Shown one piece after another: positions 1 through 64,000 of a DNA stretch of 64,000 nt (within the stretch, counting starts at the first letter, position 1; every line of letters begins with the position of its first letter). Where the stretch lies: contig CAVOQQ010000001.1 of assembly GCA_963698395.1 (NCBI GenBank), positions 68,754 through 132,753 of the forward strand, read 5' to 3'. A program made the translations under genes and the position numbers. The stretch is from an uncultured Acidimicrobiales bacterium. Its GTDB lineage: Bacteria; Actinomycetota; Acidimicrobiia; Acidimicrobiales; SZUA-35. The notes under the pieces were generated by a model. That model searched no databases, was not told the origin of the DNA, and was given only the letters and a program-made list of their open reading frames with translations.

Positions 1-490
1 GTCGATTGCTGACATGTTGTCGAGCAGGCGCACGAAGTAGTGCAGTGCGTGGCTCATGTCCTCGACTGAGAGGCCCGCTGCGGCGTCTTCGTAGAAGTCG
101 CGGATCAGCGGGAGCGCCCGCTCGTTCCACGTGTCGAATCCGTGGGGGGTGAGGCGAAGCAGGCGCGATCGTCCGTCGTGCGGGTCGCGGCGTGCCGGCG
201 ATCAGCCCTTCGCGCTCGAGGTGGTTGACGACACCGGCGAGGCTTTGACGGCTGACCGCGAGGTAGCGGGCGAGGTCGCCGACTGACATCCCAGGATCGC
301 GGTCCGGTGGCGGGAGCGCACCGAGTACGGCCCATCGTTGTGTTGTGAGACCTTCGCTCTCGACGGCCCGCGTTCCGACTTTGTGCAACATATTTGCGCA
401 TTGGTACAGCCGAAAGAACAGACGATTCGCCAGCTCGAACCGCGTCTCTCCGTGGCAACATCCTGCAATCTCCGCTGTTGCAGAGGGCAT
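1..490 (-). pseudogene. MarR-family transcriptional regulator (BadR-like); apparent frameshift near 195; 3' end runs off the window
   Basis: ATG at 490 behind GAGGAGA. Reads MPSATAEIAG..GLTTQRWAVLGAL..MSVGDLARYLAVSRQSLAGVVNHLEREGLIA (winged HTH). The family-typical RRDPHDGRSRLLRLTPHGFDTWNERALPLIRDFYED.. continues only in another frame. Divergent from the SDR-crotonase-ACAD-ligase operon. Confidence 0.6.
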
Positions 491-529
491 TCTCCTCGTC
501 GTTGGACATGGGACCCATCCTACTCATCA

Positions 530-596
530 AGAATTCGTTCTGGACATATATGACAATATCATGTTATAAATGACGTCAACGCTCAAGGAGGAAGCC
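530..596. promoter_or_regulatory. AT-rich divergent promoter/operator region between the MarR gene and the badH-like gene
   Basis: Locally AT-rich stretch (ggacatatatgacaatatcatgttataaatgacgtca) with repeated ATGAC motifs, between divergent starts 490 and 597. Function is inferred only. Confidence 0.35.
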
Positions 597-1365
597 ATGA
601 AAAGATTCGAGGACACCACAGTGGTGGTGACGGGAGGTGGAGGAGGAATCGGTAGTGCGCTCTGTCGCGGCTTCGCCGCCGAAGGCGCCAACGTCGCTGT
701 ACTCGACCGAGCTGAGGACGCCGCTGCGAAAGTCGCCGACGAACTCTCTTCCCAAGGTGTTCGTGCTCTCGCTGTGTCGTGCGACATCACCGAGCGAGCT
801 TCCGTCGATGCTGCGGTCGCCCAGGTGACCGATGAGCTCGGGCCCGATCGACGTGCTCGTCAACAACGCAGGCTGGGACCTCTTCGTTCCGTTCCTCGAC
901 ACCGTCCCCGAGGATTGGGCACGCCTGATCGACATCAACCTGGTCGGCGCGCTCAACATGCATCACGCGATCCTGCCGGGCATGGTCGAGCGCAACGGCG
1001 GTCGAGTCGTCAACATCTCCTCGGACGCCGCTCGCGTCGGATCGTCGGGCGAAGCGGTCTACGCGGCGTGCAAGGCGGGGCTCGTGGCGTTCTCGAAGAC
1101 CCTTGCCCGCGAACACTCGCGCCACGGCATCACGTTCAACGTCGTCTGTCCGGGCCCCACCGACACCGCCCTGCTCGCCACGGTGACCGACACTGCAGCG
1201 AACCCGGAGAAGTTGCGCGAGGCGTTCCGACGGGCGATCCCGCTGGGTCGACTCGGCCAACCCGACGACCTGGTCGGCGCCGTCCTGTTCTTCGCCAGCG
1301 CCGACGCCTCGTTCGTCACCGGTCAAGTGCTCAGCGTTTCCGGTGGCCTGACGATGGCCGGCTGA
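597..1365 (+). pseudogene. badH: SDR, 2-hydroxycyclohexanecarboxyl-CoA dehydrogenase-like (BadH-like), one frameshift
   Basis: ATG 597 behind AAGGAGG. MKRFEDTTVVVTGGGGGIG.. reads to ..VTDELGP in the 570 frame. IDVLVNNAGWD..SSGEAVYAACK..GQVLSVSGGLTMAG follows in the 832..1365 frame. One extra base near 846 (gggcccGatc). Confidence 0.65.
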
Positions 1366-1436
1366 CCGCGACCTCATGCAACCCGACACCGCCACCACAT
1401 CTGTACACGCCCGCTCCACCCAACTGAAGGACTGCA

Positions 1437-2219
1437 ATGGACTACACCGACCTCATCGTCGAACACCGCAACCACGTCGCCTACATCACGATCAACCGCC
1501 CCGACAAGATGAATGCGTTTCGCGGTCAGACCTGCGACGAGCTGATCAACGCCTTGCATCGCGCCGGCTACGACCGCGACATCGGCGCCATCGTGCTCGC
1601 CGGTGCCGGTGATCGTGCCTTCTGCACCGGAGGCGACCAATCAGCTCATGAAGGCCAGTACGACGGTCGCGGCACGATCGGCCTGCCGATCGAGGAGTTG
1701 CACACCGCCATCCGGGATGTCCCGGTCCCGGTCATCGCCCGGGTGCAGGGCTTTGCGATCGGTGGCGGCAACGTGCTCGCGACGATTTGTGACCTCACCA
1801 TCTGTTCGGAGTCCGCAACGTTCGGCCAGGTCGGCCCGAAGATGGGGTCGGTCGACCCCGGCTTCGGCACCGCGTTCCTGTCACGAGTCGTCGGCGAGAA
1901 GAAGGCCCGCGAGATCTGGTACCTGTGCCGCCGCTACACCGGCAAGCAGGCAGAAGAGATGGGTCTCGCCAACATCTGTGTGCCCGACGATCAGCTCGAT
2001 GCGACGGTCCAGGAATGGGCAGAAGAGATCTGCGCGAAGAGCCCGACGGCGATTGCCATCGCCAAGCGCTCGTTCAACATGGACACCGCACACCAGGCGG
2101 GCATCGCGGGGATGGGCATGTACGCCCTGCGTCTCTACTACGAGACCGACGAATCCCAGGAAGGCGTCAACGCGCTCAAGGAGAAGCGCCAGCCGAACTT
2201 CCGGGAGTTCGCAACGTGA
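1437..2219 (+). CDS. badI: MenB/BadI-type crotonase, 2-ketocyclohexanecarboxyl-CoA hydrolase-like
   Basis: Intact 260 aa with ITINRPDKMNAF, AFCTGGDQ, GPKMGSVDPGFG, KAREIWYLCR and EKRQPNFREF. Sits directly after the BadH-like SDR. Confidence 0.8.
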   Translation: MDYTDLIVEHRNHVAYITINRPDKMNAFRGQTCDELINALHRAGYDRDIGAIVLAGAGDRAFCTGGDQSAHEGQYDGRGTIGLPIEELHTAIRDVPVPVIARVQGFAIGGGNVLATICDLTICSESATFGQVGPKMGSVDPGFGTAFLSRVVGEKKAREIWYLCRRYTGKQAEEMGLANICVPDDQLDATVQEWAEEICAKSPTAIAIAKRSFNMDTAHQAGIAGMGMYALRLYYETDESQEGVNALKEKRQPNFREFAT

Positions 2220-3373
2220 AGATCTCCCCGAACCCGTACCTCGACGACGACCTGCTGGATCTCGCCGAGATGGCCGGCAAGTTTGCCGACGAACGGATCG
2301 CTCCTGGCTACGTCGACCGCGACGCGTCGCGAGTTCTCGACCGCGAACTGTCGGCCCAGATGGGCGAACTCGGTCTGATCGCGCCCGAGCTTCCCGAACA
2401 CCTCGGAGGCCAAGGCACCTCCAAAGTCGCCGCCGGCGTCATCCACGAACAGATCGCGGCCGCCGACCTCTCGATCTCGTACATCAACCTCCTCGGCTCA
2501 CTCAACGCCCAGATCCTCGCCGATCACGGCGAGGCCGCCATCGTCGAACCGTGGCTCCACGAACTCACAGCGGGACGCGTCATCGCGTCGCTCGGCCTCA
2601 CCGAACCACGCGGCGGCTCCGACGCCGCGCAGCTCGCGCTGAAGATGACTCGCGACGGCGACCACTACGTCCTCGACGGCGAGAAGACCTCGATCTCGGC
2701 CGCCGACCAGGCCGAGATCTCCGTCGTGTTCGGCCGCACCGGCGCATCTGGCGCTCGTGGGATCACCGCGGTGCTCGTCCCGATGGATCTGCCCGGCATC
2801 ACGACCACACGCTTCGACTGCCACGGTCAGCGAGCCATCGGACGTGGCTCGATCTTCTTCGACAACGTACGCGTCCCGACCAGCCACCGGCTCGGCGACG
2901 AGGGCGGCGGTTTCGTCCAGGTGATGCAGGGATTCGACTTCTCCCGAGCGCTGATCGGGCTGCAGGTCCTCGCCGTCGCCCGCGCCGCCCTCGACGACGC
3001 GTGGACGTACTCCACCGAACGGACCGCCTTCGGCCAACCACTGTCGGCGTTCCAAGGCGTGTCACATCGGCTCGCCGAGTTCGACACCCAGGTCGAAGCT
3101 GCACGCCTCCTCTGCTACCAGGCGCTTTGGGCCGCAGACCGGGGTCTCGCGCACACCTCCGAAGCGGCGATGTGTAAGTGGTGGGCACCGAAACTGGCCT
3201 ACGACGTCGTGCACGAATGCCTCCTGGTGTTGGGCCACGGCGGCTACGACCGCGGTGTCATGGAACAACGCCTCCGTGATGTGCTCGGCTTCCAGATCGG
3301 CGACGGCACCGCCCAGATCATGAAGACCGTGATCGCCCGCGACCGAGTCGGGCGAGCCAACGTGCCGGCCTGA
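2216..3373 (+). CDS. aliB: acyl-CoA dehydrogenase (AliB-like cyclohexanecarboxyl-CoA dehydrogenase)
   Basis: GTG 2216 overlaps the upstream stop (GTGA). 385 aa with GLTEPRGGSD, DGEKTSIS and QIGDGTAQIM. The first 97 aa of the listed 1925..3373 ORF are out-of-frame read-through of the previous gene. Confidence 0.8.
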   Translation: MKISPNPYLDDDLLDLAEMAGKFADERIAPGYVDRDASRVLDRELSAQMGELGLIAPELPEHLGGQGTSKVAAGVIHEQIAAADLSISYINLLGSLNAQILADHGEAAIVEPWLHELTAGRVIASLGLTEPRGGSDAAQLALKMTRDGDHYVLDGEKTSISAADQAEISVVFGRTGASGARGITAVLVPMDLPGITTTRFDCHGQRAIGRGSIFFDNVRVPTSHRLGDEGGGFVQVMQGFDFSRALIGLQVLAVARAALDDAWTYSTERTAFGQPLSAFQGVSHRLAEFDTQVEAARLLCYQALWAADRGLAHTSEAAMCKWWAPKLAYDVVHECLLVLGHGGYDRGVMEQRLRDVLGFQIGDGTAQIMKTVIARDRVGRANVPA

Positions 3374-3452
3374 ACCGGCTCGAGTCCGGACCACCGAACT
3401 CGAAGACCACCAAGACGACCAGCCCACGAAACGAACGACGAGGGGAACGCAC

Positions 3453-5083
3453 GTGCATTTCGACGCCGACAACATTCCAGTCCGCCGACCAGCGATGATC
3501 GACGCAGGGTTCTGGCTCGACCAGACCATCAACGAATCCCTCGACGCAGCTGTCGCGGCCCACCCGAGTCGAACGGCGCTCACCGCGGTCCGACTCGATG
3601 GCGACACGCTGTCGATGACGTACGCGAACTCGGTGCCGTCGCTGATCGTGTCGCTCTCGGACTCAACCGCCTCGGCGTACGCGCCAGCGACGTTGTCGCA
3701 GTGCAGCTCCCGAACTGGTGGGAGTTCACCGTCACCTACCTTGCATGTGCCCGCATCGGAGCGGTCATGAACCCGCTCATGCACATCTTCCGAGAGCGCG
3801 AACTCGAATTCATGCTCGGCCACAGCGAGGCATCGGTGGCCATCATCCCATCGACGTTCCGCGACCACGACTACCGGGCCATGTACGACGGCCTCCGCGA
3901 CCGAGCTGCCGCACCTGCAGCACGTCATCGCCGTCGACGACGACGGCCCGAGCGGCTTCAACGCCCGTGCTCGCGGCGACCGACGGTGGAGCCCGATCCC
4001 GACGTCGACGAGATCCTCACCGTGTCGCGACCGGGCCCGGACGACATCACCCAGTTGATCTTCACCTCGGGCACCACCGGCGAACCCAAAGGGGTGATGC
4101 ACAGCTCGAACACGCTCTACTCCAACATCGTGCCGTATGCCGAGCGACTGCACCTCGACAGCGACGACGTCGTGCTCATGGCCTCGCCGATGGCGCATCA
4201 GACCGGGTTCATGTACGGGCTCATGATGCCCGTGATCCTCGGCTGCCCCGCCGTGCTCCTCGACGTCTGGAACCCCGACCGAGCGATCGAGATCATCAAC
4301 GAACACGCGGTCACCTTCACGATGGCATCCACCCCGTTCCTCACCGATCTCGCCGACCGGGCCGAGGCCACTGTTGCCGTGCCGTCACTGCGCACGTTCC
4401 TGTGCGCCGGCGCACCGATCCCCGGCCCACTCGTCGAACGAGCCCAACGTACGCTCGCGAGCGAACATCGTGTCGGCATGGGGTATGAGCGAGAACGGTG
4501 CCGTCACCACAACACTTCTCGATGACGATCCCGAGTCGAGCGATCGACACCGACGGATGCCCTCTCCCGGGGACCGAGGTCAGGGTGGTCGACAGCGACG
4601 GCACCACCCTGCCGACCGGCGAAACTGGTCGCCTCCTCGTCCGGTCGTGCTCGAACTTCGGTGGCTACCTCAAGCGGCCGCATCTCAACGCGACCGACGA
4701 CGACGGATGGTTCGACACTGGCGATCTCGCACGACTCGATGAGCACGGCTACATCCGCATCACCGGACGATCGAAGGACGTCATCATTCGCGGTGGTGAG
4801 AACATCCCCGTTGTCGAGATCGAGAACCTGCTGTACCGGCACCCCGCCATTGCCCAGGTCGCGCTCGTCGCAACGGCTGATGAACGCCTCGGCGAGCGCG
4901 CTTGCGCAGTCGTCGTCATCAATGCCCGGCGAATCGTTCACGTTCGACGAGATGATCGACCACCTCTCCAACGAGCGCGTCGCGAGGAACTACCTCCCTG
5001 AGCAACTCGTCATCGTCGACGCCATGCCAACCACACCGTCAGGCAAGATCCAGAAATTCAAACTGCGCGACGAGATCGCGTGA
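3453..5083 (+). pseudogene. aliA: AMP-dependent acyl-CoA ligase (AliA-like), at least five frame changes
   Basis: Pieces of one ligase lie in successive frames. MHFDADNIP.. (3453 frame). RELGAVADRVALGLNRLGV..LPNWWEFTVTYLACARIGAV..LIFTSGTTGEPKGVMH (3701 frame). ANIVSAWGMSENGAVTTT (4374 frame). DTDGCPLPGTEVRVVD..GWFDTGDLARLDEHGYIRITGRSKDVIIRGGENI (4498 frame). PGESFTFDEMIDHL..PTTPSGKIQKFKLRDEIA (4661 frame). Shifts are near 3622, 3905-3990, 4460, 4536 and 4920. Confidence 0.7.
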
Positions 5084-5621
5084 GACCGTCGAGACGACGA
5101 AACTCCGGAACCCACCCTCAAACAAGTGCGGATACATGATTGTTGAAACACTGCAGCCCGCCAGACGGTCGACGACAACCAACGCGCCAAGTCGCATAGC
5201 AGCTGGATCACCGACCGGGTCCCTACGGTGGCGAACGGCAGATGCGAGGCCGAGGTGGCTCGTATCGTCTGGCCCGACCTACGCGGATCAGTCGACGTTG
5301 CCGGCAGAGCGCTGCGGCACCGACGTCGTCGCGTCACGTTCTCGACGTCGTGGCCAACGACCGTGTCGTGCAAGCGGTGGATTTCGACTCGGAGGCACCT
5401 GAGTTCGCCGGGACCATGACGATGACCTGGTCCGTGCGCCGAGACGGGCGGTGCGAGAACCGAGATCGTTGCCGAAGACGTTCCACTCGAGATCTCCGCC
5501 GAGGACGATGCCGTGGGCCTTGCTTCGAGTCTCGAGAATCTGGCACGCTTCGTCGAGTCGTCAGACCCGTCCGCGCTACGTCGTTGCCGATGAACGTCGA
5601 GTCGCAGCGACCGTCCGGACG

Positions 5622-6950
5622 TCAGCCCCAGACGTTTCCGCCAGTCGCTGCGGGTTCTCGACGCCGGGAGAACTGACCGAGGTCGAGATCGAGTCCGGTG
5701 TGACGGCAGGTCATATGGACAGGGTTCGCGTCGTGGTCGTGGCCGGCTTCGATGGCGTCGATGAGCGTGGCCATGATCTCGCCAGCGATCGGCCCGTTCT
5801 TGAACTGGTTCCCCGATGTCCCGACTGCAAGGTAGAAGCCGTCGATGCCGGACCGGTCATAGATCGGTGTCCAGTCGTCGCTGACGTCGTAGTGGCTCGC
5901 CAAACCCCGTGGACGGTGAGGCACCCCGATCGTCGGGATTCGCCGGGCCGTTCGGTAGGCGAGGGCCTCGAACATGACCGGGTCGGGGTTCAGGTCGTCG
6001 GCATCGGGGTCATCGACCCATTCGAGCGGATCGCAGTCGGCCTCGACACCGCCGATGATGTACGAACCGCCCGGCTGCGGCCGCCCGTAGGCGCCGAGGT
6101 CCATGTCGGCCATGACGACCCCGCCGTCGCCGACTCGGAAGCCCTCGGGTGCGTCGCATGACGCGATCGTCTGACGCATCGGTGCGGTGTGAATCCTCAT
6201 GTCGGCCTCGGCGCCTGCCAGGCGTGTCAGCGTCGGGCTCCACGGGCCAGCTGCATTGACGACGATGGGGGAGTGAACGGTCTCGCCATCGTTCAGCACG
6301 ACACCGGCGACGCGGTCGCCATTGCGGAGTACGTCGGTCACTGTCGTTCGCAGTCGCAGGGAGGCACCGTGGTGGCGGGCTGCATCCATCAGGTTCTGGG
6401 CGGCGAGTTGCGGGTCGTCGATGAAGCCGGCGTCGGGCTGGAAGAGTGCGCCGATCTCACCGCGAGCCTCGGCGAAGAACTCGGGATCGTCGGGGAGTCT
6501 CGGTGGTGCGTAGCTCCCGACGTCGAGCGACGGGAACCGTTCGCGGACCTGTCCGGCGTCGAGCCGTTCGTAGGGGATGCCGGCGGTGTCGAAGTGGCCG
6601 GTCGCCGTGGCGTAGTCGTCCTCGGCGGATGACAGGACCACCATCCCGGTTCGGTAGAAGCGTGCCGCCGGGCCGTCGAGGAATCCGAGGTGCGCTTCCC
6701 ATTCGGCCCATTGATGCATCGCTTCCCACGCAGCAACACAGCCGGCGAGGGTGGAGTAGTGGAAGCGGATGATCGACGAGCTGGCCGACGTGGAGCCGCC
6801 GCCCACCGCCGGTCCCTTGTCGACCACCAACACGTTGCGCCCGCCGCGTGCGAGCTCGAGCGCGATCGCCGACCCGATGATGCCGGCACCGATAACGATG
6901 GCGTCAGGCGAAGCGGCTGTCTGGTCGGGAGTGCTCGATCGATCGTTCAT
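5622..6950 (-). CDS. FAD-dependent oxidoreductase (DAO / sarcosine-oxidase-beta-like)
   Basis: Intact 442 aa with N-terminal GAGIIGSAIALELARGG dinucleotide fold. Start overlaps the upstream stop (ATGA 6947-6950). Confidence 0.8.
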   Translation of the reverse strand: MNDRSSTPDQTAASPDAIVIGAGIIGSAIALELARGGRNVLVVDKGPAVGGGSTSASSSIIRFHYSTLAGCVAAWEAMHQWAEWEAHLGFLDGPAARFYRTGMVVLSSAEDDYATATGHFDTAGIPYERLDAGQVRERFPSLDVGSYAPPRLPDDPEFFAEARGEIGALFQPDAGFIDDPQLAAQNLMDAARHHGASLRLRTTVTDVLRNGDRVAGVVLNDGETVHSPIVVNAAGPWSPTLTRLAGAEADMRIHTAPMRQTIASCDAPEGFRVGDGGVVMADMDLGAYGRPQPGGSYIIGGVEADCDPLEWVDDPDADDLNPDPVMFEALAYRTARRIPTIGVPHRPRGLASHYDVSDDWTPIYDRSGIDGFYLAVGTSGNQFKNGPIAGEIMATLIDAIEAGHDHDANPVHMTCRHTGLDLDLGQFSRRREPAATGGNVWG

Positions 6951-7813
6951 GACGCAGTCTCGTCGGCCGTGATGAAGTCTCGCAGCACCGCAAACGCTCG
7001 ATCAGGATCGTCGTGCCAGACGCCGTGGCCGGCGTTGTCGAACGGCACGTACGTCGCGATCGACGAGTCGAGGTGCTGCACCATGTCCTCGCTGTCCTCG
7101 ATGGGAGTCACTGGATCGTGGGCTCCGGCGAGCACCAGGGTCGGGCACGTGATGCCGCTCATGGCCTCGAGGTGATCCATTCGATGCCAGATGCCGCCCT
7201 TGCCGTGGAACTTCAGTGCGAGGTCGTGGCGGAACGTCGAGTTGCCGAAGGCCGTGGGCTGCGGTGTGGGGTTGTACAGCGGCATGCAGTGTTCGTTGTA
7301 GGTGGCGAGCGACGACATGTCGGCAATGCGCTGGAGCGCGTCGAGGGCCGCTTCGCGTGCGACCTCGCCGCCGAGTCGTTCGAAGACTGCAGCACAGCGT
7401 GCGGGATCCAGCCGCGCCTGCGTGCTCGACAGGATCAACTTCCCTGGGTGGTCGGGATGGCGGATGCCATAGACGGCAGCGACCATGCCGCCGGCCGAAT
7501 TGCCGAGGACGATCGGCTTCTCGATCCCGACGACGTCGCAGAAGGCCACCAGGTCGTCGGCCCACCCTTCGAGGCTGTACTCGCCGGCAGGGTCATCGTC
7601 ACTGCGGCCGGCACCCCGGAGGTCGAGGTACACGACCTGAGCAACGTCGGTGAGGGCGGCGAAGTCTGGCTTGAATGCCATGTGGTCGGAGATACCGGGC
7701 GCTCCATGAAGCGCGATCACGGTGGGACGCTCGATCGGACCCCGCTCGCTACTGGTGAGCTGCGCTCCATCGACATCGAAGTACAGCTGCACGCCATTGA
7801 CGTTGACCTTCAT
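6947..7813 (-). CDS. alpha/beta hydrolase (proline-iminopeptidase-like)
   Basis: Intact 288 aa with HGAPG and nucleophile elbow GNSAGG. 4-nt overlaps with both neighbours. Confidence 0.8.
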   Translation of the reverse strand: MKVNVNGVQLYFDVDGAQLTSSERGPIERPTVIALHGAPGISDHMAFKPDFAALTDVAQVVYLDLRGAGRSDDDPAGEYSLEGWADDLVAFCDVVGIEKPIVLGNSAGGMVAAVYGIRHPDHPGKLILSSTQARLDPARCAAVFERLGGEVAREAALDALQRIADMSSLATYNEHCMPLYNPTPQPTAFGNSTFRHDLALKFHGKGGIWHRMDHLEAMSGITCPTLVLAGAHDPVTPIEDSEDMVQHLDSSIATYVPFDNAGHGVWHDDPDRAFAVLRDFITADETAS

Positions 7814-8922
7814 GTGAGGACTGCTTTCTGTGGAGGCATCGGCTTGGTGGAGGGCGAAACGGCCGCCGTTGGGTCGATCAGGTCGATCAACCGTTGCGCA
7901 TCGGAGCCTTCGACGGCGATCACCGTGAGACCGGTCGGTCCGGGCGGGGCGTCCATGATGTCGATCGACTGCGGGGTGAGCTGCACCAGGTACCGCTGTC
8001 CTTCGATGACGAGGCGGCCCTTGGCCCGCACGAGCCCTGGCCTGGATGCTTCGAGTACGGAGCGCAACTCGCTCATCGTCGGTTCGTGTCGTTGCTCCAA
8101 CGTGACGACCGCGAGCTCCCGGTGTATCGCTCCTGCGTTGGCAGGTGCCGGACGGGCTCCTCGCGGAGCGCCGGGCAGGAGCACGTGGGTTGCGGGCGCC
8201 TGACGTGACGAACGAGTCACGGTTCGACCGGGAGCGAGCTGGGCGGCCCGTTCGACGGCGGCTGTCGCGGCGTGGTGATCGACGAGGTCACACGCCGAGA
8301 CGATCACGCAGTGGGCGCTGTCGATCTGACGGTCGGTGATCGACGCCATTGGTTCGAGCAGCGCCGTTTCGGGCAGTTTCGTTTCGGGCAGTTTCGTTTC
8401 GGGCAGTTTCGTTTCGGGCAGTGCGGGTTGGTGAACGGTGGCGGCGGTGAGTTGTGCGGCGCTGACGACGGCGACGATCCGGTCGAGCCGTAATGACGGG
8501 TTGGCGGCGATGACCTGAGCCACCGCGAGCGGGTCGGCCGCTCCGCTGGCCTCGAGCACGATGAGGTCACAGGTGGGATCGTCGGCCAATGCGGCCAGCG
8601 CGTCGGCGAGTTCGGAGGTCCGCTCGCAGCATCCGCAACCGTTCGTGAGCTCGACTCGAACGTCGTTTTCCGACTCGATCAGCGTCGGGTCGAACTCGAG
8701 TGCTCCGACATCGTTCACGATCGCCTTGATCCGGGTGTCGTCGGGTGGGTTCGTCAGCAGATCGGCGAGCAGGAACGATTTCCCGGCGCCGAGGAACCCG
8801 GTGAGAAGACACACCGGCGTCGGGGTTTCGGTGTCCCCCAACGCTTGGGCGCTTGGATCTGGTCGATGCGCGACGAGTTGCGTCCTGAGCGAGAGCCATG
8901 CGGCTTCGATGTCGGCAGGCAT
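7810..8922 (-). CDS. COG0523/CobW-family G3E GTPase (putative metallochaperone)
   Basis: Intact 370 aa with P-loop GFLGAGKS and metal motif NGCGCCE (CxCC). Carries a (PETKL)n insert between the GTPase and C-terminal parts. Confidence 0.8.
   Translation of the reverse strand: MPADIEAAWLSLRTQLVAHRPDPSAQALGDTETPTPVCLLTGFLGAGKSFLLADLLTNPPDDTRIKAIVNDVGALEFDPTLIESENDVRVELTNGCGCCERTSELADALAALADDPTCDLIVLEASGAADPLAVAQVIAANPSLRLDRIVAVVSAAQLTAATVHQPALPETKLPETKLPETKLPETALLEPMASITDRQIDSAHCVIVSACDLVDHHAATAAVERAAQLAPGRTVTRSSRQAPATHVLLPGAPRGARPAPANAGAIHRELAVVTLEQRHEPTMSELRSVLEASRPGLVRAKGRLVIEGQRYLVQLTPQSIDIMDAPPGPTGLTVIAVEGSDAQRLIDLIDPTAAVSPSTKPMPPQKAVLT
8366..8422 (-). repeat. 15-bp in-frame tandem repeat, about 3.8 copies
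   Basis: gtttcgggcagtttc x3 plus a partial fourth unit. On the minus strand it encodes PETKL PETKL PETKL PETAL inside the COG0523 gene. Confidence 0.9.
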
Positions 8923-8927
8923 CTCGC

Positions 8928-10640
8928 TCAGCTGCCCGTAGGGATGCCGCCGAGCACGGTGTCGATCACATCGATCGAGCCGATCTCGGTCGGCGCGACC
9001 TCGAAGGGGTCGTTGGCCAGCACGGTGAAATCGGCCAGCTTGCCGACCTCGATCGAGCCGATCGAGTCGTCCTGCCGCAGCACGTGTGCGGCGTCGACGG
9101 TGATCGCTCGCAACGCTTGTTCGACCGAGATCCTCTCGCCGGGAGCGAGAACGGTCTCGCCGTCGGCTCCGATCCGGGTGGCAGCGATCTCGGCAACGAG
9201 CAGAGGCGACAGCGGGGTGACGACGAGGTTGAAGTCGGAGTGGAGCGCAAACGGGGCTCCGGCCCGCAGGAGTGAACCGAGCCGTGCGGTTGCTTCGGCC
9301 CGGTCGGGACCGAAGCCGGCGTCGGCGTGCATCTGGGCCCGGAACTTCACGAAGTAGGCATTCACGCTGGCCATGCCGCCGAGTGCGGCGAGGCGGCGAG
9401 CTTGCGCCGGTGTGCTGAGGCAGTAGTGCTCGATGACGAACCGGTGATCGAAGCGGGGATGGGCGTGCTGTAAGCGGGCGAGCACATCGAGCGTCATGTC
9501 GACGGTTGCGTCACCGTTTGCGTGCGAGTGGATCTGCACGCCGGCCTTCCAATAGGGCAGCATCCTCTCGTAGACCTCGTCCCACGGGATCTCTCCAGTG
9601 AGGCCGTGCTCGCCGTCGAGGTAGCCGGGCGAGCCGATCTGCAGGGTCATCGACGGGTAGGAGCCATCGTTGATGAACTTCACCCCGTGCGTCGCGAGTC
9701 GGTCGTCGCCTTGTGCGCGTCGGGCGGCGAGGAACTCGAAGGCGTCGTCGCCGAACTTCCGGCGCAGCGATGGCTCGAAGGGAACGAGCAGTACCCGGAG
9801 GGGGAGTTCACCGGCGTCGATGGCATCACGGTGGTCGGCCCACTCGGTGTCGAAGTTCTCGAAGCCCCACCCCATGTCGGCGGTGGTGGTGATGCCCACG
9901 CCTCGGGCAACCCCTCCCATGCGGGCCAGCGCGGCCCGCCCGAACCCCTCGCGGTAGATCATCTGTGCAACCGGACGGACAGCGACCGCGACGGCCGCCG
10001 TCTCGACGAACCAACCGTTGAGACGGCCATCCGCGTAGCGACCCAGTCCGTGGAAGTCCGATGCCTCATCGACGCCGGCCAAGTCGAGCATGGGCGAGTT
10101 CGCGTAGACGATGTGCGGGGCGTAGGCGCACACCCAGATCGGCACGACATCGCTGATCTGGTCCAGCAGATCGCGATCGAGATGTCCGCCGTGCGCTGCC
10201 GGGTCGTACCCCCAACACACCACCGGCTCTGGCCTGCCGTCGGGCCCGGGAACCGAATCGGTGGCGAGTCGTCGAAGGCGCTCGATCACGTCGTCGCGAG
10301 TCGTGACGGGTGGCAGCGCTCTCGGAGAGGCGAGTTCGATGGGGCCGACATAGTGGAGTCCGGCGAACGTGCCCGACAACCGCAAGTGCGTGTGAGGGTC
10401 GATGAATCCCGGGAGCATCACCCGGTCGGCATAGCGATCGTCGATCTCGTGAGGCACACGACGCAGCCATGGCTCCATCGATTCAAGCGTCCCGACCGAC
10501 ACGATCGATCCGTTGGCAACGGCCACGGCGGTCGCATGGGGCCGCCCCTGGTCCATCGTGTGGATCCGTTCGGCGGTGAACACACGAAGCTGCGTCGGTC
10601 GGGCGTTCGACAGCGAAGTACGCAACATCAGGTCATCCAC
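8928..10640 (-). CDS. metal-dependent amidohydrolase (Amidohydro_3 / YtcJ-like)
   Basis: Intact 570 aa with PGFIDPHTHLRLSG, HSHANGD and FALHSDF. Ends 5 nt upstream of the COG0523 gene start. Confidence 0.85.
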   Translation of the reverse strand: MDDLMLRTSLSNARPTQLRVFTAERIHTMDQGRPHATAVAVANGSIVSVGTLESMEPWLRRVPHEIDDRYADRVMLPGFIDPHTHLRLSGTFAGLHYVGPIELASPRALPPVTTRDDVIERLRRLATDSVPGPDGRPEPVVCWGYDPAAHGGHLDRDLLDQISDVVPIWVCAYAPHIVYANSPMLDLAGVDEASDFHGLGRYADGRLNGWFVETAAVAVAVRPVAQMIYREGFGRAALARMGGVARGVGITTTADMGWGFENFDTEWADHRDAIDAGELPLRVLLVPFEPSLRRKFGDDAFEFLAARRAQGDDRLATHGVKFINDGSYPSMTLQIGSPGYLDGEHGLTGEIPWDEVYERMLPYWKAGVQIHSHANGDATVDMTLDVLARLQHAHPRFDHRFVIEHYCLSTPAQARRLAALGGMASVNAYFVKFRAQMHADAGFGPDRAEATARLGSLLRAGAPFALHSDFNLVVTPLSPLLVAEIAATRIGADGETVLAPGERISVEQALRAITVDAAHVLRQDDSIGSIEVGKLADFTVLANDPFEVAPTEIGSIDVIDTVLGGIPTGS

Positions 10641-10654
10641 TCAACGAGGTCTTG

Positions 10655-10676
10655 ATACATTACGAGCGTATGGTAT
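10655..10676. promoter_or_regulatory. imperfect inverted repeat, candidate TetR operator
   Basis: ATACATTACG-ag-CGTATGGTAT (8 of 10 arm positions complementary), in the 42-bp gap between divergent starts 10640 and 10683. Confidence 0.4.
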
Positions 10677-10682
10677 GTTTGT

Positions 10683-11328
10683 GTGATGGTCGGCGTCAAG
10701 GTTGAAGATGCAAAGGTGGAGAGAGACACACCGCGGCGAACTCAGCAGGAGCGCACGGCGTCGACTCGGTCCGCGCTCTTGGCTGCCGCCGCAAGCGCCG
10801 TTGTGGAGACGGGGCCGTCCAGCAGCGTCGCTGACGATCGCTCGGCGGGCAAGCGTGTCAACCGGGGCATTGCAGTATCACTTCGAGTCCAAGACCGGTC
10901 TGCTCGTCGCCGTCGTTGAGGTGGGATGGAACGATCTGGTCGAGCGATCGACGTCGGTCGATCGCAGCGTGCCCCCTGTCGAGCGGGTCGCCGCATTGGT
11001 GTGGGCAGTGTGGGAGTCGTATCGCCGGCCCGAATGTCGTGCTGCGTTCATGATCTCGTCGGATCCCAGCATCGACGCCGATGTCAGCCTGGGCATCGCT
11101 CCGGTGTTCGATGCCGTACGCGAACGGCTGGATCAGCTCTGGATCGACGTCTTTGCGGACTTGGAACTGCCGATCGAGCGGGTTGCGTTGGCCCGTCGCT
11201 TCGCCCGATCCCATCTTGCTGGGATGGTGGTGCAGCGACACATGGCCTCGGTCGAGCCAGAACCCGACGAGGAGCTCGATCTGCTCGTTCGGGCGACGTT
11301 ACGGATTCTGACAGAAGGAGCATCATGA
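10683..11328 (+). pseudogene. TetR-family regulator, one frameshift inside the HTH region
   Basis: ..RTASTRSALLAAAASAVVETG (10683 frame), then AASLTIARRASVSTGALQYHFESKTGLL.. (10702 frame, to 11328). Shift near 10815 in a G/C run. Confidence 0.65.
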
Positions 11329-11915
11329 TGGCCGGCGACGCACGTCTTCGTATCGAGACCGATCGTGGCACGATCGACATTGCCGTCCATGTCGATCGGG
11401 CGCCGACCACGGCCGCCTACGTCCGACAACTCGTCGATGGCGGACGGTTCACCGACACCTCGTTCTACCGATCCACCACCCTCGGCGTACCTGAGCGTCG
11501 GCCGCTGATCCAGGGCGGTCCACTCTCCTCGGTCGTCCTGGGTTCGAACACCGCGAACCCAAAGGTGGCGATGTTGGAATCCATCGAGACGACCGACGAC
11601 ACCGGCCTCTTGCATCGCAACGGCACGGTCTCGCTCGCACGTGATCTCGACCGGACCGGTCACGTGCTGCCCGAGTTGTTCATCTGTCTCGACGATTATC
11701 CCGAACTCGACGCCGGTGGTCGCTCCGAACCCGACGATCGCGGATTCCCTGCATTCGGAACGGTCGTTGCCGGCCTCGATGTCGTGGCAGCGATCGCCGC
11801 TCTCGCCACCGAGGGGTCCAGTCCGTTCGAGCGTCTTGCCGGCGAGATCCTCACCGAACCCGTCCGCATCCTCAGCGCGACCTACACCGACTCAGACAGC
11901 GAAAGCGACGAATGA
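11325..11915 (+). CDS. cyclophilin-like (peptidyl-prolyl isomerase fold) protein
   Basis: ATG 11325 behind AGGAG, overlapping the TetR stop. 196 aa with GRFTDTSFYR, GTVSLARD and FGTVVAGLDVV. Confidence 0.6.
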   Translation: MMAGDARLRIETDRGTIDIAVHVDRAPTTAAYVRQLVDGGRFTDTSFYRSTTLGVPERRPLIQGGPLSSVVLGSNTANPKVAMLESIETTDDTGLLHRNGTVSLARDLDRTGHVLPELFICLDDYPELDAGGRSEPDDRGFPAFGTVVAGLDVVAAIAALATEGSSPFERLAGEILTEPVRILSATYTDSDSESDE

Positions 11916-11916
11916 C

Positions 11917-13179
11917 ATGAGCAAGTCCGACGCAATGGCCAACTCGACCCGCACGGTCATCAGGAACGGCACGGTGCTCGACACCGTGTCGATGACCTAC
12001 ACCGAGAATCAGGTCGTCGTCATCGAGGACGGCATCATCGTCGATGTCACCGACTCCTACACCGGCAGTGCCGGCCTCGACATCGATGCCGGGGGCCGAT
12101 TCGTCCTCCCGGGGCTGATCGACGGGCACGTGCACTTCCGGCTCGCCACGCTCGACTTCCGTGCTCTCGTGCAATGGTCCGAGGTGCAGTTCGGCATCAA
12201 CATGGCCCGGCTGGCCGCCGAGACGGTCGATCGCGGTTTCACCACGGTCCGCGATCTCGGCGGCGATGTGAATGGTCTGATGCGCTCGATCGTCGACGGT
12301 CACGCTCGTGGCCCCCGGATCGTGCGAGCTGGGCTGATGCTCACCCAGACCGGTGGGCACGGCGACATACGTTCGGGCGAGATCGAGGTGCCGAGTTGCG
12401 GCTGCGTCCTCGATTCGAGCGTGATGTCGATCGTCGCCGATGGGCCTGACGCCGTCCGCAAGGCTGCCCGTCACCTGCTGCGTGATGGGAGTGACTTCAT
12501 CAAGATCCACGTCTCCGGCGGCGTCGCGTCCCCGGCCGATCCACTCGAGAGCGTGCAGTACACCACCGAAGAGATTCGGATCATCGTCACCGAAGCGCAG
12601 CATCGTGGCACCTATGTCTCGGCCCATGCGTACACGCCCCAGGCCATCGCCATGGCCGTCGACGCAGGAGTCCACTGCATCGAACACGGCAATCTCATGG
12701 ACGACCACTCCGCCAGCTTGATCGCCGATGCAGGTGCCGTCGTCGTGCCCACCCTCGTCACGTATCAGGCCATGGACGACATCGGTCGCCAACACGGCTT
12801 TCCGGCGGCCAACCTCGCCAAGAACACCGTCGTGCTCGATTCCGGGTTGGCGTCCCTCGAGCGAGCACATCGTGCCGGTGTCACGCTCGGGTTCGGAACC
12901 GATCTGATCGGTGAGGCGCAGCCCCGCCAGAACGAAGAGCTTGCCATTCGCGCTCGTGTGCAACCTGCGATCGACGTGCTCCGGTCGATGTGGACTGTCA
13001 ACGCACGACTCTGCCACCTCGAAGGCCGAATCGGTGTCCTCCAACCCGGCGCCTTCGGCGACATCGTGATCTCCAACGTCGACCCCATCGACGACATCGG
13101 CGCGTTCGCCCAACACGAAACAGCCCTCACCCACGTCATCCAGAACGGCGGACTCATCGTGGACCGAACCGTGAGGTAG
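11917..13179 (+). CDS. amidohydrolase-superfamily protein (imidazolonepropionase / Xaa-Pro dipeptidase-like)
   Basis: ATG 11917, 1 nt after the upstream stop. 420 aa with PGLIDGHVHF, KIHVSGG, SAHAY and CIEHG. The listed ORF start 11641 is read-through. Confidence 0.8.
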   Translation: MSKSDAMANSTRTVIRNGTVLDTVSMTYTENQVVVIEDGIIVDVTDSYTGSAGLDIDAGGRFVLPGLIDGHVHFRLATLDFRALVQWSEVQFGINMARLAAETVDRGFTTVRDLGGDVNGLMRSIVDGHARGPRIVRAGLMLTQTGGHGDIRSGEIEVPSCGCVLDSSVMSIVADGPDAVRKAARHLLRDGSDFIKIHVSGGVASPADPLESVQYTTEEIRIIVTEAQHRGTYVSAHAYTPQAIAMAVDAGVHCIEHGNLMDDHSASLIADAGAVVVPTLVTYQAMDDIGRQHGFPAANLAKNTVVLDSGLASLERAHRAGVTLGFGTDLIGEAQPRQNEELAIRARVQPAIDVLRSMWTVNARLCHLEGRIGVLQPGAFGDIVISNVDPIDDIGAFAQHETALTHVIQNGGLIVDRTVR

Positions 13180-13475
13180 GCATGCACCTCGGCCGATCTG
13201 ATGAAGCCACGCAGAGGGTGGTCTCCCGGGTTGAGGAACGTGGGGAGCAAACAACCTGATCGAAGCGCTCGCTCGGCAACTCGTGTTGCCCGTCGTGCCC
13301 GCAGTGCGGACTATCGGATCTCGGAAGGCCCGATGCTGTCGCTGCGCGACGAGTTTCGAGCAGGGGACAGGTTCGTCGGGTCGTCCGGTGGTCTATGGTC
13401 CGACGGCGGTTTGCGTGACCTGACGCCGGTTGGCGGCTCGAGGGTAGGGATCGCTCGAACGAGTGGCGGATCACG

Positions 13476-14408
13476 ATGAGGGTTGGCCAGTCGATGACCG
13501 AGGTGGTCGGGCGTACCCCGGTCGTTCAGTTGCGCAAGGTCGTGCCTGACGGCGCCGCCGACGTGTACGTCAAGCTCGAGTGGTTCAATCCGACCGGATC
13601 GTACAAGGACCGGATGGCGCTGGCGATGATCACCGAGGCCGAACGTCGCGGCGACCTTCGTCCCGGGATGACGGTGCTCGAGTACACGGCGGGAAGCACG
13701 GGTTCGTCGCTGGCATATGTGTGCGCTGCGAAGGGCTACCACTTCGAGGTCGCGACATCGGATGCGTTCGCTCCCGAGAAGCTCGCCACGATGGCAGCGC
13801 TTGGCGCTGAGTTGACGATCGTTCCGAGCGTCGGCGGCAAGATCACACCGGACCTGACTCCCCGGATGATCGAGACGGCCCGCCAGCTCGCCGCCGACCC
13901 TGACGTGTTCTGGACGGATCAGCTCGACAACACCGACTCGCTCGTCGGCTACCAGCAGATTGGCGTCGAGTTGCTCGAGCAACTCGAGAAGCCGATCGAC
14001 GTGTTCTGTTGCGCAGTCGGGACGAGTGGCATGGCGACCGGCGTGAAGAACGCACTCGATGACGCCGGCAGCGCGGCACGGGTGGTGATCTTCGAACCCG
14101 ATTCGAGTCCGGTGATCTCAACCGGACTGCCCGGGGTGAACTCGGTCGAGGGCATCGGGATCGGGCTCGTGCCTCCGATGCTCGACCTCGAGCGGTTCGA
14201 CGAGATTCGTGCCATCTCCGAAAGCGAGGCGTTCGCAATGGCTCGACGTCTCGCCGCCGAGGAGGGTCTGCTCGCCGGCGCATCAACCGGACTCGATGTT
14301 GTCGGCACGATCGAACTCGCGAGCGAGATCGGTGAGGGCAAGACCGTCGTCACTCTCGCCTGCGACACCGGTCTCAAGTACCTGTCCGGTGACCTGTACC
14401 GGCGCTGA
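13476..14408 (+). CDS. PLP-dependent cysteine-synthase-family enzyme
   Basis: Intact 310 aa with PLP-lysine motif NPTGSYKDRMALAMI and GSTGSSLA. ATG 13494 is an alternative start. Confidence 0.8.
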   Translation: MRVGQSMTEVVGRTPVVQLRKVVPDGAADVYVKLEWFNPTGSYKDRMALAMITEAERRGDLRPGMTVLEYTAGSTGSSLAYVCAAKGYHFEVATSDAFAPEKLATMAALGAELTIVPSVGGKITPDLTPRMIETARQLAADPDVFWTDQLDNTDSLVGYQQIGVELLEQLEKPIDVFCCAVGTSGMATGVKNALDDAGSAARVVIFEPDSSPVISTGLPGVNSVEGIGIGLVPPMLDLERFDEIRAISESEAFAMARRLAAEEGLLAGASTGLDVVGTIELASEIGEGKTVVTLACDTGLKYLSGDLYRR

Positions 14409-14540
14409 CAGATCGTCGGCACGGGTGTCCTCGGCTGTGGACCTGGTACGCCACGGTTTCGGCGGCGAAGGGTCCGAGGGACAGCCGCCGATGAGTATCA
14501 GGCATGCCTCGCTCGGACAACACGTACGTCGCCGATCGCA

Positions 14541-15302
14541 TCATCGAAGCGACGGGTTGTTGGCGGGCTTGCCGCCGCGGAGCAGCAGCCAAAGTCCCAT
14601 CCAACCTTCGGCGATGACCGAGGGGGCAGCGACCATGATGATGAACGCTGTCTCGTAGTCGGCGTAGTTACCGAGGAGACTGTGGGCGACGGTGTCGATG
14701 ACGTATGCCGCACCGGCGGTGATGAGGGCGTACCCGAGCATCCTGGGTGCAGAGCGGGTTCGAAGGATGAGCCCGCCGAGGGTGATGAGGTGGACGCCGA
14801 ATGCTGCGAGGCCGATCAACCATGCAGAGTTGAACGTGTCGAGCGCAACCAGCGCCTGCGCTTCTCGTTGGGTCGTGTCGAACGACTCCAAGAAGCTCGA
14901 ACCGCTCAGGAACTGCAGTGCCTGGAAGAAGTAGACGAGGGCGACGCCGAGGAACACGGTGTACACGAGTCGGAACCAGGCGGCGACGAGCGACACGTCT
15001 CGGTTGGCTCGTCGGAACACGATGTAGAGGGCCCACGCAACGACGACGTCAACGAGGAAGATGACGAGGAAGCTGGCCATGCCGACTCGGAACAGTCCTT
15101 CGGATTCGGCGATGTTCGCTGCAGTCGTCTGGGCATCGTCGGTGATGACGAGACCCTCTCTGACGAAGAAGTTGGCGAACACCGCCAGCACGAACAGAAC
15201 CACATAGCCGATGCCGGCGACAACGGCAGCGGTTCGCGGGTTGGTGTCGGAGCGGTCTGCCGCTGTTGGCTGGATCGTCGGGTCGAGGGTGTCGAGGCTC
15301 AT
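14541..15302 (-). CDS. DUF4386-like integral membrane protein
   Basis: ATG 15302 with a 4-nt overlap on the upstream stop. About 253 aa, multi-TM (FANFFVREGL, SAPRMLGYALI). The first 46 codons of the listed ORF are His/Arg-rich and overlap the previous gene. Confidence 0.7.
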   Translation of the reverse strand: MSLDTLDPTIQPTAADRSDTNPRTAAVVAGIGYVVLFVLAVFANFFVREGLVITDDAQTTAANIAESEGLFRVGMASFLVIFLVDVVVAWALYIVFRRANRDVSLVAAWFRLVYTVFLGVALVYFFQALQFLSGSSFLESFDTTQREAQALVALDTFNSAWLIGLAAFGVHLITLGGLILRTRSAPRMLGYALITAGAAYVIDTVAHSLLGNYADYETAFIIMVAAPSVIAEGWMGLWLLLRGGKPANNPSLR

Positions 15303-15526
15303 GTCGGTGTTCCTTCCGTGGGGTCGGGTGCGGCTGCATCGGTTCGGTGTCGGTAGAGCGAGTACGGAATCAACGCCGTGGTGATCCACATGGTGATGGG
15401 CCATGCCCTGTCGCCGCTGTCGATGATGACGGCGGCCCAAATCACCGAAGCAGCGACGAAGGCAATCTCGCTGCGGGTGCGCAGAAAGCGCCGACGCGGC
15501 GGGTTGGTGTCGGTGGCGTTCGTCAT
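15299..15526 (-). CDS. small membrane protein, no family recognised
   Basis: 75-aa ORF with two hydrophobic segments. 4-nt start/stop overlaps with both neighbours (15523-15526, 15299-15302). Confidence 0.45.
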   Translation of the reverse strand: MTNATDTNPPRRRFLRTRSEIAFVAASVIWAAVIIDSGDRAWPITMWITTALIPYSLYRHRTDAAAPDPTEGTPT

Positions 15527-16566
15527 GGCTTCACCGTGATGACGGTCTTGCCGGTGGCCCGGCCGGCGGCGAGTTGGCGCATCGCCTCAGGAACCTCGGT
15601 GAGATCGAAGCGTTGGCCGATCACCGGTGTGACCTGGCCCTGGTCGATGAACTCGGCCAGCTGTTCGATCAGCGTGTGGTGCACGGACGCAATGAACATC
15701 GTCAATCGCTGGCTGATGAAGGGTGAGAGTGCCACCGCCCAGAGCTGACGGCCGATGCCGCCGGTGAAGCGGTTGCCGTCCTCGCCGCCGACGATCACGA
15801 GCGTGCCCTTCTTGGTCAGCGCACGGCGGAGTCGGGAGACGCTGCGACGCCCGCCGATGTCGATGATGAGGTCGTACTCGCAGAGCCCGTCGGCGAAGTC
15901 GGTATTCGTGTAGTCGATGACGTGATCAGCACCGAGCGAACGGACCATCTCGAGCTTCGGGGTGCTCGCAACGCCGGTGACCTCGGCTCCGAGTGCCTTG
16001 GCCAGCTGCACCGCGTACGTACCGACCCCGCCTGAGGCGCCGATCACCAGCACCCGTTGGCCTGGCTCCACACGGCCCACGTCGACGAGGGCTTGAAGGG
16101 CGGTGATCCCCGACACGGGAACGATGGCTGCTTGTTCGAAGCTCAAGTTGCCGGGCTTGGCGGCAAGGCTGTCCTCTGCGGCGGTTGCGAATTGGGCGAA
16201 CGATCCTTTGGCGGCGCCGAACACTTCGTCGCCCTCGGCGAAACGAGTGACGGCCGAACCGACTGCGACGACGACACCGGCGACATCCAGGCCGGGGATC
16301 CGGTTCTTGGGTTTCGTGATCCCGTAGCCGGCGAGGCGGACAAGGTAGGGACGCCCCGTCATCAGGTGCTCGGTGCCGCGGTCGATGCCGGCAGCGTGGA
16401 CTTCGATCAGGACCTCGTCGTCGGCGATGGTGGGACGTTGGGTCATCTCGAGACGCAGGACCTCGGCGGTGCCGTAGCCGTCTTGCACGACGGCCTGCAT
16501 GAGCGATTGCTGCTGCGAGCCGGCGCTGGCTGAGCGTTCCTCGGGGAGGGTGGGGGTGGTGGTCAT
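15523..16566 (-). CDS. NADPH:quinone oxidoreductase / zinc-type MDR oxidoreductase
   Basis: Intact 347 aa with GASGGVGTYAVQLAK and the MDR fold pattern. Confidence 0.85.
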   Translation of the reverse strand: MTTTPTLPEERSASAGSQQQSLMQAVVQDGYGTAEVLRLEMTQRPTIADDEVLIEVHAAGIDRGTEHLMTGRPYLVRLAGYGITKPKNRIPGLDVAGVVVAVGSAVTRFAEGDEVFGAAKGSFAQFATAAEDSLAAKPGNLSFEQAAIVPVSGITALQALVDVGRVEPGQRVLVIGASGGVGTYAVQLAKALGAEVTGVASTPKLEMVRSLGADHVIDYTNTDFADGLCEYDLIIDIGGRRSVSRLRRALTKKGTLVIVGGEDGNRFTGGIGRQLWAVALSPFISQRLTMFIASVHHTLIEQLAEFIDQGQVTPVIGQRFDLTEVPEAMRQLAAGRATGKTVITVKP

Positions 16567-16660
16567 TGGCAGTTCTCCGTTGTCGATGCCCGTGGTTCTG
16601 GCAATTGGCTTGGAGAAAGCGTCGTCGACCGACAGGTGAGACCGCCTCGTAGGGACCGGA

Positions 16661-16678
16661 ATCTCACCTGGGTGAGGT
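16661..16678. promoter_or_regulatory. 18-bp palindrome, copy 1 (candidate LuxR-type operator)
   Basis: ATCTCACC-tg-GGTGAGGT. Lies 2 nt beyond the LuxR stop and about 95-110 nt upstream of the qor-like start (16566). Extra GGTGAGA half-site at 16635-16641. Confidence 0.5.
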
Positions 16679-16679
16679 A

Positions 16680-18887
16680 TCAGAGCAGACCCAGATCCCG
16701 GGCGGTCTGGACAGCGGCTTTGCGGTTGCCGACGGCGAGCTTGCGGTAGATCGCCGTGCAGTGCGTCTTCACCGTGTTCGGGGAGACGAACAGTTCGCCG
16801 GCGATCTCGCGCTGCGACAGTGCGGTTGGCAGATAGCGGAGCACCGCCGTTTCCCGTTCGGTCAGTTGCTCGATGATCGCTTGCGTCTCCGCCGCGGTTG
16901 CGGCGATGGCGTGTCGAGACTCGATGCGGTCCAGATAGCGAGCAACGATCCCCGGGTCAGGGCAGCGGTCGACCACGATGCGAGCTTCAGCCAGGAGTTC
17001 CAGCCCGACGGGGTCTGCGGCATCCAACAGCACATCGCCGCACATGGTCAGAACGTGTGCCAGCGCCAGGTCGCCGGTGGTTCGCTTTGCCGACTCGACA
17101 GCCCGGCGAGCATCGGCAACGGCTTCGGGACCCTCACCGGTTCGGGCCCGGACGGCGTAGGCCGGACCGAGCCGTTGATAGGAGGCGAGCCCCAACGCTT
17201 CGGCGGTCGCAATGGCATGCATCGCCCGCTCTCTCGCTGCAGCCAGATCCCCCGCATCGAATTCCACAAGCGCCTGATAGATCAGGCTGAGAAGGTGGAC
17301 CGCATTGTTGTCGGTGTTCTCTGTCTTCTCGACGGCGACGTTGAGGACCGCACGTGCATCCTCGGTCTGGCCGGCCCACATGTGGGTTCCCCCGGCGACC
17401 GCGGCGATGTTGGCCAACTCGATCCGAACCGATCGAAGTCGGTCGAGATCTGAGCACTCCCGAGCGATCACCAGCGCCGGCTGGACATCACCGCGGCCGA
17501 GCAGGATGTTCATTCGTAGCGGGGCGGTGGCGATGTGATCGAACCCGTCCGGGGCGATGTCGTGCGTCACCTCCACCCATCGTTCCGCCGAGTCGAACCG
17601 GCCGGCGCTGTATTCACACCAACCCCAGAGCAACGAGCAGATGGTGTCGGTTTCGGCAGCGTCACCGAGCTGAACCAGGATGCCCCGTAGCGTCTCGATC
17701 TGGTTGTCGGCGATGAGTCGAGGACCCAGCACAGTCATGAGGCGAGCGGCTTCCTCACGATCACCGGCGTGCAGGTAGTGGACGACGGCTCGGTCGTGGT
17801 CGCCTTCGGATTCGAACCATGCGGCGGCGCGCCGATGGAGCCCCGGCAGCTGATCGGGGATGCTCGTTTTCGCTTCGAGGCGGAGCAGATCCCGCAGGAG
17901 ATGGTGGTACCGGTACCACTCACCGGTGCGATCCAGTCCGATGACGAGTTGGTTCTCCGAGGCTGTCTCGTTCAGCCACGTCGCGCCGTCGGTGGAATCG
18001 CAGAGGGCATCGACCAATGGTCCGCTCATCTGCTCGAGGATCGAGGTGGTGAGCAATCGATGCAGATGGTCGGGGTTGACCCCGGCAAGGAACTCGTCGC
18101 TCAGATAGTCGACGACGAAATGATCGTCGCCGTGGAACCCCTGAACGAACCTCGACGCGTCCGGCACCTGCGCCATGGAGAGTCGTGCCAGTACCAGACC
18201 GGCCGCCCATCCTTCGGTCCTGTCCGAGAGCAACTCGATCTCTTCGGCATCAAGCGGGCCTCTTCCCGCCCCGAGCAGGTTCGCCGCTTCGGTCGGCTGG
18301 AATCGCAGCCCATCGCTGCGCACCTCGAGCAGATGACCGCGGACCCGTAAACGGCCGAGTCGGAACGGAGGATCGAATCGGGTCGAGATCACAACAGTCA
18401 CCTGCGGCGGACACAACTCGACCAGCCGCTCCATTCCGTGGTGGATGGCATCGTTGGTGATGAGGTGGTAGTCATCGACGACGATCACGAGCGAACGGTC
18501 GTGGCCGGCCAGTGCGGTGATGAGCGTCGAGATGACCATGTCGTCGTCATCATCGGTCGAGGCGAGCACTGCGGGTTTCACTGCGGCTCGCACGCTCGGC
18601 AGGACCTCGCTGATCGCTTCGACGAGGTATGCCCAGAAACGGGCTGGGTCGTCGTCGCCTTCCTCGACCTGCAGCCAAGCCGCTGGCTCCGTGCGACGGG
18701 CCAGCCACGATGCCACGAGCGTCGATTTGCCGGAACCTGCCGGTGCGCTCACCAGCACCAGTCGAGCGTGCGCGTCAACACCGGTATCGAGGATGTCATC
18801 GAGTCGAGCCCGCTGAACGAGCGCATCAGGCAGGGTGGGAGGCCGCAACTTGGTGGCGGCGAGGCTGAGGTTCAACGCTCCGTCCAC
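16680..18887 (-). CDS. LuxR-family regulator of the large ATP-binding (LAL/MalT-like) type
   Basis: Intact 735 aa. Walker A SAPAGSGKST, a central helical-repeat region and a C-terminal HTH REIAGELFVSPNTVKTHCTAIYRKL. Confidence 0.85.
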   Translation of the reverse strand: MDGALNLSLAATKLRPPTLPDALVQRARLDDILDTGVDAHARLVLVSAPAGSGKSTLVASWLARRTEPAAWLQVEEGDDDPARFWAYLVEAISEVLPSVRAAVKPAVLASTDDDDDMVISTLITALAGHDRSLVIVVDDYHLITNDAIHHGMERLVELCPPQVTVVISTRFDPPFRLGRLRVRGHLLEVRSDGLRFQPTEAANLLGAGRGPLDAEEIELLSDRTEGWAAGLVLARLSMAQVPDASRFVQGFHGDDHFVVDYLSDEFLAGVNPDHLHRLLTTSILEQMSGPLVDALCDSTDGATWLNETASENQLVIGLDRTGEWYRYHHLLRDLLRLEAKTSIPDQLPGLHRRAAAWFESEGDHDRAVVHYLHAGDREEAARLMTVLGPRLIADNQIETLRGILVQLGDAAETDTICSLLWGWCEYSAGRFDSAERWVEVTHDIAPDGFDHIATAPLRMNILLGRGDVQPALVIARECSDLDRLRSVRIELANIAAVAGGTHMWAGQTEDARAVLNVAVEKTENTDNNAVHLLSLIYQALVEFDAGDLAAARERAMHAIATAEALGLASYQRLGPAYAVRARTGEGPEAVADARRAVESAKRTTGDLALAHVLTMCGDVLLDAADPVGLELLAEARIVVDRCPDPGIVARYLDRIESRHAIAATAAETQAIIEQLTERETAVLRYLPTALSQREIAGELFVSPNTVKTHCTAIYRKLAVGNRKAAVQTARDLGLL

Positions 18888-18927
18888 TTGATCCCCTTTC
18901 CAACAGAGCCTCGACGGTCGGCCACGA

Positions 18928-18945
18928 ATCTCACCTGGGTGAGAT
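18928..18945. promoter_or_regulatory. 18-bp palindrome, copy 2 (perfect arms)
   Basis: ATCTCACC-tg-GGTGAGAT. Lies 41 nt upstream of the LuxR ATG (18887) and 49 nt upstream of the divergent start 18994. Confidence 0.55.
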
Positions 18946-18993
18946 CACGCCTCGGACGAGGCGACGCAGCGATTGGTCCTTCACCGTAGAGGT

Positions 18994-19230
18994 ATGACCG
19001 AACCAACCACATACGAAATCGCCTTGAGAGGCAACGTCGGATCCCGATCGCTGCGACCGCTCATCGACGACTTCAGGATCACCGAGTCCGAGCCAGGCAT
19101 CACCCGGCTCGTCGGCATCATCCGAGATTCGTCTCAGATGCACGGCCTCGTCGCCCACCTCTCCTCGATGGGTCTCGACCTCCTCTCCATCGTCCCGACC
19201 GATTCCACAGCGAAGGAAACCCAGCGATGA
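18994..19230 (+). CDS. small cytoplasmic protein, no family recalled
   Basis: ATG 18994; 78 aa MTEPTTYEIALRGNVGSRSLRPLIDDF..MHGLVAHLSSMGLDLLSIV. Its stop overlaps the next start (19227-19230). Confidence 0.55.
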   Translation: MTEPTTYEIALRGNVGSRSLRPLIDDFRITESEPGITRLVGIIRDSSQMHGLVAHLSSMGLDLLSIVPTDSTAKETQR

Positions 19231-19562
19231 CAAACCCAGCCCCCTCCCCACACCCGCACGCCGATGAGCGCACCGAGGAAGAACGCGTCCAAGCGGCTCG
19301 GCGATACGTGGAGCAGGTGCAAGCCTTCTCCGTCCACGCCGGCGTGTTCACCGCAGGCATGGTCGTCATCTTCGTGGTGAATCTCGCCACCAACGTTTCC
19401 GCCGGCATCGCAAGCGAGTGGTCCGCGTGGTGGTCGGTCTGGGCCTTCATCGGCTGGGGCCTTGGCATCGCGATCCACGGACTCGTCGTCCGCCTGAACC
19501 GACCATCGCCGTCCTCGCCGACGTGGGAGCAGCGACAGATCGAGAAGGTGCTGTCCAGATGA
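19227..19562 (+). CDS. 2TM-domain membrane protein
   Basis: 111 aa with AFSVHAGVF..VVNL and WWSVWAFIGWGLGIAIHG, matching the 2TM-domain pattern. Confidence 0.65.
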   Translation: MTNPAPSPHPHADERTEEERVQAARRYVEQVQAFSVHAGVFTAGMVVIFVVNLATNVSAGIASEWSAWWSVWAFIGWGLGIAIHGLVVRLNRPSPSSPTWEQRQIEKVLSR

Positions 19563-20164
19563 GCGCACCAATCCTTGACGTAGCATGCCCTCCGACGTCG
19601 AAGGTGTCCGACACCCCGCTCTGGGAGGGGCGAGCCTTTGGTGGGATCGTCCTTGCTGCCTTCCTGCTCTACGGCATCGGCAGCGCAACCGCCGATCGAC
19701 CGATCGGCCTCGCACTGGTGGCCGTCAACTCGATCGCTGTCGCTTCCGCTGGTTTGATTGGCTTCCGGCTCGTCCGAGTCGCCGACCGCAACGTCGGTAT
19801 CGGCTACCTGGTGGCCCGTGTCGCCGAAGCGGTCCTGCTCCTGGGCGGGATCGTGATGGCGGAGTTCGCCGATGTCGGCGACGCCGACAACAAGGGCTAC
19901 CTGCTCGCCATGATCGCACTCGCCGTCGGCAGCATCCCGTTCTGTCGAACGCTGGGACGAGGTCGACTGATTCCTCGACCGCTCGCAACCTGGGGGATCT
20001 ATGGGTACGCCGCACTCGCCATCGGCGCCGTCCTCGAACTGGCGACCGGGCGTTCGCTCGCGGTCGTCTTCGCTCCGCCTGGTGGCCTCTTCGAGTTCGT
20101 GCTTGGGCTGCGCCTGATCTGGCGGGGGTTCGACCATCGCATGACGACTGGCCGCACCCCATGA
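19559..20164 (+). CDS. DUF4386-like membrane protein (short form)
   Basis: ATG 19559 overlapping the upstream stop. 201 aa, 4-5 TM; GRGRLIPRPLATWGIYG resembles the DUF4386 LIPR motif. The first 47 aa of the listed ORF are discounted. Confidence 0.6.
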   Translation: MSAPILDVACPPTSKVSDTPLWEGRAFGGIVLAAFLLYGIGSATADRPIGLALVAVNSIAVASAGLIGFRLVRVADRNVGIGYLVARVAEAVLLLGGIVMAEFADVGDADNKGYLLAMIALAVGSIPFCRTLGRGRLIPRPLATWGIYGYAALAIGAVLELATGRSLAVVFAPPGGLFEFVLGLRLIWRGFDHRMTTGRTP

Positions 20165-20517
20165 CACTCGCTGAGCACGTCAATCGTCGAAACGGCGTCC
20201 CCGCGGGCCCCGCCGCCATGGCGACGTTCGTCGTCTCGGGTTTGTGCACGATGTCGCAGCGTTGCTCGTCTGGGGCTCTGTGGTGTTCGTCGTGACACCG
20301 TGGTTCTTCCTGCTCGGGGTCGGCATGGTCGTTGGACACGTGGTCGGGATGGATATGTCGCTGCGGCCCTGGTGGTGGCGGTAGAGGGCAAACACTGCGT
20401 ATCTCGGGTCGAGCCTCGCTGTGGTCCTGGTCATCCGTTCCCTCGTCGGACACCCCTGATCTTCGGCTCTGGCACCGCGCCTGCAGCGTCGAACGTGCCG
20501 ACACAGGCCAACGGACT

Positions 20518-20535
20518 GAATCACCTGGGTGAGAA
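20518..20535. promoter_or_regulatory. 18-bp palindrome, copy 3
   Basis: GAATCACC-tg-GGTGAGAA, 69 nt upstream of ATG 20604. Extra GGTGAGG half-site at 20546-20552. Confidence 0.45.
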
Positions 20536-20603
20536 CACACCGACGGGTGAGGTCGTCTCGTCCTTGCTTGATCGAAGCTGAGTCCGGAAAGGAGCACACC
20601 CCA

Positions 20604-21335
20604 ATGAGGACAATGACCCGAATCCCGCAACCCGGACGGTGGAGCGGTGAGCAACGACTTTCAGATCTCGGTCGCAACATTGCGGCCTTCATCGTCTTGT
20701 GGGCTGCGTACGCCGCTGTGCGTGGCATCACCGCCGGCGACCTCACGTCCGCAACGCGGAACGCCGTGGCTGTCATGGACCTTCAACGATCGCTCGGGCT
20801 CCCGAACGAGGCAGCAGTGCAACGAGCCCTGCTCGACCATTCCTGGCTCCTACGAGGCGCCAACTTCTACTACATCGGGGTCCACTTCCCGGTGACGATC
20901 GGCTTCCTGGCGTGGGCGTGGTCGCGTCACCGCGCTGTCTTTCAGCGGATCCGGAATGCTCTCATCATGACGACCAGTGTGGGTCTCGTGGTTCATGTGA
21001 TGTACCCGCTGAAGCCACCGCGAATGATCGGCGGCTTCGTCGACACGGCGGCCGTGCTCGGACCCGATCCCTACGAACTCGGTATCTCGGGCGGAGCGAA
21101 CCAGCTCGCCGCCATGCCCTCCCTCCACGTTGGCTGGGCCTTGCTCGTGGCGCTCGGCATCATCGCAACCGGGAAGACCAACGCCAAGTGGCTCGCCGTG
21201 GTGCATCCGATCGTGACACTCGCGGTCGTCGTCGTGACGGCCAATCACTACTGGGTCGACGCCATCGTCGCGGTGGCGATCGTGCTCGCAGCGTGGCGCC
21301 TCACGCAGCGCAGCGAACCAAAGCACCTGTTGTGA
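20604..21335 (+). CDS. PAP2-superfamily (PAP2_3-like) membrane protein
   Basis: ATG 20604 behind GGAAAGGAG. 243 aa, multi-TM, with MPSLHVGWALL and TANHYWVDA. Confidence 0.7.
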   Translation: MRTMTRIPQPGRWSGEQRLSDLGRNIAAFIVLWAAYAAVRGITAGDLTSATRNAVAVMDLQRSLGLPNEAAVQRALLDHSWLLRGANFYYIGVHFPVTIGFLAWAWSRHRAVFQRIRNALIMTTSVGLVVHVMYPLKPPRMIGGFVDTAAVLGPDPYELGISGGANQLAAMPSLHVGWALLVALGIIATGKTNAKWLAVVHPIVTLAVVVVTANHYWVDAIVAVAIVLAAWRLTQRSEPKHLL

Positions 21336-21840
21336 TGCTCGAGAGCTTCGTCCGGCCGACGGGACGTGCCATCACCACCAAGACGACGGCGAGGGTCCGC
21401 CGAGGCCATCGACGCGATCGTGGCGCTGCCGCGTCGGCCGGGCCGGCGGCCGGGGCCGCGTCGGTCTCGACAGCTGACCGGATCTCGGCGATTGCCGTGA
21501 ACGGCAGCAGGGCCACGAGGGTGATGGCAGCGAGACGAAGCGGCGCCCAGTCATCGTCGAGATCCCCGTGATCGGCGAGGAGGCCTCCGACGGCGGCACC
21601 CAGCATCACGAGCGGGTAGAAAGCGCTCGAAGGCTCGTACCAGCGACGGTTCTGTCGGTAGCGAGGACGAAGCCCGGCGTCGTCGAACCCGTCGCCGCCC
21701 TTCGATCGCAGGGCCGTGGCCACGGCGATGGGGAGCAGGATCCAGATGAGTTGACCGAGTCCCTCACCGATCCCGTGGCCAGCGGTGTGGTCGATCAGGG
21801 GGCCAAGCCACCCCAGCCCGAGTACCGCGGCGTCGTACAC
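21301..21840 (-). pseudogene. CPBP (CAAX-protease)-like N-terminal fragment
   Basis: The first ~125 aa resemble CPBP N-termini up to ..LLPFTAIAE, where the EExxxR motif should follow. The rest is low-complexity and overlaps the convergent PAP2 gene. Confidence 0.3.
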
Positions 21841-21990
21841 GGCGATGCGGGTGGGAGAGGGACCCGAGATCGCTCGTTGCCTGGGGATCGACTTCTGTTG
21901 TGATCACGTTGGCCTCCCTGGCTCGTGGCGTCGCTGTCGGTGAAGGCAGCTTCGGGGAGGGTGGTGTGAACCGTCGTCGCTCGTCGGGTG

Positions 21991-22008
21991 ATCTCGCCCG
22001 GGTGAGGC
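21991..22008. promoter_or_regulatory. 18-bp palindrome, copy 4 (degenerate)
   Basis: ATCTCGCC-cg-GGTGAGGC. Lies 74 nt beyond the truncated LuxR stop and about 150 nt upstream of start 21840. Confidence 0.4.
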
Positions 22009-22081
22009 ATGGGGCGCTGGCAGCAGGTGCGGTGTAACGGCCGGCGCTGAACCGCAGTGTGCGCCTGGAGTCCAGCCGTCG

Positions 22082-22810
22082 TCAGAGGAGGTGGAGATCT
22101 CGTGCCGCTTGAACGGCCGCCTTGCGGTCGCCGACGCCGAGCTTGCGGTAGATCGCCTTGCAGTGGGTCTTGACGGTGTTGAGCGACACGTACAGCTCTG
22201 ACGCAATGTCTCGCTGGGAGAGCTGTGATGACAGAGACCGCAGCACAGCGAACTCTCGGTCCGTCAGCTCCTCGATCAGCTGAGGCATCGTCGCTCGAGC
22301 CGGCGTTGCGTCGATCTGATGGCGCGCCTCGACGAGCGCCAGGTACCGGCCGGCGATGCCCGGATCAGGACAGCGATCGATGATCGACCTCGCATCGTGC
22401 AACATGGCTTCTCCGTCGGGGTGGCCGTGGTGGCAGAGCACGTCGCCCCCGCTGGCAAGGGCGTAGGCCAGCATGATCTTCTCCGGAGACCTTCGGGCCA
22501 GTGTGACACCGCGTCGGGCGGTGACGATCGCTTCGTCGGACGCCGTGCCCGTTCTGGCGACCATGCTGTGGGCGAGAGCGGTTTGAGCCAGCTCACTGAA
22601 GCCGTTCGTGTTCGCCGTTTCGATTGCTTGCGATGCGTGTCGGCGAGCAGCGTCGATGGCGCCTGATTCGATCTCGGCGATCGCTCGGAAGATGGGTGCA
22701 ACGGTTTCGACGAAGGCGTTGCCTTCCCGTGCGGCAAAGGTTTGGGCCCGCGCGAGCAGCGTGGTGGCGCGGTCGAAGTCGCCACCCCATCGGAGCGACC
22801 CGTGATCACC
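22082..22810 (-). pseudogene. 5'-truncated paralog of the LAL-type LuxR regulator (helical repeats + HTH only)
   Basis: Collinear with the last ~240 aa of the 735-aa protein (SLRWGGDFDRATTLLARA, IIDRCPDPGIAGRYL, REFAVLRSLSSQLSQRDIASELYVSLNTVKTHCKAIYRKL). No ATPase domain. The frame opens directly after the WYL gene stop (22925). The first ATG is only at 22564. Confidence 0.6.
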
Positions 22811-22924
22811 GTGGTCCGGGTGTCGGATCCGGGGGTGTGGCCGAGGTGTGCGAACGAAGCGTACGAACGAGGTGCGCTCACACCTCGACGGCCTCGCGTC
22901 GCGGAGACGCAGCCGCTGCGAGCC

Positions 22925-23894
22925 TCAGCGGTCCGTCGAGCAGTTCTCGGCGAGTTGTCTGACGGTGTCGGCGAGTTCGGCTGGCTCGATGACCGCCACG
23001 GGGGCGGTGAGCGCGATGCGGGCGATGGACATGGCGAGCCGACCGAGGTCCTCGCCGCGGATCTGGACCACACACGACTCGGTCTCCAGCTGGATTGGTC
23101 GTGTGGTCCACCCATCGCAGCACGTCCTCGAGTTCGGTGAACGCCGCGCTGATCGAGAGCGTCGCTTCTTCGTGACGTGGTGTCGATCCGAGTGAGGTTG
23201 CGACGAAGCTTGCTGCGTCGCCACCGGGGATCTCCCGTGGCCTGAAACGTTTGCCCGCCAGCCGAGGTTTGCGGAGCCGATCGAGTCGAAACGTACGCCA
23301 GTCGTCGCGTCGCTGATCCCAGGCCACGAGATACCAGCGACGGCCGGTGGTCACGAGTTGGTGTGGCTCGACGAGCCGTCGGCTGTCTTCGCCGTCACGT
23401 CGTCGGTAGTCGAATCGCACCTCCTCGCTGGTCTCGACACGCCGCAGCGAGCACGCTGAGCGCTTCGGGATCGATGAGTCGTCGTCGTCGACCCGCGGCA
23501 TCGACATGACGCTCGAATGCAGCGCCGACACTCGCCGGCGCAAGCCGATCGGGCAGGAGCTGATTCGATCTTCGTCAGGGATCGAAGCGACGATTCTTCC
23601 ATGCCGTCGATCGCCGCTCCTGCGGCGTAGCGCAGACCAACGGCCACGGCGACGGCCTCGTCATCGTCGAGCACCAGAGGGCGGCAGGTGCGCTCCGGTT
23701 GCGAGGCGGTAGCCGCCGTCGGTTCCCGGCGTGGCATCGACGGGGTAGCCGAGGTCGCGCAGCCGCTCGACGTCACGGCGAACCGTTCGCTCGGTGACCT
23801 CGAGGCGTTCGGCGAGTTCGGCTCCTCGCCACAAACGATGCGTTTGAAGGAGCGAGAGCAGCTGGAGCGCCCGGCCGGTGGGATCTTTCGGCAT
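22925..23894 (-). pseudogene. YafY-type HTH-WYL transcriptional regulator, 3-4 frameshifts
   Basis: Five blocks each lie in a different frame. MPKDPTGRALQLLSLLQTHRLWRGAELAERLEVTERTVRRDVERLRDLGYPV. LVLDDDEAVAVAVGLRYA. QLLPDRLAP..LIDPEALSVLAAA. EEVRFDYRRRDGEDSRRLVEPHQLVTTGRRWYLVAWD..FRLDRL. CVVQIRGEDLGRLAMSIARI. Confidence 0.65.
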
Positions 23895-23987
23895 TTTCTC
23901 AGTCTGCCACAACTTGCGGACCGATTCTGTCCGGAACGGCTTCTACGTTGATCTCTACCAACCCACCGACAGATGAGAGGAAATGCC

Positions 23988-24942
23988 ATGTCAAAAACAA
24001 TCGACTTCCCCACGCCCACGCTGATTCCCGTCAACGGTGTGCAACTCGAGGTCTTCGAAGCAGGCCAAGAGAACGCGGGAAACCCGATCGTGCTGTGTCA
24101 CGGCTGGCCAGAGCACGCCTTCTCATGGCGCCACCAGCTTCCGGCCCTCGCCGCAGCCGGCTACCACGTCATCGTCCCGAACCAGCGGGGCTATGGGAAC
24201 TCGAGTCGTCCGTCCGACGTCACCGACTACGACATCGACCACTTGACGGGTGATCTCGTCGCCTTGCTCGATCACTTCGGATACGAAGACGCAACCTTCG
24301 TCGGACATGATTGGGGCGCGAATGTCGTTTGGGGGCTGACCCAGCTGCATCCAGACCGCGTCAAGAGGGTGATCAACCTGAGCTTGCCGTACCAAGAGCG
24401 CGGGGAGCAGCCTTGGATCGAGTTCATGGAAGTCGGTCTTTGGTGACGACTTCTATTTCGTCCACTTCAACCGTCAGCCCGGCGTCGCGGACGCCGTACT
24501 CGACGAGAACACCTTCCAGTTCCTACGCAACATGTATCGGAAGAACACTCCCCCCGCAGAGCCTGAGCCGGGGATGATGATGATCAATCTCGCCAGAGCG
24601 GAAACGCCACTCGGAGAGCCGGTGATGAGTGACGACGAACTGGCCGTCTTCGTGTCCGCCTTCGAAACAACCGGGTTCACCGGCAGTGTCAATTGGTACC
24701 GAAACATGGACCGGAACTGGCACCTGCTGGCGAATGTCGACCCGATCATCCAACAGCCCACACTCATGATCTACGGGGACCAGGATCCCATCGCGAAGTC
24801 CGAGAACCTGCAGGACTTCGTACCGAACGTGGAGGTGGTCAGTCTCGACTGCGGTCATTGGATCCAGCAAGAGAAGCCAGAAGAAACGACCCGAGTGATC
24901 CTGGACTGGTTGGAACAACACGGCGGAGACGCAAGTCGTTGA
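23988..24942 (+). pseudogene. epoxide-hydrolase-like alpha/beta hydrolase, one frameshift
   Basis: ATG 23988. VLCHGWPEHAFSWRHQLPALAAAGYHVIVPNQRGYGNS and GHDWGA read to 24446. FGDDFYFVHFNRQPGVAD..DCGHWIQQEKPEE continues in the 24532 frame. Shift near 24435. Confidence 0.7.
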
Positions 24943-24964
24943 GACGAGGTGGTCAAAGGGCAGA

Positions 24965-25100
24965 GGTTGTGTGCGACCTTGGACATCGCGTTGGCGAGCG
25001 CAGCGATCTCCGCAGCGTCGAGGTGGTCGAACAGTTCCGTGCCGCTCTGGCGAGACTCGGCGATTCCGTCGAGGTACTCGTATGAGCACCGCGACCGAAC
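24965..25100 (-). pseudogene. MarR-like C-terminal remnant
   Basis: ..YEYLDGIAESRQSGTELFDHLDAAEIAALANAMSKVAHNL resembles only the last helices of a MarR protein. No N-terminus is present. Confidence 0.3.
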
Positions 25101-25162
25101 TCCGCGCCGGCACCTGGACGCTCGACCCAACCACCACCACGCTCACCGCGTCCGCCAGGTAG
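25082..25162 (+). pseudogene. YceI-like N-terminal remnant
   Basis: MSTATELRAGTWTLDPT.. matches the start of YceI-like proteins but stops after 26 codons. Confidence 0.3.
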
Positions 25163-25205
25163 TCGACGAGCTCATGGACTCCCGGCGCCGACTTGGCCTG
25201 GCTCG

Positions 25206-25895
25206 TCAGGGGTCGATGCCGGTGCCTGGGTCGACGGAGCCGGGTTTGACGATGCTGCTCTCGTAGGCGAGTACGACGGCTTGGACGCGGTCTCGTACGC
25301 CGAGTTTGGTGAGGAGCCGGCTGACGTGGGTCTTCGCGGTTGCTTCTCCCACGAACATCTCGGCGGCGATTTCCCGGTTGCTCATCCCTCGGGCGAGCAG
25401 TCGGAGCGCCTCGTGCTCACGATCGGCGAGACTGTCGGGAAGCACGAGGTTGGTCTCGGTCACCTCGGGTTGCCTTGCGAACTCTTCGATGAGTCGCTTG
25501 GTCACGGTCGGGGCCAGCAATGCGTTGCCTTCGGCGATGACCCGCACCGCGGCTGCGAGTTCCTTGGCCGGGGTGTCCTTGAGGAGGAAGCCACTGGCAC
25601 CGGCCCGCATGGCGGCATAGACGTACTCGTCGAGGTCGAACGTGGTGAGCACCAGGACCTTGGTATCGATGGCGGGCTCGTCGGTGATGAGTCGGGTTGC
25701 CTCGATGCCGTCCATCTCGGGCATCCGGATGTCCATGATCGCGACGTCAGGGTTGGTGCGGCGGCAGAGCTCGAGTCCGGTGCGGCCGTTGTCGGCGTCG
25801 CCGACGACCTCGAGGTCTGGTTGGGCGTCGAGAATCATGGTGAACGCGTCGCGCATCAGGGCTTGATCGTCGATGACCGCAACTCGGATACTCAT
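25206..25895 (-). CDS. NarL/FixJ-family response regulator
   Basis: ATG 25895 (4-nt overlap with the kinase remnant). 229 aa. Receiver domain VAVIDDQALMRD..DVAIMDIRMPEMDG plus HTH NREIAAEMFVGEATAKTHVSRLLTKLGV. The upstream 179 aa of the listed ORF are Arg/Pro-rich read-through. Confidence 0.85.
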   Translation of the reverse strand: MSIRVAVIDDQALMRDAFTMILDAQPDLEVVGDADNGRTGLELCRRTNPDVAIMDIRMPEMDGIEATRLITDEPAIDTKVLVLTTFDLDEYVYAAMRAGASGFLLKDTPAKELAAAVRVIAEGNALLAPTVTKRLIEEFARQPEVTETNLVLPDSLADREHEALRLLARGMSNREIAAEMFVGEATAKTHVSRLLTKLGVRDRVQAVVLAYESSIVKPGSVDPGTGIDP

Positions 25896-26443
25896 GCCGG
25901 TGCCGTGGTCTCGGGTTCTGCGGAGACCACCGCCGGCCGGTCGGTGGCGGTATTGGTCGGCAGGGAGGCATCGACCCGGTAGTCGCCGCCCGGTCGTGGC
26001 CCGGCGGCGAGTTGCCCGTCGTAGGTCTCGACGCGTTCGCGCATCCCGATGATGCCGTGGCCGCCTCCGGTGTCGGTGAGCTGCGACACGGCCCCGCAGC
26101 CCGTGTCGTTGATCGTGATGTGGAGGGCGTCGGTTTCGTAGCGCAATTCGACGGTGGCGGTGGCGGCGTCGCCACCGTGCTTGACGACGTTGGTGAGGGC
26201 TTCTTGCACGATCCGGAACGCAGCGAGTTCGATTCCCGGAGGGAGTGGCCGCTCGTCTCCGCGGATGATCAGTTCGGTCGGTGTGCCCGCCTGGGTGCAG
26301 TGGGCGATGGTGGTGTCGAGTTCGGCGAGCGACGGTTGGGGCGTCAGCGCGCCGCGAGCGGCGGTGGCTTCGGATGGGTTGTTGTTGCGAGGGTCGGACC
26401 GGACGACCGGGTCGGACCGCCCCAGCTGCCACAGACCGTTCAC
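25892..26443 (-). pseudogene. sensor histidine kinase remnant (HATPase_c part only)
   Basis: AAFRIVQEALTNVVKHG, DTGCG and GGHGIIGMRERV are present. The frame closes about 60 nt upstream, next to the ArsR-like gene. No HisKA_3 H-box and no TM sensor. Confidence 0.65.
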
Positions 26444-26503
26444 TGCGCGAAGCGGAGATCGTCCGCCAACGCCGGCTCGAGAGCAGCGCGGACCGACCGG
26501 ACG

Positions 26504-27043
26504 TCAGCCATTCCTTGTGTGGTCGTCGGGCATGGTGATGGTGCTGAGGATTCGTCGGCGTCTTCCGGGCGTTGGGGCGTTGTTCTCATGTGCCTGGACC
26601 GCGGTCGCCACGGTGGCGGCGAGTGTGTCGAATTCTTCGTCGGTGAGCCAGAGGGCTGCTTGGCGGTAGCCGACGCGATCGCGACCCAGGGCGGGCTTGC
26701 CTCGGTCCAGGTAGGCGGCGAAGTCGGTGAGAAGGGTGCCGACGAATGTGGCGAAGTAGCGGAAGTGGTCATCGGCGTTTGCTGACTCCAGTTCGCTGTC
26801 ACCGAGCGCCACTGACGTGTTGACGACTCGGTAGGTGCGTTCGACTCCGCCACGGATCGACCGCTCCTCCGTGACCTCGATCAGCCCGCCGTCGGCGAGT
26901 TGTTTGATGTGCCGGTACAGCGTCGCTTGTGCCACATCGCCCAGCTGCTCCTTCAGTTCGAGAGGGGTCATGGGGGTGGCAACGAGGGCCTGCACGATGC
27001 GCAGTCGTATCGGGTGGAGGAGCAGGTCTCGGGTTTCGATCAT
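26504..27043 (-). CDS. ArsR-type winged-helix transcriptional regulator
   Basis: ATG 27043. MIETRDLLLHPIRLRIVQALV..PLELKEQLGDVAQATLYRHIKQLADGGLIE; 179 aa. Confidence 0.75.
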   Translation of the reverse strand: MIETRDLLLHPIRLRIVQALVATPMTPLELKEQLGDVAQATLYRHIKQLADGGLIEVTEERSIRGGVERTYRVVNTSVALGDSELESANADDHFRYFATFVGTLLTDFAAYLDRGKPALGRDRVGYRQAALWLTDEEFDTLAATVATAVQAHENNAPTPGRRRRILSTITMPDDHTRNG

Positions 27044-27069
27044 CGAAAGTTCTCTCGCCAGGTTGTCAT

Positions 27070-27089
27070 TGTTATCAATAGTGATAACA
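27070..27089. promoter_or_regulatory. perfect inverted repeat, candidate ArsR-type operator
   Basis: TGTTATCA-atag-TGATAACA, AT-rich. Lies 27 nt upstream of ATG 27043 and 47 nt upstream of GTG 27136. A second small inverted repeat CTATT-gag-AATAG is at 27096-27108. Confidence 0.55.
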
Positions 27090-27135
27090 TTCCCACTATT
27101 GAGAATAGCTCGCCTGGTCGGGAAGGACAACGACG

Positions 27136-28075
27136 GTGACCGAATCAGAAATCTCCATTCCTGCGGGGACGCTCACACTTCAGGGATCGCTGAAGGTGGG
27201 GGGCCCGAGCCCCGGTCCCGCGGCTCTCCTGATCAGTGGATCAGGGCCCATCGACCGGGACTCCAACGCCAAGCGGTTGTCGATCAACGTCATGGGTCAG
27301 ATCGCGACCGCACCTCGAGGCCGAGGGCATCACGTCGCTCCGCTACGACAAACGCGGTGTGGGTCGCAGCGATGGGGACTACCTGTCTGCCGGCTTTCGC
27401 GACAACGTCGATGACGCGCGGGCCGCGCTCGACGCGCTGCGAGCCCGATCCGAGGTCGACCCGGACCGGGTCGTCGTCATCGGCCACAGTGAGGGGGCAC
27501 TCATTGCGTCCCTGCTCGCTTCGGATGAGCAGCTCGCAGGTGTCGTCCTGCTCGCCGGCGCAGCCACCAACGGCAAGGACCTACTCCGATGGCAGGCACG
27601 ACAGGTGGCAGCAACGCTGCCCCGGCCGGTGAAGTGGCTCATGACGTTGCTCCGACAAGACCTCGTACGAACACAGACGAAGCGACTCGCTCGAATCGAG
27701 TCCTCGACCGAAGACGTGATCCGCATCCAGTTCGTGAAACTCAACGCCAAGTGGTTCCGCGAGTTCATGACGTTCGAACCACTCGATGCGCTACGGCGGG
27801 CGGCGGTCCCGGTGCTCGCGATCACCGGCACGAAGGACATCCAGGTCAATCCGGACGACGTGTCGCTGATGGAACAGGCGGTCTCGACACCCTTCACCGG
27901 TCATCTGGTCGACGACGTCACCCATCTCCTGCGGGCCGAGCAGGGGATCGCCTCGGTGCGTACCTACAAGAAGCAGGCGCGCGAGCCGCTCGATCAACGA
28001 GTCACCGAACTCCTCACCGACTGGGTGACCACCCATACCCACGCCAAGAACGGAGCCAGCAATGGCAACCTATGA
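27136..28075 (+). pseudogene. alpha/beta hydrolase, one frameshift
   Basis: GTG 27136 behind GGAAGGA. LLISGSGPIDRDSNAKRLSINVMGQIA, then HLEAEGITSLRYDKRGVGRS..VIGHSEGA in the 27236 frame. Shift near 27305. Confidence 0.65.
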
Positions 28076-28401
28076 CGACGAAGTGGTGACCCTCGACGAG
28101 ATCGGGATCACCGTGAAGAACTACTACCTGCCCGGTCGGCCTCGGCTGCATCCGATACGACGACATCGTGGCTGTCGAGTCGATCCCACTTGGGTTCGGC
28201 ACCGGCCGACACCAACTCGTCGGCATCGGCCCGCTCCGGCCTCAGACCTTCTTCCATTGGGACCGCAAGCGCTCCGCCAAGTCACGCGCTCTGTCGCTCG
28301 ACCTCGGCCACCGACTCCGAGTTGCCATCACGCCGGATGAACCCGACGAGGTGCTCGCGATCATTCGTGCCTCTTCAGCCCGAGTGCAGGGTGCCCCATA
28401 G
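28062..28401 (+). pseudogene. hypothetical protein, one frameshift
   Basis: MATYDDEVVTLDEIGITVKNYYLPGR (28062 frame) continues as IRYDDIVAVESIPLGFGTGRHQLVGIGPL..FFHWDRKR (28168 frame). Shift near 28145. No family recalled. Confidence 0.45.
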
Positions 28402-28796
28402 AAGCCTCGTGCGGTCTTTGGGAATGGTCCAAGGCGTCGGATCGAGAACCCGTTCCGGTGACGGCTACGCGGTTGGTGTCGGGGAGCGGATCGATCGGGT
28501 TCGGAACCCAGCGGTGAATCGCTGCCCGCTGGTTGTCGGGTGAGACCGTCGACGCCATCTAGACCTTCGAAGACGAGGTCGTTCTGCTTCTTCGTTGCGA
28601 GATAGGGGTGAGGTCGGGGGGAGGCAGATCCGCAGGAACGAACAGGTGCTGATGTGGTAGGCGTCGGTCATCGCGACGAGGACATTGACGTCGAGCGCGA
28701 CCACGCCGATCGACACGCCCTTTATTCGCCTCGCCCAAAGGAGGAGATTCTCCCCAATGCCGGGTGCACCGAGTCGTTTCCGTTGGCCGATGGATT

Positions 28797-29055
28797 TCAG
28801 CCGAGAGGTAGGAGCGCTCGGACGATTGAACCGTTGCTGCTCGACGTGATGTCGACGGATCCGCCGATCTCGGCGGCTCGCTCGCGCATGGAGGACATGC
28901 CGACGCCGGGCACCCAAGGATTGTCTGAGGAGCCCGTGTCGCGGACGATCACTTCGATGTGCTCATTTTCGTGATTGATCTGTATCCAGACCTGGTCGGT
29001 GCCGCTGTGTCGCGCCGAGTTCGTCACGGCCTCGGTGGCGATCCTTCGGGCGGGG
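28797..29055 (-). pseudogene. sensor histidine kinase C-terminal fragment
   Basis: PARRIATEAVTNSARHSGTDQVWIQINHENEHIEVIVRDTGSS..GVGMSSMRERAAEIGGSVDI is the last ~85 aa of a NarL-type kinase. Nothing kinase-like lies upstream. Confidence 0.6.
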
Positions 29056-29083
29056 TCCTTTTGCGGTGAGGTAGGGTCGCCGC

Positions 29084-30008
29084 GTGCAGAACCGGCCAGG
29101 AGCGCTCGCAGCGATCGGGAAGACTCCGGTCGCGAGGCTGTCGTCGTTCGGCGGGCCGGACGCCGCCGAGATCTGGGTCAAACTCGAGGCGGCGAATCCC
29201 ACGGGCTCCTACAAGGACCGCATGGCCCTCGCCATGATCGAGGGAGCAGAGGCACGGGGTGAGCTTCGGCCCGGTCAGACCGTCGTCGAGTACACGGGCG
29301 GGTCGACTGGGAGTTCCCTTGCGTTCGTCTGCAGCATCAAGGGCTATCCGCTCCGGATCGTGTCCTCGAACGTGTTCGCCGATGAGAAGCTTCTGACCAT
29401 GCGCGCCTTTGGTGCCGATCTCGAGCTGGTCCACAGCGACGAGGGGATTCATCCCGATCTGATTCCACAGATGCAGGCTCGTGTCGCAGAGATCGTCGAG
29501 GAGGAAGGCGCCTTTCCCACTGACCAGTTCAACAACCTCGACACACTTGATGGCTACCTGGAGATCGGTCGTGAGCTCGTCGAACAGATAGACGGCGAGA
29601 TCCACGGCATCGCGGTCTATGTCGGTGTCGGCGGCGCCTACATGGGAACGAGTCGGCCGATCCGCGAGCGTTGGCCCGATGTCGTTCGCACCGTCGTCGA
29701 ACCTGCCGAGTCTGCGGTCATCGCTGGTCGTACCGCCGGAAGTCACATGATCGAAGGCGGAGGCGTCGGCTTCGTCCCGCCGCTCATCACCCCTGACAGC
29801 TATGACCGTCTTGACGCGGTGAGCACAGAGGAAGCGTTCGACGCTGCTCGCACGCTTGCGCGAGTCGAGGGTGTCTGGACCGGGCCGAGCGGCGGAGCCA
29901 GCATCCTTGCGGCTGCCCGCCTTGCCAGGGAGCCGGTCCGGACACCGCGTCGTCACGCTTCAGCCTGACTCAGGGCTCAAGTACTTGAGCGGCGATCTGT
30001 ACAGGTGA
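29084..30008 (+). pseudogene. PLP-dependent cysteine-synthase-family enzyme (paralog of 13476..14408), 3' frameshift
   Basis: KLEAANPTGSYKDRMALAMIEGAE and GGSTGSSLAF. The listed ORF ends at 29968, but the family tail HRVVTLQPDSGLKYLSGDLYR* is in the +1 frame, to 30008 (compare VTLACDTGLKYLSGDLYRR* at 14408). Shift near 29935. Confidence 0.7.
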
Positions 30009-30299
30009 CGCCAGGATCGTCTCGGGCAAACCCACCTCGTTGAGCTTCGCATTCGTCGTGTCCACATCAACCAAAGGATCAGGCAGGTCGGTCGGCCAGT
30101 CAGATCGATTCCATGCCCGCTGCGGGCATGCAGGGTGGGTTGCGTCTTCCGGGTGTTGCCTCGGGGCTGGGGACACAGAGTTCGGCTTCGAGGCCGCCGA
30201 GGTCGGTGAAGAACCGGCGGAGCACGGGTTCCGAAGTCGGTGACGAACCCGTCGGTCGCATCACGCTGCATGAGGCCGGGCGATCGAATGGGGGGACAG

Positions 30300-30836
30300 A
30301 TGGCTATTGGTCGCAGAGAAATTCTCAAAGGCCTCTTCGCGATACGTGAGCGGTGGGATTCACCACCACGGCAGCCGGCGCGCTCCCGAACAACGCCGGC
30401 GACGGAGTTTCTCCTCAGAGGTCGGCCTGACTGCTTTGCATGTCAGCGCATCCAACCTCCGTCTTTCGACAGCCGGTCGATCTGCTCCCACCACCGGTGA
30501 AAGCGTGCTGCTGAGCGCGGGGAGCTCGAGATCGACGCCATGGGGATCAGTGGCACCATGCACGGTGTGTACCTGGTGATCGATTCGCCAGGAGCGGTCG
30601 GCGCATCCGCCCCGACCAGTATCGAGACGCACTACTTCGCCTTCCCTGGCGGCACCCTCGTTGGATCGGGAACGGCGTCGCTCGATGACGCCGAAGACGA
30701 GTTCGTGGTGCTCGGCGGCACCGGCGCATTCGCCGGTATCCGGGGATCGTATGGCGCCATTCAGCGCCCGCTCGGGCTCGGCGGCGACGGCACCGCCAGC
30801 TATCAGTTCACATTCCTCACCCAGCAAGGATCCTGA
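30300..30836 (+). pseudogene. twin-arginine-signal protein with dirigent / allene-oxide-cyclase-barrel-like domain, about three frameshifts
   Basis: ATG 30300 MAIGRREILKGLFAI (RRxxLK motif). AVGFTTTAAGALPNNAGDG (second frame). VGLTALHVSASNLRLSTAGRSAPTTGESVLLSA (third frame). ELEIDAMGISGTMHGVYLVIDS..FVVLGGTGAFAGIRGSYG..YQFTFL (30540 frame). Confidence 0.55.
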
Positions 30837-30837
30837 A

Positions 30838-31329
30838 ATGGCAGTCGACATGCTCCTCAAGCTCGGAAGCGTTGTCGGTGAGAGCATCATCGCAGGTCAC
30901 GAAGGCGAGATCGACGTTCTTGCGTGGTCATGGGGCGCGAGCAACTCGGTAGCTCGACTCCAGGTCAGGTCCAACAAGGTGACGTCGAGCTTCCAAGACC
31001 TCTCTTTGACGAAGTGCATCGATCGTTCGAGCGAAGACCTGCTCGAGCTGGTCGCGACCGGAGCACAGGTACCAGACGCTCAATTGACGGTGCGCAAGGC
31101 GGGTGACACCTCAGTCGATTACGTGGTCATCCGCTTCAAGCCCGTGATCGTCAGACGTCTGTCTCGACCGGCGGGAGTGGCGGTGACGATCGATTGACCG
31201 AGAATGTCTCGCTCAACTTCGGGGCCTTCGAATACGTCTATACCCCTCCGGGTGAGAGAGGGCGTGGGTTCGACGGAGGAGTTCGCTTGGGACATCCAGG
31301 CTGCGAAGGCCATCACGGGCAACGTCTGA
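30838..31329 (+). pseudogene. hcp: Hcp (type VI secretion tube protein) homologue, two compensating frameshifts
   Basis: ATG 30838, 1 nt after the upstream stop. Three blocks: MAVDMLLKLGSVVGESIIAGHEGEIDVLAWSWGAS..FQDLSLTKCIDRSSEDLLELVATGAQVPDAQLTVRKAG..VDYVVIRFKPVIV | TSVSTGGSGGDDRLTENVSLNFGAFEYVYTPP | EGVGSTEEFAWDIQAAKAITGNV*. The middle block is in another frame (shifts near 31155 and 31250). The motifs match Hcp1 of P. aeruginosa as I recall it. Confidence 0.7.
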
Positions 31330-31380
31330 CGCCCACCGAACGGTTGGGTGTCGCCGGTGTTCAGGTGATCGGTGGTGGTG

Positions 31381-32290
31381 TCAGGCTGATCGCTGCCGCA
31401 ATGGTCTCGCCACCGCGGTCGATATCGGCGGAGCGGCCGAGCGTGGCGGGGGTGTCGCGTCCGGTGCTGCCATCATCGGGAAGCGGCGCCAGCCGTGACC
31501 GGACTCGTGGAAGCCGATTGCTGGTGTGGTCGCTCCGTCACACGACACGATCAGGGCCTTGGTGGCTCCCATCTCGCTGAAGTGTTGACCGAGCTGGATC
31601 TGAGGGCCACAGTGATAGTCGTTGCAGACGTCGGAACGTTCCGTTCGAGGTAGCGCACAGCCCTGGTCACCGTGATAGACGCAGCTGCCCTCGACCGAAT
31701 GCTCGGGCAGGCGGTCCAGATAGTGAGCGGTTACGTCGGCCTCCGTCATTCCGGGATGCTCGTGACAGAACCGTTGGATCGTGTCGACCGTCAGGAAGGC
31801 ATGGCTGGCCGCCCCAAGGGTGCAGCATCGGCCCGCGGAAGTGGCGCAGGCAGCGGACATCAGGGGGTGCTCGGGGCTCCTCTCCGCCACGGTCCGTCGG
31901 CGACTTCGGGGCCTCCTCGGCAAAGGCGGCCGTAACCACCTGATTCACACGCGTGCCGAAGTCGACTCGTCGTTCATCCGGAAGCGATGAAAGTGGCCGA
32001 TCTTGGCGTGGCACGAGTCCGTAGGCGATCTCGGCCGGGTCGCCGCCCAGCTCGGCAGCGGCAGCGTCGATCTCGGACCCGTGAGTTTCGATGATCTGGC
32101 ACAGACTGGTGATGTGGGTCTGCCATCGAGCGACGTGAGCCTGCCATCGCCGTTCGCGGACCAGAGCGGCAGCCTCTTGGATCCGTCGGGTCTGGCGACT
32201 CCGCGCCGAGCAGACACCGCTCCTGACCGCCTCGTGACGATCGATCAGTGCGTTGCAGAATCGGCAGGTCGGTTGCCACGGCAGCGCGGT
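31381..32290 (-). pseudogene. zinc-ribbon-like + YkgJ/CxxCxxCC-type cysteine-cluster protein, at least one frameshift; 5' end uncertain
   Basis: CRFCNALIDRHEAVRSGVCS..DERRVDFGTRVNQVVTAAFAEEAP (31667..32458 frame). Then CATSAGRCCTLG..SCVYHGDQGCALPRTERSDVCNDYHCGP (31381..31923 frame). Shift near 31870. Confidence 0.45.
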
Positions 32291-32714
32291 CGCCTGCAGC
32301 GATGTAGGTCGCCCGGTCAACCCGGGTCTTCCTGCCGTTGGAACACTCGCTTCACTTCGACGTTCGGAGCCGCGAAATTGGCCAGCCCATCCGGCGAGAC
32401 CGGACGTCCGCTGGTTCCTGCACATGTCACCGACAGTAGTGCAAGCGCCAGGATCCATCCGAAGGGACGCCGCCGCCGATGCCGTGCTCGATCAGGCATC
32501 GGTCATCCAGGGCGACCGAAACCCTCAAGTAGGGCGAGTGCGAGGAGCGGGCCACACGATTGGCGCAGTCGTTTCTCGTCCCCGGGTGGAAGGTGGTCGT
32601 GTCCCAGAACCTCACACGACGCTCACGCAACGAGAGCAGATTGGGGCTGGTCAGCGTGGTGTCGGAGCAAGGTGACTTTCGGCTTGGTCACCCGTCGAAC
32701 CTCGTTCTACTGCG

Positions 32715-34393
32715 TCAGCACACGGTGACGGTTCCGGTGGTCGGGTCGATCTCGACCTCGTCGTCGGTTCGGACGGAGCGCAGGAGCCCTGAGACGCCGA
32801 CGATGGCGGGGACGCCGAACTCGCGGGCTGACGATCGCGGTGTGGCTCATCGGACCGCCCTCTTCCACGGCAACGGCACCAAGCAGCGGGAAGATGCTGT
32901 TGAACGACGGGCTGGTGAACGGCGCGATCAGCACGTCGCCTTCCTCGATCGCATCGAAGTCGCTCATCGGGACGAGCGATCACGACGGGCGCGCCCGCGG
33001 TACACGCCGCCCCCGATCCCCTGACCGACCAAGGCTTCCCCGGCGGCTGCTGCCGACTCGCCCTGCATCGCGTCGATGAGCGCCATCACGGCGCGAGTTG
33101 CCCGCGCCATCGGCTTCGGGAATGCGTCGAGTGGCGGGGGCGGTTCCTCCTCGCCGAGCAACGTCGGCGCATCGAGCGAGAGCTGGAACGTGCGCTCGGC
33201 ATCGCGTTCGCGGATCTGGTCGACCGAGGGAGTACGCGCGCCGCGGAGCAGTCCGGCGAGCTCGGCGCCGTCGCAGTGGATGACGTGCGCCGCGTCGGCG
33301 AGAGCCGCGCCACGTTGCTCCAAGCGTCGCCCGATCTCGATCAGGGCTCGCCTGGCGATTCCGGCCGGCCAGTTCAGGCGCAGTCCGACGTTGTCGTCGC
33401 GAAGGCGAAGCCCGTATCGGGCCTCGGCGAGCAGTTCGTCGAACAGCGCTCGCTGATCGGCCGGAACCCGCTCACGCAGCGCCGTCGGATCGGGCGTCGG
33501 GGTGTGGGCGTCGGGGTCGAGGGCAGCGACGATCCGCCACTGGAGGTGGGGCTGTTCGTGGAGTGTGGGACAGTCGACGTCGTCGCTGTTGAGGAGCCGC
33601 CAGCCGTGAAGTTCGAGCCAGCGGTCGATCGCCGTTGCTGCCTGTGGCGAGCGGGAGCGGAGCTCGGCGATGGAAGACGGTGCAGCGCCGCGTCGCGGGC
33701 AGCGGCAAGGGCGCGCGCCGCCGGGGCGAGCAGATCGCGGGTCTCGACGGTGAGCGGCGACGAACCCGAGAGCAGCGGCGTCGCCTCCGCGGCGGTGATG
33801 CCCCAGCCGGCGCAGTGGGCGAGGTAGTCGCCGCACGGCACGATGTCGCCGCCGTGGGTCGCGAAGCCCAGCACGAACTGCTCGGCCAAATGATCGGCGA
33901 GTTCCTCGACGTGCGCCGCGAGTGCGTCGTCGCTCGCACCCGCCGGATCGAACGCCTGGAAGCGCAGGTTCTCGGACAACACGCCGCTGCGACCGCCACG
34001 ATCGAACCAGTCGTCGACGTCCTCGCGCCAGCGGCGCTCGACCCAGGCCTGCCGGGCGGTTCGGTTGCGACGGCGCAGCTCGGGGTGGAGACGTGCGACG
34101 AGCCACATGATCGGCCTCGGCGGCGGTGCACCACCCTTGCCGTTGTCGCCGATCGCCTTCGGACGGGCGTACACGTACCCGTGCACGTTGGCGAACTCCA
34201 TCGTCTCCAGCGGCAGGCCGAACCGCGCGGTGAGCGTCTCGAAGCCATCGGACGCTCCGTCGGCGATCGTGCGCATGAAGCGCGTGCCGGGTCTGCGTCC
34301 GTGGTGCGTGGTGTCGAGCATCCACTGGCCGGGGCCCGGCGGAACGAATTCGGCGGTGGGGGAGCTCGATGTCGTATCGCTGGTCATCGTCAT
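32715..34393 (-). pseudogene. PEP-utilising-enzyme mobile-domain protein, three frameshifts
   Basis: Four successive frames. MTMTSDTTSS..QWMLDTTHHGRRPGTRF. DRWLELHGWRLLNSDDVDCPTLHEQP..RYGLRLRDDNVG. MSDFDAIEEGDVLIAPFTSPSFNSIFPLLGAVAVEEGGPMSHTAIV. REFGVPAIVGVSGLLRSVRTDDEVEIDPTTGTVTVC*. GGxxSH is the swivel-domain phospho-His context. Confidence 0.6.
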
Positions 34394-34490
34394 GTGCCTG
34401 GTACTTCTCGCTCGGTCCGCACACTTGGATGCAGATACGCTGTCGTCAATGACATTGAGTCTGCACTAAAGGCAGTGGTACTGTCAAGAG

Positions 34491-35073
34491 GTGACCGATA
34501 CCCAGCGCTCGTACCGCAGCCCGTTGCGCGAAGCCCAGGCCGGCCGAGACGCGTGTCCACATCGTCGAGACGATGATCCGCCAGCTCGCGGAGACAGGGG
34601 GGACCGACTTCTCGATCCGCAGACTCGCCGACGCCGCCGACGTCTCCGAGCGCACCGTCTACCGCCATTTCCCCGACCGTGACGCCCTGCTCGACGCCGT
34701 CAACGACCACTTCGGCGAGGTGATGTCGACGGGCCGCCGCGAAGAGGAGCTCGCGGACCTCGACGAACTCGCTCGGTTCGTGCCGGACGTCTTCCGCGAC
34801 TTCGACCAGCACGCTGCGGCGACCAAGGCCTCGATCCTGATCAATCCCGATCCGGCACGGCTCTTACCGACGCAGCAGCGACGCACCGAGCTCATCATCG
34901 ATGTCTGTCGTCGCTCCTTTCCCGACCTGCCCGAAGCCGACCAGCGCCGACTCGGTCAGCTCATCCGTACGATCACCTCGACCTTCAACTGGCTGCGCAT
35001 GCGCGAGGAGTTCGGGATGACCGCCGACGAGTCCGGGGAGCTGATCGGCTGGGTTGTCCGTGGTCACCGATGA
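34491..35073 (+). pseudogene. TetR-family regulator, one frameshift
   Basis: GTG 34491 MTDTQRSYRSPLREAQA, then ETRVHIVETMIRQLAETGGTDFSIRRLADAADVSERTVYRHFPDRDALL in the 34573 frame. Shift near 34537 (caggccggccgag). Confidence 0.65.
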
Positions 35074-35365
35074 CATTCGCCGAACCGGTCGGCTCGGCAC
35101 CCCATCCGACGAGCCGGCCTGATCCCCGACTCGTCGCCAAGGCGGTGGGAGGAGATCAAGAAGACCAAGGGTGAGCTGTCCGCCGAGACCCGGGCTGGGC
35201 TCGAGGCCGGACTCCGACGAGCTCGGTCGGTCTGAGTGGGAGCGGATGTCGGTCGTGATCGATCGGCTGGCCGCCCGGCCGTCTGCGGGAATGTCAGAGT
35301 CACGGTGTCTCGGGTGGAGTACATACCCCTTGTTTCTAAGCGAACGCTTTGTTACGCTCGCAGCC

Positions 35366-36179
35366 ATGGGAACTCTGAAGGATCGGTATGGGGACTGGGC
35401 GTTGGTGGTCGGGGCCACGTCGGGAATCGGGCGAGCCTTGACCGATCAGTTGGCCGACGCTGGTTTGAATGTCGTGACCGTGGCCCGTACTGAAGAGACA
35501 CTGGAGCGTCAGGCCGAGGCGCTTCGTGCCGCTCACGGGGTCGAAGTGGTCCCCGTCGTTGCCGATCTGGCCCGGATCGATGGCGTCGCAGCGGTGATCG
35601 CCGGGGTCGGTGAGCTGGAGATCGATGTGCTGGTTCCCTGCGCTGCGACTGAGGGCGGCGGCTACTTCGTCGAGGGATCGACCGAAGCCCAGCAGCGCAT
35701 GTTGCAGATGAACTGCGCCGCTCCGACGCAGCTCGTTCAGCATTTTGGTGCTGCGATGGCCAAACGCCGGCGGGGTGCGATCCTGCTGGTGTCGAGCTTG
35801 TCGGGTTGGACGGGTCAGCCGTACATGGCGCAGTACGGCGCTTCGAAAGCGTACATCTTGTCGCTCGGCGAGGGCCTGTATCGCGAGATGAAGGATCTCG
35901 GTGTGGATGTTGCGGTGTTGTCTCCCGGTCCGACCGACACGCCGATGGCAGCAGCGACAGGAATCGACTTTGCCAAGATGAGCATGAAGGTCATGGACCC
36001 GACCGACGTCGCCGCAGCCGGGCTGGCAGCGCTTGGCCGACGGCGAGAACGCGATCCCCGGGGCGCGCAACAAGATGATGGCGATCATCATGACTCGCCT
36101 CATGCCGCGCCGGGCCGTCGGCGCGATGTTCCACAAGATGATGGGGCGAGCACTCCACATCTCAGCACCGGTCGCATGA
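35366..36179 (+). pseudogene. short-chain dehydrogenase/reductase, 3' frameshift
   Basis: ATG 35366 MGTLKDRYGDWALVVGATSGIGRAL..SSLSGW..YGASKAY. After ..AALG the family-like tail DGENAIPGARNKMMAIIMTRLMPRRAVGAMFHKMMG..* is in the +1 frame (to 36179). Extra C near 36041. Confidence 0.65.
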
Positions 36180-36552
36180 CCAAGCCCTCGCAACAAGTCA
36201 CGACAGTCGCAACAGCGAGGAACGAAGGAACCACGGTGAGATTCTCGACACAGCACCACCATGTCACCTTGACCACTTGACCTCACAGCCGGACAAGGCC
36301 TCCGAAACCAGGGAGCTGCTCGCCCGATGCGCCCAACGGATCACAGCGAAGAAGGCGGAGAACGGACCCGTGAGTTGGTGCGCTTCGGCGGGCGATGACG
36401 ACGGTGTGTTCTTCGTCAACGCCCTGTTGGAAACTCAAGAAGCAGTCGATTTCCACGTTGCGAACATCGCTGACATCACCGCCAACTTCGGTCCGTTGAT
36501 GGCCGCACCGGCTCAGATCGTCATCACCCGCGTGCTTGTCAGCGCCAACTGA
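36176..36552 (+). pseudogene. ABM-domain (quinol-monooxygenase-like) protein, one frameshift
   Basis: ATG 36176 overlaps the SDR stop. MTKPSQQ..TTVRFSTQHHHVTLT, then after a frame change near 36272, SQPDKASETRELLARCAQ..GVFFVNALLETQEAVDFHVAN. Confidence 0.5.
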
Positions 36553-36600
36553 CTCGCCGGTGCCCGGACCCGGTCGGGTCCTGGCACTATTGCTTCTACG

Positions 36601-37191
36601 GTGGGGAAGGCCATGGGACGACCCAAGACGTACGACCGAGCAACCGTGACCGCAGTAGCGATGGAGCTGTTCTGGCAGCGCGGCTACCACGACGTGTCCA
36701 CGCGCGACCTCGTTGACGCGATGGGGATCAACATGAACACGCTCTACACCGAGTTCGGAACCAAAGCCGGTCTGTTCAGTGCCGCGATCGAGCATTACGA
36801 ACAACACGTCGTACCGCTCTACATCGGCGCCCTCGAACAGCCCGATGCATCCATCGAGACCATCCGCGACGTGCTCAACTCCTTCCCCGCCTTCGCCAAA
36901 GCCGACGACGTTCTCCGCGGTTGCCTCATCACCAACACCGCCACCGAGCTGGCTCCCACACCGGACACGAGCCACCAGGCCATGGCCCGCTACATCGAAC
37001 GCCTCAACAACGCGTTCATCAACGCACTCCGAAACTCCGCAACCGATGCCCCAGACGTCACCGCCATCGCCCGGTTCCTCACCACCACGATGCTCGGGCT
37101 GTTCGTCATGATCCGCGCCCAAACCCCGGCATCACTGCTGCAAGACACCGCCGACTCAGCACTCGAATACATCGAAGGCAAACTCGGCTGA
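36601..37191 (+). CDS. TetR/AcrR-family regulator
   Basis: Intact. TVTAVAMELFWQRGYHDVSTRDLVDAMGINMNTLYTEFGTKAGLF. ATG 36613 is an alternative start. Confidence 0.8.
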   Translation: MGKAMGRPKTYDRATVTAVAMELFWQRGYHDVSTRDLVDAMGINMNTLYTEFGTKAGLFSAAIEHYEQHVVPLYIGALEQPDASIETIRDVLNSFPAFAKADDVLRGCLITNTATELAPTPDTSHQAMARYIERLNNAFINALRNSATDAPDVTAIARFLTTTMLGLFVMIRAQTPASLLQDTADSALEYIEGKLG

Positions 37192-37254
37192 ACTGCCCCG
37201 CGATCATTCGTGCGGTACTCGCCGCTCGAGGCGACTCGCATCAGCGGGTTCCCG

Positions 37255-37400
37255 ACGGCGTTGATCCGGGCCGGATCGCCCGCAGGTCGACCTGGCGTGA
37301 GTTGGCCGACCGCCTTGGGTCTGGATCACCATCGCCAGCTTCACCGCGACGGTGTGTTCGCCAACGCCAGTTGCCGACCGTCACGATCCAACGCCGCCTG
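37255..37400 (+). pseudogene. possible Lrp/AsnC-type HTH remnant
   Basis: DGVDPGRIARRSTWRELADRLGSGSPSPASPRRCVRQ resembles a degraded Lrp/AsnC N-terminal HTH. No ligand domain follows. Confidence 0.25.
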
Positions 37401-37496
37401 ACCGACCCTCGCCCGAGGTGTGACAATGGTAGCGAAGCGGAGGTGGAACACGCGACAGGAACGATCGGGCCTCGGGTGCTGCGCTACCCCGTGATC

Positions 37497-39110
37497 TCAC
37501 GTGCTGGTGGTCACTCGCAAGGTGTTGTCTTCGATCACGACGAGACGGCCTTCGGCCACCGCGAGGTAGAGGTACGACTGGTCCCGCTCGCCCAGCCCTT
37601 CGACCTGACCACTCCATGCGACATCACCGTCGGCGAGCGCATGCGCCGAGACCATCCCGTTGCGCCCGACGACGTACACCGTGTCGCCGGCGATCGCGAG
37701 CTGCCCCCAGTCGATTGCGGTCGATGTCGCAACGCTCCACCGCAGTTCCCCGGTTGCGATGTCACGGGCTTGCAGCGCACCGCTCGAACTGCTCAGCTGC
37801 ACGAACTGCTCACCATCGCTTGCGATGTCGGAGACCCACCGTTCCTGAACCTGCCAGACCTCTGCGCCGGTCGTGGCATCGATGCCCGTGACCGTTTCGA
37901 AGTCCTCATCGACCGTCATCAAGATCCCGCCGTCGAGGTGTTCGACCCGATCCCGGTTGATGTCGTCGGCAGTCCACACGACCTCACCGGTCTGGAGGTC
38001 GATCGAGGTGACGGAATCCGTGTCAGCCAGTATCGCGACCGTCTCGTCGAGATACAGCCACGGAACGACGGTGGTCGTCGGGTCGAAGTGCGACCAACGA
38101 GTCTCACCGGTGTCGAGGTCCACCGCAGCGAGGAACGAGCTGCTGTCACGACTGGATCCCACCAGCAAGGCCAGGCCGCGCTCGATCGAGAGAGCGTGCG
38201 GGACGAGGTTTTGGGCGAGCTCGAACTCGGTGTAGGGCGAATCGTCGGGGATATCGGTGAAGAGGTCACCGATCGCGACCGACTGGATGAGCGCCCCACT
38301 CGAACGCTCGAGTACTCGGAGTTCCGGCCCGCGATCGTTGACCACGGTGGCGACGGTCTTCCCGGTCAGCACGATGTTCGTGCAGCACGTCCCTGCCGCT
38401 TCATCGCTCCACACGAGCTCGCCCGATTCGGCGTCGTAGGCCACGAGCTGGAAGAGGCGGTCGCCCGAGGGCACCACCGAGTAGACCAGACCCCCGCCCG
38501 CAGCGGTTCCGGCTCGATCAACCACCTCGGTCTCCCATGCCACTGTTGGCGTCGCGCTCGGCCCAGGGCTGGTGAACAGACCATCGAAGGGACTGATCGG
38601 CGAACCGATCTGGCCGATCTCATCGTCGCCGATCCAGTTCCGCAGATCGGTGTCGGTCCTCGGCACCACGGGCGACAGCGACGTGTCGGTGGCTTCGGCA
38701 TCGATCGTCGTTGCGGCAGACTCCGCGGTCTCATCGGCTGCGGCGGTCGTCGAAGACGTTTCGGCGTCGCGGGTCGTCTCTTCGACGTCGGGCGACGCGG
38801 GGCCGGCCACATCTTGGCCGGGTGATTCGTCGCCGCCTCGTGTGAGCACGATCGCCGTCGCCCCGATCACCACCGCAAGGAGAACCGCAGCGAAGACCAG
38901 GCGGCCCTTCGGGCGGACCACGGCACTGGTCGTCGCTGTCGCTTCCTGTGCCGCCACCGGTTTCGCCGGCTTCGGGGCGTTTGCGGCGATCGTCGGTGTC
39001 GACAGGGGGGCGACGGGGTCGGTCAACGGTGGCGAAGGAGGCGTGGCGACGGCACGCTCGGGCACCACCTCACGCTTCACCGGCTCGACGAGTCCGGCAT
39101 CGTCGACCAC
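37497..39110 (-). CDS. single-pass membrane protein with PQQ-like/BamB-like beta-propeller ectodomain (possibly the C-terminal part of a fusion with the upstream Hsp70-like gene)
   Basis: 537 aa: Pro-rich linker, TM LVFAAVLLAVVIGATAIVL and an acidic/Thr-rich spacer. Repeated blades follow (GELVWSD, GETRWSH, GEVVWTA, GAEVWQV, GELRWSV, GDVAWSG). The listed start is a GTG inside the 30-bp repeat. Confidence 0.75.
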   Translation of the reverse strand: MVDDAGLVEPVKREVVPERAVATPPSPPLTDPVAPLSTPTIAANAPKPAKPVAAQEATATTSAVVRPKGRLVFAAVLLAVVIGATAIVLTRGGDESPGQDVAGPASPDVEETTRDAETSSTTAAADETAESAATTIDAEATDTSLSPVVPRTDTDLRNWIGDDEIGQIGSPISPFDGLFTSPGPSATPTVAWETEVVDRAGTAAGGGLVYSVVPSGDRLFQLVAYDAESGELVWSDEAAGTCCTNIVLTGKTVATVVNDRGPELRVLERSSGALIQSVAIGDLFTDIPDDSPYTEFELAQNLVPHALSIERGLALLVGSSRDSSSFLAAVDLDTGETRWSHFDPTTTVVPWLYLDETVAILADTDSVTSIDLQTGEVVWTADDINRDRVEHLDGGILMTVDEDFETVTGIDATTGAEVWQVQERWVSDIASDGEQFVQLSSSSGALQARDIATGELRWSVATSTAIDWGQLAIAGDTVYVVGRNGMVSAHALADGDVAWSGQVEGLGERDQSYLYLAVAEGRLVVIEDNTLRVTTST

Positions 39111-40303
39111 GGTTCGTCGACTCTGGCATCGTCGACCACCGGTTCGTCGACTCTGGCATCGTCGACCACCGGTTCGTCGACCTCGGTCTCATGGGCCATC
39201 GCCTGGCCTTCGAGTATGTCGGACACCGATGGAGCGACGGCTGCGGCACCCATGGCGACCGCGTGTTTGGGGTGGATGTCCGACAGCACGGGCCGGTTCA
39301 TTCTGCTGGTGAGGATCTGGTTCACGAGCGGGATGCGACTTGTGCCGCCGACCAACAACACGGCATCGATGTCGGACGAGTGCAGCCCTGCCTCGGCAAT
39401 CGTGGTCTCGAGCAAGGTCACGGCATCGGTGACGGCCGGTCGGATCATCGCCTCGAACTCGGCTCGGTTGAGCCGAATCTCGGTGTGGTGGTCGGGCAGC
39501 ATCACCGGGATCACGGCAACGGTGTCGTCGGACAGCGCCTCCTTGGCCGCAACACAATCGTGGCGAAGCCGGTCGATCGCCGATCGATTGCTCGGGTTGT
39601 CCTCGATGAGGTCGAAGTCGATGCCGACCGTGGTCATGACGTGCCGCAAGATGCCCTCGTCGAAATCGATACCGCCGAGTTGTTCGAGTCCTCTCGCCTG
39701 ACCGACGAGCTCGAACTCTGCGTCCGTTCGCTTCAGGACGGCGGCATCGAAGGTTCCGCCGCCGAAGTCGAAGACGACGATCGTGTCGCCGGCCTCGATG
39801 CTGTGCTCGCCGAGGTAGTGCCGGGCTGCGGCCACCGGCTCGGCGAGGATCTGTCCCGTTGGCAGCCCCGCCAGCTGGAAGACCTGGCCGAATCGCTCGA
39901 GTTTGTAGGGTCCCCAGTTGGCTGGATGGGTGAGAATGACCTCGTCGGGCGGCTCGCCCTCCGATGCCGTGACGACGGCGACGATCTGTTGCAGCATCGC
40001 ACCCATCAGCGCCTCCGCCGATCGTGGCTTGCCGCCAACGATCAGCGGTACGGGATCGCCGAGACGACGCTTGAATTCGCGTGCGACGTTGGCCGGGTCG
40101 GTGGCGCCACGTCGCTCCGCCGCTGCCCCGATCAGGATCGTGTCGTCATCGAGCAGAGCGACGACGGACGGAATCTCGGCGGTCCGCACACCGAGCCGCG
40201 CCATCTCGACGGAACGCTCAGTGGTGGTCCCGTCAGCATCAGTCCGAGCAATTGCGGCTGCCGACCACGTGGTTCCGAGGTCGACCCCAAGCCGGTACGT
40301 CAT
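39077..40303 (-). CDS. Hsp70/actin-fold ATPase-domain protein without substrate-binding domain
   Basis: ATG 40303 behind GGAGGGGAG. MTYRLGVDLGTTWSAAAI, VVFDFGGGTFD and LLVGGTSRIPLV. The protein ends in VDEPVVDDAR repeats. The stop at 39077 is reached only after the 1-nt-short repeat. Confidence 0.75.
   Translation of the reverse strand: MTYRLGVDLGTTWSAAAIARTDADGTTTERSVEMARLGVRTAEIPSVVALLDDDTILIGAAAERRGATDPANVAREFKRRLGDPVPLIVGGKPRSAEALMGAMLQQIVAVVTASEGEPPDEVILTHPANWGPYKLERFGQVFQLAGLPTGQILAEPVAAARHYLGEHSIEAGDTIVVFDFGGGTFDAAVLKRTDAEFELVGQARGLEQLGGIDFDEGILRHVMTTVGIDFDLIEDNPSNRSAIDRLRHDCVAAKEALSDDTVAVIPVMLPDHHTEIRLNRAEFEAMIRPAVTDAVTLLETTIAEAGLHSSDIDAVLLVGGTSRIPLVNQILTSRMNRPVLSDIHPKHAVAMGAAAVAPSVSDILEGQAMAHETEVDEPVVDDARVDEPVVDDARVDEPWSTMPDSSSR
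39092..39180 (-). repeat. 30-bp in-frame tandem repeat x3, one copy 1 nt short
   Basis: Units encode VDEPVVDDA(R/G). 39121-39150 and 39151-39180 are identical 30-mers. The 39092-39120 copy lacks one C (gaccacggtt versus gaccaccggtt). Confidence 0.9.
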
Positions 40304-40410
40304 CGCAGATCTCCCCTCCGCCGCCTTCTGTACTAGCACGCCAGGTCGACGGCGTCTCGCTGCCAATCGGTCGACCGGCCGCATCATCAGCTGATGGCTA
40401 GGCTTCGTCG

Positions 40411-41118
40411 ATGGCGAGTCTCGACTGGTTTCCCGAGGACTGGGCGTCGGCGTTGGCTGTCGTTGCTCACCCCGACGACATGGAATATGGCGCAGCTGCT
40501 GCGGTGGCGAGGTGGACCGGCCAGGGCAAGCGTGTGGCGTATGTTCTGGTGACCGACGGTGAGGCCGGCATCTCGAGCATGGACCCGGAAGAAGTCGGCC
40601 CGCTGCGACGGGCTGAGCAGATCGAAGCGTGTCGCTCGGTCGGGGTCGACGTGGTCGAGTTCCTCGGTATGCCCGACGGACTGTTGGTCGAAGACTTGGC
40701 GCTTCGCGCTGCGTTGTGCTCCACGATTCGCCGTCATCGTCCCGAGGTGGTGTTGTCGATCAACTTCCGGGACTCGTGGGGTGGTCCCAGCTGGAACCAT
40801 CCGGATCACCGGGCGGTCGGCCGATCGTTGCTCGACGCGGTGCGCGATGCCGCCAATCCCTGGGTGTTTCGCGACGGCGGTGACCCATGGGATGGCGTCC
40901 GATTCGTTGCGTTCTCGGGAAGCCCTCAAGCCACCCACGGTGTCGATGTCAGCGACACGTTCGCCGCCGGGGTCGAGTCGCTGTCGTGTCATCGGGTCTA
41001 CCTCGACAATCTCGACGGTGACATGGCCTCACCCGACGCGTTCCTCCGGGGACCAGCGGCGTCCGCCGGCGAGATCATGGGTGTCGGCCTCGCCGCCACG
41101 TTCGAGATCGTCGGATAA
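40411..41118 (+). CDS. PIG-L/LmbE-family deacetylase
   Basis: Intact 235 aa with AHPDDMEYG and HPDHRAVG. Confidence 0.8.
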   Translation: MASLDWFPEDWASALAVVAHPDDMEYGAAAAVARWTGQGKRVAYVLVTDGEAGISSMDPEEVGPLRRAEQIEACRSVGVDVVEFLGMPDGLLVEDLALRAALCSTIRRHRPEVVLSINFRDSWGGPSWNHPDHRAVGRSLLDAVRDAANPWVFRDGGDPWDGVRFVAFSGSPQATHGVDVSDTFAAGVESLSCHRVYLDNLDGDMASPDAFLRGPAASAGEIMGVGLAATFEIVG

Positions 41119-41149
41119 CTCGAGACGCACCAAGCGTCCGCCGGATCAA

Positions 41150-41390
41150 CAAGCTGGTCCCGGCAGCGTCGGTCTCTTCGTCGACAACTCCTCGACGAAG
41201 TCTGCCAATGGTGGTTCATCGACAACGCCTCGTCCGGCAGATCGACCAGTTCCTTGTCGTACGCAGGGCGGCTCCTGATCCGTGGCAGCTCGTCGGGCGG
41301 ACCGCACTGACACCACGTATCGTTCGGGTGGGTGACACTCGGTGACGTGTTCCCATGGTGCCGGATTCGATGCCCCTCGTCTCGAGGTCA
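41150..41390 (-). pseudogene. GNAT acetyltransferase fragment, paralog of 46344..46991
   Basis: About 41236-41310 resembles 46604-46680 at nucleotide level. Minus-strand CQCGPPDELPRIRSRPAYDKELVDLPD compares with CQFGPPDELPRIKSRAAYEKGLVDLPD. The flanks are unreadable. Confidence 0.45.
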
Positions 41391-42578
41391 GCGCACTCGT
41401 GTTCGCAGCGTCCGATGATCGAGTCTGCGGAGCGTTGCCTCGACTGCGATGGCGAGCGTGATCAGGCAGACGAAGAGCCACCGGGTGGCCGGTGACGCTT
41501 CGAGGAGTGAGAGGCCGACCGCTCCAGTGCTCAACACGGCGGCGAGGACGACAAGGGTGGTGTTCGCCTTGGTCCGGTCGATGATGCGGAGGTGTCCAAC
41601 GTGGACGACGGCGTGGACGGTGAGGATCGAGAGAGCGCCGAGAATGGCGATCTGGCCGAGATCGAACGCGACGGCGAGGAGGCAGATGGCGGTCGCGCTG
41701 AGGAGAAGGCCTTCTCGGCTGTGGGCGATGGGGCAGCCGAAGGCGCCGGGGAGTTCGCCGTCCTTGGCCATCTGGTAGGTGACGTTGGTGACGGCGTACA
41801 GACTGGCGTTGATGGCCGATGCGGTGGCGATCAGTGCGGTGATCGAAACCATGATGAACCCGGCCGATCCGAAGACCGGGCGGGCAGCCTCTGCAAGTGC
41901 GTTCTCGCGGGCTGCGGTGACTTCGCCGGCGGTGAGCGTTCCGAAGACGGTCACGGAGATCAGTACGTAGAGGGCCATGACCAAGACGATTGCGGTGCTG
42001 ATGGCACGGGGGATGGTTCGCTCGGGATCGACGACGTCTTCTGCGGCGTTGGTGACCACTCTGAACCCTTCATAGGCAAAGAACGTGATGGCGACACTGG
42101 AAAGGATCGAACCGGCTGCGGGGTAGCTGCTCGGTGCGAGCAGGCTGGGGTCGAGGGCAGTGAGCCCACCGATGGCAAGAATCAGCAGCACGGTGAACTT
42201 GATCACGACGATGACGAGTTCGGCGCGGGCGACGCTTGCCGATCCGTCCAGGTTCACGGCAACGAACAGCACCATGACACCGACAGCGAAGAATGCGGCT
42301 GCGGTTGGGGAGCCGTCGGTGAGAAGGCCTGACGCGTAGGTGCCGAAGGTCTTGGCGACCAATGAGAGTGACACGAGTGCGGCGAGGTACATCATGACGC
42401 CCATGGCGCCGGCGAAAACGTTGTTGCCCCAGCCGTGGACCAGGTACTCGACGATTCCCCCGGCAGAGGGATACCGGGCACCGAGTCGGGCTGCGGCGCG
42501 AGCCGCGTCGGATGACTGGGTTGTTGGGCCGACTCGTGTTCGTCGCTGACGATCCTCCTGCTCGAAGCCGATGGCCAC
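41388..42578 (-). CDS. APC-family amino acid permease, apparently lacking the first ~60 aa
   Basis: 396-aa ORF with about 10 TM. ARYPSAGGIVEYLVHGWG normally follows TM2 of APC permeases. No TM-like reading exists in any frame of 42579-42697. Confidence 0.55.
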   Translation of the reverse strand: MAIGFEQEDRQRRTRVGPTTQSSDAARAAARLGARYPSAGGIVEYLVHGWGNNVFAGAMGVMMYLAALVSLSLVAKTFGTYASGLLTDGSPTAAAFFAVGVMVLFVAVNLDGSASVARAELVIVVIKFTVLLILAIGGLTALDPSLLAPSSYPAAGSILSSVAITFFAYEGFRVVTNAAEDVVDPERTIPRAISTAIVLVMALYVLISVTVFGTLTAGEVTAARENALAEAARPVFGSAGFIMVSITALIATASAINASLYAVTNVTYQMAKDGELPGAFGCPIAHSREGLLLSATAICLLAVAFDLGQIAILGALSILTVHAVVHVGHLRIIDRTKANTTLVVLAAVLSTGAVGLSLLEASPATRWLFVCLITLAIAVEATLRRLDHRTLRTRVR

Positions 42579-42697
42579 GGTCGAAGGTCACCGTTCGCCG
42601 GTGACGTCGCCGAACGACTTGGTTCCCTCGCACGCCGACTCCGCCCGGCACTGGTCGCCACACCGGGGACCGAAGGCCCTGACGACGATGGTCGAGG

Positions 42698-43495
42698 ATG
42701 AGTCACGATCGAAGGGTGAACATCGTCGGACGTCTCGAGGGAGATACGAGCGGCCGCTCGTTCATGCCCGAGACGGGTGATGGCGACGCCATCCGCCTGA
42801 CCGGTGTCACCGTCATTCGAGGTGGACGGCGCGTCATCTCCGACTTCACCGCCACGGTGCCTGGCGGCGCTGTCGTCGGCTTGCTTGGTCCGAGTGGCTG
42901 CGGCAAATCGACATTGATGCGTAGCATCGTGGGTGTTCAGGCCAACGTCGCGGGCAACGTGACCGTCTTGGGTCATCCGGCTGGGGATCCTCGGCTGCGT
43001 TCCAAGATCGGCTACCGAGCCCAGGAATTGTCGGTGTACGAGGACCTCTCGGTGTTGGAGAACATCGAGTACTTTGCTGCGTTGCTCCGCATCGACGCTT
43101 CGAGGGGCCGATCCGTGCTCGACACGGTCCAGCTCACACCGTTCGGCGACCAGCGCGTCGACCGACTGTCGGGCGGACAGCGGGCCCGGCTCTCGCTCGC
43201 CGTCGCCCTACTGAACCAGCCACCGTTGCTCGTCCTTGACGAACCCACCGTCGGGCTGGATCCGGTGCTCCGCAACGAACTCTGGGAACTGTTCTCGGCG
43301 CTGGCCCGGCAGGGCACCACGCTGCTGGTTTCGAGTCATGTGATGGACGAAGCAGCAAGATGCGAGCGGTTGCTGTTGATGCGCAACGGGCAGCTGCTGG
43401 CCGAGGGCTCACCGGACCAACTCATGCAAGCGACCATGTCCGATTCCGTCGAGGGAGCGTTCCTGGCCCTCATAGCGGGCGGAGCCCATCCGTGA
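42698..43495 (+). CDS. ABC transporter ATP-binding protein (ABC-2/DrrA-like)
   Basis: GLLGPSGCGKSTLMRSIVG, LSGGQRARLSLAVAL and LLVLDEPTVGLD. ATG 42764 is an alternative start. Confidence 0.85.
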   Translation: MSHDRRVNIVGRLEGDTSGRSFMPETGDGDAIRLTGVTVIRGGRRVISDFTATVPGGAVVGLLGPSGCGKSTLMRSIVGVQANVAGNVTVLGHPAGDPRLRSKIGYRAQELSVYEDLSVLENIEYFAALLRIDASRGRSVLDTVQLTPFGDQRVDRLSGGQRARLSLAVALLNQPPLLVLDEPTVGLDPVLRNELWELFSALARQGTTLLVSSHVMDEAARCERLLLMRNGQLLAEGSPDQLMQATMSDSVEGAFLALIAGGAHP

Positions 43496-44229
43496 TCTGG
43501 ACCACGACCATTGCCACGGCGAAGCGGGTGCTGCGCGAGCTACGCCGCGATCACCGAACGGTGATCCTGCTGATCGTGGTTCCCAACGTGTTGTTGGCCC
43601 TGGTCCGATACGCCTTCGATGGTCGTCCCGAAGTCTTCCAACGGTCCGGCCTTCCACTCGTCGGGGTCTTCCCACTGGTGTCGATGTTCTTGGTGGCGTC
43701 GATTGCGATGTTGCGTGAACGACGATCGGGCACGCTGGAACGGTTGATGACGCTACCGACGTCGAAGCTGGGAATCCTGCTTGGCTACGCGACAGCATTT
43801 GGGGTGTTGGCTGTCGTTCAGGCGGCCACGGTGTTGTCGGTCGCCGTGCTCGCCCTCGACCTCGAGGTGGCGGGGCCGGTGTGGCTTGCTGTCGTCGTGG
43901 CCGTGGCAAATGCCCTCTTGGGCATGTCGATGGGGCTGTTCTTCAGCGCGTTTGCCCACACCGAGTTCCAAGCGATCCAATTCATGCCGGCCTTCATCCT
44001 TCCCCAGTTCTTGTTGTGTGGCCTGCTCGTCGCCCGTGCCGAGATGGCGCGGCCGCTGGAGGTGGTGTCGGCGGCGTTGCCGTTGACCTACGCCTACGAC
44101 GCGTTGCGCGCCGTCGCCGACGAACCCAGCCCTGGTGCCGGCCTTGCCGTTGATCTGGCTGTCACGGCGGCCATGGCGGCCATCGCGCTCGCCGCCGGTG
44201 CGGTGACACTTCCGAGGCGCACACCGTGA
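43492..44229 (+). CDS. ABC-2-type transporter permease
   Basis: GTG 43492 overlapping the upstream stop (GTGA). 245 aa, about 6 TM. The first 44 aa of the listed ORF are discounted. Confidence 0.75.
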   Translation: MIWTTTIATAKRVLRELRRDHRTVILLIVVPNVLLALVRYAFDGRPEVFQRSGLPLVGVFPLVSMFLVASIAMLRERRSGTLERLMTLPTSKLGILLGYATAFGVLAVVQAATVLSVAVLALDLEVAGPVWLAVVVAVANALLGMSMGLFFSAFAHTEFQAIQFMPAFILPQFLLCGLLVARAEMARPLEVVSAALPLTYAYDALRAVADEPSPGAGLAVDLAVTAAMAAIALAAGAVTLPRRTP

Positions 44230-44305
44230 GACCCGATACTCCGTTCCGAACCATCGCACGATCAGCCGGAGCTCGACCGTGAGACGACACCGCCGCTCCA
44301 ACAAC

Positions 44306-44851
44306 ATGACCGCAACGGCCGGCGACTCGAAGTCTGGGGCAATCGAACTCGACCAGGTCTCCACGTCGTACATGAGGTGCCCCGCTCGAGTCCATTGCCC
44401 TTCGCGACGTTTCGCTCCAGCTCGACCCTGGGCAGCTGGTGGTGCTGCTCGGACCGAGCGGTTCGGGCAAGACCATCCTGTTGAACCTCATCGGCGCCAT
44501 CGAATCACCATCGTCCGGCAGCATCACGGTCTCCGGGATCGAGGTATCGACCCTCACCGGCGCGTCACTGACCGACCACCGGCGGATCCAAGTCAGGTTC
44601 GTCTTCCAATTCTTCAATCTGGTGCCGACACTCACCGCAGCAGAGAACGTCGAGGTCGTCGCCGAGTTCTCCGGCCCCGACCCCGGCCCTTCAGCAGCGA
44701 CCTGTTCGACTTCGGGATGGCGATCCGTACCAGCACACTCGCGCTGTCCGCCATCGCGATCCTCGGCGTTTCCGGCGTCGCCCAATGGGCCACGGCGCGC
44801 TCGGTTGCCAAGCTCGATATCGCCGGCGTCGTTCGCGAACGCTCCCAGTAG
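44306..44851 (+). pseudogene. deletion remnant fusing an ABC ATPase N-terminus to an FtsX/MacB-type permease C-terminus
   Basis: MTATAGDSKSGAIELDQV and LVVLLGPSGSGKTILLNLIGAIE..FVFQFFNLVPTLTAAENVEVVAEFSG lie in two frames. The reading then jumps to ALSAIAILGVSGVAQWATARSVAKLDIAGVVRERSQ*, an FtsX-like extreme C-terminus. The signature motif, Walker B and nearly all of the permease are absent. Confidence 0.55.
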
Positions 44852-45075
44852 CGCACACCACTTCGTCGACACGGCGAAACCGTTCGTCGTCGGCGTTGTC
44901 GAGGAGCGAGGGACCATGGTCTCTGCCTCGCGGTCCCGCACAGCCATATGTTGATGAGGGAACAGATCATCAGCTCCATCGTTGCCAGAGTTCCCATACC
45001 GTCGCTCCGCTGGCTGATGGTTTGTTGCATCGCCCAACCATCAGTTGCATGCCCAGCACGAGAAAGAGGAGCGCC

Positions 45076-45897
45076 ATGAGGAAGATCGTTGTCGGCTTCG
45101 GAATTCATGATCACAGCAACCGAGCTCTTGAATGGGCGGCCATGCTGGCCGCCCGAACCGGAGCGGGAGTCGCCGTGTTGAACGTCTTCCACCCGGCCTT
45201 CGCCGAGATGTCGCCCGACGTCCACGCTGAACTCGTGGCCGAGCGGCGGCAACAGATCTCACGCATCATGGAGGAGAGCGGGCACGACGATTTCGAGATC
45301 GTCGTCAGGAGTGGTGAGGCGCTCGACGAACTCGTCCGGTTCAGTGAGAGCGTGGCCGCTGATCTCATCGTGGTCGGTCGTCACGAATCGATGGGGCCAG
45401 GCGGATTCGGTGAGGGTGGAGCTGCCGAGTTGCTACTCCGCAAGAGTCACATCCCGTTCCTCGTCGTCCACAACGCATCCTCACTGCCAACCGGTTCTGA
45501 TCCGCTGACGATCGTCGTCGGCGTTGACGGCACGTCGGCCAACGCAGAGTCGGTCAACGGGATCGCTCGACTGGCCGCCGACCTCGAGGCCCGCACGATT
45601 CCCGTCCTCTCGGTCAACACCGGAGCCTCGACGACACGACTCATTCATGGAGCACATCTACTGCACCAGGACGAAGCACAGGCCATTGCCGAAGCCCTAC
45701 CGAACAGCGAGCCGATCGAGATCCTCAACGAGGGCCCAGTGCATGGACTGCTCGATGCTGCCACGAACTGGAACGCCGACCTCATCGCGATCGGCACCCA
45801 CGGCCATCACAGTTTCACCGACCTCTTCTCAGGACAGATCTCTCGCCACGTCATCGATCATGCAACCACCCCCGTGCTGATCGCCCCACATCACTGA
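45076..45897 (+). CDS. tandem universal stress protein (UspA family)
   Basis: ATG 45076 behind AAGAGGAG. 273 aa with two USP halves (DLIVVGRHE..; DLIAIGTHGH..GQISRHVIDHATTPVLIAP). Confidence 0.8.
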   Translation: MRKIVVGFGIHDHSNRALEWAAMLAARTGAGVAVLNVFHPAFAEMSPDVHAELVAERRQQISRIMEESGHDDFEIVVRSGEALDELVRFSESVAADLIVVGRHESMGPGGFGEGGAAELLLRKSHIPFLVVHNASSLPTGSDPLTIVVGVDGTSANAESVNGIARLAADLEARTIPVLSVNTGASTTRLIHGAHLLHQDEAQAIAEALPNSEPIEILNEGPVHGLLDAATNWNADLIAIGTHGHHSFTDLFSGQISRHVIDHATTPVLIAPHH

Positions 45898-45935
45898 ATC
45901 TGAACTGATTCCGACAAACGAAACCCGAGACGACC

Positions 45936-46208
45936 ATGAGCAACCAACCCGAACCCGGTTCCCTTGCCCTCCACCTGGGCCATCTGGCCGCTGACGCCGA
46001 CGATCTCGAGGCGATGCTCACTCGCCACCACGAGGAAGGCGGCGACATCCACCCCGAAGCACTGGGCAAATCCCAGCAGCTCGCCACCAGCTTGCGGAAG
46101 GTCATCCGTGCCTTGACCGAGCACGAGCACCTCGCCATCGGTGCCGACGACATCTGGACGGCGCTGACCGTCGAACACGAAAACCACGACCCCGGCACCA
46201 TCAGTTGA
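45936..46208 (+). CDS. hypothetical acidic protein
   Basis: 90-aa ORF 38 nt after the usp gene. No SD-like sequence and no family. Confidence 0.35.
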   Translation: MSNQPEPGSLALHLGHLAADADDLEAMLTRHHEEGGDIHPEALGKSQQLATSLRKVIRALTEHEHLAIGADDIWTALTVEHENHDPGTIS

Positions 46209-46343
46209 GTGCCGGGAGTCGACCAGCGATGAGCCGGAGGCGTCGGAACTGGTCGGATGCACGCCGGCGAGAAGGCTCGAGATAGCCGTCGTTCGGAGCG
46301 ATCGAGCCCATGACCGGGTGCGGTCGCCGAGCGGCAACGCGGT

Positions 46344-46991
46344 TCAGCTGTCCCGCTGGTTGGGTGGGACTTCGATGGTGACGACCCAGCGGTGCTTGCC
46401 GATCTTGCGGTCGCGAGTGAACCCGAGCGCCTCATAGGTCGACAACGCCCCGTTGTAGAGGAACCCGGCCGGTACCGATTCGGCCGATTCGGGGTAGCCC
46501 TCCACCGTGCCACCACCGAGCTCGGCGATCAGATCGAGCGCCCCGTTCAACGCCGCCGTCGCCACTCCCTGGCGCCGATGGCCTTTGCCGACATAGTTGC
46601 AGGCGATCCGCCAGTCCGGCAGATCGACCAGTCCCTTCTCGTAGGCCGCGCGGCTCTTGATCCGTGGCAGTTCGTCGGGCGGACCGAACTGGCACCAACC
46701 CACACAATCGTCACCGTCGAAGACGAGAGCGGCGTGGGCGGTCCCTGCCATGACGCGGTCTCGTTTCCGTTCCCGTTTGCGTTCGACCGGGATGCCCTTG
46801 TCGCCGCCCTCGGGGTGAAACCCCAGACACCAGCAGCCACCGAAGATGCCGTTGTTGGCCTCGACCAACGCCGCAAACGCCGGCCAGGTCGACTCGTCGA
46901 GCGCTTCGATGGTGAATTCTCGTGCCTCCACGTGATCGAGTCTCGCGCAGCCGCTACGCCCTCGACCACTGGCCCGCAACGAGGACGGCAA
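46344..46991 (-). CDS. GNAT-family N-acetyltransferase
   Basis: FGGCWCLGFH and VGKGHRRQGVATAALNGALDLI. The start is uncertain (46991 or internal). Confidence 0.75.
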   Translation of the reverse strand: MPSSLRASGRGRSGCARLDHVEAREFTIEALDESTWPAFAALVEANNGIFGGCWCLGFHPEGGDKGIPVERKRERKRDRVMAGTAHAALVFDGDDCVGWCQFGPPDELPRIKSRAAYEKGLVDLPDWRIACNYVGKGHRRQGVATAALNGALDLIAELGGGTVEGYPESAESVPAGFLYNGALSTYEALGFTRDRKIGKHRWVVTIEVPPNQRDS

Positions 46992-47028
46992 GCGCCGTGA
47001 AGCTGCTCGTCCGGGAGGGCGCTCGCGG

Positions 47029-47679
47029 TCAGTTCGGCGGATTGGCGAGGAGAGCTCGAGCCATGATGTCGGCGAGCCACACCCGGTAGTCCGTCAACGA
47101 CCAGTTGCTGTCGCGAACCAGCCGCTGGTAGACGTCAGGGCTGTTGAGGGTCCAGAGAATGTCGACGGCGTTTTCGGTTGTGAGGTCGTGGCGGAGACCG
47201 TCGATTGCAGCGATGCCGTTGATGACGCTCGTGGCGCCGGTGCGTCGTCGTTGTTCGGTGGTTGCCGCGAGAGGGGCGAGGTCGGGGTCGGCGGTGGCCG
47301 CGGCTCGAACGACGTGGAAGATGTCGCCTGCCCGTTGATAGATGCCGGCGACCGCGTTGGCGTAGGCGTCGAGCCGTTGTGAGGGGTCCGGGTGATTGAA
47401 GACGTCGTGCATCCAGTCGCGGTCGTTCACCGCGATCGCTTCGTCGTCTCCCGCGATGGTCGTGTCGAGTACTTCGGCAAGGAGCGCAGGCTTGTTGCCG
47501 AAGGTTGCGTAAATGGTTTGGACCGAGACGCCGGCCTCGTCCGCGATCTGTTGGAGGCTGGTTGCGCCATACCCGGCCATGACGAAGAGGTTCTCTGCTG
47601 CGGCCAGCACGGAGCGACGGGTCTGCCGGGCCTGGTCTTGGCGGCGGGCTGATGTGTACGTCCTCTTGACTTTCGCCAT
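47029..47679 (-). CDS. TetR-family regulator
   Basis: ATG 47679. MAKVKRTYTSARRQDQARQTRRSVLAAAENLFVMAGYGATSLQQIADEAGVSVQTIYATFGNK. Confidence 0.8.
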   Translation of the reverse strand: MAKVKRTYTSARRQDQARQTRRSVLAAAENLFVMAGYGATSLQQIADEAGVSVQTIYATFGNKPALLAEVLDTTIAGDDEAIAVNDRDWMHDVFNHPDPSQRLDAYANAVAGIYQRAGDIFHVVRAAATADPDLAPLAATTEQRRRTGATSVINGIAAIDGLRHDLTTENAVDILWTLNSPDVYQRLVRDSNWSLTDYRVWLADIMARALLANPPN

Positions 47680-47686
47680 CGGTGGG

Positions 47687-47723
47687 TAGAGTATCACTCT
47701 ATCCGATAGAGAAATACTCTATC
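47687..47723. promoter_or_regulatory. two tandem 17-bp palindromic sites, candidate TetR operators
   Basis: TAGAGTATCACTCTATC (47687-47703) and TAGAGAAATACTCTATC (47707-47723), in the 57-bp gap between divergent genes. Confidence 0.55.
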
Positions 47724-47736
47724 GAATTGAGGATGG

Positions 47737-48210
47737 GTGGTCATCATGCTGGCTTCTACGACTTCTCGAATCGACCGTGACCGATGGTTTGCCGGCACGC
47801 TGCTGCGGATCATTGCCGACAGGTCAGACACCGACGGTGCGCTGACGGTGATGGAACAACGCGCCGGTCGAGGCTTCTCGCCGCCACTCCACGTGCATCA
47901 CCGGGAAGACACCGCGCTGTTGCTTCTCGAGGGCGAGCTCGCCGTCGTGACCGGCGGCCTCGAGACGGCACTCGCAGCGGGCGGTTTCGTATGGCTCCCA
48001 CGAGACGTGCCACACAGCTTTCGTGTGGACAGCGACAAGGCCCACTTTCTCGAGTTCGCCACTCCGGGGGGCGTGGAAGGTTTCCACATCGATGCCAGCG
48101 AACCGGCACCGGTCGCCGAGTTGCCCCCGGTGTCGCCCCTGGACGTGGACCGACTCCTGGCAGCCGTCGGTCCGTATGGCGTCGACATCGTCGGTCCGCC
48201 GATGAGCTGA
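47737..48210 (+). CDS. cupin-domain protein
   Basis: 157 aa with GFSPPLHVHHREDTALLLLEGEL. ATG 47746 is an alternative start. Confidence 0.7.
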   Translation: MVIMLASTTSRIDRDRWFAGTLLRIIADRSDTDGALTVMEQRAGRGFSPPLHVHHREDTALLLLEGELAVVTGGLETALAAGGFVWLPRDVPHSFRVDSDKAHFLEFATPGGVEGFHIDASEPAPVAELPPVSPLDVDRLLAAVGPYGVDIVGPPMS

Positions 48211-48218
48211 GCGTGTCA

Positions 48219-48286
48219 GGAGCGGGGAGAGGCTTGTCGATTCACAACCCGAGGGGCCGCAGGGTTCGAATCCTGTCGCGCCACCA
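48219..48286 (+). other. tRNA-like 3' fragment (T-arm + acceptor + CCA-like end), not a foldable full tRNA
   Basis: GCAGG(G)TTCGAATCCTGT CGCGCC A CCA. The upstream GGAGCGG could pair with TCGCGCC. The element is only 68 nt, and I could fold neither a D-arm nor an anticodon arm. Confidence 0.35.
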
Positions 48287-48299
48287 AGTCCAGAGGTCA

Positions 48300-48335
48300 G
48301 AAGGGTCGCATGCCGGTGCGGCCCTTCGTTTGCTT
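48300..48335 (+). terminator. intrinsic terminator-like hairpin
   Basis: GAAGGGTCGCA-tgccgg-TGCGGCCCTTC (11-12 bp stem including one G-U pair), followed by GTTTGCTT. Confidence 0.5.
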
Positions 48336-48372
48336 CCAGCACGGAAATGCCGGTCCATGACCGGGTGAACGG

Positions 48373-48960
48373 CTATGTCCGGACGGTCTGCTGGGCAGCC
48401 GCGCTGGCCGACGGTCGGGGGATGGTTCCTCGGCTCGTTCGCTCGGCGAGGAGTCGGTAGACGGTGAGGAACACGACGACCGCGGCGGCGAGGGTGTTGG
48501 CGGCCCAGTACGCCGGGTGGGTGGCATCGGTGCCGGCGGTGATGCCGTGGAGCGTGGCGATCCAGAAGAGCGGGTAGCTGATGAGGTGGATGTTGCGCCA
48601 GGTCTTGCGTGGCAGTCGTTTCATGGCGAGCGAGGTGCCTTCGACCGCAGCGAGGAGGTAGAAGCCGATCACGCCAAGAGCGACGGGGGCCGGTTTCCAG
48701 TCGGACGCAAAGGGGATGAAGAGGTCGGCAACGCTGAACTCGATGTAGCTGTCGGCCACGAGCGCCACGAGGTGCAGTCCGGTGAAGGCGAGCGCAAGTC
48801 CTCCGAGGTGACGGTGGAGGTCGAGGAGCCATTTGGGGGTGGGTCCGCCCTTGAGCAGGCGGGTGGCGAAGAGCAGTCCCCAGATCATCGATGCGGTCAG
48901 GAGAGCCCAGGCGACGATGCCCGATGATCGGGCGAGGTACCACCAGAACTGGGGGTTCAT
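48373..48960 (-). CDS. ferric-reductase-like (MsrQ-like) transmembrane protein
   Basis: ATG 48960 (4-nt overlap with the apbE stop). 196 aa, 6 TM, with LDLHRHLGGLALAFTGLH and NIHLISYPLFWIATLHG. The first 82 aa of the listed ORF are discounted. Confidence 0.75.
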   Translation of the reverse strand: MNPQFWWYLARSSGIVAWALLTASMIWGLLFATRLLKGGPTPKWLLDLHRHLGGLALAFTGLHLVALVADSYIEFSVADLFIPFASDWKPAPVALGVIGFYLLAAVEGTSLAMKRLPRKTWRNIHLISYPLFWIATLHGITAGTDATHPAYWAANTLAAAVVVFLTVYRLLAERTSRGTIPRPSASAAAQQTVRT

Positions 48961-49865
48961 TTGAGTGCCACCTTCAGGTCGGGGGTCGTGTGGCGGTTGC
49001 CGTCGAGGTCGATGATGATGCCGGAGGCGTTGGTGAGTTGATCGAGGCCGTTCGCAACGCCTGCGGTGAACACGGCTTTGGTGAGTGCCTCGGCCCACCA
49101 CGCTTCGCCGGCGACGACGGTGACCGCAGCGATGTCGTTGTCGATCGGCCGGCCGGTGTCGGGGTCGAGGAGGTGGTGCAGGGTGTCGCCATCGGTGCTG
49201 GTCCATTGGCGTTGGAGGCGGCTGCTGGTGGCGACGGCTCCGGCGGGGATCTCGACGCGGAGGAGTTCTCGCTCTTGGGCGAAGGGGTCGGCGACGGTGA
49301 TGCTCCAGCCAGTTGCTTCGTCGGGAGGGGTCCCGGCCACCCGGATGTCCCCACCGAGGTTGACCATGGCGCCGGTCGCGCCCCGGGAGAGCAGTTCTTC
49401 GACGAGCAGGTCGGCGGCGAGGCCTTTGCCGATCCCGCCAGGGTCGATGCCCATGCCCGATGGCAAGGTCACGGCGTTGAGCCCGGGATTGAGGTCGATC
49501 GCAGCGACGCTTCCGCCACGAGGTGTCGTGATGGTTCGTGATGGCTGTTCGATGGTGGTGAAGCTGCGGTCGTAGCCGAGCGACGTGAGGCTGTGGAGCA
49601 GGGTCGGGTCATAACGGCCTCCGGTCCGCTTCCATGCAGTGACGGCATGCTCGATGAGCCGGTAGGTATCGGGGGAGACCATGACCGGATGGCCGGCGGA
49701 CTCGTTGAGCCGGGAGAGCTCGCTGTCGGGTGAGAACCGGGTCCATCGGGCTTCGAGTTGGGTGAGCCTGGCGCGGGCCCAATCGAGGTCGGCCCTGGCG
49801 TTGGCGCTGACGACGAGGAGATGGGCGGTGGAGCCCATGGCGTGGAACGTGGTTTCAGCTTGCAT
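48957..49865 (-). CDS. apbE: FAD:protein FMN transferase (ApbE family)
   Basis: Intact 302 aa with SPDSELSRLN and IDPGGIGKGLAAD. Confidence 0.85.
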   Translation of the reverse strand: MQAETTFHAMGSTAHLLVVSANARADLDWARARLTQLEARWTRFSPDSELSRLNESAGHPVMVSPDTYRLIEHAVTAWKRTGGRYDPTLLHSLTSLGYDRSFTTIEQPSRTITTPRGGSVAAIDLNPGLNAVTLPSGMGIDPGGIGKGLAADLLVEELLSRGATGAMVNLGGDIRVAGTPPDEATGWSITVADPFAQERELLRVEIPAGAVATSSRLQRQWTSTDGDTLHHLLDPDTGRPIDNDIAAVTVVAGEAWWAEALTKAVFTAGVANGLDQLTNASGIIIDLDGNRHTTPDLKVALK

Positions 49866-50145
49866 GGCTGGTCGTCATTGCAGGCTGATCGGTGGCGGCG
49901 ACCGTGACGGCGGTGGGTGCGTCGATGGCACGGTTGGCGACCTGGGTCGCTGAGGATTCGATGTCGGGAACGTCGGGGGTGGCCATGGCCGTGGCGAGGC
50001 CCAGGGTTGCGGCGATGCTGAGCCCGGTGACCAAGATTCGGCTCGCTGCAGCTGGGTGGCTCCGCTGACGCGCGGTCGACGAGTCGGTGGAACGCCGAAC
50101 GGCTGCCGTCTTTCGGCGTACCGGCCTGGCGTGGGGGTCAGTCAT
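49855..50145 (-). CDS. small secreted/membrane-anchored protein
   Basis: ATG 50145. MTDPHARPVRRKTAAVRR..ILVTGLSIAATLGLATAMA is signal-peptide-like. 96 aa; overlaps the apbE start by 11 nt. Confidence 0.45.
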   Translation of the reverse strand: MTDPHARPVRRKTAAVRRSTDSSTARQRSHPAAASRILVTGLSIAATLGLATAMATPDVPDIESSATQVANRAIDAPTAVTVAATDQPAMTTSHAS

Positions 50146-50532
50146 CGTGGTCGTAGCCCTCGTACTCGTGGCTCTCGTCCTCGTCGTCTCGTCGTCCTCA
50201 GACTCGTAGTTGTCCTCAGACTCGTCGTCGTGGGACTCGTATCGATCGTCGGATTCGTAGGAGTCGTCGGACGGGTGAGCGGAGGAGTCGGTGATGGTGC
50301 TTGCCGAGGAGGTGGTGACGGCCGGATTGTCGCTTGTGGCGATCGTGATGGGACCGGGGACCTCGACGCTGGTGGTGGTTTCCCCGGCGGTGACCATGGT
50401 CGGGTTGAGGGTGCCGACGCCGTCGTTGCGGCTGGTGTCGAGGATCCCTCCGTTGAGAGCCATGGCGGCGCTGGCGCTGACCATGGTGGCGGCGACGGCA
50501 GCCGAAGTGATGAGGGCTTTGCGGGGTTTCAT
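50138..50532 (-). pseudogene. secreted protein with highly acidic C-terminus, one frameshift
   Basis: ATG 50532 behind AAGGAG. MKPRKALITSAAVAATMVSASAAMA, a Thr/Ser-rich region, then SDDSYESDDRYESHDDESEDNYESEDDE. The tail DDEDESHEYEGYDHDD* is in another frame (shift near 50190). Confidence 0.5.
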
Positions 50533-50611
50533 TGCGGTCTCCTTGAAGACGTGCTCTTGGGGGTTGTCTTCAAGATACGCAGGGGTGTTCCAGCGGGATC
50601 CCAGCGAAGAG

Positions 50612-51433
50612 TTAGGGGAGAGTAAAGGTTCGCCGGGCTGCTGACCCGGCGGCGGCAACTCCTCGTTCTGGGCGTCGGCGGTGTCCGCCGTCGGGAGACG
50701 GATCGATGCGTCGACGCCACCGCCGGGCCGGTCGCCAAGTGTGGCGTGGCCGCCGCTCTCGGCTGCGAGTTCTGCCACGATCGCCAGCCCGAGGCCAGAT
50801 CCTTTGGCGCGGTTGCCCGGCGCCCGCCAGAACCGGTCGAAGGCCCGCTGACGGGCATCGGCGTCGAGACCCGGACCTTGATCGATGACGTGGAGGGTCA
50901 GCCAGGATGCCGTGTGGTCGACGGTGAGGGAGATGGTGCTGCTCGGCGGAGCGGCATTCAGCAGCGTTGGAGATGAGGTTGTCCAGGATCTGTTCCAGTG
51001 CACCCGGGATCGCCAGAACCGACCCGTGAGCATCGCCACCGACGGTCACCGTCACGCCCTTTCCTGCGGCTTGTGGTGCCACAGGCGAGCGGTCGCAAGA
51101 GTCGGTGACGAAGGCTCGTTGGGCGGTGAGGATCTCGGGTCTCGACGAGAAGGCGCTTGTCTGGTCGGTGTCGGTGTCGTAGACGCTCAGGCCGTCGTTG
51201 TCGACCACGACGATGCCGCCGTCGCCCGTTGCGTACCCGTCGAGAACTTGATCGAGTTCTGGGAAGATCCCGGCTTCGAGCGCGTCTTCGGCCAGGCCGG
51301 CCACCACGGTGGCGTCGCGTTCGATGTCGAACAACAGCCGGTCTCGTTCGCGGGACGCGAACGTCTGTCCGAGCGGGATCACCAGGCCAACCAGAGTGAT
51401 GGCCAGGTAGGTGAGAACGAGGCGGCGGGTCAT
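50612..51433 (-). pseudogene. degenerate sensor histidine kinase (no H-box His, internal deletion, frameshift)
   Basis: ATG 51433 MTRRLVLTYLAITLVGLVIPLG (TM). AFVTDSCDRSPV sits where F.ad.SHELR.P is expected. It is followed almost at once by GALEQILDNLISNA, then LTLHVIDQGPGLD..GSGLGLAIV in a second frame (shift near 50960). The stop is ambiguous. Confidence 0.6.
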
Positions 51434-51560
51434 GGCGTCGGGTCGAGTCGGAAGCCGACCCCGCGGATGTCGGTGATCCACTCGGGGCGTGCGAGTTTCG
51501 CCTTCGATCTGTTTCCCTTACGACACCGGCATGCGAAGGCCGCGATTGTTCATCGATGAA
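51430..51560 (-). pseudogene. OmpR-type response-regulator C-terminal remnant
   Basis: RSKAKLARPEWITDIRGVGFRLDPTP*; the TGA overlaps the kinase ATG. No receiver domain lies upstream. Confidence 0.35.
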
Positions 51561-51705
51561 GGCGGAGGTGAAGCCCTGTCGGGTGGTGCCGATGCGGTCG
51601 CTCCGGTGCCTTCATCGGAGCTTCATCATCGCAACGGCGGGGCCTTCATCGGGCTGGATTCCAATGGAGGAGAAGAAGGAATCCACTCGACGGAAGGAAC
51701 TCGTC

Positions 51706-52122
51706 ATGAAGAACAAGACGCTTCTCAGCCTCGGCTTGGCCATCGCGATGGTCGTCTCCACCGGGGCGGCCGTTGCCGCAGCTCAAGACGATGCCACGAC
51801 ATCCAGCTCGACCACGGTCCAGGTCGTGGACCAGGACCGCGATCAGATCCGTGACTGTGATCTCTACGACGGCACCGCAGATCAAACCCGTGACCGGAAC
51901 CGTGACCGCGACCTCGCAGCCACGATCACCGACGCAGTGCAGGTCCGCGAACGTGTTCAGGCCCATCGGCACCGCACTGACACCGACCCTGCCTTCGGGC
52001 AAGGCAATGCCGCCGGGGCTGCCAACGGCGGCTACGGCGACGGTGTCGGTGATGGGACCGGTGCCCTCCATGAGGGCCCGGCCGATGGCACCGGTAGCCA
52101 GTTCGGCCGCAGCGGCCGCTGA
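51706..52122 (+). CDS. secreted Asp/Arg/Gly-rich protein
   Basis: ATG 51706 behind GGAAGGA. MKNKTLLSLGLAIAMVVSTGAAVAAA is a signal peptide. No family recalled. Confidence 0.55.
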   Translation: MKNKTLLSLGLAIAMVVSTGAAVAAAQDDATTSSSTTVQVVDQDRDQIRDCDLYDGTADQTRDRNRDRDLAATITDAVQVRERVQAHRHRTDTDPAFGQGNAAGAANGGYGDGVGDGTGALHEGPADGTGSQFGRSGR

Positions 52123-52340
52123 AAGACTGAGCGCAGTGACGCTGCCGGGGCCCAGCGACATGCTGGGCCCCGGCGGTCGTTCCCAGCCTCGGGCAGTACC
52201 TCGCCGCATCCCGATGTCGGTGACGAAGCGGAATGCCCGGGTAGGGAAGATTGTCGATCCGAAGCTCCTGCCACGTGCACTCGAGTCGGAGCTGAGTCGA
52301 GGCAAGTCGCGCTCGAAACCCGTTCGTCGATGTTGTTGGC

Positions 52341-53348
52341 ATGACAACCCAAATGACATTGACCGAAGCCGAAGCCGAAGCGACGACGACGGTCCGACCG
52401 TCGTCACCGACAAGGGACCACGCGCCCGAGTGGGTGTTGATTGCAGATCGTGGAATGATTGCTCACATGACAGCGAAAGAGTCTTCGTACGTATCCGATG
52501 CCGACGGCACCGTCGTCGCGACCTCGGCATGGATCGACGTCGCTGGTGATCCCATCGGTGTAGTCCAGATCGCTCACGGCCTGGCCGAGCATGCTGCACG
52601 ATATGAGCGGTTCGCTTTGGCGTTGAACCAGGCGGGGTTCCTCGTCTACGCCGTCGACCATCGTGGCCACGGCCGCACCAGCCGAGACAGCCTGGGTGAT
52701 TTCGGTGAGGCCGGCTTCTCGGGGTTGATCGCCGATGTGGCCCAGTACGGGTCGGCCCTGGCCGCCGACCATCCCGAACTGCCGCTGTTCTTGTTCGGTC
52801 ATTCGATGGGATCGTTCGCTGCTCAGGCGGTGATTGCCGAGCATTCGGCGCAGTACGCCGGTGTGGTGTTGTCCGGTACGAGCGCGATGGACGTGCTCGC
52901 TGCCGGCATGGCCGACGCCGATCCCGATGCGCCTGCCGGGCTCGAGGCGTTCAACGTCGGTTTCGAGTACCGCACGGGGTACGAGTGGCTCTCGAGGGAC
53001 GAGTCCGAGGTGGATGCGTACGTGGCCGATCCTTGGTGCGGTTTCGACCTGCCTGACGAGACCGTGCCGATGCTGTTCGAACCAGCGGCCCGCTTGGCCG
53101 ATCCCGAGGTACTCGCCGGGATCCGCAGTGATCTGCCGATCCTGATCACATCGGGCACTGCCGATCCGCTGGCCGGTGGGGGAGCGTTGATCGAAGTGTT
53201 GGCCCAGCGTTACCGCGACGCCGGCATCGCCGATGTCTCGGTCAAGCTCTATCCCGACGCCCGTCACGAGATCCTGAACGAGACCAACCGTGACGAGGTC
53301 ACCACCGATCTGGTCGATTGGTTGAAGAGCCGAGCCTCAGCCGGCTGA
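52341..53348 (+). CDS. alpha/beta hydrolase (monoacylglycerol-lipase / lysophospholipase-like)
   Basis: VQIAHGLAEHAARYERF, VDHRGHGRT and GHSMGS. ATG 52467 is a likelier start. Confidence 0.8.
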   Translation: MTTQMTLTEAEAEATTTVRPSSPTRDHAPEWVLIADRGMIAHMTAKESSYVSDADGTVVATSAWIDVAGDPIGVVQIAHGLAEHAARYERFALALNQAGFLVYAVDHRGHGRTSRDSLGDFGEAGFSGLIADVAQYGSALAADHPELPLFLFGHSMGSFAAQAVIAEHSAQYAGVVLSGTSAMDVLAAGMADADPDAPAGLEAFNVGFEYRTGYEWLSRDESEVDAYVADPWCGFDLPDETVPMLFEPAARLADPEVLAGIRSDLPILITSGTADPLAGGGALIEVLAQRYRDAGIADVSVKLYPDARHEILNETNRDEVTTDLVDWLKSRASAG

Positions 53349-53403
53349 CCCATCGTGCCGTACGAGCGTTCGGCGCTATTGCGACGCCGGCATCGCCGAT
53401 GTC

Positions 53404-55776
53404 TCAGGCACGGTCGATCGTGTCGATCACGACGACATCGTCGGTGGTCAGGGTTTGCTCCCGGCCGTGGATGACGACCTCGATCGGGTCGCCCTCGGTG
53501 ATCCAGTACTGCTCGCTGTCTTGGGTGAGTCGCACACGGATCTGGCGGTCGTGGAACCGTAGCGAGAAGCCGAGCGAGCGGAATCGTTGCGGCAAGTGGG
53601 GGTCGATCGTGAGCCTTCCGTCGAAGTCGCGCACTCCGCCGAACCCGAACACCAGGCCCATCCAGCCGCCCGCCGACGAGGCGATGTGGACCCCTGACGA
53701 CATGTTTCCTGCGACGTCGGCCAGGTCCATCATGAGGGCGAAGTCGAGGTAGCGACATGCCGACTGCTCGTCGCCGATCTCCGATGCGACGATGCTCTGG
53801 ATGCTGGCCGACAGGGACGAGTCCCCGGTCGTGATCGGGTCGTAGTACTCGAAGTTTCGCCGCTTCAGATCGAGCGTGAACTCGTTGCCGAGCAGGAACA
53901 TGGCCATCACCACGTCGGCCTGCTTCAACACCTGGTGACGGTAGATCGTGAGCGGGTGGGCGTGCAGGAGAAGCGGGAATCGCTCGGGGGGAGTGCGCGA
54001 GAGATCCCATCGCTCGCGAGTGAGGAAGGTCGCGTCCTGCGGAGTGATGCCGCGGGTCGGATCATACGGAATGTGCATGTGATCGGCGGCTTGCACCCAC
54101 TCGTCGAGCTCGGACGATTCCAGCTCGAGCTCCTTGGCGATGCCGTCGTAGACCGCGGGCCGCTCAGCTTCGAGGGATCGCAATGTCGCCGCGGCGTAGT
54201 GCAGGTTCATCCGGGCCATCAGGTTCGTGTAGGCATTGTCGTCGACCATGGTCGTGTACTCGTCTGGCCCGGTGACGCCGTGGATGTGGAAGTCGCCGTC
54301 TTCGGCGTAGAAGCCGAGATCGGCCCACATGCGCGCCGTCTCGACCAGGATCTCGGCACCGGTCTCGGCGATGAAACCGGTGTCGCCTCGCACGTCGATG
54401 TAGCGCCGGATCGCGTACGCGATGTCGGCGTTGAGGTGGAACTGTGCGGTGCCGGCCTGGAAGTACGCCGAGGCCTCATCGCCGCGGATCGTTCGCCATG
54501 GAAAGAGTGCGCCCCGGAGATCGAGCTCGCGCGCTCGCTCTCGTGCGCTGGGCAGCATGCTGTGACGAAAGCGGAGCAGGTTCCGTGCGATTCTGGGCTG
54601 GGTGTAGGCGAGGAAGGGCAGGACCCATGCCTCGGTATCCCAGAAGTAGTGGCCGTCGTACGCATCGCCGGTCAGCCCCTTGGCCGGGATCCCCGCCCCC
54701 TCGGCCCGCCACGACGCCTGAGCGAGATGGAACAGGTTCCAGCGGATTGCCTGCTGCATGCGCACCGGATGGGTGGCGGTGTCCTCGATCGTCACGTCGG
54801 CGCGATCCCAGAATTGATCGAGGCAATGGCGTTGCTCGGCGACGAGTGAGTCGAAGCCGACGGCGGTGACACGATCGAGGGTGAAGCGGCATCGTCGTGC
54901 GAGGTCGGGAACGGCGACGCTGCGAGAGGTGTGGTACGCCGCGTACTTCTCGAGATGAATCGGCACACCAGGTTCGGCATCGACGGCGATGACGACCTCC
55001 GACACATCGGGGTCGACATCGACGGAAACACGATGGGGGCTGGCAATGTCGAGCACATGATCAATGCCGACGGCGAGCGTCATACCGCTCGACACCGTCT
55101 GGTACCCGAGCACGATCCGATCGGCGTCACCCTCGGTGAGGCGTGCTTCGAGCACGCGTCGCCCGAGGCGCGTGCCGAGGCGGGGATCGGCGTGGTCGCC
55201 ATCCGTGTTGGGCTCGACGTCGACGGGGTTTGCCCGGTTCACGATGCGAGAGCGGATCGTCACCGGCGCTCGGCGGTCGATCGTCACGTCGTAGGAGATG
55301 GCGACCACGTGACGGTGCTCGAACGACACCAGCCGGGTGCTGCGTACTCGGGCATGCTTGCCCGAAGGCGTCGTCCAGAGCAGGTCCCGGGTCAGCAACC
55401 CATTGCGCATGTCGAGGACCCGGAGATACTCGGGGGTTCGTGCGGTCGGAAGGAACAACGGCTCGTCGTCGACGAACAACTCGATGATCGTCGCATCCGG
55501 CACATTGACGATCGTCTGGCCGACGCGGGCCAGCCCGTAGGCGTCCTCGGCGTGGGCAATCGGCCAGGTCTCGTGGAAGCCGTTGATGAAGGTACCGGGA
55601 GCGAACGAGGGACGTCCCTCGTCCTGGGTGCCGCGGACGCCGAGGTAGCCATTCGCCAGCGCCACTGCGGTCTCGGCCCGAGCGGAGTAGCCGGGTGTCA
55701 ACTGTCTCTCGACGATCCGCCATTCGTCCGGCGGGAACAGATGCTCGGGTGGGATCGTGATCTTTCGTTGCCGCAT
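53404..55776 (-). CDS. glycoside hydrolase family 65 phosphorylase (kojibiose/trehalose/maltose-phosphorylase type)
   Basis: ATG 55776. 790 aa with HYFWDTEAWVLPF, HGVTGPDEYT and KQADVVMAMFLL. The first 167 aa of the listed ORF are discounted. Confidence 0.85.
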   Translation of the reverse strand: MRQRKITIPPEHLFPPDEWRIVERQLTPGYSARAETAVALANGYLGVRGTQDEGRPSFAPGTFINGFHETWPIAHAEDAYGLARVGQTIVNVPDATIIELFVDDEPLFLPTARTPEYLRVLDMRNGLLTRDLLWTTPSGKHARVRSTRLVSFEHRHVVAISYDVTIDRRAPVTIRSRIVNRANPVDVEPNTDGDHADPRLGTRLGRRVLEARLTEGDADRIVLGYQTVSSGMTLAVGIDHVLDIASPHRVSVDVDPDVSEVVIAVDAEPGVPIHLEKYAAYHTSRSVAVPDLARRCRFTLDRVTAVGFDSLVAEQRHCLDQFWDRADVTIEDTATHPVRMQQAIRWNLFHLAQASWRAEGAGIPAKGLTGDAYDGHYFWDTEAWVLPFLAYTQPRIARNLLRFRHSMLPSARERARELDLRGALFPWRTIRGDEASAYFQAGTAQFHLNADIAYAIRRYIDVRGDTGFIAETGAEILVETARMWADLGFYAEDGDFHIHGVTGPDEYTTMVDDNAYTNLMARMNLHYAAATLRSLEAERPAVYDGIAKELELESSELDEWVQAADHMHIPYDPTRGITPQDATFLTRERWDLSRTPPERFPLLLHAHPLTIYRHQVLKQADVVMAMFLLGNEFTLDLKRRNFEYYDPITTGDSSLSASIQSIVASEIGDEQSACRYLDFALMMDLADVAGNMSSGVHIASSAGGWMGLVFGFGGVRDFDGRLTIDPHLPQRFRSLGFSLRFHDRQIRVRLTQDSEQYWITEGDPIEVVIHGREQTLTTDDVVVIDTIDRA

Positions 55777-56143
55777 GCCGAGTCCTGTCGTGTGAGTCAG
55801 GAGAGTCCGCAGGCACTCCTGTCGAGCCCGTCGTCGTTCCACTGCGCTTCCTGCACCCAAGGCTGCTCGAACCGCATGCTGGAGCCCAGAGGACTTGGAC
55901 TCATTGGACCAAGGCATTCGACAGACGGGTTCATCCAGTCGGGCCCTGTTTGCTCGGCCGGCTGCCGCGAAGCCTCCTCCATCGTCTCGTGGGTCAGGCG
56001 ACCCCGAAGTAGCGGGTCGGCCTCTACCAGATTGGCGGCCAGGAGAGAGAGGGGGGATGCCTTGCGCGCTGGGGTGGCTCGGTGATCGCAGCGGCCGTCG
56101 AAGGCGAGGTTGATCGATCAGCGGAACGGTCTCATGGTTGGTC

Positions 56144-56818
56144 TCACTCACTCTGGCCCTCGGGAGGACGACGCTGTGTTCGGGTGAAGGTGAGGTGGGT
56201 GACGCCACTGGGCGTGGAGACTGCCTCCACGTCGTACTGCTGCTCCAGCGCCTCGAGGCCGTCCCACAGCCGAACACCGCGACCGAGCAGGATCGGCACC
56301 TGTACGACGTGTAGATGGTCGACGAGCCCGGCGGCGAGGAACGCCCGCACTGTGGTCGGGCCTCCGCCGATGCGCACGTCTTGACCGGCTGCTGCGTTGT
56401 GCGCCACCTCGAGCGCAGCGGCTGGCGAGGTGTCGAGGAAGTGGAATGTCGTGCCGCCCTCCATCTCGAGCGACGGGCGTGGACGGTGGGTCAGGACGTA
56501 CGTCGGTGTGTGGAAGGGCGGGTTGTTGCCCCACCACCCGCGCCACGCCGGGTCGTCCTGCCAGCCCGGAGGACCGAATTTGTTGGCGCCCATGATCTCC
56601 GCACCGATCCCTGGTCCGTGCCGGTCGGCCATGGCGTGATCGATTCCCTCGGTGCCGCCCGAATCGCCGAGGACTTCGCGGTGGCCGAATCGAGTGGCGA
56701 CCATCCACTCGTGGAGCCGATGCCCGGCGTGGCCGAACGGGGCGTCGAGGGCCTGTCCCTCGCCGGTGGCGAACCCATCGAGCGAGATCGAGAAGTTGTG
56801 GACGCGGACCTGGGACAT
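56144..56818 (-). CDS. dihydrofolate-reductase-family (RibD C-terminal domain) protein
   Basis: ATG 56818. MSQVRVHNFSISLDGF and VRIGGGPTTVRAFLAAGLVDHLHVVQVPILLG. Confidence 0.8.
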   Translation of the reverse strand: MSQVRVHNFSISLDGFATGEGQALDAPFGHAGHRLHEWMVATRFGHREVLGDSGGTEGIDHAMADRHGPGIGAEIMGANKFGPPGWQDDPAWRGWWGNNPPFHTPTYVLTHRPRPSLEMEGGTTFHFLDTSPAAALEVAHNAAAGQDVRIGGGPTTVRAFLAAGLVDHLHVVQVPILLGRGVRLWDGLEALEQQYDVEAVSTPSGVTHLTFTRTQRRPPEGQSE

Positions 56819-57047
56819 GGCAGCCTCTCGAATGCTGAGTGATTGCAGTCTGCAACTGGTTGGCGGTAGCCCACCGACGCTACTTGCATGCCGCAAGCAC
56901 TTGCAGGAGCCCTCATGCATGCCGCCCCTGCCTACGAGGCGGCGCTGGCCGACGAGGCGACCCGTGAGGTCTCCAGGAGCTGACGCTCCTCGATCGACGA
57001 GATCGATGGCTTCGATACTGTCACTCCGAGCCTGACGCGCCGCAAGG

Positions 57048-57460
57048 TCAGGCGCTCGTGTGAGCCTCGAACCACGCTGCGACACGGGGCTGTTGGAGGA
57101 ACTGGGCCCATTCGAGCGGTCGAGCGTCGAACTCCGGATCCCTTGCCGAGGTGTCGGCTCCGCTCTCGACCAGCGTCTCCCCACTGTTCGGGGGCGGGCT
57201 GCCATCCGGATCATCGAGACCGATGGGGTCTCCCTGGGGTGGTACGTCGAGCCACTGAGGTGCACGGTCCTCGCCGTACATATCGATCAGATGCCGGAGT
57301 CGCCAGGCGATCGTCGTGAACGGCTCAGGGTCAGGACCGGGCAACGACCGGTCGATCCGCCACTCGCCGTCCTTGCGTTGTCGAACGCTCCAACAACCAG
57401 GAGCGGGTTCCCAGAGGTACGAACTCTTGCTTCAACGCAGCCATGATCGAGACCGTAGGA
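57048..57460 (-). pseudogene. DinB-fold protein, N-terminus out of frame
   Basis: YLWEPAPGCWSVRQRKDGEWRIDRSLPGPDPEPFTTIAWRLRHLIDMYGEDR. The N-terminal part (MAALKQEFVPL.. from about 57453) is in another frame. Shift near 57420. Confidence 0.5.
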
Positions 57461-57579
57461 GCCAGGCGAAACCATCGCAATGGACACCCAGGTCGGTGAT
57501 TCCATTCCCTCGGCGGCTCTGGCGGTCGCCGGGCCGTTGGGCCCTGGAGCGTTGCCGTCCTGCGGCGCAGTCTGGTTTC

Positions 57580-58095
57580 ATGGGACGCCCAAAGACCAAG
57601 AGCGAGTTGCTACTGGCAGCCCACGAGGAGTTCGATCGGCTCTGGTCGACGTCGGAGCTGATCGACGAGAACGACGTTGAGCGACCGGGCGTCTGTGAGG
57701 CGTGGTCGTTGAAGGACGTGCTGGCTCATCTCGATGCATGGCACGAGATGCTCCTGGAGTGGGAGGCCGCTGGGTCCCGAGGCGAGAAGGCGCCGATGCC
57801 GGCATCCGGGTTTTCGTGGGCGGAGACCCCGGAGCTCAACGAAGTCATCTACCAGCGGCACCGAGCCGACGACTGGAACGATGTCGTCGAGCGCCTCCGT
57901 GATTCGCATGCGAGAGTCTTGGAGCGGATCGAGGCCTACGACGAGGATGACCTGTTCACCAAGAAGCGGTATGGCTGGACAGGGTCTACGTCGGTGGCGA
58001 GCTATGCGATCTCGGCCACGTCGAGCCACTACCGCTGGGCGAGCAATCTCATCAAGAAGGCCGCCAAGACCTTCGCCGCCTCGGTTGGTGAGTAG
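57580..58095 (+). CDS. ClbS/DfsB-family (DUF1706) four-helix-bundle protein
   Basis: ATG 57580. VCEAWSLKDVLAHLDAWHEML and KKRYGWTGSTSVASYAISATSSHYRWA. Confidence 0.75.
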   Translation: MGRPKTKSELLLAAHEEFDRLWSTSELIDENDVERPGVCEAWSLKDVLAHLDAWHEMLLEWEAAGSRGEKAPMPASGFSWAETPELNEVIYQRHRADDWNDVVERLRDSHARVLERIEAYDEDDLFTKKRYGWTGSTSVASYAISATSSHYRWASNLIKKAAKTFAASVGE

Positions 58096-58650
58096 CCCCA
58101 CGCGGGCTGCACCGTTCACCATCTCCGGGAGTACCGCCGACCCACCCGCTGGTCGGTGGAACCGCGACTGGATCAAGGCGTGCGTGATCGGCGCACTCAT
58201 CGGCTTCGTTCCTCCCGCTCTCACCGGTGCCGCCCTGGTCGCGCTGGACGGTTCAGAGACGGTTCAGAGACGGTGCTGGTTGCCGGGTTGGTGGCCGCTG
58301 GTGTGTTGGAGGGGCCTCGTACTGGGTCGGGCTCAGGGCCTCGTTCTTCGACGACAGCTCCCCGGCGTCAGTGGCTGGGCAGAAGCCACGGCGGTCGCTG
58401 CCGGGTTGGCGTGGCTGACCGGGATGGGCGGAAGCTCGCTGGTCGGATCAGTGGGGGCGAAGGGCCTCATCGTTGCAGTGCCAGGATGGGTGATCGGCCT
58501 GCTCGCCATGGGCGTGCTGCAATCCTGGCGGCTCCGCCCGTCGCCATCTCTGCTGCGGTGTTGATGGGGGCGACGGTCGGCGCGATCACCGGTCGAACCC
58601 TCGATCGGTTCGTCGAACAGTCGGGATCACCGACACCGGCAGCCGGATAG
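58088..58650 (+). pseudogene. multi-TM membrane protein disrupted by an 11-bp tandem duplication plus two further shifts
   Basis: GTG 58088 overlapping the upstream stop. Hydrophobic segments alternate between two frames: DWIKACVIGALIGFVPPALTGAALVALDGSE | TVLVAGLVAAGVLEG | LVLGRAQ..AAGLAWLTGMGGSSLVG..GWVIGLLAMGVLQSWRLR | PVAISAAVLMGATVGAITG..*. Confidence 0.5.
58248..58269 (+). repeat. 11-bp tandem duplication
   Basis: acggttcagag acggttcagag (followed by acggt). 11 nt gives a +2 shift, exactly the frame change seen at this point. Confidence 0.85.
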
Positions 58651-58654
58651 AAGA

Positions 58655-59010
58655 GGCCAACCATGACGAGTATCGACCTGAGGAAGGCCAGTTCGACCCC
58701 GCAGACAAGTCGAACTGGTTGTGGACCATGATGATCTGCCGGCCCGAGCCGGTGACCGAAGCAATGGCGGGAGACGATCCCCGTCGTCACGGCGAAGAAG
58801 AAGCTGCGAGTCGGCGACCGAGTGAGGTTCGAGCGATTCGCCGAGGGCCTCGCCGCCCAGGTCCTCCCGATCGGCTCCTACGCCGTTGAGACACCCACCA
58901 TCGCATCACGACACGCCTTCATCGCCGAACGAGGGGGCGAGCTGTCCGGCACCCACCACGAGATCTCTCTCTCCGACCCCCGCAAGGTTGCCGCCGAGCG
59001 GTCATGGCCT
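58655..59010 (+). pseudogene. GyrI-like small-molecule-binding domain, C-terminal half only, one frameshift
   Basis: FDPADKSNWLWTMMI.RPEPVTEAM | ETIPVVTAKKKLRVGDRVRFERFAEGLAAQVLPIGSYAVETPTIASRHAFIAERGGELSGTHHEISLSDPRKVAAE. The N-terminal half is absent. Shift near 58765. Confidence 0.45.
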
Positions 59011-59454
59011 CACTCGGTCGAATGCTTCGGCCCTGGTCTTGAGCGCGGTGTTCATGGCTCGAAATCCTTCGAGCGTTCGGGTGTCGAGCGATTCTTGCAG
59101 CAGTCGGACGAGCAGCCCTCGGAACCGTTCGGTGTGGATGACGCGAGTGCCGCCTGACGGCGTCGGCTCGAGCTCGAATCGGTGTCGCCCATCGAAGACG
59201 CCAGGGACACCGAGGCGACCGAGCCATTCGAAGGTCCGTGCCGGTTCGACTTCCGTGACGGTCGGCCTGAACGTCGCAGCCTTTCCGCCGGGCGGCTGCA
59301 TTCGATTGACGAGACGGTTGCCTGGGGCAACGTCACCGCTTGATTCGACGATGAACGGATTCCATTCTTGGTACTTGCCGAGGTCGGTCAGGACCTCCCA
59401 GACGATTTCGGGTGTGGCGTCGATGTCGATCTCGGTGCGCAGGTCGTGTCGCAT
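59002..59454 (-). CDS. SRPBCC (START/polyketide-cyclase-like) protein
   Basis: ATG 59454. MRHDLRTEIDIDATPEIVWEVLTDLGKYQEWNPF. Confidence 0.75.
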   Translation of the reverse strand: MRHDLRTEIDIDATPEIVWEVLTDLGKYQEWNPFIVESSGDVAPGNRLVNRMQPPGGKAATFRPTVTEVEPARTFEWLGRLGVPGVFDGRHRFELEPTPSGGTRVIHTERFRGLLVRLLQESLDTRTLEGFRAMNTALKTRAEAFDRVRP

Positions 59455-59505
59455 CTCGGTGCTCTCCTTCGTGGTGGGGTGCAGCATCGACTGCATCCCG
59501 TCAGT

Positions 59506-59566
59506 CGCAACTCAAGTTGCGTTATCACTATGAAGCCGCCGAAAGTCAAACGCAACGCTTTTTGCG
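59506..59566. promoter_or_regulatory. two CGCAA-N6-TTGCG inverted repeats, candidate TetR operators
   Basis: CGCAACT-ca-AGTTGCG (59506-59521) and CGCAA-cgcttt-TTGCG (59551-59566), between divergent starts 59454 and 59583. Confidence 0.5.
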
Positions 59567-59582
59567 ATAAAGTTCGGGAATC

Positions 59583-60206
59583 ATGAACGACAGCACCGAC
59601 AACATGCCGCGCGTTGGCGAGCAGCGACCAGGCGGACGTGCAGCCCGAGTTCGCACAGCGGTCTTGCATGCCGCGGCCGAACTGTTGACCGAGGTCGGCT
59701 ATGACACGATGAGCGTCGAAGAAGTCGCAGCCCGGGCCGGAGTCCACAAGACGACCGTGTACCGCCGATGGCCCACCAAAGCCGCACTGACCGCTGACGC
59801 CGCGTCATTGCACAGCGCCGACGCGGTGCCGATTCCCGACACCGGGAACATCGTCGGAGACCTGAAAATGCTGGCGCGCGAGATCGTGGCCAACATCGGT
59901 ACCGAAGGCGGTGCCCGGCGAGCTCGATCCATCACGGCGGCATCAGCCACATCGGACGAACTCGCCACGGCGATGCACGGCTTCTGGGCCAAGCGGATGG
60001 CGCTGACGACGAAGATCGTCGAGCGAGCCATCGAACGTGGTGAACTCTCCTCATCCACCGACGCCAACCTCATCATCGAATCGGTCATCGGGCCGCTCTA
60101 CGTCCGACTCCTCCTGACCGGCGAGCCCATCACCGAGGAACTCGCCGACCGGATCGTCGAACTCGTCACGTGCGGCGCAACGTCTCGCCCCGACGGCAAC
60201 GCTTGA
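59583..60206 (+). CDS. TetR-family regulator
   Basis: Intact 207 aa. RVRTAVLHAAAELLTEVGYDTMSVEEVAARAGVHKTTVYRRWPTK. Confidence 0.8.
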   Translation: MNDSTDNMPRVGEQRPGGRAARVRTAVLHAAAELLTEVGYDTMSVEEVAARAGVHKTTVYRRWPTKAALTADAASLHSADAVPIPDTGNIVGDLKMLAREIVANIGTEGGARRARSITAASATSDELATAMHGFWAKRMALTTKIVERAIERGELSSSTDANLIIESVIGPLYVRLLLTGEPITEELADRIVELVTCGATSRPDGNA

Positions 60207-60316
60207 CGGGGAAGCTCGACATCGAAGAGATGGAGCGCTCGGTCACAAGGGGGTTCGAGTGACCTGGCTTCGGATGTCGAGCGGTGTCCGTGATCGGGGT
60301 CGTGCGTTGTGGGCCG

Positions 60317-60877
60317 TCAGGTTGTTCGGCCTGAGAACGCTGCGAGCCGCTCGATCGGTGAGGCATCGTCATCTGGATGCTGTGGCATGGCGAACGTGTC
60401 GCCGTCGCGCATGTCGTCGGTGATCGCCTGTCGGGCGAAGCCGTCGACCTCGGCGACGAGATCGTCAGCGAGGTTCCATGGCTGTCCGGTCGCGGTGGCG
60501 AGATCCCAGCCGTGGACGAGTCCGTCGAACGCGACGAGGCGGGCAAACGTTGCGCCGGGCATCTCCCCGCCGGGCGTCTGGATCGTCCGGTCGAGGGCAC
60601 CGGGTGACTGCACTGCGTCCAGGAGTTCAGCCATCGCGGTATCGAAGCGGGCCGTCGCGGTGGCATCGTCCGATTCGGGCTCGGTATCGCCGCTGGGCGG
60701 CTCATCGCCGCGGAACATCGGGGCGAAGGCGGATGCCAATCCGGTCATGTGCCCGAGTACGGCAGCGACGGTGAAGTCCTTGCATGGGGTCGCTACGTCG
60801 AGTTGGCTCGAGTCGATACGTGCGCCGACTTCGCGCAGCTTGGGGATGATGATCGCGAGTTGTTCGTTGCCTTGCAT
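60317..60877 (-). CDS. TIGR03086-type DinB-like metal-binding protein
   Basis: SQLDVATPCKDFTVAAVLGHMTG and FDGLVHGWDLA; 186 aa. Confidence 0.7.
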   Translation of the reverse strand: MQGNEQLAIIIPKLREVGARIDSSQLDVATPCKDFTVAAVLGHMTGLASAFAPMFRGDEPPSGDTEPESDDATATARFDTAMAELLDAVQSPGALDRTIQTPGGEMPGATFARLVAFDGLVHGWDLATATGQPWNLADDLVAEVDGFARQAITDDMRDGDTFAMPQHPDDDASPIERLAAFSGRTT

Positions 60878-60949
60878 GGTGTTGCCTCCGGTTGTTGGGA
60901 AAGGTGGGCGGTTGGCTTGGAATGATGGGCGGGTGGACGTTCGGGCGGA

Positions 60950-61336
60950 TCAGCCGGCGAGCTTGGCGAGCATGTGATCCATCACTGCGCTGTGCTCGGC
61001 TGCAGGGCTGAACATGATGAGTTCGGCGTCGTCGGTGACACGGACGCTGTGGCCCGGTGGCCAGTAGAAGAGGTCCTGCCCGCCACAGATCTCCTCGACG
61101 CCGTCGGTGTAGTTGACGACGACTCGTCCGGAGATCATGAATCCCCAGTGGGGTGCAGCGCAGGCGTCGTCGGTCAGGCCGGTGAGCAGCGGAGCGATAT
61201 CGGTGCCGGCCCCCAGCGAGAAGTACTCGGCGCCGAGCGACGAGAACGAGGACGGGTCGCCGAAGTCGAGCGCTTGGCGGGCGGTTGCGCCAGGAATGTC
61301 GATCTTGGTCGGGACGTCGGTCTTGGTGATGTGCAT
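60950..61336 (-). CDS. small cupin-domain protein
   Basis: ATG 61336 MHITKTDVPTKIDIPG.. and PHWGFMISGRVVVNY. The first 19 aa of the listed ORF are discounted. Confidence 0.6.
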   Translation of the reverse strand: MHITKTDVPTKIDIPGATARQALDFGDPSSFSSLGAEYFSLGAGTDIAPLLTGLTDDACAAPHWGFMISGRVVVNYTDGVEEICGGQDLFYWPPGHSVRVTDDAELIMFSPAAEHSAVMDHMLAKLAG

Positions 61337-61450
61337 GAGCTGATACCTTCCGTTTGCTGCCGTGCCGATTGGCCCAGCGGGGACGAGTCCCACTCAAGAC
61401 CGGGAAACACTGGCCCGATAGTTCCAATACTGAACTGCTAGGGTCGGTCG

Positions 61451-62155
61451 ATGAAGTCCTACGGTCAGTACTGCCCCATCTCGCGCACGGCAGAGATCCT
61501 TGGGGACCGCTGGACGATCCACATCGTCCGGGATCTTCTCACCGGCTCGAACCGATTCAACGAACTGGTTCGTGGCAACCCCGGCTTGTCCCGGGCGCTC
61601 CTCACCCGACGCCTCCAGCAGCTCACGGCGGCCGGCGTGGTCGAGCGTCACGATGACGGTTCGTATCGGCTGACCGAATCCGGCCGGGCCCTCGAGCCGG
61701 TCGTGTTCGGCCTCGCCACCTGGGGCGCCAGGTGGACCTTCGGCGAACCCAAGGCGGACGAACTCGACCCAGATCTCCTCATGTGGTGGCTCCATCGCCA
61801 ACTCGACGCCTCCGACCTTCCCCTCCCGCGCTTCACCGTGTACGTGCCCTTCACCGATCACCCGACTCGCTATTGGATCGTCGTCGAAGACGAAGCGTCG
61901 CTCTGTCTCGCCGACCCTGGCTTCGAGGTCGATGTCACCCTGCGCACCGACCTTGCCTCGCTCTACCGCACCTACCTCGGCAATGTTTCCCTGCGAGAGG
62001 CCCGGCGTCGTGGCGACATCGAGATCACCGGCACCCGACAAGCAGTGCGAGCGTTCGCCAATGCGTTCCGTCAGTCACCGGTCGGCGAGATCGTCGCAAC
62101 CGAAACGCGCCGATCGAGGCCGACGTCGACGGCGCCGACCTCCTCGCGTCGATAG
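61451..62155 (+). CDS. HxlR-family regulator with C-terminal SCP2-like extension
   Basis: YCPISRTAEILGDRWTIHIVRDLL.GSNRFNELV; 234 aa. Confidence 0.8.
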   Translation: MKSYGQYCPISRTAEILGDRWTIHIVRDLLTGSNRFNELVRGNPGLSRALLTRRLQQLTAAGVVERHDDGSYRLTESGRALEPVVFGLATWGARWTFGEPKADELDPDLLMWWLHRQLDASDLPLPRFTVYVPFTDHPTRYWIVVEDEASLCLADPGFEVDVTLRTDLASLYRTYLGNVSLREARRRGDIEITGTRQAVRAFANAFRQSPVGEIVATETRRSRPTSTAPTSSRR

Positions 62156-62159
62156 TCGT

Positions 62160-62741
62160 CGCACCGCCTGGCGGTGACGCCACATGGTTGCAGGACGTCC
62201 TCGATGACGAGGTCGTCGGCTTCATCACGCTCGACAACGGTCTCAAGAAGGTGTGGTGCACCACACCGCCGACCCGCGGGCCAGCCTGAAGGCCCTGGCC
62301 GATGCGCTGGCTCCCGACGGTGGCATCGGCATGATGGTCTACGCCCCCTACGGCCGGCGGGTGTCGAGCCGTTGCAGCGCGCGTTTGCGTCACTGTTCGC
62401 CACCGACACGGCCGACGATCGCGTCGCCCTGGCCCGCGAGGCATTCGACCAGATCCCGAAGGCGCATCCATTCGCCCGCAACACGGTGTTGGGTGACCAC
62501 CTCACCGGCGACGCCGGGCTCGGCCTCGCCGCGTTCGTCGGGCACGGTTGGTACGACCCCTGCCGATACCTACCCCAGACGGACGCCTTTGCGCACCGGG
62601 TCGGGCGGCTCGACCACGCTCGGCCAGATGGCAGCGGATGCGGGGGTCGGCTGGGCGGAGTTCCTGGACATCTGGGGCCCGGCAGCAGGCGAACTGAGCG
62701 CGTTCGACCTTTTGCACTACTCGTGCGGCGCTCGCCCCTGA
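62160..62741 (+). pseudogene. class I SAM-methyltransferase remnant lacking motif I, frameshifted
   Basis: VVHHTADPRASLKALADALAPDGGIGMMVYAPYGR | AGVEPLQRAFASLF..RVALAREAFDQIPKAHPFARNTVLGDHL, in at least two frames. No GxGxG motif upstream. Confidence 0.4.
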
Positions 62742-62836
62742 TGCCCGCAGATGAACGCCGACTTCAGAGGCTGGCTCCCGATGGGGCCAAAGAAGGCGTG
62801 GGCAACCGCGAGACCGACCGGCGACGGCACGGTGGG

Positions 62837-63883
62837 CTAGAGCGCAGCGGTGTCGCGGACCTCCCACTCGAAGAGTGGGTCACCCAGATCGAGGCGCTGG
62901 TGCACGACGAGGTGCTTGTTCTCCATGGCGGCGAGTCCTTCCCAGAGCGAGTTCCAGCTGTCGAAGACTGCGGGGTGGACCGTCGTCGGGTCGAAGACGC
63001 GCCATTCGGCCAGACGAATTCGCGGGTTCGGCCCAGTGGCGTCGACCTCGCAGTGGTGGCTGTGTCCGGCCAACAGGAGCGCCAGTCGCTGCTCGAACGG
63101 TCCGACTTCCCCGGTCATGCTCATGATGCGTTCGTGGAACTGCATCGCGACCTGGTGCCCGACCACCGTGGCCACGCTTCGGGTGTCTGCCGGGCCGAGC
63201 ACCTCGGTCATGGCCGGGAGGATCGTGTGGATGTAGTTCATGGCGTAATTGCGCTCGACCTTGGCCAACCGCACCTGGTCCCACGTCGGGATCGGTAGTG
63301 GTTCGGCCGGGCCAGGCGGACGTTCTCCCGGTCGATACCGAACCCGGTCCTCGGCTGCCAGGGGTTCGGATTCCTCGATGTAGTAGCCAACCAGGCCGGC
63401 CTGGCCGTCGGTCGTCTGTGAGGTGGCGACGAATCCGAGACGATCGTTGTCGAGCGAAACGCCGTTGTGTCCGTGCCAGCCTCGCAGCATGGCCCGGCTC
63501 AGCTCGGTGGGGATGCCGCAGACCGCCGTCCCGTCGAAGATCCATCGCGGCGGCAGATATCGCACCCACGATTTGGTTTCGGACTCGGGGATCCACTCGA
63601 CACCGACGCCGCCGAGTGCGTTGGACAGCACGTGGTATTTGGCGCAGGCGACGGCGTCGGGTTCGTTGGTGAGGCCAAGCTTCACCAACCCGGGTCGGAA
63701 CGCTTCGAGGTGCTGATTGCGGAACGTGCGGAACACGACGTCGGCAGCAGGGGAGGTGCCCAGTCGGGTGACCATGCCGAGGAGGAGTCCGGTCAGGTAT
63801 CGGTGGTAGAGCTCGGCGAGTGCGGCCCATGCGTTGGCTTCGCTGCCCAGCCCGGACGTCCCGTCGTCGATCTTCGTCTCCAT
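62837..63883 (-). CDS. conserved-looking hypothetical protein
   Basis: ATG 63883 behind GGAGGA. 348 aa, intact, no family recognised. The first 33 aa of the listed ORF overlap the kinase tail. Confidence 0.55.
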   Translation of the reverse strand: METKIDDGTSGLGSEANAWAALAELYHRYLTGLLLGMVTRLGTSPAADVVFRTFRNQHLEAFRPGLVKLGLTNEPDAVACAKYHVLSNALGGVGVEWIPESETKSWVRYLPPRWIFDGTAVCGIPTELSRAMLRGWHGHNGVSLDNDRLGFVATSQTTDGQAGLVGYYIEESEPLAAEDRVRYRPGERPPGPAEPLPIPTWDQVRLAKVERNYAMNYIHTILPAMTEVLGPADTRSVATVVGHQVAMQFHERIMSMTGEVGPFEQRLALLLAGHSHHCEVDATGPNPRIRLAEWRVFDPTTVHPAVFDSWNSLWEGLAAMENKHLVVHQRLDLGDPLFEWEVRDTAAL

Positions 63884-63902
63884 CACGCGTTCCTCCGACT
63901 CT

Positions 63903-64000
63903 TCATCTACCACCAGCGGTCGCTCGGTGCGAGTCTGCGCGGGTGGCCAGCGGCAGGGCGAGGGTGAACGTGGCGCCACCACCGGGCGTGGCTCCGACGG
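63903..64000 (-). CDS. sensor histidine kinase, extreme C-terminus (partial, continues beyond window)
   Basis: Minus-strand frame VGATPGGGATFTLALPLATRADSHRATAGGR* has the typical kinase ending (G..F.l.LP). Confidence 0.45.
   Translation of the reverse strand, partial: VGATPGGGATFTLALPLATRADSHRATAGGR

Follow-up and report, generated by a model that had tools for sequence, protein, structure and literature searches.

Probable consensus errors and probably real gene remnants side by side in a fragmentary 64-kb stretch of an uncultured Acidimicrobiales genome

The window analysed here is a stretch of 64,000 nt from an uncultured Acidimicrobiales bacterium (GCA_963698395.1 CAVOQQ010000001.1:68754-132753, one strand; genome G000), in which about 25-30 of 70-80 units are broken. 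A previous sequence-only reading had arrived at about 30 of about 80 units frameshifted, truncated or fused, which agrees with our count, and had taken them as the outcome of real, non-uniform pseudogenisation. This explanation stands for the truncated and deleted relics but not for most of the one-base shifts. We consider it quite probable that the one-base shifts are mostly errors in the assembly consensus and that the truncated relics are real and belong to a variable region.

The fragmentation of the window is unusual, while the number of frame switches is only moderately so. In fact, its 91 coding segments place it in the top 0.6% of the 64-kb windows of G000, and the 22.6% that is non-coding by the model in the top 8%; the 12 ab initio frame-switch candidates, as compared to a genome mean of 5.8 per 64 kb, also correspond to the top 8%. 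By hand, about 25 frame-change events were counted in about 50 kb of coding sequence, where the genome-wide rate predicts 4-5. The genes used to describe these events, followed by three intact controls, are the following.

1..523, minus strand: MarR-family gene (Pfam MarR_2) with a one-base insertion near 187-191
570..1365, plus strand: SDR gene in which one base is inserted at 843, GGG[C]CCG (C1:69596)
3394..5083, plus strand: AMP-binding ligase whose alignment to the intact 586-aa G003 orthologue (L002:1496-3256:-) runs through frames 1, 2, 3, 1 and 2
22930..24000, minus strand: WYL-domain regulator gene, frame changed about three times (~23090, ~23565, ~23685)
23973..24939, plus strand: alpha/beta hydrolase, frame shifted by a net +1 at 24392-24445
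31408..32371, minus strand: gene of unknown function; DNA alignment places a net +1 shift near 31873
32718..34360, minus strand: PEP-utilizers-domain gene (Pfam PEP-utilizers) in three frames, with shifts near 32827, 32960 and 33700
35171..36160, plus strand: SDR gene with its C-terminal ~50 residues in another frame, net +1 switch at 36025/36026
37497..40387, minus strand: fused Hsp70-like ATPase and beta-propeller gene, undivided in relatives but interrupted here by a net -1 shift
8928..10640, minus strand: amidohydrolase, intact in one ORF (Pfam Amidohydro_3, profile 7-468 of 472)
16680..18887, minus strand: LAL-type LuxR regulator, intact, with AAA_16, TPR and GerE in one 735-aa ORF
53404..55785, minus strand: GH65 glycoside hydrolase, intact, with three of three GH65 Pfam domains full length

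Alignments of the MarR-family gene to its G003 and G002 orthologues switch frame at 179-200 with a net +1, and the insertion maps to C1:68940/68944. In the first SDR gene, the adh_short_C2 match in its frame begins only at profile position 70, and 31 homologues switch frame at 835-845, each with a net +1. The ligase, aligned also to G002, carries insertions at 3899 (+1), 3978 (+2), 4458 (+1), 4529 (+1) and 4923 (+1) and an additional N-terminal shift near 3600, with its Pfam domains spread across three ORFs; the five or more frame changes previously ascribed to this 1.6-kb gene are therefore confirmed. Similarly, about three of the 3-4 changes proposed for the WYL gene were found: its WYL and WCX domains fall in separate frames, and the alignment of the G004 homologue (L078:1818-3440:-) runs in frame -3 but passes for a stretch into frame -1. 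The three changes proposed for the PEP-domain gene correspond to paralogue alignments in frames -3, -2 and -1. Positions 1-102 and 171-245 of Abhydrolase_1 lie in two frames of the alpha/beta hydrolase, with paralogues switching frame between them, and a 340-aa ORF of G004 aligns to the gene of unknown function in two frames (q170-325 and q12-176, 199 bits). In the second SDR gene, the adh_short_C2 match ends at profile position 185 of 236, where the ab initio path also switches frame.

All of the eight precisely mapped events of the window are insertions. The earlier suggestion that many shifts sit in short G/C runs did not hold, since most of the events mapped precisely are insertions of a base that differs from those next to it. 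The window alignments examined showed no clean nonsense substitution; an apparent stop at 31195 sits between a +2 insertion (31153) and a +1 insertion (31256). The ligase pieces are 79.8% identical to the intact G003 orthologue, with 0 stops in 460 codons, and the identity between G000 and G002 is 72.0% as compared to 74.3% between G003 and G002, a distance only 2.3 points greater. With respect to G003 and G002, neither divergence nor stops indicate relaxed constraint in this multiply damaged gene. Considering that it shares the insertion signature of the core genes described below and retains 80% identity, the ligase counts for consensus error.

The long genes had been described as uninterrupted. 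This is correct for the GH65 gene (87% identity to G003 over 788 aa in a single frame), for the LAL-type LuxR regulator (colinear with a 755-aa G002 homologue) and for the amidohydrolase, but not for the propeller. Single ORFs of 936 aa in G002 and 885 aa in G003 align to both the Hsp70-like and the propeller halves, in frames -1 and -3, so that the 1.6-kb propeller is, as read from these alignments, the C-terminal half of a frameshifted fusion gene. The -1 shift lies inside a 30-bp tandem repeat (39078-39181) of 3.5 copies, one of which is a base short. Half of the ab initio events of the window are net -1 and not of the error-type +1. This, together with the excess of frame changes, suggests that some window frameshifts, such as the one in the repeat, may be real.

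Lesions of the same kind occur in conserved and essential genes of G000. Three insertions fall within 290 nt of fusA (C3:990335, 990369 and 990621), putting profile positions 169-252 in another frame; nuoF, nuoG and nuoH carry one lesion each, and the mtrA-like regulator, ppk1, glgB and the MmpL3-like gene are also frameshifted, while rpoB and rpoC are intact. Six insertions within 1.3 kb fall in a pair of adjacent genes with 94-97% identity to G004. Along the genome, 27% of the gaps between consecutive ab initio candidates are shorter than 1 kb, as compared to 9% expected under a Poisson model. Clustering of lesions had been put forward as an argument for pseudogenisation; because lesions also cluster in core genes, it is no evidence for decay.

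Genome-wide, about 530 ab initio candidates were found in G000 (5.47 Mb in 8 contigs), and this genome looks like a long-read metagenome-assembled genome. The rate of 5.8 per 64 kb compares with 6.1 in G003 (10 contigs, 79% complete), 1.4 in G002 and 0.5 in the fragmented sister assembly G004 (530 contigs). When G004 queries were aligned to conserved orthologues of G000, 24 frameshifts and 1 stop were found in 258 kb, whereas the reverse search gave 1 frameshift and 0 stops in 271 kb of G004. The lesions, at 0.7-0.9 frameshifts per 10 kb in G000 and 0.04 in G004, are thus nearly absent from a sister that was built differently, as far as platforms can be judged from contig counts only. In G000 genes at least 92% identical the rate (0.66-1.26 per 10 kb) is as high as in diverged genes, and the share of genes with a frameshift grows with length, from 3.7% (<1.2 kb) to 17% (>2.4 kb); the rate therefore tracks gene length and not conservation. 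Net +1 events amount to about 4.2 per 64 kb in dense and fragmentary regions alike. Net -1 events are the only class that rises, from 1.1 to 2.8 per 64 kb.

The lesion spectrum is at odds with natural decay. Outside the window, 35 one-base insertions and 6 one-base deletions were identified, mostly outside homopolymers, and 26 of the 35 inserted bases are not adjacent to an identical one. The ab initio candidates comprise 380 net +1 and 150 net -1 events, as compared to 200 and 541 at ordinary gene boundaries. The tally set against decay amounts to 38 insertions, 9 deletions and 3 stops (insertions ~80%, stops ~5%), with neither many premature stops nor a deletion bias. Salmonella pseudogenes show 17% insertions, 45% deletions and 38% stops (Kuo & Ochman 2010, PMC2916853), a spectrum from which that of G000 differs with a chi-square p = 1e-27.

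The truncations form a separate class, because one-base errors cannot create them. The relics had previously been set apart from the indel cases, and we agree. Together with a neighbouring cassette, they are the following.

5254..5554, plus strand: remnant of a 267-aa protein, reduced to its last ~100 aa, frame shifted by +1 near 5445
22103..22801, minus strand: 5'-truncated LuxR remnant, C-terminal ~235 aa only, GerE at its C-terminus
24941..25162, both strands: stubs of a YceI-like N-terminus (+) and a MarR-like C-terminus (-), from six-frame translation by eye
25206..26389, minus strand: intact LuxR-type response regulator, then a 5'-truncated histidine-kinase tail (25895-26389); Response_reg, GerE, HATPase_c
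26507..28072, both strands: cassette of an ArsR-type regulator (-) and a hydrolase (+); HTH_20, Hydrolase_4
28803..29060, minus strand: second histidine-kinase C-terminal remnant, ~86 aa (HATPase_c, E = 2.5e-10)
44385..44849, plus strand: remnant of an ABC-transporter ATPase, of which only the N-terminal two thirds are left (ABC_tran profile positions 1-80 of 137)
50659..51499, minus strand: histidine kinase with an internal deletion of ~217 codons and a frame change near 50957, HATPase_c kept
58769..58996, plus strand: possible C-terminal half of a GyrI-like domain (weak Pfam match 73-142 of 155, E = 0.074, and by eye)

The DNA from 25187/25231 to 26389 is 91-93% identical to G003 and G001, and in both the homology ends at 26389; the G003 counterpart of the kinase tail is a 782-aa kinase ORF. 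The alignment of the second kinase remnant is confined to the last 70-85 aa of 424-725-aa kinases, and both tails, first placed at 25892-26443 and 28797-29055, are upheld. So is the LuxR gene described as decapitated at 22082-22810: full-length homologues (726-864 aa) match it only at residues 494-720, 514-749 and 619-858, and the first 120 codons of its open frame contain no ATG, GTG or TTG. The relic reported at 44306-44851 proved to be the head of an ABC ATPase, as only residues ~44-199 of its 253-311-aa homologues align. The deleted kinase aligns to a 505-aa G004 protein as q9-173 and q391-490 and to a 554-aa G003 protein as q58-222 and q439-527, the two parts being only about 56 nt apart in the window. 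Defined breakpoints with respect to intact orthologues were thus obtained at 26389, around the ~217 missing codons and in the LuxR tail without a start. The remnant at 5254..5554 matches ORF L077 of G001 in tblastn, with q163-229 in frame 1 and q228-265 in frame 2. Less can be said for the MarR/YceI stubs (reported at 24965-25162), which are visible by eye but gave no match in the Pfam search, and for the half-domain at 58655-59010, where the GyrI-like match is weak. Overall, the roughly ten truncated fragments look like real, ordinary debris of gene gain and loss.

These relics lie in a fragmentary, non-syntenic end of contig C1, about 130 kb long, that contains the window. The window lacks synteny with congeners and matches relatives only in patches, at identities between 65% and 93%, some of them with other genera or families at 86-89%. 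The ArsR-hydrolase cassette, in which a G inserted at 27310 (ACC[G]CAC) shifts the N-terminus of the hydrolase, is 86-88% identical to G005, a member of another genus whose copy is without two internal stretches. No tRNA was found in the window, and none of the 88 ORF pieces scanned there gave an integrase or transposase match in Pfam.

Most frame changes of the window might instead be true mutations in dispensable genes of an accessory island undergoing real, ongoing pseudogenisation, where inactivated genes gather further lesions; this would explain the clusters in the ligase, WYL and PEP genes. The window is indeed among the most fragmented of the genome and largely non-syntenic with relatives, it has two to five times as many frame changes as the average of the genome, fragmentary regions are richer in net -1 events, and real truncations and an internal deletion are present. 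Nevertheless, we regard this explanation as unlikely. The precisely mapped events are all non-homopolymer insertions with the signature seen in fusA and nuo, the roughly 25 indel lesions come without any nonsense substitution, and the +1 rate is equal in core and fragmentary regions. Moreover, the ligase with its five lesions has diverged little, and comparable clusters occur in genes nearly identical to those of G004. The core-gene clusters, the genome-wide clustering, the spectrum and the frameshifted propeller gene together defeat the argument for pseudogenisation and make consensus error the better reading of the one-base shifts. It had been mentioned earlier as a caveat, and only the homopolymer mechanism then attached to it was not seen.

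A very improbable alternative is that the relics too are artefacts, i.e., chimeric strain joins or collapsed repeats of the metagenome assembly. The position at a contig end, the mosaic of identities and the demonstrable errors of the assembly are in its favour, but the homology of G001 and G003 stops at the same base and is followed by a coherent ArsR-hydrolase cassette, and the internal deletion of the kinase is seen against both G004 and G003. The degraded cassette in G005, a fragmented assembly, indicates that such remnants occur naturally in the group, and it would be unusual for 64 kb of a long contig to contain at least eight independent chimeric joins.

The preferred explanation superimposes two unrelated things, probable consensus errors and a real variable region. 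The spread of the lesions over the genome, their spectrum, the damage to essential genes and the homology breakpoints are observed directly, whereas it is inferred that the reads lack the inserted bases. The errors would mainly be spurious single-base insertions at non-homopolymer sites, absent from the underlying reads, falling in local patches throughout the genome with about one in every 10 kb of coding sequence and striking genes by length, whatever their conservation or essentiality; locally low coverage or failed polishing is possibly the cause of the patchiness. The ~130-kb region holds remnants of deletion or replacement (5'-truncated kinases, a truncated LuxR gene, a 3'-truncated ABC ATPase and a kinase without ~217 central codons) and cassettes 86-93% identical to other genera.

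The classical error type of Nanopore sequencing is related to homopolymers and not to insertion outside them. The errors of G000 differ from it in being mainly non-homopolymer insertions, and from usual assembly errors in being patchy, as in fusA. In other respects they resemble the spurious pseudogenes documented in assemblies (Cooley & Wright 2024, PMC11017572), for which frameshift-correction tools such as proovframe exist (bioRxiv 10.1101/2021.08.23.457338): they are genome-wide, scale with gene length, affect essential genes, are nearly absent from a differently built sister assembly and come almost without stops, in proteins fully conserved in the shifted frames. Bona fide pseudogenes show mostly deletions and premature stops, unlike the spectrum found here, and the lesions of G000 are found in conserved and essential genes as well. 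In contrast, the kinase tails, the LuxR tail, the ABC head and the internally deleted kinase are deletion-type remnants of a classical kind, like those of Salmonella (PMC2916853) and of reductive genomes (Danneels et al. 2018, PMC6054270). Although the tRNA, integrase and transposase of genomic islands were not found inside the window, it resembles such islands in its lack of congener synteny, in its cassettes of 86-93% identity to other genera or species beside genes of about 70%, and in its content of regulator genes, transporter genes and gene fragments.

The window was compared with paralogues from its own genome and with the DNA of relatives, and 88 ORF pieces from it were scanned against Pfam. 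The sequence-only reading had counted about 30 of some 80 units as broken, a figure close to our tally of approximately 18 frame-disrupted units and 8–10 fragments among 70–80 units. The many frames that it had attributed to the AMP-binding ligase were recovered, this gene running through frames 1, 2, 3, 1, and 2 with respect to the intact 586-aa orthologue of the congener G003; likewise, three frames are in use in the PEP-utilizers gene, and about three frame changes were found in the WYL gene. The mapped lesions of the ligase and the supported single shifts are the following.

Ligase lesions and single shifts in the window (window coordinates)
3394–5083 (+), AMP-binding ligase: indels at 3899, 3978, 4458, 4529, and 4923, relative to the G003 orthologue
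about 187, MarR gene: single shift
843, SDR gene: single shift
about 24400 and 27310, two hydrolases: single shifts
about 31873, gene of unknown function: single shift
36026, second SDR gene: single shift

All eight of the precisely mapped events in the window are insertions, as is typical of the lesions found elsewhere in the genome. DNA alignments at 72–76% identity contained many compensating insertion/deletion pairs, which were treated as noise, and uncompensated events alone were kept. The ligase bears five lesions yet no stop in 460 aligned codons (79.8% identity to G003), and its distance to the other congener, G002, exceeds the G003–G002 distance by 2.3 points only. No clean nonsense substitution was seen in the window alignments examined; an apparent stop at 31195 sits within a stretch bounded by a +2 insertion and a +1 insertion. 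Two further sets of apparent shifts were assigned to the relatives: that at 22226–22253 in the LuxR fragment belongs to the G001 query, the main frame of the window carrying the Pfam GerE domain, and the splits of the amino-acid permease (41388–42578) belong to the G003 copy. Both the tRNA scan and the Rfam scan of the window were empty. The cobW-family gene contains at 8365–8422 a perfect 15-bp tandem repeat of 3.9 copies, CGTTTCGGGCAGTTT.

The genome under study (5.47 Mb, 65–66% G+C, 8 contigs, 94.85% marker completeness) is, judging from its contig count, probably a long-read metagenome-assembled genome; the mycothiol-related domains MDMPI_N and PIG-L are present, as fits Actinomycetota. 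A hexamer coding model was trained on its long ORFs, and the whole genome was then segmented by a Viterbi procedure with seven states, one for each of the six frames and one for non-coding DNA. This gave 530 ab initio frame-switch candidates, averaging 5.8 per 64 kb (variance 12.7). As to whether the window is exceptional, the answer is mixed: its fragmentation is indeed extreme (91 coding segments, top 0.6%), with 22.6% of it non-coding by the model (top 8%), whereas its 12 frame-switch candidates, of which the one at 7870 is an ordinary ATGA overlap between the abhydrolase and cobW genes, place it only in the top 8%. The window occupies C1:68754–132753, and the first ~130 kb of contig C1 form a large fragmentary region at the contig end that is similar throughout; in C1:1–132000, 25–27% is non-coding by the model and there are 79–90 coding segments per 64 kb, as compared to genome medians of 11% and 67. 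The window matches the congeners in patches of synteny only. The stretch of the genome richest in frame-switch candidates is C2:48000–160000 (18–19 per 64 kb), where coding density is normal.

Whether the frameshifts are errors or mutations was judged by comparative and statistical tests. With the same model, candidates per 64 kb amounted to 0.5 in G004 (530 contigs), 1.4 in G002, 6.1 in G003 (a sister assembly in 10 contigs, only 79% complete), and 5.8 in the genome under study. For the reciprocal homology census, stop-to-stop ORFs were dropped as queries, because conserved 5' leaders and wrong-frame ORF extensions gave spurious stops and a frameshift of the query genome could pass for one of the subject genome; coding segments supported and trimmed by the model were used in their place. 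Self-paralogue tblastn on its own recovered 7 window junctions only and was too insensitive. Queries from G004 revealed 24 frameshifts and one internal stop in 258 kb of orthologues in the genome under study (median identity 89%), as compared to one frameshift and no stops in 271 kb in the reverse direction. With G002 and G003 queries, 17 and 13 frameshifts were found, respectively, and several sites were confirmed by two relatives. The frameshift rate does not drop with conservation, being 0.66–1.26 per 10 kb where genes are at least 92% identical, and the share of genes hit climbs with length from 3.7% to 17%.

Outside the window, one-base events comprise 35 insertions and 6 deletions. In 26 of the 35 insertions, neither neighbour is identical to the inserted base, and a homopolymer origin was rejected on this ground. 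The ab initio candidates lean in the same direction (380 net +1 vs. 150 net −1), and ordinary gene boundaries show the reverse (200 vs. 541). The pipeline has no insertion bias of its own, since the reversed run gave mixed events with G003 and mostly deletions with G002. Single-base insertions outside homopolymers were also observed in G003 (C5:1–400000, L029–L048), which probably shares the same technical problem.

The genes that are hit include highly conserved ones. In the canonical fusA gene, which encodes EF-G and adjoins tuf (C3:989875–991935), profile positions 169–252 lie in a separate frame, and three inserted bases were located at C3:990335, 990369, and 990621 with respect to the 95%-identical G002 orthologue (1081 bits as EF-G). 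The gene still has a 745-aa open frame in which these insertions put ~84 G-domain residues out of frame, so that gene calling would yield a protein that looks intact but is garbled. Genes nuoF, nuoG, and nuoH (C3:925583–930750) have one frame-shifting indel each, at C3:925967, 928693, and 929911, and keep 93–97% identity to G004 and G002; an mtrA-like regulator, ppk1, glgB, and an MmpL3-like transporter are lesioned as well. Genes rpoB and rpoC were examined and are intact.

The sequence-only reading had taken the clustering of lesions in the window as an argument for real pseudogenisation. However, lesions cluster all over this genome: the three events in fusA fall within 290 nt, two genes 94–97% identical to G004 contain six events in 1.3 kb, nine genes have two or more hits as compared to 2.4 expected, and 27% of the gaps between successive candidates are shorter than 1 kb (9% expected). 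Clustering therefore does not separate decay from error. Altogether, five independent lines point to errors, namely the comparison of assemblies, the behaviour of the rate with conservation and length, the spectrum of events, the identity of the victims, and this clustering.

A propeller gene of 1.6 kb, previously considered intact, turned out to be the C-terminal half of a longer gene. At 37497–40387 (−), an Hsp70-like half and the propeller half lie in different frames, whereas both congeners have an Hsp70-like ATPase and a PQQ-type beta-propeller in a single ORF (936 aa in G002, L083; 885 aa in G003, L084). The break is a net −1 change in the linker between the two domains, which in the window consists of a 30-bp tandem repeat (39078–39181, 3.5 copies) with one copy a base short. 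This loss is a candidate for a real frameshift; on the unlikely reading of active decay given below, slippage in the repeat might in principle switch the gene on and off, or between its fused and split forms.

The relics in the window proved to be real fragments. The LuxR piece corresponds to the last ~235 aa only of homologues of 726–864 aa, and no start codon occurs within the first 120 codons of its frame. Homology of the kinase tail at 25895–26389 to G001 and G003 ends at one base, 26389; a second kinase tail gave an HATPase_c match (E = 2.5e-10), the head of an ABC ATPase is present, and another kinase lacks ~217 central codons with respect to both G004 and G003. Apart from 26389, the truncation junctions fall at 22801–22930, 28803–29060, 44849, and 50960–51017. 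One-base errors cannot produce such truncations or an internal deletion. Past the breakpoint at 26389 lies an ArsR-hydrolase cassette (26520–28096) that is 86–88% identical to a copy in another genus (L075, G005:C176), which lacks two internal segments (~380 and ~275 nt), a pattern suggestive of horizontal spread and subsequent independent decay. Part of a RibD_C-domain gene (56180–56535) shares 89% DNA and 92% protein identity with a genome of another family (L082, G013:C703), far above the 65–80% typical of most of the window. In G003, the GH65, Usp, and amino-acid permease genes are neighbours inside a 5.6-kb segment (L069, G003:C11:144223–149863); in the window they span 14.5 kb (41388–55900), and ~9 kb of extra DNA between them encode an ABC transporter, GNAT, TetR, cupin, ferric reductase/ApbE, and a kinase. 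Nothing in this picture is unusual for a variable region in which gain, replacement, and deletion have been at work, and the remnants mean little beyond marking the contig end as such a region.

Genome-wide, the frequency of net +1 events is constant at ~4.2 per 64 kb whether a region is dense or fragmentary, whereas that of net −1 events increases from 1.1 per 64 kb to 2.8 per 64 kb in fragmentary regions, which fits a uniform layer of errors plus a smaller, region-specific layer. The latter may consist of real events or of false positives in poorly coding DNA. Since frame changes in the window are split 6:6 between net +1 and net −1 and are in two- to five-fold excess, there is room for some real frameshifts. 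It is unlikely, in our opinion, that a sizeable minority are real and that they and the truncations jointly mark C1:0–132 kb as an accessory region of ~130 kb undergoing active decay; on that reading, the real ones would be the net −1 events, such as the loss in the Hsp70-like-propeller repeat. The excess would be explained equally well by a locally poorer consensus, for instance where depth is lower over a strain-variable island. The observation made from the sequence alone is largely correct; its reading as pseudogenisation is partly supported, for the fragments only, and the frameshifts are better explained by errors of assembly.

The frameshift "pseudogenes" of this genome, and probably those of G003, should not be taken as biology in gene calls, pathway-completeness estimates, or pseudogene censuses. 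Error and decay can be told apart in a read-free manner by four checks used in combination: the spectrum of insertions, deletions, and stops; whether the rate depends on how conserved and how long a gene is; whether essential genes are hit; and comparison with a differently assembled congener. The window holds no new biology. Among natural single-hit pseudogenes of Salmonella, insertions account for 17% and premature stops for 38% (PMC2916853), whereas the lesions measured here are ~80% insertions and ~5% stops (chi-square p = 1e-27); for the frameshifts, the best explanation is an assembly artefact of a type already described (PMC11017572).

Follow-up and report, generated by a model that had tools for sequence, protein, structure and literature searches.

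A palindromic box around the gene of a large LuxR/MalT-type regulator (LAL) is very likely the binding site of that regulator, as predicted from sequence, because the same box lies in the same place beside related regulator genes in more than 100 uncultured bacteria. The window, that is, the whole 64-kb stretch of DNA analysed, contains four copies of the box, all of them intergenic. A matrix scan of the 64 kb found no further sites beyond these four.

Box copies and their genes in the window

The four copies are as follows.

16661-16678, no strand: copy 1, ATCTCACCTGGGTGAGGT, one mismatch to the consensus, 18-mer search
18928-18945, no strand: copy 2, ATCTCACCTGGGTGAGAT, perfect 18-bp palindrome, 18-mer search
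20518-20535, no strand: copy 3, GAATCACCTGGGTGAGAA, four mismatches at outer positions, inner 12-mer TCACCTGGGTGA exact
21991-22008, no strand: copy 4, ATCTCGCCCGGGTGAGGC, three mismatches, 18-mer search; core at 21994

The first-pass annotation described four palindromes confined to intergenic DNA, and this description holds, with three copies strong and copy 4 degenerate. The exact core TCACCTGGGTGA is common to the three strong copies and starts at 16664, 18931, and 20521. Copy 3 was missed by the 18-mer search at up to three mismatches because its diverged outer arms contain four. With at most one mismatch allowed, the 12-mer yields 11 strand-matches in the window versus 1.8 expected, a number reached in 0 of 100 shuffles. 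In a window scan with a position weight matrix whose training set excluded copy 4, the four copies take the top four places with 33, 29, 21.5, and 17.7 bits; the next match scores 12.5. The consensus is a 7-2-7-like palindrome, (T/A)TCACC-CG-GGTGA(A/T), with the centre CCCGGG. The site had been described as an 18-bp palindrome; the palindrome stands, but it is one element of a multipartite site, and the CCTGGG centre of the window is a clade variant of CCCGGG.

The regulator gene lies between copies 1 and 2, and copy 2 separates it from a divergent operon.

16680..18887, minus strand: LAL regulator, 735 aa, MalT-like STAND ATPase with TPR repeats and a C-terminal GerE/LuxR HTH
18948..18963, plus strand: second inverted repeat, CGCCTC-GGAC-GAGGCG, directly after copy 2
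18982..18987, plus strand: -10-like hexamer CACCGT, at -12 to -7 of the small-gene ATG
18994..19230, plus strand: small 78-aa protein, conserved first target gene, predicted ferredoxin/ACT-like fold
19227..19562, plus strand: 2TM-domain membrane protein, second operon gene, its start overlapping the small-gene stop; Pfam 2TM, 3.4e-16
19559..20164, plus strand: DUF4386 membrane protein, third operon gene; Pfam DUF4386, 1e-10, 42 bits, above cut-off

The LAL protein contains the Pfam domains AAA_16, TPR_MalT, and GerE, the Walker A motif APAGSGKST, and the Walker B motif VVDDYH. The recognition helix of its HTH is SPNTVKTHCTAIYRKL. Residues 11-377 align with E. coli MalT (8BOB) at E = 3.9e-48, and the NCBIfam MalT model matches at 6e-95 with 319 bits, under its 537-bit equivalog cut-off. 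Judged by its sequence, the protein is a genuine homologue of MalT, and its ATPase is intact. A ribosome-binding site, AAAGGGGA, precedes its GTG start at 18887. The stop codon occupies 16680-16682, and copy 1 ends 1 nt away.

Copy 2, in the divergent LAL/small-gene promoter region, is the best-supported candidate operator. Its distances to the two start codons are 40 nt (LAL GTG, 18887) and 48 nt (small-gene ATG, 18994). Its inner 12-mer ends 51 nt 5' of that ATG, and a spacing of 51-52 nt between box and small-gene ATG is also found in 65 non-redundant relatives. The 3' arm of the second inverted repeat, ACGAGGCG (18956-18963), constitutes a third half-site. It corresponds to an invariant GGTGA(A/G)G located 11 nt after the palindrome in relatives; set against the GGTGAAG of these relatives, ACGAGGCG, the form of the third half-sites in the window clade, is degenerate. 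In the related loci L015 and L001, the repeat keeps its stem and varies in its loop. The hexamer is kept as GACnGT/CACCGT at the matching position in the 65 promoters. No Shine-Dalgarno sequence precedes the small-gene ATG, so the transcript is probably leaderless.

The 2TM gene is syntenic in L001, L015, and L081-L084, and an ATGA start/stop overlap joins it to the DUF4386 gene (19559). The small gene lies beside the LAL gene in 36 of 80 genome loci. The regulon had been proposed to consist of membrane-protein genes. Membrane targets are indeed present, but the conserved first target encodes a soluble protein; the predicted regulon core is the 78-aa ferredoxin/ACT-like protein together with variable membrane or transport genes.

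Copies 1 and 3 face further predicted targets.

14541..16566, minus strand: copy 1 target operon, qor-like gene, 30-aa ORF, and DUF4386 gene
15523-16566, minus strand: qor-like zinc-ADH oxidoreductase; Pfam ADH_zinc_N_2/ADH_N; NCBIfam quinone_pig3, 5.7e-57
15437-15526, minus strand: 30-aa ORF within this operon
14541-15440, minus strand: DUF4386 membrane protein; Pfam DUF4386, 1e-51; true start probably internal
16635..16651, minus strand: extra half-sites in the qor direction from copy 1, ACGAGGCG at 16644-16651 and TCTCACC at 16635-16641
20545..20554, plus strand: third half-site of copy 3, GGGTGAGGTC, beginning 9 nt past the 18-mer
20604..21335, plus strand: PAP2_3 family membrane phosphatase, target of copy 3; Pfam PAP2_3, 4.2e-44

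Copy 1 lies 97 nt upstream of the qor ATG (16566), and copy 3 ends 68 nt 5' of the PAP2_3 ATG (20604), which is preceded by the ribosome-binding site GGAAAGGAG. Additional GGTGAG half-sites had been noted near both copies; they are present at 16635-16640 and 20546-20551 and belong to the conserved third half-site. Both extra half-sites beside copy 1 are kept in L015 and L001, and the qor operon is syntenic in L001, L015, and L081. Copies 1, 2, and 3 are kept at orthologous positions in L015 and L081 (copy 3 at L015:8441 and L081:7226), and copies 1 and 2 in L001, L084, and L085, copy 1 thus having an orthologous-position box in all five loci. The earlier gene assignments around these copies, namely AAA_16 plus TPR_MalT plus GerE, 2TM, DUF4386 (twice), PAP2_3, and zinc ADH/qor, are all confirmed.

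Copy 4 is marginal on sequence alone, as its 17.7 bits barely exceed the maximum of 17.4 among 50 shuffles. Its neighbours appear to be damaged.

22082..22801, minus strand: LAL paralogue C-terminal fragment, partial TPR region and GerE HTH, lacking the ATPase domain
21301..21907, minus strand: ORFs downstream of copy 4, a 47-aa ORF (21764-21907) and a 179-aa ORF in another frame (21301-21840)

Copies 1 and 4 had both been placed just past the stops of LuxR paralogs. The positions are correct, copy 4 lying 73 nt past the stop of a LuxR-type ORF in the same geometry as copy 1, but the paralog at copy 4 is truncated to a C-terminal fragment. This fragment matches only residues 500-729 in tblastn (46% identity), and Pfam detects GerE only. 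L011 encodes a second, intact LAL with a box and a small gene of its own, and the fragment shares 64% identity with that protein. The 47-aa ORF possesses a ribosome-binding site and a GTG start, and the two ORFs are probably one frameshifted gene. The downstream gene had been called CPBP-like; no CPBP signal was detected, and the sole family match is a weak one to Anthrone_oxy (E = 1e-3). No orthologous copy of copy 4 was found. Copy 4 is probably a degenerate operator left over from a second LAL module that has decayed.

Conservation, co-variation, and geometry of the box

Absence of the box from orthologous promoters had been set beforehand as grounds for refutation. The motif TCACC-N1-2-GGTGA is present about 50 nt upstream of the LAL gene in 19 of 19 close orthologue loci (Acidimicrobiia, LAL 47-83% identical, upstream sequence present). 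A second set of 65 metagenome loci was found through the neighbouring small gene, an entry independent of LAL. In 57 of these, the exact box ends 48-55 nt 5' of the small-gene ATG, and a divergent LAL gene is present in 55 of the 58 small-gene loci with enough upstream DNA. In distant clades (Solirubrobacterales, Thermoleophilia, Rubrobacteria, and Dehalococcoidia), the box follows the LAL stop at a distance of 8-44 nt, frequently accompanied by a second, upstream box.

The exact sequence TCACCNNGGTGA occurs 57 times in 1.42 Mb, comprising the window and LAL-centred loci, versus about 1.5 expected by our own base-composition estimate. Non-coding calls make up 29% of the 1.42 Mb, yet hold 76 of the 96 box matches. 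Of the matches called coding, most either reflect errors of a crude ORF caller or deviate from the consensus at the centre.

The box co-varies with the LAL recognition helix, NTVK occurring with GGTGA and STVR with GGGGA. Helices of the form S(P/L/V)NTVK(T/S)(H/Q) pair with TCACC..GGTGA, and the helix APSTVRTQ pairs with TCCCCTAGGGGA, with no exception among the scanned Rubrobacter-type loci. L028 combines a hybrid helix, TPNTVRTQ, with a hybrid box, TCCCCTAGGTGA. Both box and small gene are absent from the scanned flanks (350 nt upstream, 450 nt downstream) of more than 30 LALs whose helix reads SR(N/H)TVK..A.

The arrangement of half-sites is sharply defined. Inverted half-sites peak only at a 2-nt gap (54 sites versus a background of about 4), and everted half-sites only at a 7-nt gap (33 versus about 5). 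Further half-sites usually trail the palindrome, and the layout palindrome-N10/11-GGTGA(A/G)G-N5-(T/C)TCACCC is found in three clades spanning two phyla.

Predicted operator function and alternative readings

With high confidence, we regard the boxes as predicted operators of the adjacent 735-aa MalT-like LAL. Two C-terminal GerE-type HTH domains would bind both heptamers of (T/A)TCACC-NN-GGTGA(A/T), which is extended in the window clade to ATCTCACC-YR-GGTGAGAT. Further subunits of an ATP-driven STAND oligomer would fill the one or two extra GGTGA-type half-sites located 11-25 nt downstream. We infer both LAL binding and this oligomer occupancy from sequence patterns. Measured from the small-gene start, which is probably leaderless, the divergent promoter has its palindrome centre about 57 nt upstream and its third half-site about 37 nt upstream, and the -10 (CACCGT) is weak; such an arrangement would suit activation of the operon of the small-protein, 2TM, and DUF4386 genes. 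The palindrome also overlaps the core promoter of the LAL gene itself, consistent with negative autoregulation. The assignment of activation and repression rests on assumed leaderless starts and the weak -10-like motif. Through copies 1 and 3, control by LAL would extend to the qor/DUF4386 operon and the PAP2 gene, and copy 4 is probably the decaying remnant of a second module.

The box could instead be bound by another factor, such as a NarL-type response regulator or a global regulator, its link to LAL reflecting shared regulation. A GerE-type response regulator is encoded 3 kb away in the window (25206-26432), and the HTH proteins of the NarL family likewise recognise inverted heptamers in a 7-2-7 arrangement. 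Co-variation cannot formally separate LAL from another co-inherited factor. However, the box sequence tracks the LAL recognition helix, LAL is the only gene always beside the box in more than 100 loci of different classes, and no second conserved regulator was found in the flanks of the box loci. We consider this reading very unlikely.

The 78-aa protein is likewise very unlikely to act as an autoregulator that binds the palindrome in place of LAL. The fixed 51-52 nt between box end and small-gene ATG in 65 promoters and the co-inheritance of gene and box would fit such a role. Some dimeric ferredoxin-like folds bind DNA, and the papillomavirus E2 DNA-binding domain is among the weak fold matches of the protein. 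Its AlphaFold2 model (pLDDT 80.5) has a beta-beta-beta-alpha-beta topology; the best matches, themselves weak, are ACT/IlvN-type ligand-binding domains (E at least 0.03), and no recognisable DNA-binding motif is present. Pfam and NCBIfam searches assign it to no family, and its relatives number 406 cluster representatives at E <= 1e-3. Some homologues occur as fusions with an ABC ATPase or a hydrolase, pointing to a role as a partner or regulatory domain. Against binding by this protein, where the LAL helix exchanges Lys for Arg, the half-site correspondingly exchanges T for G. In addition, L025, L029, L032, and L035 retain LAL and the complete box architecture but have no small-gene homologue; the box lies directly upstream of an MFS transporter gene in L032 and is associated with a sulfatase in L035. 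LAL is therefore the constant partner of the box.

That the boxes are REP/MITE-like repeats or RNA hairpins acting as a terminator or stabiliser after LAL is extremely unlikely: although copy 1 sits 1 nt past the stop codon of LAL and a hairpin (7-bp stem, 4-nt loop) is physically possible, contrary to the claim that the 2-nt spacer excludes a hairpin, folding energies stay within about 1-2 SD of shuffled sequences with no U tract, no Rfam family matches, the flanks are unrelated, as originally argued, conservation is confined to 12-18 bp, the palindrome of other clades is merely 12-14 bp, and the non-palindromic extra half-sites and strict start-codon spacing point to a protein site.

Comparison with known systems

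As predicted for the LAL of the window, SCO6993, a Streptomyces LAL with mapped sites, recognises short palindromes both at the promoters of its targets and at its own, where it autoregulates (PMC9628970). The footprinted SCO6993 sites, in contrast, share no consensus among themselves or with the LAL box, and SCO6993 represses antibiotic pathway regulators, with no conserved small-protein partner reported (PMC9628970).

LAL shares with MalT of E. coli, the prototype of LAL/STAND activators, the domain order of NOD ATPase, TPR-like sensor, and GerE HTH, as well as the clear sequence homology described above. MalT promoters carry a box near -37, a likeness that holds here if the small-gene transcript is leaderless. 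Several boxes per promoter are a further common feature. The LAL-box half-site GGGTGA(G/A) also resembles the MalT box, GGA(T/G)GA (PMC9628970). The two proteins differ in length (735 versus 901 aa), and the model score of LAL, 319 bits, is below the 537-bit equivalog cut-off. The MalT boxes are asymmetric direct repeats, whereas the main LAL site is perfectly palindromic around a 2-nt centre. The LAL targets are the small protein and membrane or transport genes rather than maltodextrin genes.

The heptamer pairs of NarL/NarP are inverted and 2 bp apart ('7-2-7'), like (T/A)TCACC-NN-GGTGA(A/T). LAL has the GerE DNA-binding fold in common with NarL/NarP, GerE, TraR, and the lux box regulators, and its boxes show a sharp preference for the 2-bp gap. 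GerE/LuxR dimers bind inverted repeats (PMC9628970). Unlike the NarL- and lux-type regulators, LAL is a STAND ATPase rather than a response regulator or autoinducer receptor, and its boxes add an everted arrangement with a 7-nt gap beside the palindrome.

Architecture of the palindromic box

The operator and regulon predicted here for an uncharacterised subfamily of LAL regulators are a real and well-supported prediction. The relevant features of the window are:

16661-16678, copy 1 of the palindromic box, linked to the qor/DUF4386 operon
16680-18887, minus strand, 735-aa MalT-like LuxR-type regulator (LAL)
18928-18945, copy 2, between the LAL gene and the divergent small gene
18994-19230, plus strand, small gene encoding a 78-aa protein
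19227-19562, 2TM gene
19559-20164, DUF4386 gene
20518-20535, copy 3, linked to the PAP2_3 gene, which starts at 20604
21991-22008, copy 4
21301-29027, run of broken genes, including a split ORF below copy 4
22082-22801, LAL C-terminal fragment
22878-23543 and 23351-24034, WYL regulator split over two frames
23973-24446 and 24532-24942, alpha/beta hydrolase split in two
28797-29027, histidine-kinase C-terminal fragment

An 18-mer search of the window, whose G+C content is ~65%, finds copies 1, 2 and 4 exactly where the first-pass annotation had placed them. Copy 3, claimed there as a further copy of the consensus, departs from it at four outer-arm positions but matches it fully over the inner 12-mer, TCACCTGGGTGA, which is also exact in copies 1 and 2. 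Allowing the 12-mer one mismatch yields 11 strand-matches in the window where 1.8 are expected, a number not reached in any of 100 shuffles. A position weight matrix trained on window-clade sites returns copies 1–4 as the top four matches in the window and nothing further. Copy 4 is statistically marginal, with 17.7 bits compared with a shuffle maximum of 17.4.

The general consensus of the box is (T/A)TCACC-CG-GGTGA(A/T), and the window clade shares a longer form, ATCTCACC-YR-GGTGAGAT. Inverted half-sites are enriched at a 2-nt gap only (54 sites versus a background of ~4), and everted half-sites, GGTGA-N7-TCACC, at a 7-nt gap only (33 versus ~5). In Ilumatobacteraceae, Solirubrobacterales (loci L025, L029, and L032), and one Dehalococcoidia locus (L035), further elements come after the palindrome, in the order N10-11, GGTGA(A/G)G, N5, and (T/C)TCACCC. 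The third half-site of the window clade is degenerate, (A/G)(C/T)GAGGCG, and reads ACGAGGCG at copy 2. It lies 13-14 nt past the palindrome at the qor, small-gene, and PAP2 promoters and 16 nt past it on the LAL side. At copy 4, a weaker form, ACGAGCG, lies 9 nt past the palindrome. This conserved element explains the additional GGTGAG half-sites that had been remarked on beside some copies.

Three other stretches of DNA stand out. A lone half-site at window 28538-28560, within a 395-bp gap between convergent ORFs, is immediately followed by GACCGTCGA, a string shared with the DNA upstream of the LAL gene (reverse complement of 18910-18918, GGGTGAGACCGTCGAC); a promoter remnant or coincidence may account for it. 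The gap of ~440 nt from the DUF4386 gene to copy 3 contains, at 20180-20500, only short ORFs, which are without family matches, and one terminator-like hairpin (20278-20303). Just past the stop of a LAL from the box-less group (L054:12240-12260) is CTCACCC-AGGAA-GGGTGA, in which identical half-sites stand 5 nt apart. This half-site may serve other LAL subfamilies too, with another spacing.

The gene annotations of the window were upheld for the LAL (AAA_16, TPR_MalT, and GerE), the qor-like oxidoreductase, two DUF4386 proteins, the 2TM protein, and PAP2_3. Gene starts were revised to 18994 for the small gene, 19559 for the DUF4386 gene, which overlaps the 2TM gene by ATGA, and 20604 for PAP2_3. 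The supposed LuxR paralog adjoining copy 4 is a C-terminal fragment only, and no CPBP signal was found in the downstream ORF described as CPBP-like, which appears frameshifted. The broken genes at 21301-29027 are either pseudogenes or assembly frameshifts of the metagenome-assembled genome. The closest relatives of the window DNA are uncultured Acidimicrobiia, and exact-protein look-ups with the LAL and the small protein matched no record.

Conservation and promoter layout

Searching a collection of one genome per species with the LAL as query yielded 80 loci. Together with the window (1.42 Mb in total), they contain 57 exact copies of TCACCNNGGTGA, against ~1.5 expected from our base-composition estimate, and 40 of the 57 have CG at the centre. 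The palindrome lies ~50 nt ahead of the LAL gene in all 19 Acidimicrobiia loci that have a LAL of 47-83% identity and available upstream DNA, and its centre is 1 nt long in three of these loci. Copies 1–3 are retained in relatives L015 and L081, copies 1 and 2 in L084 and L085, and two copies in L001. Distant homologues (31-38% identity) in Solirubrobacterales, Thermoleophilia, and Dehalococcoidia carry the box 8-44 nt past the LAL stop, often with a second box upstream. In the Rubrobacter clade, TCCCCTAGGGGA replaces the box past the LAL stop.

A metagenome scan with the small protein (alignment A1) provided a second, independent entry. An exact box ends 48-55 nt before the small-gene ATG in 57 of 65 metagenome loci, and a divergent LAL is present in 55 of the 58 with enough upstream DNA. 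A more diverse alignment of the small protein (A2) has no conserved stretch.

The boxes had been described as intergenic, and 76 of 96 matches in the window and loci fall outside the called coding regions, in the 29% of the DNA that remains. ORFs were called by a crude GC3-based caller that over-extends starts and adds some spurious antisense ORFs, so this split is conservative. The motif occurs more often than expected and is largely confined to non-coding DNA ahead of genes. It also persists in orthologous promoters whose surrounding non-coding DNA has diverged, so the proposed check of orthologous intergenic regions comes out in its favour.

Among 65 non-redundant small-gene promoters, a -10-like GACnGT/CACCGT lies at -12 to -7 of the ATG, and no Shine-Dalgarno sequence precedes the start codon. 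For a leaderless transcript, the palindrome centre would fall at about -57 and the third half-site at about -37. In Ilumatobacteraceae, the LAL side has TAnGTT at 8 nt from the palindrome, with the GTG start another 6-7 nt on; the palindrome is thus predicted to overlap the LAL core promoter. A sigma-70 consensus scan found no promoter, and the promoter model was therefore built on the conserved -10-like hexamers.

The regulator and its pairing with the box

The LAL contains an N-terminal P-loop NTPase (NOD; Pfam AAA_16/AAA_22), and residues 11-377 align to MalT (8BOB), including the Walker motifs APAGSGKST and VVDDYH. Matches to TPR_MalT and TPR_12 in the central region are weak and below the Pfam cut-offs, and were counted as a helical/TPR-like sensor. 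The NCBIfam MalT model covers residues 10-560, and the C-terminal HTH matches GerE at residues 674-729 (6.5e-15). By its sequence, the LAL is truly homologous to MalT, and its Walker motifs are intact. It belongs to the LAL family without being an orthologue of MalT, the activator of the maltose regulon, because it scores 319 bits against an NCBIfam equivalog cut-off of 537 and the box-linked and neighbouring genes encode qor, DUF4386, 2TM, PAP2, and transporter proteins, not maltodextrin functions. The presence of several half-sites per promoter is compatible with oligomerisation and transcription activation that depend on ATP and an effector.

Support for binding of the boxes by the LAL is indirect and comes from co-variation of helix and box. 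Recognition helices of the NTVK type pair with GGTGA boxes, and all scanned Rubrobacter-type STVR helices with GGGGA boxes. One Rubrobacteraceae LAL has a hybrid helix, TPNTVRTQ, and a hybrid operator, TCCCCTAGGTGA (L028:12233-12244), with one half of each type. Over 30 LALs with different helices lack both the box and the small gene in the scanned flanks. A change from Lys to Arg accompanied by T to G is what direct base readout would be expected to produce.

At L025, L029, L032, and L035 the small protein is ruled out as the binder, as these loci keep the box architecture without the small gene. A Rex operator was rejected as an explanation of the everted GGTGAA-N5-TTCACC, because the flanking bases and gap differ from those of TGTGAA-N4-TTCACA and because the element shares its half-site with the palindrome. 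For the Rubrobacter variant, a CsoR-type site was rejected too: those loci showed no CsoR gene, and the consistent neighbour of the box is the LAL. An REP/MITE repeat or intrinsic terminator is disfavoured by the unrelated flanks, which inspection confirmed, by folding energies near those of shuffled sequence, and by the lack of terminator calls at the boxes. The 2-nt spacer had been taken to exclude a hairpin terminator; RNA hairpins can form, but they are unremarkable in energy and match no Rfam family, the one sub-threshold sRNA match over 14-24 kb being unrelated to the boxes. Restriction or methylation sites (CCCGGG, CCWGG) do not account for the position-specific conservation.

The small protein, the regulon and known systems

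The conserved first gene of the predicted regulon encodes the 78-aa protein, which has no family assignment and is represented by 406 cluster representatives. Its AlphaFold2 model (pLDDT 80.5) has a ferredoxin/ACT-like topology. Fold matches are weak: Foldseek gave none below E = 0.03, and the sole profile match in the PDB is HMA-like (E = 0.42). In some cases the domain forms the N-terminal part of the protein otherwise encoded by the following gene, which may be an ABC ATPase or a hydrolase of the beta-lactamase or alpha/beta fold (proteins P0054, P0040, and P0174; L018:8924-9934; L019:5108-6157). These fusions hint at a regulatory or partner role, and some may be gene-calling read-throughs.

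Downstream partners are 2TM and DUF4386 in the window clade and ABC-2 transporters in Ilumatobacteraceae. Those in other clades are SfLAP, K+ channel-like, DUF7144, MFS, sulfatase, cytochrome bd subunit I, SulP-STAS, GCS2, DUF6325, MpsC, and SDR. These varied partners make the proposed "membrane-protein regulon" a fair description. Two Solirubrobacteraceae loci are rich in ATCACCCGGGTGAT boxes: L060 has eight 12-mer matches, seven of them exact, and L061 five, four exact. They adjoin genes for cytochrome bd subunit I, MpsC, SDR, SulP-STAS, GCS2, and DUF6325, suggesting that the regulon is far larger there and leans towards respiration or ion homeostasis.

The combination of LAL, multipartite GGTGA-type operator, and small protein occurs in Acidimicrobiia, Thermoleophilia, Rubrobacteria, and some Chloroflexota. 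It is conceivable, though we consider it rather unlikely, that the three constitute a widespread undescribed signalling module through which one common signal would activate variable genes of membrane transport and energetics. In such a module, the small protein would be a functional partner, perhaps acting back on the STAND ATPase as an effector that binds a ligand, by analogy with the MalT effectors MalK, MalY, and Aes, or a detachable regulatory subunit of the adjoining transporter or channel. The sets controlled would then include ABC-2, MFS, SulP, K+ channel-like, cytochrome bd, PAP2, and quinone oxidoreductase genes.

Full-text searches with the box sequences returned unrelated primers only and, within the texts covered, no paper mentioning the box, and keyword searches found no description of this LAL subfamily. 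What the analysis chiefly adds is a small protein conserved as partner and a promoter layout shared across phyla. Motif, spacing rules, layout, and helix/base co-variation (Lys-T, Arg-G) were derived from uncultured genomes alone. They provide a predicted operator directly testable by EMSA or DAP-seq, a regulon prediction for this subfamily in metagenome-assembled genomes, and a first functional handle on the unannotated small protein family and on DUF4386, 2TM, DUF6325, and DUF7144.

Defined DNA motifs are available for few regulators of the LAL/MalT type outside E. coli. The majority of those that have been studied are pathway-specific regulators of Streptomyces, whose sites are poorly defined. 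The system described here resembles a MalT-type activator predicted to use NarL-like 7-2-7 dimer sites.

Follow-up and report, generated by a model that had tools for sequence, protein, structure and literature searches.

[quoted passage not shown] The stretch of DNA analysed here (the window, 64 kb from an uncultured Acidimicrobiales bacterium) carries an Hcp-like gene directly behind a gene for a protein with a twin-arginine (Tat) signal. It raises the question of what such a pair does in this host: whether it works apart from a T6SS, serves a machine encoded elsewhere, or is a leftover in decay. A preliminary description, made from the DNA alone, had read positions 30838–31329 as an Hcp after two frame corrections. 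The frame-repaired product (163 aa) matched the Pfam profile T6SS_HCP (PF05638) from end to end (E 6e-27, 94.9 bits against a cut-off of 23.5; residues 7–134 on profile positions 2–129 of 129), and the identification was upheld by this profile comparison, which had been proposed for it. The NCBIfam subfamily model TIGR03344 scored the same protein at 31 bits, under its cut-off of 58.9. The closest solved relative was Hcp1 of P. aeruginosa (PA0085, 1Y12; E 3e-37), a similarity which suggests that the window Hcp would form a hexameric ring or tube. An intact Hcp from an Acidimicrobiales metagenome-assembled genome (MAG) (P0001, locus L011) was 70–71% identical to it, and the Hcp of a complete T6SS cluster used as a control (L025) shared 60–65% identity with these Hcp proteins. 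The Hcp of the pair lacked a signal peptide. Apart from the two frame switches listed in Table 1, the gene showed a further +2/+1 difference at 30950–30957, which was frame-neutral. The uncorrected 119-aa Hcp ORF (P0002) and two other ORFs of the window were all located on one contig of 1,117,877 bp (NCBI/ENA), and binning contamination is therefore no issue. Another Hcp relative, P0005 (57% identical to the window Hcp), was found in tandem with a second Hcp in L026 (88–1124), a 1.3-kb contig on which the upstream region is cut off.

Table 1. Coordinates of the Hcp and barrel genes in the window and of the features within them
Feature	Position	Strand	Details
Barrel gene, Tat-signal AOC/dirigent/PodA fold (predicted), ~175 aa	30300..30836	+	ATG 30300, TGA 30834-30836; three frame-shifting indels in the assembly
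Putative twin-arginine signal peptide region (MAIGRREILKGLFA..AVGFTTTAAGAL)	30300..30385	+	RR motif; unstructured in the model, pLDDT below 50
+2 nt insertion (AT, 30342-30343) and possible in-frame TGA (30347-30349) within the signal peptide	30342..30349	+	DNA alignment to four intact relatives; codon walk, most parsimonious alignment
+5 nt relative to L002, L003 and L004	30410..30414	+	L001 has +6 there; effectively -1 within a variable linker
+2 nt insertion (GG), restoring the original barrel-gene frame	30519..30520	+	DNA alignment to intact relatives
AAGGA Shine-Dalgarno-like site for Hcp	30826..30830	+	Within the last codons of the barrel gene (QQGS); conserved in L002, L003 and L011
Hcp (T6SS tube protein family) gene	30838..31329	+	ATG 30838, stop 31327-31329; two compensating indels in the assembly
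First Hcp frame switch, +2 nt insertion (AG)	31153..31154	+	DNA alignment to intact relatives; just 5' of the TSVSTGGSGG motif
Second Hcp frame switch, near 31263	31255..31270	+	-2 nt relative to L002/L003, or +1 relative to L004

The upstream gene ends in a TGA one base before the Hcp ATG, exactly the spacing first reported. Its repaired product opens MAIGRREILKGL and was 79–87% identical to the intact 175-aa proteins of L002, L003 and L004. It carries the motif RREILKGL ahead of a segment of moderate hydrophobicity with an A-x-A-type end, as in Tat substrates. A twin-arginine motif of the form RRx-hydrophobic-hydrophobic was present in 124 of 146 full-length representatives of the family. 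The short Pfam model TAT_signal matched one of 18 members (E 0.1). From the RR signal, Tat-dependent export of the protein is predicted.

The mature protein (approximately 14 kDa) had been likened to dirigent proteins and allene oxide cyclase (AOC). The repaired window protein alone matched the Pfam Dirigent profile (PF03018) with an E-value of 0.0024, under the cut-off. Among 18 aligned members, Dirigent matched all 18 (best E 6.6e-7) and AOC_like (PF18678) matched 12 (best E 1.1e-7); the bit scores, available for six members, fell short of the cut-offs (29.1 for Dirigent, 25.9 for AOC_like), and the remaining members are represented by E-values only. Precomputed Pfam tags occurred on a few members of the family, and NCBIfam contained no model for it. 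An AlphaFold2 model built from the 18-sequence alignment had residues 1–36 unstructured, followed by an eight-stranded antiparallel barrel (pLDDT 77 overall, approximately 90 in the barrel). Every one of the top 50 Foldseek matches of this model was a barrel of the AOC, PodA, dirigent or Diels-Alderase kind, with a probability of 1.0. For the best matches in the PDB, E was 2e-6 and the TM-scores were 0.53–0.59 on the query and 0.73–0.74 on PodA. The AOC/dirigent likeness is thus weak by sequence and, as judged from the predicted model, firm by fold. We refer to the protein as the barrel protein. Its named structural relatives (plant allene oxide cyclase, dirigent proteins, the mycobacterial pyocyanin demethylase PodA and the Diels-Alderases AbyU, AbmU and Cyc15) have the eight-stranded barrel in common with it, but only 12–22% sequence identity, and none of them is linked to Hcp or VgrG. 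An exhaustive profile search placed the size of the family at 897 clusters at 50% identity (E <= 1e-3). A tblastn search with two members against 72,556 plasmids gave zero matches. Distant paralogues in L021 (7684–10384, a Capillimicrobium MAG) and L018 (7595–10168) took the form of stop-to-stop ORFs of 453–479 aa with two or more barrel repeats, or of two neighbouring genes; neither Hcp nor VgrG was found near them.

A pairing of this kind may be an accident of one genome or the property of a family. The four closest intact relatives of the window Hcp (57–71% identity) all had a homologue of the barrel gene, 175–177 aa long, directly upstream. A profile search with the barrel protein in a small word-indexed set returned 19 proteins, two of which were on long contigs; an Hcp followed each of the two, in differing neighbourhoods (CO-dehydrogenase-type genes in one, P450, TetR and AMP-binding genes in the other). 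A scan of GTDB with one genome per species yielded 14 loci, all in MAGs of Actinomycetota (Acidimicrobiales, Actinomycetes, Gaiellaceae, Solirubrobacteraceae and Capillimicrobium). With local HMMs, an Hcp was detected immediately downstream of every strong barrel match in these loci, and only weak, distant paralogues were without one. A metagenome scan added 65 further loci, mostly with a GC content of 0.6–0.74. These scans used the narrower alignments A4 and A6 (A3 and A5 were too divergent), and the surveys are limited by those search patterns. Among 36 non-redundant strong loci, the order was barrel then Hcp in 26 and VgrG then barrel in five; the remaining five were unclassified because a contig end hides the flank. 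A stand-alone barrel gene was not encountered among those of the 36 loci in which both flanks were visible. The survey of other Actinobacteria for the Tat-protein/Hcp pair, suggested in the preliminary description, therefore recovered it in 26 of 36 loci, with all named carriers in the Actinomycetota.

The two genes were also tightly coupled. Of 24 Hcp-linked loci measured, 23 had a stop-to-start distance between -11 and +14 nt, and at the junction of the 24 loci a Shine-Dalgarno-like GGAGG or AAGGA lay over the stop codon. In unsaturated comparisons, dN/dS was 0.22–0.27 for the barrel gene and 0.38–0.66 for Hcp. The distance matrices of the two proteins were correlated (r = 0.68; Mantel 0/2000), a mirror-tree signal that a shared species phylogeny alone could produce. 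Purifying selection acts on each gene, the two diverge in step, and many uncultured Actinomycetota from soil and water have kept them as a module whose translation is coupled. We found no description in the literature of a Tat-signal barrel that partners Hcp or VgrG, or of a function of these two in Actinomycetota. A three-gene form was observed in the syntenic loci L045 (3137–5282) and L048 (1593–3435), both with a DUF7059 methyltransferase upstream: the barrel gene, a 160-aa Hcp and a second Hcp with a C-terminal extension of 100–210 aa. The extension had no Pfam match and contained a shared segment, LIGLLTAPF.T.RLGL.

VgrG was the only T6SS protein besides Hcp in 636 kb of flanking sequence, and it was found exactly where Hcp was missing. 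It was encoded directly upstream of the barrel gene in L027 (1817–3758), L028, L031, L033 and L037. The barrel-linked VgrGs (473–492 aa) comprised Phage_GPD (the gp27-like hub) and Phage_base_V (the OB domain) and passed the NCBI T6SS VgrG model TIGR03361 (444 bits against a cut-off of 186). Their sequence ends at the point at which a beta-helix needle begins in the VgrG of the control cluster L025, and they are thus needle-less. The barrels linked to VgrG formed one clade nested among the Hcp-linked barrels, which therefore indicates a single partner swap. In L027, the VgrG was split over three frames and read into a complete barrel gene. The corresponding ORF (P0170) was considered as a VgrG–barrel fusion and rejected; its middle was frame-shift junk, and the barrel unit kept its own signal peptide. 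The VgrG–barrel loci adjoined housekeeping genes (UvrA/UvrB in L037).

A whole T6SS near the pair was sought with the proteins of the complete control cluster L025. In the 636 kb of flanks (92 loci), phmmer detected none of TssA, B, C, E, F, G, J, K, L, M, ClpV, FHA or ImpE, and the same queries found none among all ORFs of the 64-kb window. Pfam searches on selected window ORFs, with the translations of the other segments read by eye, likewise returned no T6SS core gene in the window. The original statement that the 64 kb holds no other T6SS gene has thus been sustained by these means. The selected ORFs matched PALP, HATPase, PEP-utilizers, CobW, PQQ propeller, Hsp70-like, GH65 and AMP-binding families, and for L001, L005 and L008 the neighbours with precomputed Pfam annotation were metabolic genes only. 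The scope of this absence is the 64-kb window and the 636 kb of flanks.

The hypothesis that the pair is an orphan hcp/vgrG cargo island, with the barrel as cargo effector or as exported accessory or immunity-like protein, and that it serves a full T6SS, or a contractile injection apparatus of another kind, elsewhere in the genome, has to be weighed within this scope. Its layout resembles the orphan hcp and vgrG islands known from T6SS-positive bacteria (PMC13098142), its VgrG passes the T6SS model, its Hcp is close to that of a complete cluster, and where VgrG is the partner the barrel lies downstream of it, the usual place of cargo genes. Against this stand the lack of any sheath, baseplate, membrane-complex or ClpV gene in the sequence covered, the missing needle of the VgrG, and a Tat signal, which is contradictory on a T6SS cargo. 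Moreover, the T6SS is presented in a review as a machine of Gram-negative bacteria (PMC8632748), whereas every carrier with a name belongs to the Actinomycetota. Nor was there an immunity gene conserved next to the cargo; only the barrel gene and its partner were conserved, and the flanks differed in every locus. We consider this explanation unlikely, although it is the main rival to our best picture.

The actinobacterial character of the surroundings, already noted before, was confirmed by the acyl-CoA dehydrogenase at 2213–3370, whose identity was 90–91% with proteins from Ilumatobacter sp. MAGs and 86% with proteins of Acidimicrobiales. Judged by these identities, the host is an Ilumatobacter-like Acidimicrobiales bacterium. 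The GC content of the window was even (approximately 0.65), without a dip at the pair. Genes were called from a codon-model map, which replaced GC3-based calling (ambiguous at 65% GC), and no tRNA was found in the window. A CobW/G3E-GTPase-like gene (7873–8943, minus strand) contained a perfect tandem peptide repeat, (TKLPE)x4, encoded by a 15-nt repeat in a linker. A full-length large regulator of the MalT/LuxR type (16683–18887, minus strand) was accompanied, about 3 kb away, by a paralogous fragment (22085–22783, minus strand), reduced to the LuxR HTH and the TPR-like C-terminal region, which may be a truncated gene. At 37506–40303 (minus strand), an Hsp70-like ATPase without substrate-binding domain (397 aa) is followed by a beta-propeller protein of the PQQ/BamB type with a long low-complexity N-terminus, and the two genes overlap at stop and start. 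Synteny with close relatives stopped at window position 5084. In L093/L094 (13184–19698), an integrative element that is missing from the window (TrwC-type relaxase, HTH_17, PIN toxin and phage-type integrase) comes after the AMP-binding gene.

The state of the window copy bears on a further explanation. Its two genes contain five frame-breaking indels and one possible in-frame TGA (Table 1), and the shifts within each gene add up to a multiple of three. The preliminary description had proposed a decaying horizontal acquisition, and in its general form this would make the pair, here and elsewhere, a functionless remnant of an acquired T6SS fragment. The broken window copy agrees with such a remnant, as do the frameshifted VgrG of L027 that runs into the barrel gene and the codon model of the window, which scored the Hcp segment below the barrel segment. 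The family speaks against it: intact copies were present in more than 30 loci from several orders, dN/dS was below 1 for both genes, the junction and its Shine-Dalgarno site were conserved, and barrel and Hcp co-diverged. Even the window copy had a dN/dS of 0.24–0.5 in comparison with intact relatives, like the comparisons among intact copies. As a general account, decay is therefore very improbable; the claim does not hold for the family and could at most apply to this one copy.

Whether the organism itself has a broken pair is a separate question. Four independent short-read assemblies (L093–L096), 93% identical to window positions 2–5084, served as an indel test. The AMP-binding (acyl-CoA synthetase) gene (3390–5084, plus strand) differed from them by nine indels, eight of which were single-base insertions, whereas the MarR, SDR, ECH and ACAD genes just upstream had zero in 2.7 kb. 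The dS was 0.19 across the AMP-binding gene and the four upstream genes alike, and the AMP-binding gene had a dN/dS of 0.16 and no in-frame stop. A uniform sequencing-error model was rejected on the ratio of nine indels to none in adjacent genes, and an old-pseudogene model for the AMP-binding gene was rejected on its dN/dS and the lack of stops. The pattern favours patchy consensus error, with assembly mistakes concentrated in single genes; the alternative would be a highly unusual burst of indels. Applied to the pair, this would mean that assembly or consensus errors caused the frame shifts, and that the pair of the organism is intact and working. The AMP-binding gene, the compensation of the shifts inside each gene of the pair and the dN/dS of the window copy argue for it. 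However, it would need strong patchiness, most indels lie outside homopolymers and those in the pair are mostly of +2 nt, the codon at 30347 is a likely nonsense codon, and several neighbouring genes (28.6–34.4 kb) are broken too, as in a decaying accessory region. We give this explanation an even chance, and the balance between recent inactivation and mis-assembly of the window copy is about even, with mis-assembly at least as likely. The earlier observation that both genes are frameshifted is accordingly true of the assembly, and may be an artefact in view of the nine indels in one nearby gene, the none in four adjacent genes and the low dN/dS. The broken genes around the pair (28612–34424) comprised a histidine-kinase fragment (28612–29102, minus strand), a cysK-like PALP gene (29084–30008, plus strand) with its C-terminus in another frame, and a PEP-utilizers mobile-domain gene (32707–34424, minus strand) split over at least four frames; an intact cysK-like paralogue was located at 13485–14399.

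Overall, our best picture is that an Hcp or VgrG ring bound to a Tat-exported barrel cargo works without a T6SS, a picture we hold tentatively, with a little less than even confidence. The Hcp hexamer and the base of VgrG have the same tube-fold ring, and small T6SS cargo proteins bind Hcp. Since the barrel protein pairs with either Hcp or VgrG, ring binding would be the simplest reading: the folded barrel would bind the tube-fold ring that is common to both, like a small T6SS cargo on Hcp, and would sit in the ring cavity or on the stacking face of the ring. The Tat pathway transports folded proteins and complexes. With a Tat signal on one partner, the complex would then assemble in the cytoplasm, and the barrel would be exported afterwards by Tat. 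Hcp or VgrG may act as a cytoplasmic holder or chaperone, or may be carried out as a signal-less hitchhiker; we prefer neither. Outside the cell, the barrel would most likely bind or transform a hydrophobic small molecule by analogy with its structural relatives; AOC, PodA, dirigent and polyketide Diels-Alderase barrels hold such molecules. The earlier suggestion of an Hcp that works apart from a T6SS, along with the exported protein next to it, agrees with the conserved module. The VgrG partner argues for a general binding of tube-fold rings and against an Hcp-only chaperone.

Some points weigh against this picture. An Hcp hexamer measures approximately 105 kDa and 85–90 Å in width, and the hexamer or a VgrG trimer would be large for Tat. 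The 60–65% identity to Hcp from a true T6SS fits a tube still under its original constraints.

The pair has likenesses to several known systems. Like Hcp–cargo pairs and orphan hcp/vgrG islands, of which Hcp1 of P. aeruginosa and the small Tse effectors are examples, it consists of a canonical Hcp or VgrG beside a small protein that could fit in or on the ring, in a two-gene unit away from a main cluster. It differs from them in its Actinomycetota hosts, the lack of a T6SS gene nearby, the Tat signal on the partner, the position of the partner upstream of hcp, the lack of an immunity gene and the needle-less VgrG. The orphan island is the nearest known kind, of which the pair would be a variant in a phylum without the machine, and it may have a new way of working. 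Tat proofreading chaperones (REMPs of the TorD/DmsD type) are, like the Hcp proposed here, cytoplasmic partners encoded beside a Tat substrate that would hold it before export; their fold is unrelated to Hcp, and they bind the signal peptides of cofactor enzymes. As a passenger of Tat, Hcp or VgrG has to our knowledge never been described. The gene arrangement nevertheless resembles that of Tat hitchhikers, in which one partner carries the RR signal, its operon partner is signal-less and the genes are tightly coupled, and Tat exports the folded oligomer. Hydrogenase small and large subunits belong here, as does PaoABC, a documented case of hitchhiking (PMC4273604). The known cases are cofactor-containing redox enzymes, however, and the ring or VgrG trimer would be at or beyond their known size range. 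That monoderm Actinomycetota took Hcp and a needle-less VgrG hub from a contractile machine for a Tat-barrel partner, with the ring as a Tat hitchhiker acting outside or as part of an undescribed tube/spike-based apparatus, appears possible but rather unlikely to us.

The locus also carries a warning, in that the apparent pseudogenes of the window may be assembly artefacts. The barrel proteins are an unnamed family of approximately 900 clusters at 50% identity, for which the genomic partner offers a direct handle for experiments. With no machine in sight, such a selected and coupled module across several actinobacterial orders would imply one of two things: that the tube-fold ring has a second, T6SS-independent job, either holding the barrel or travelling with it through Tat, or that an injection-type apparatus has gone unrecognised in a phylum supposed to have none.
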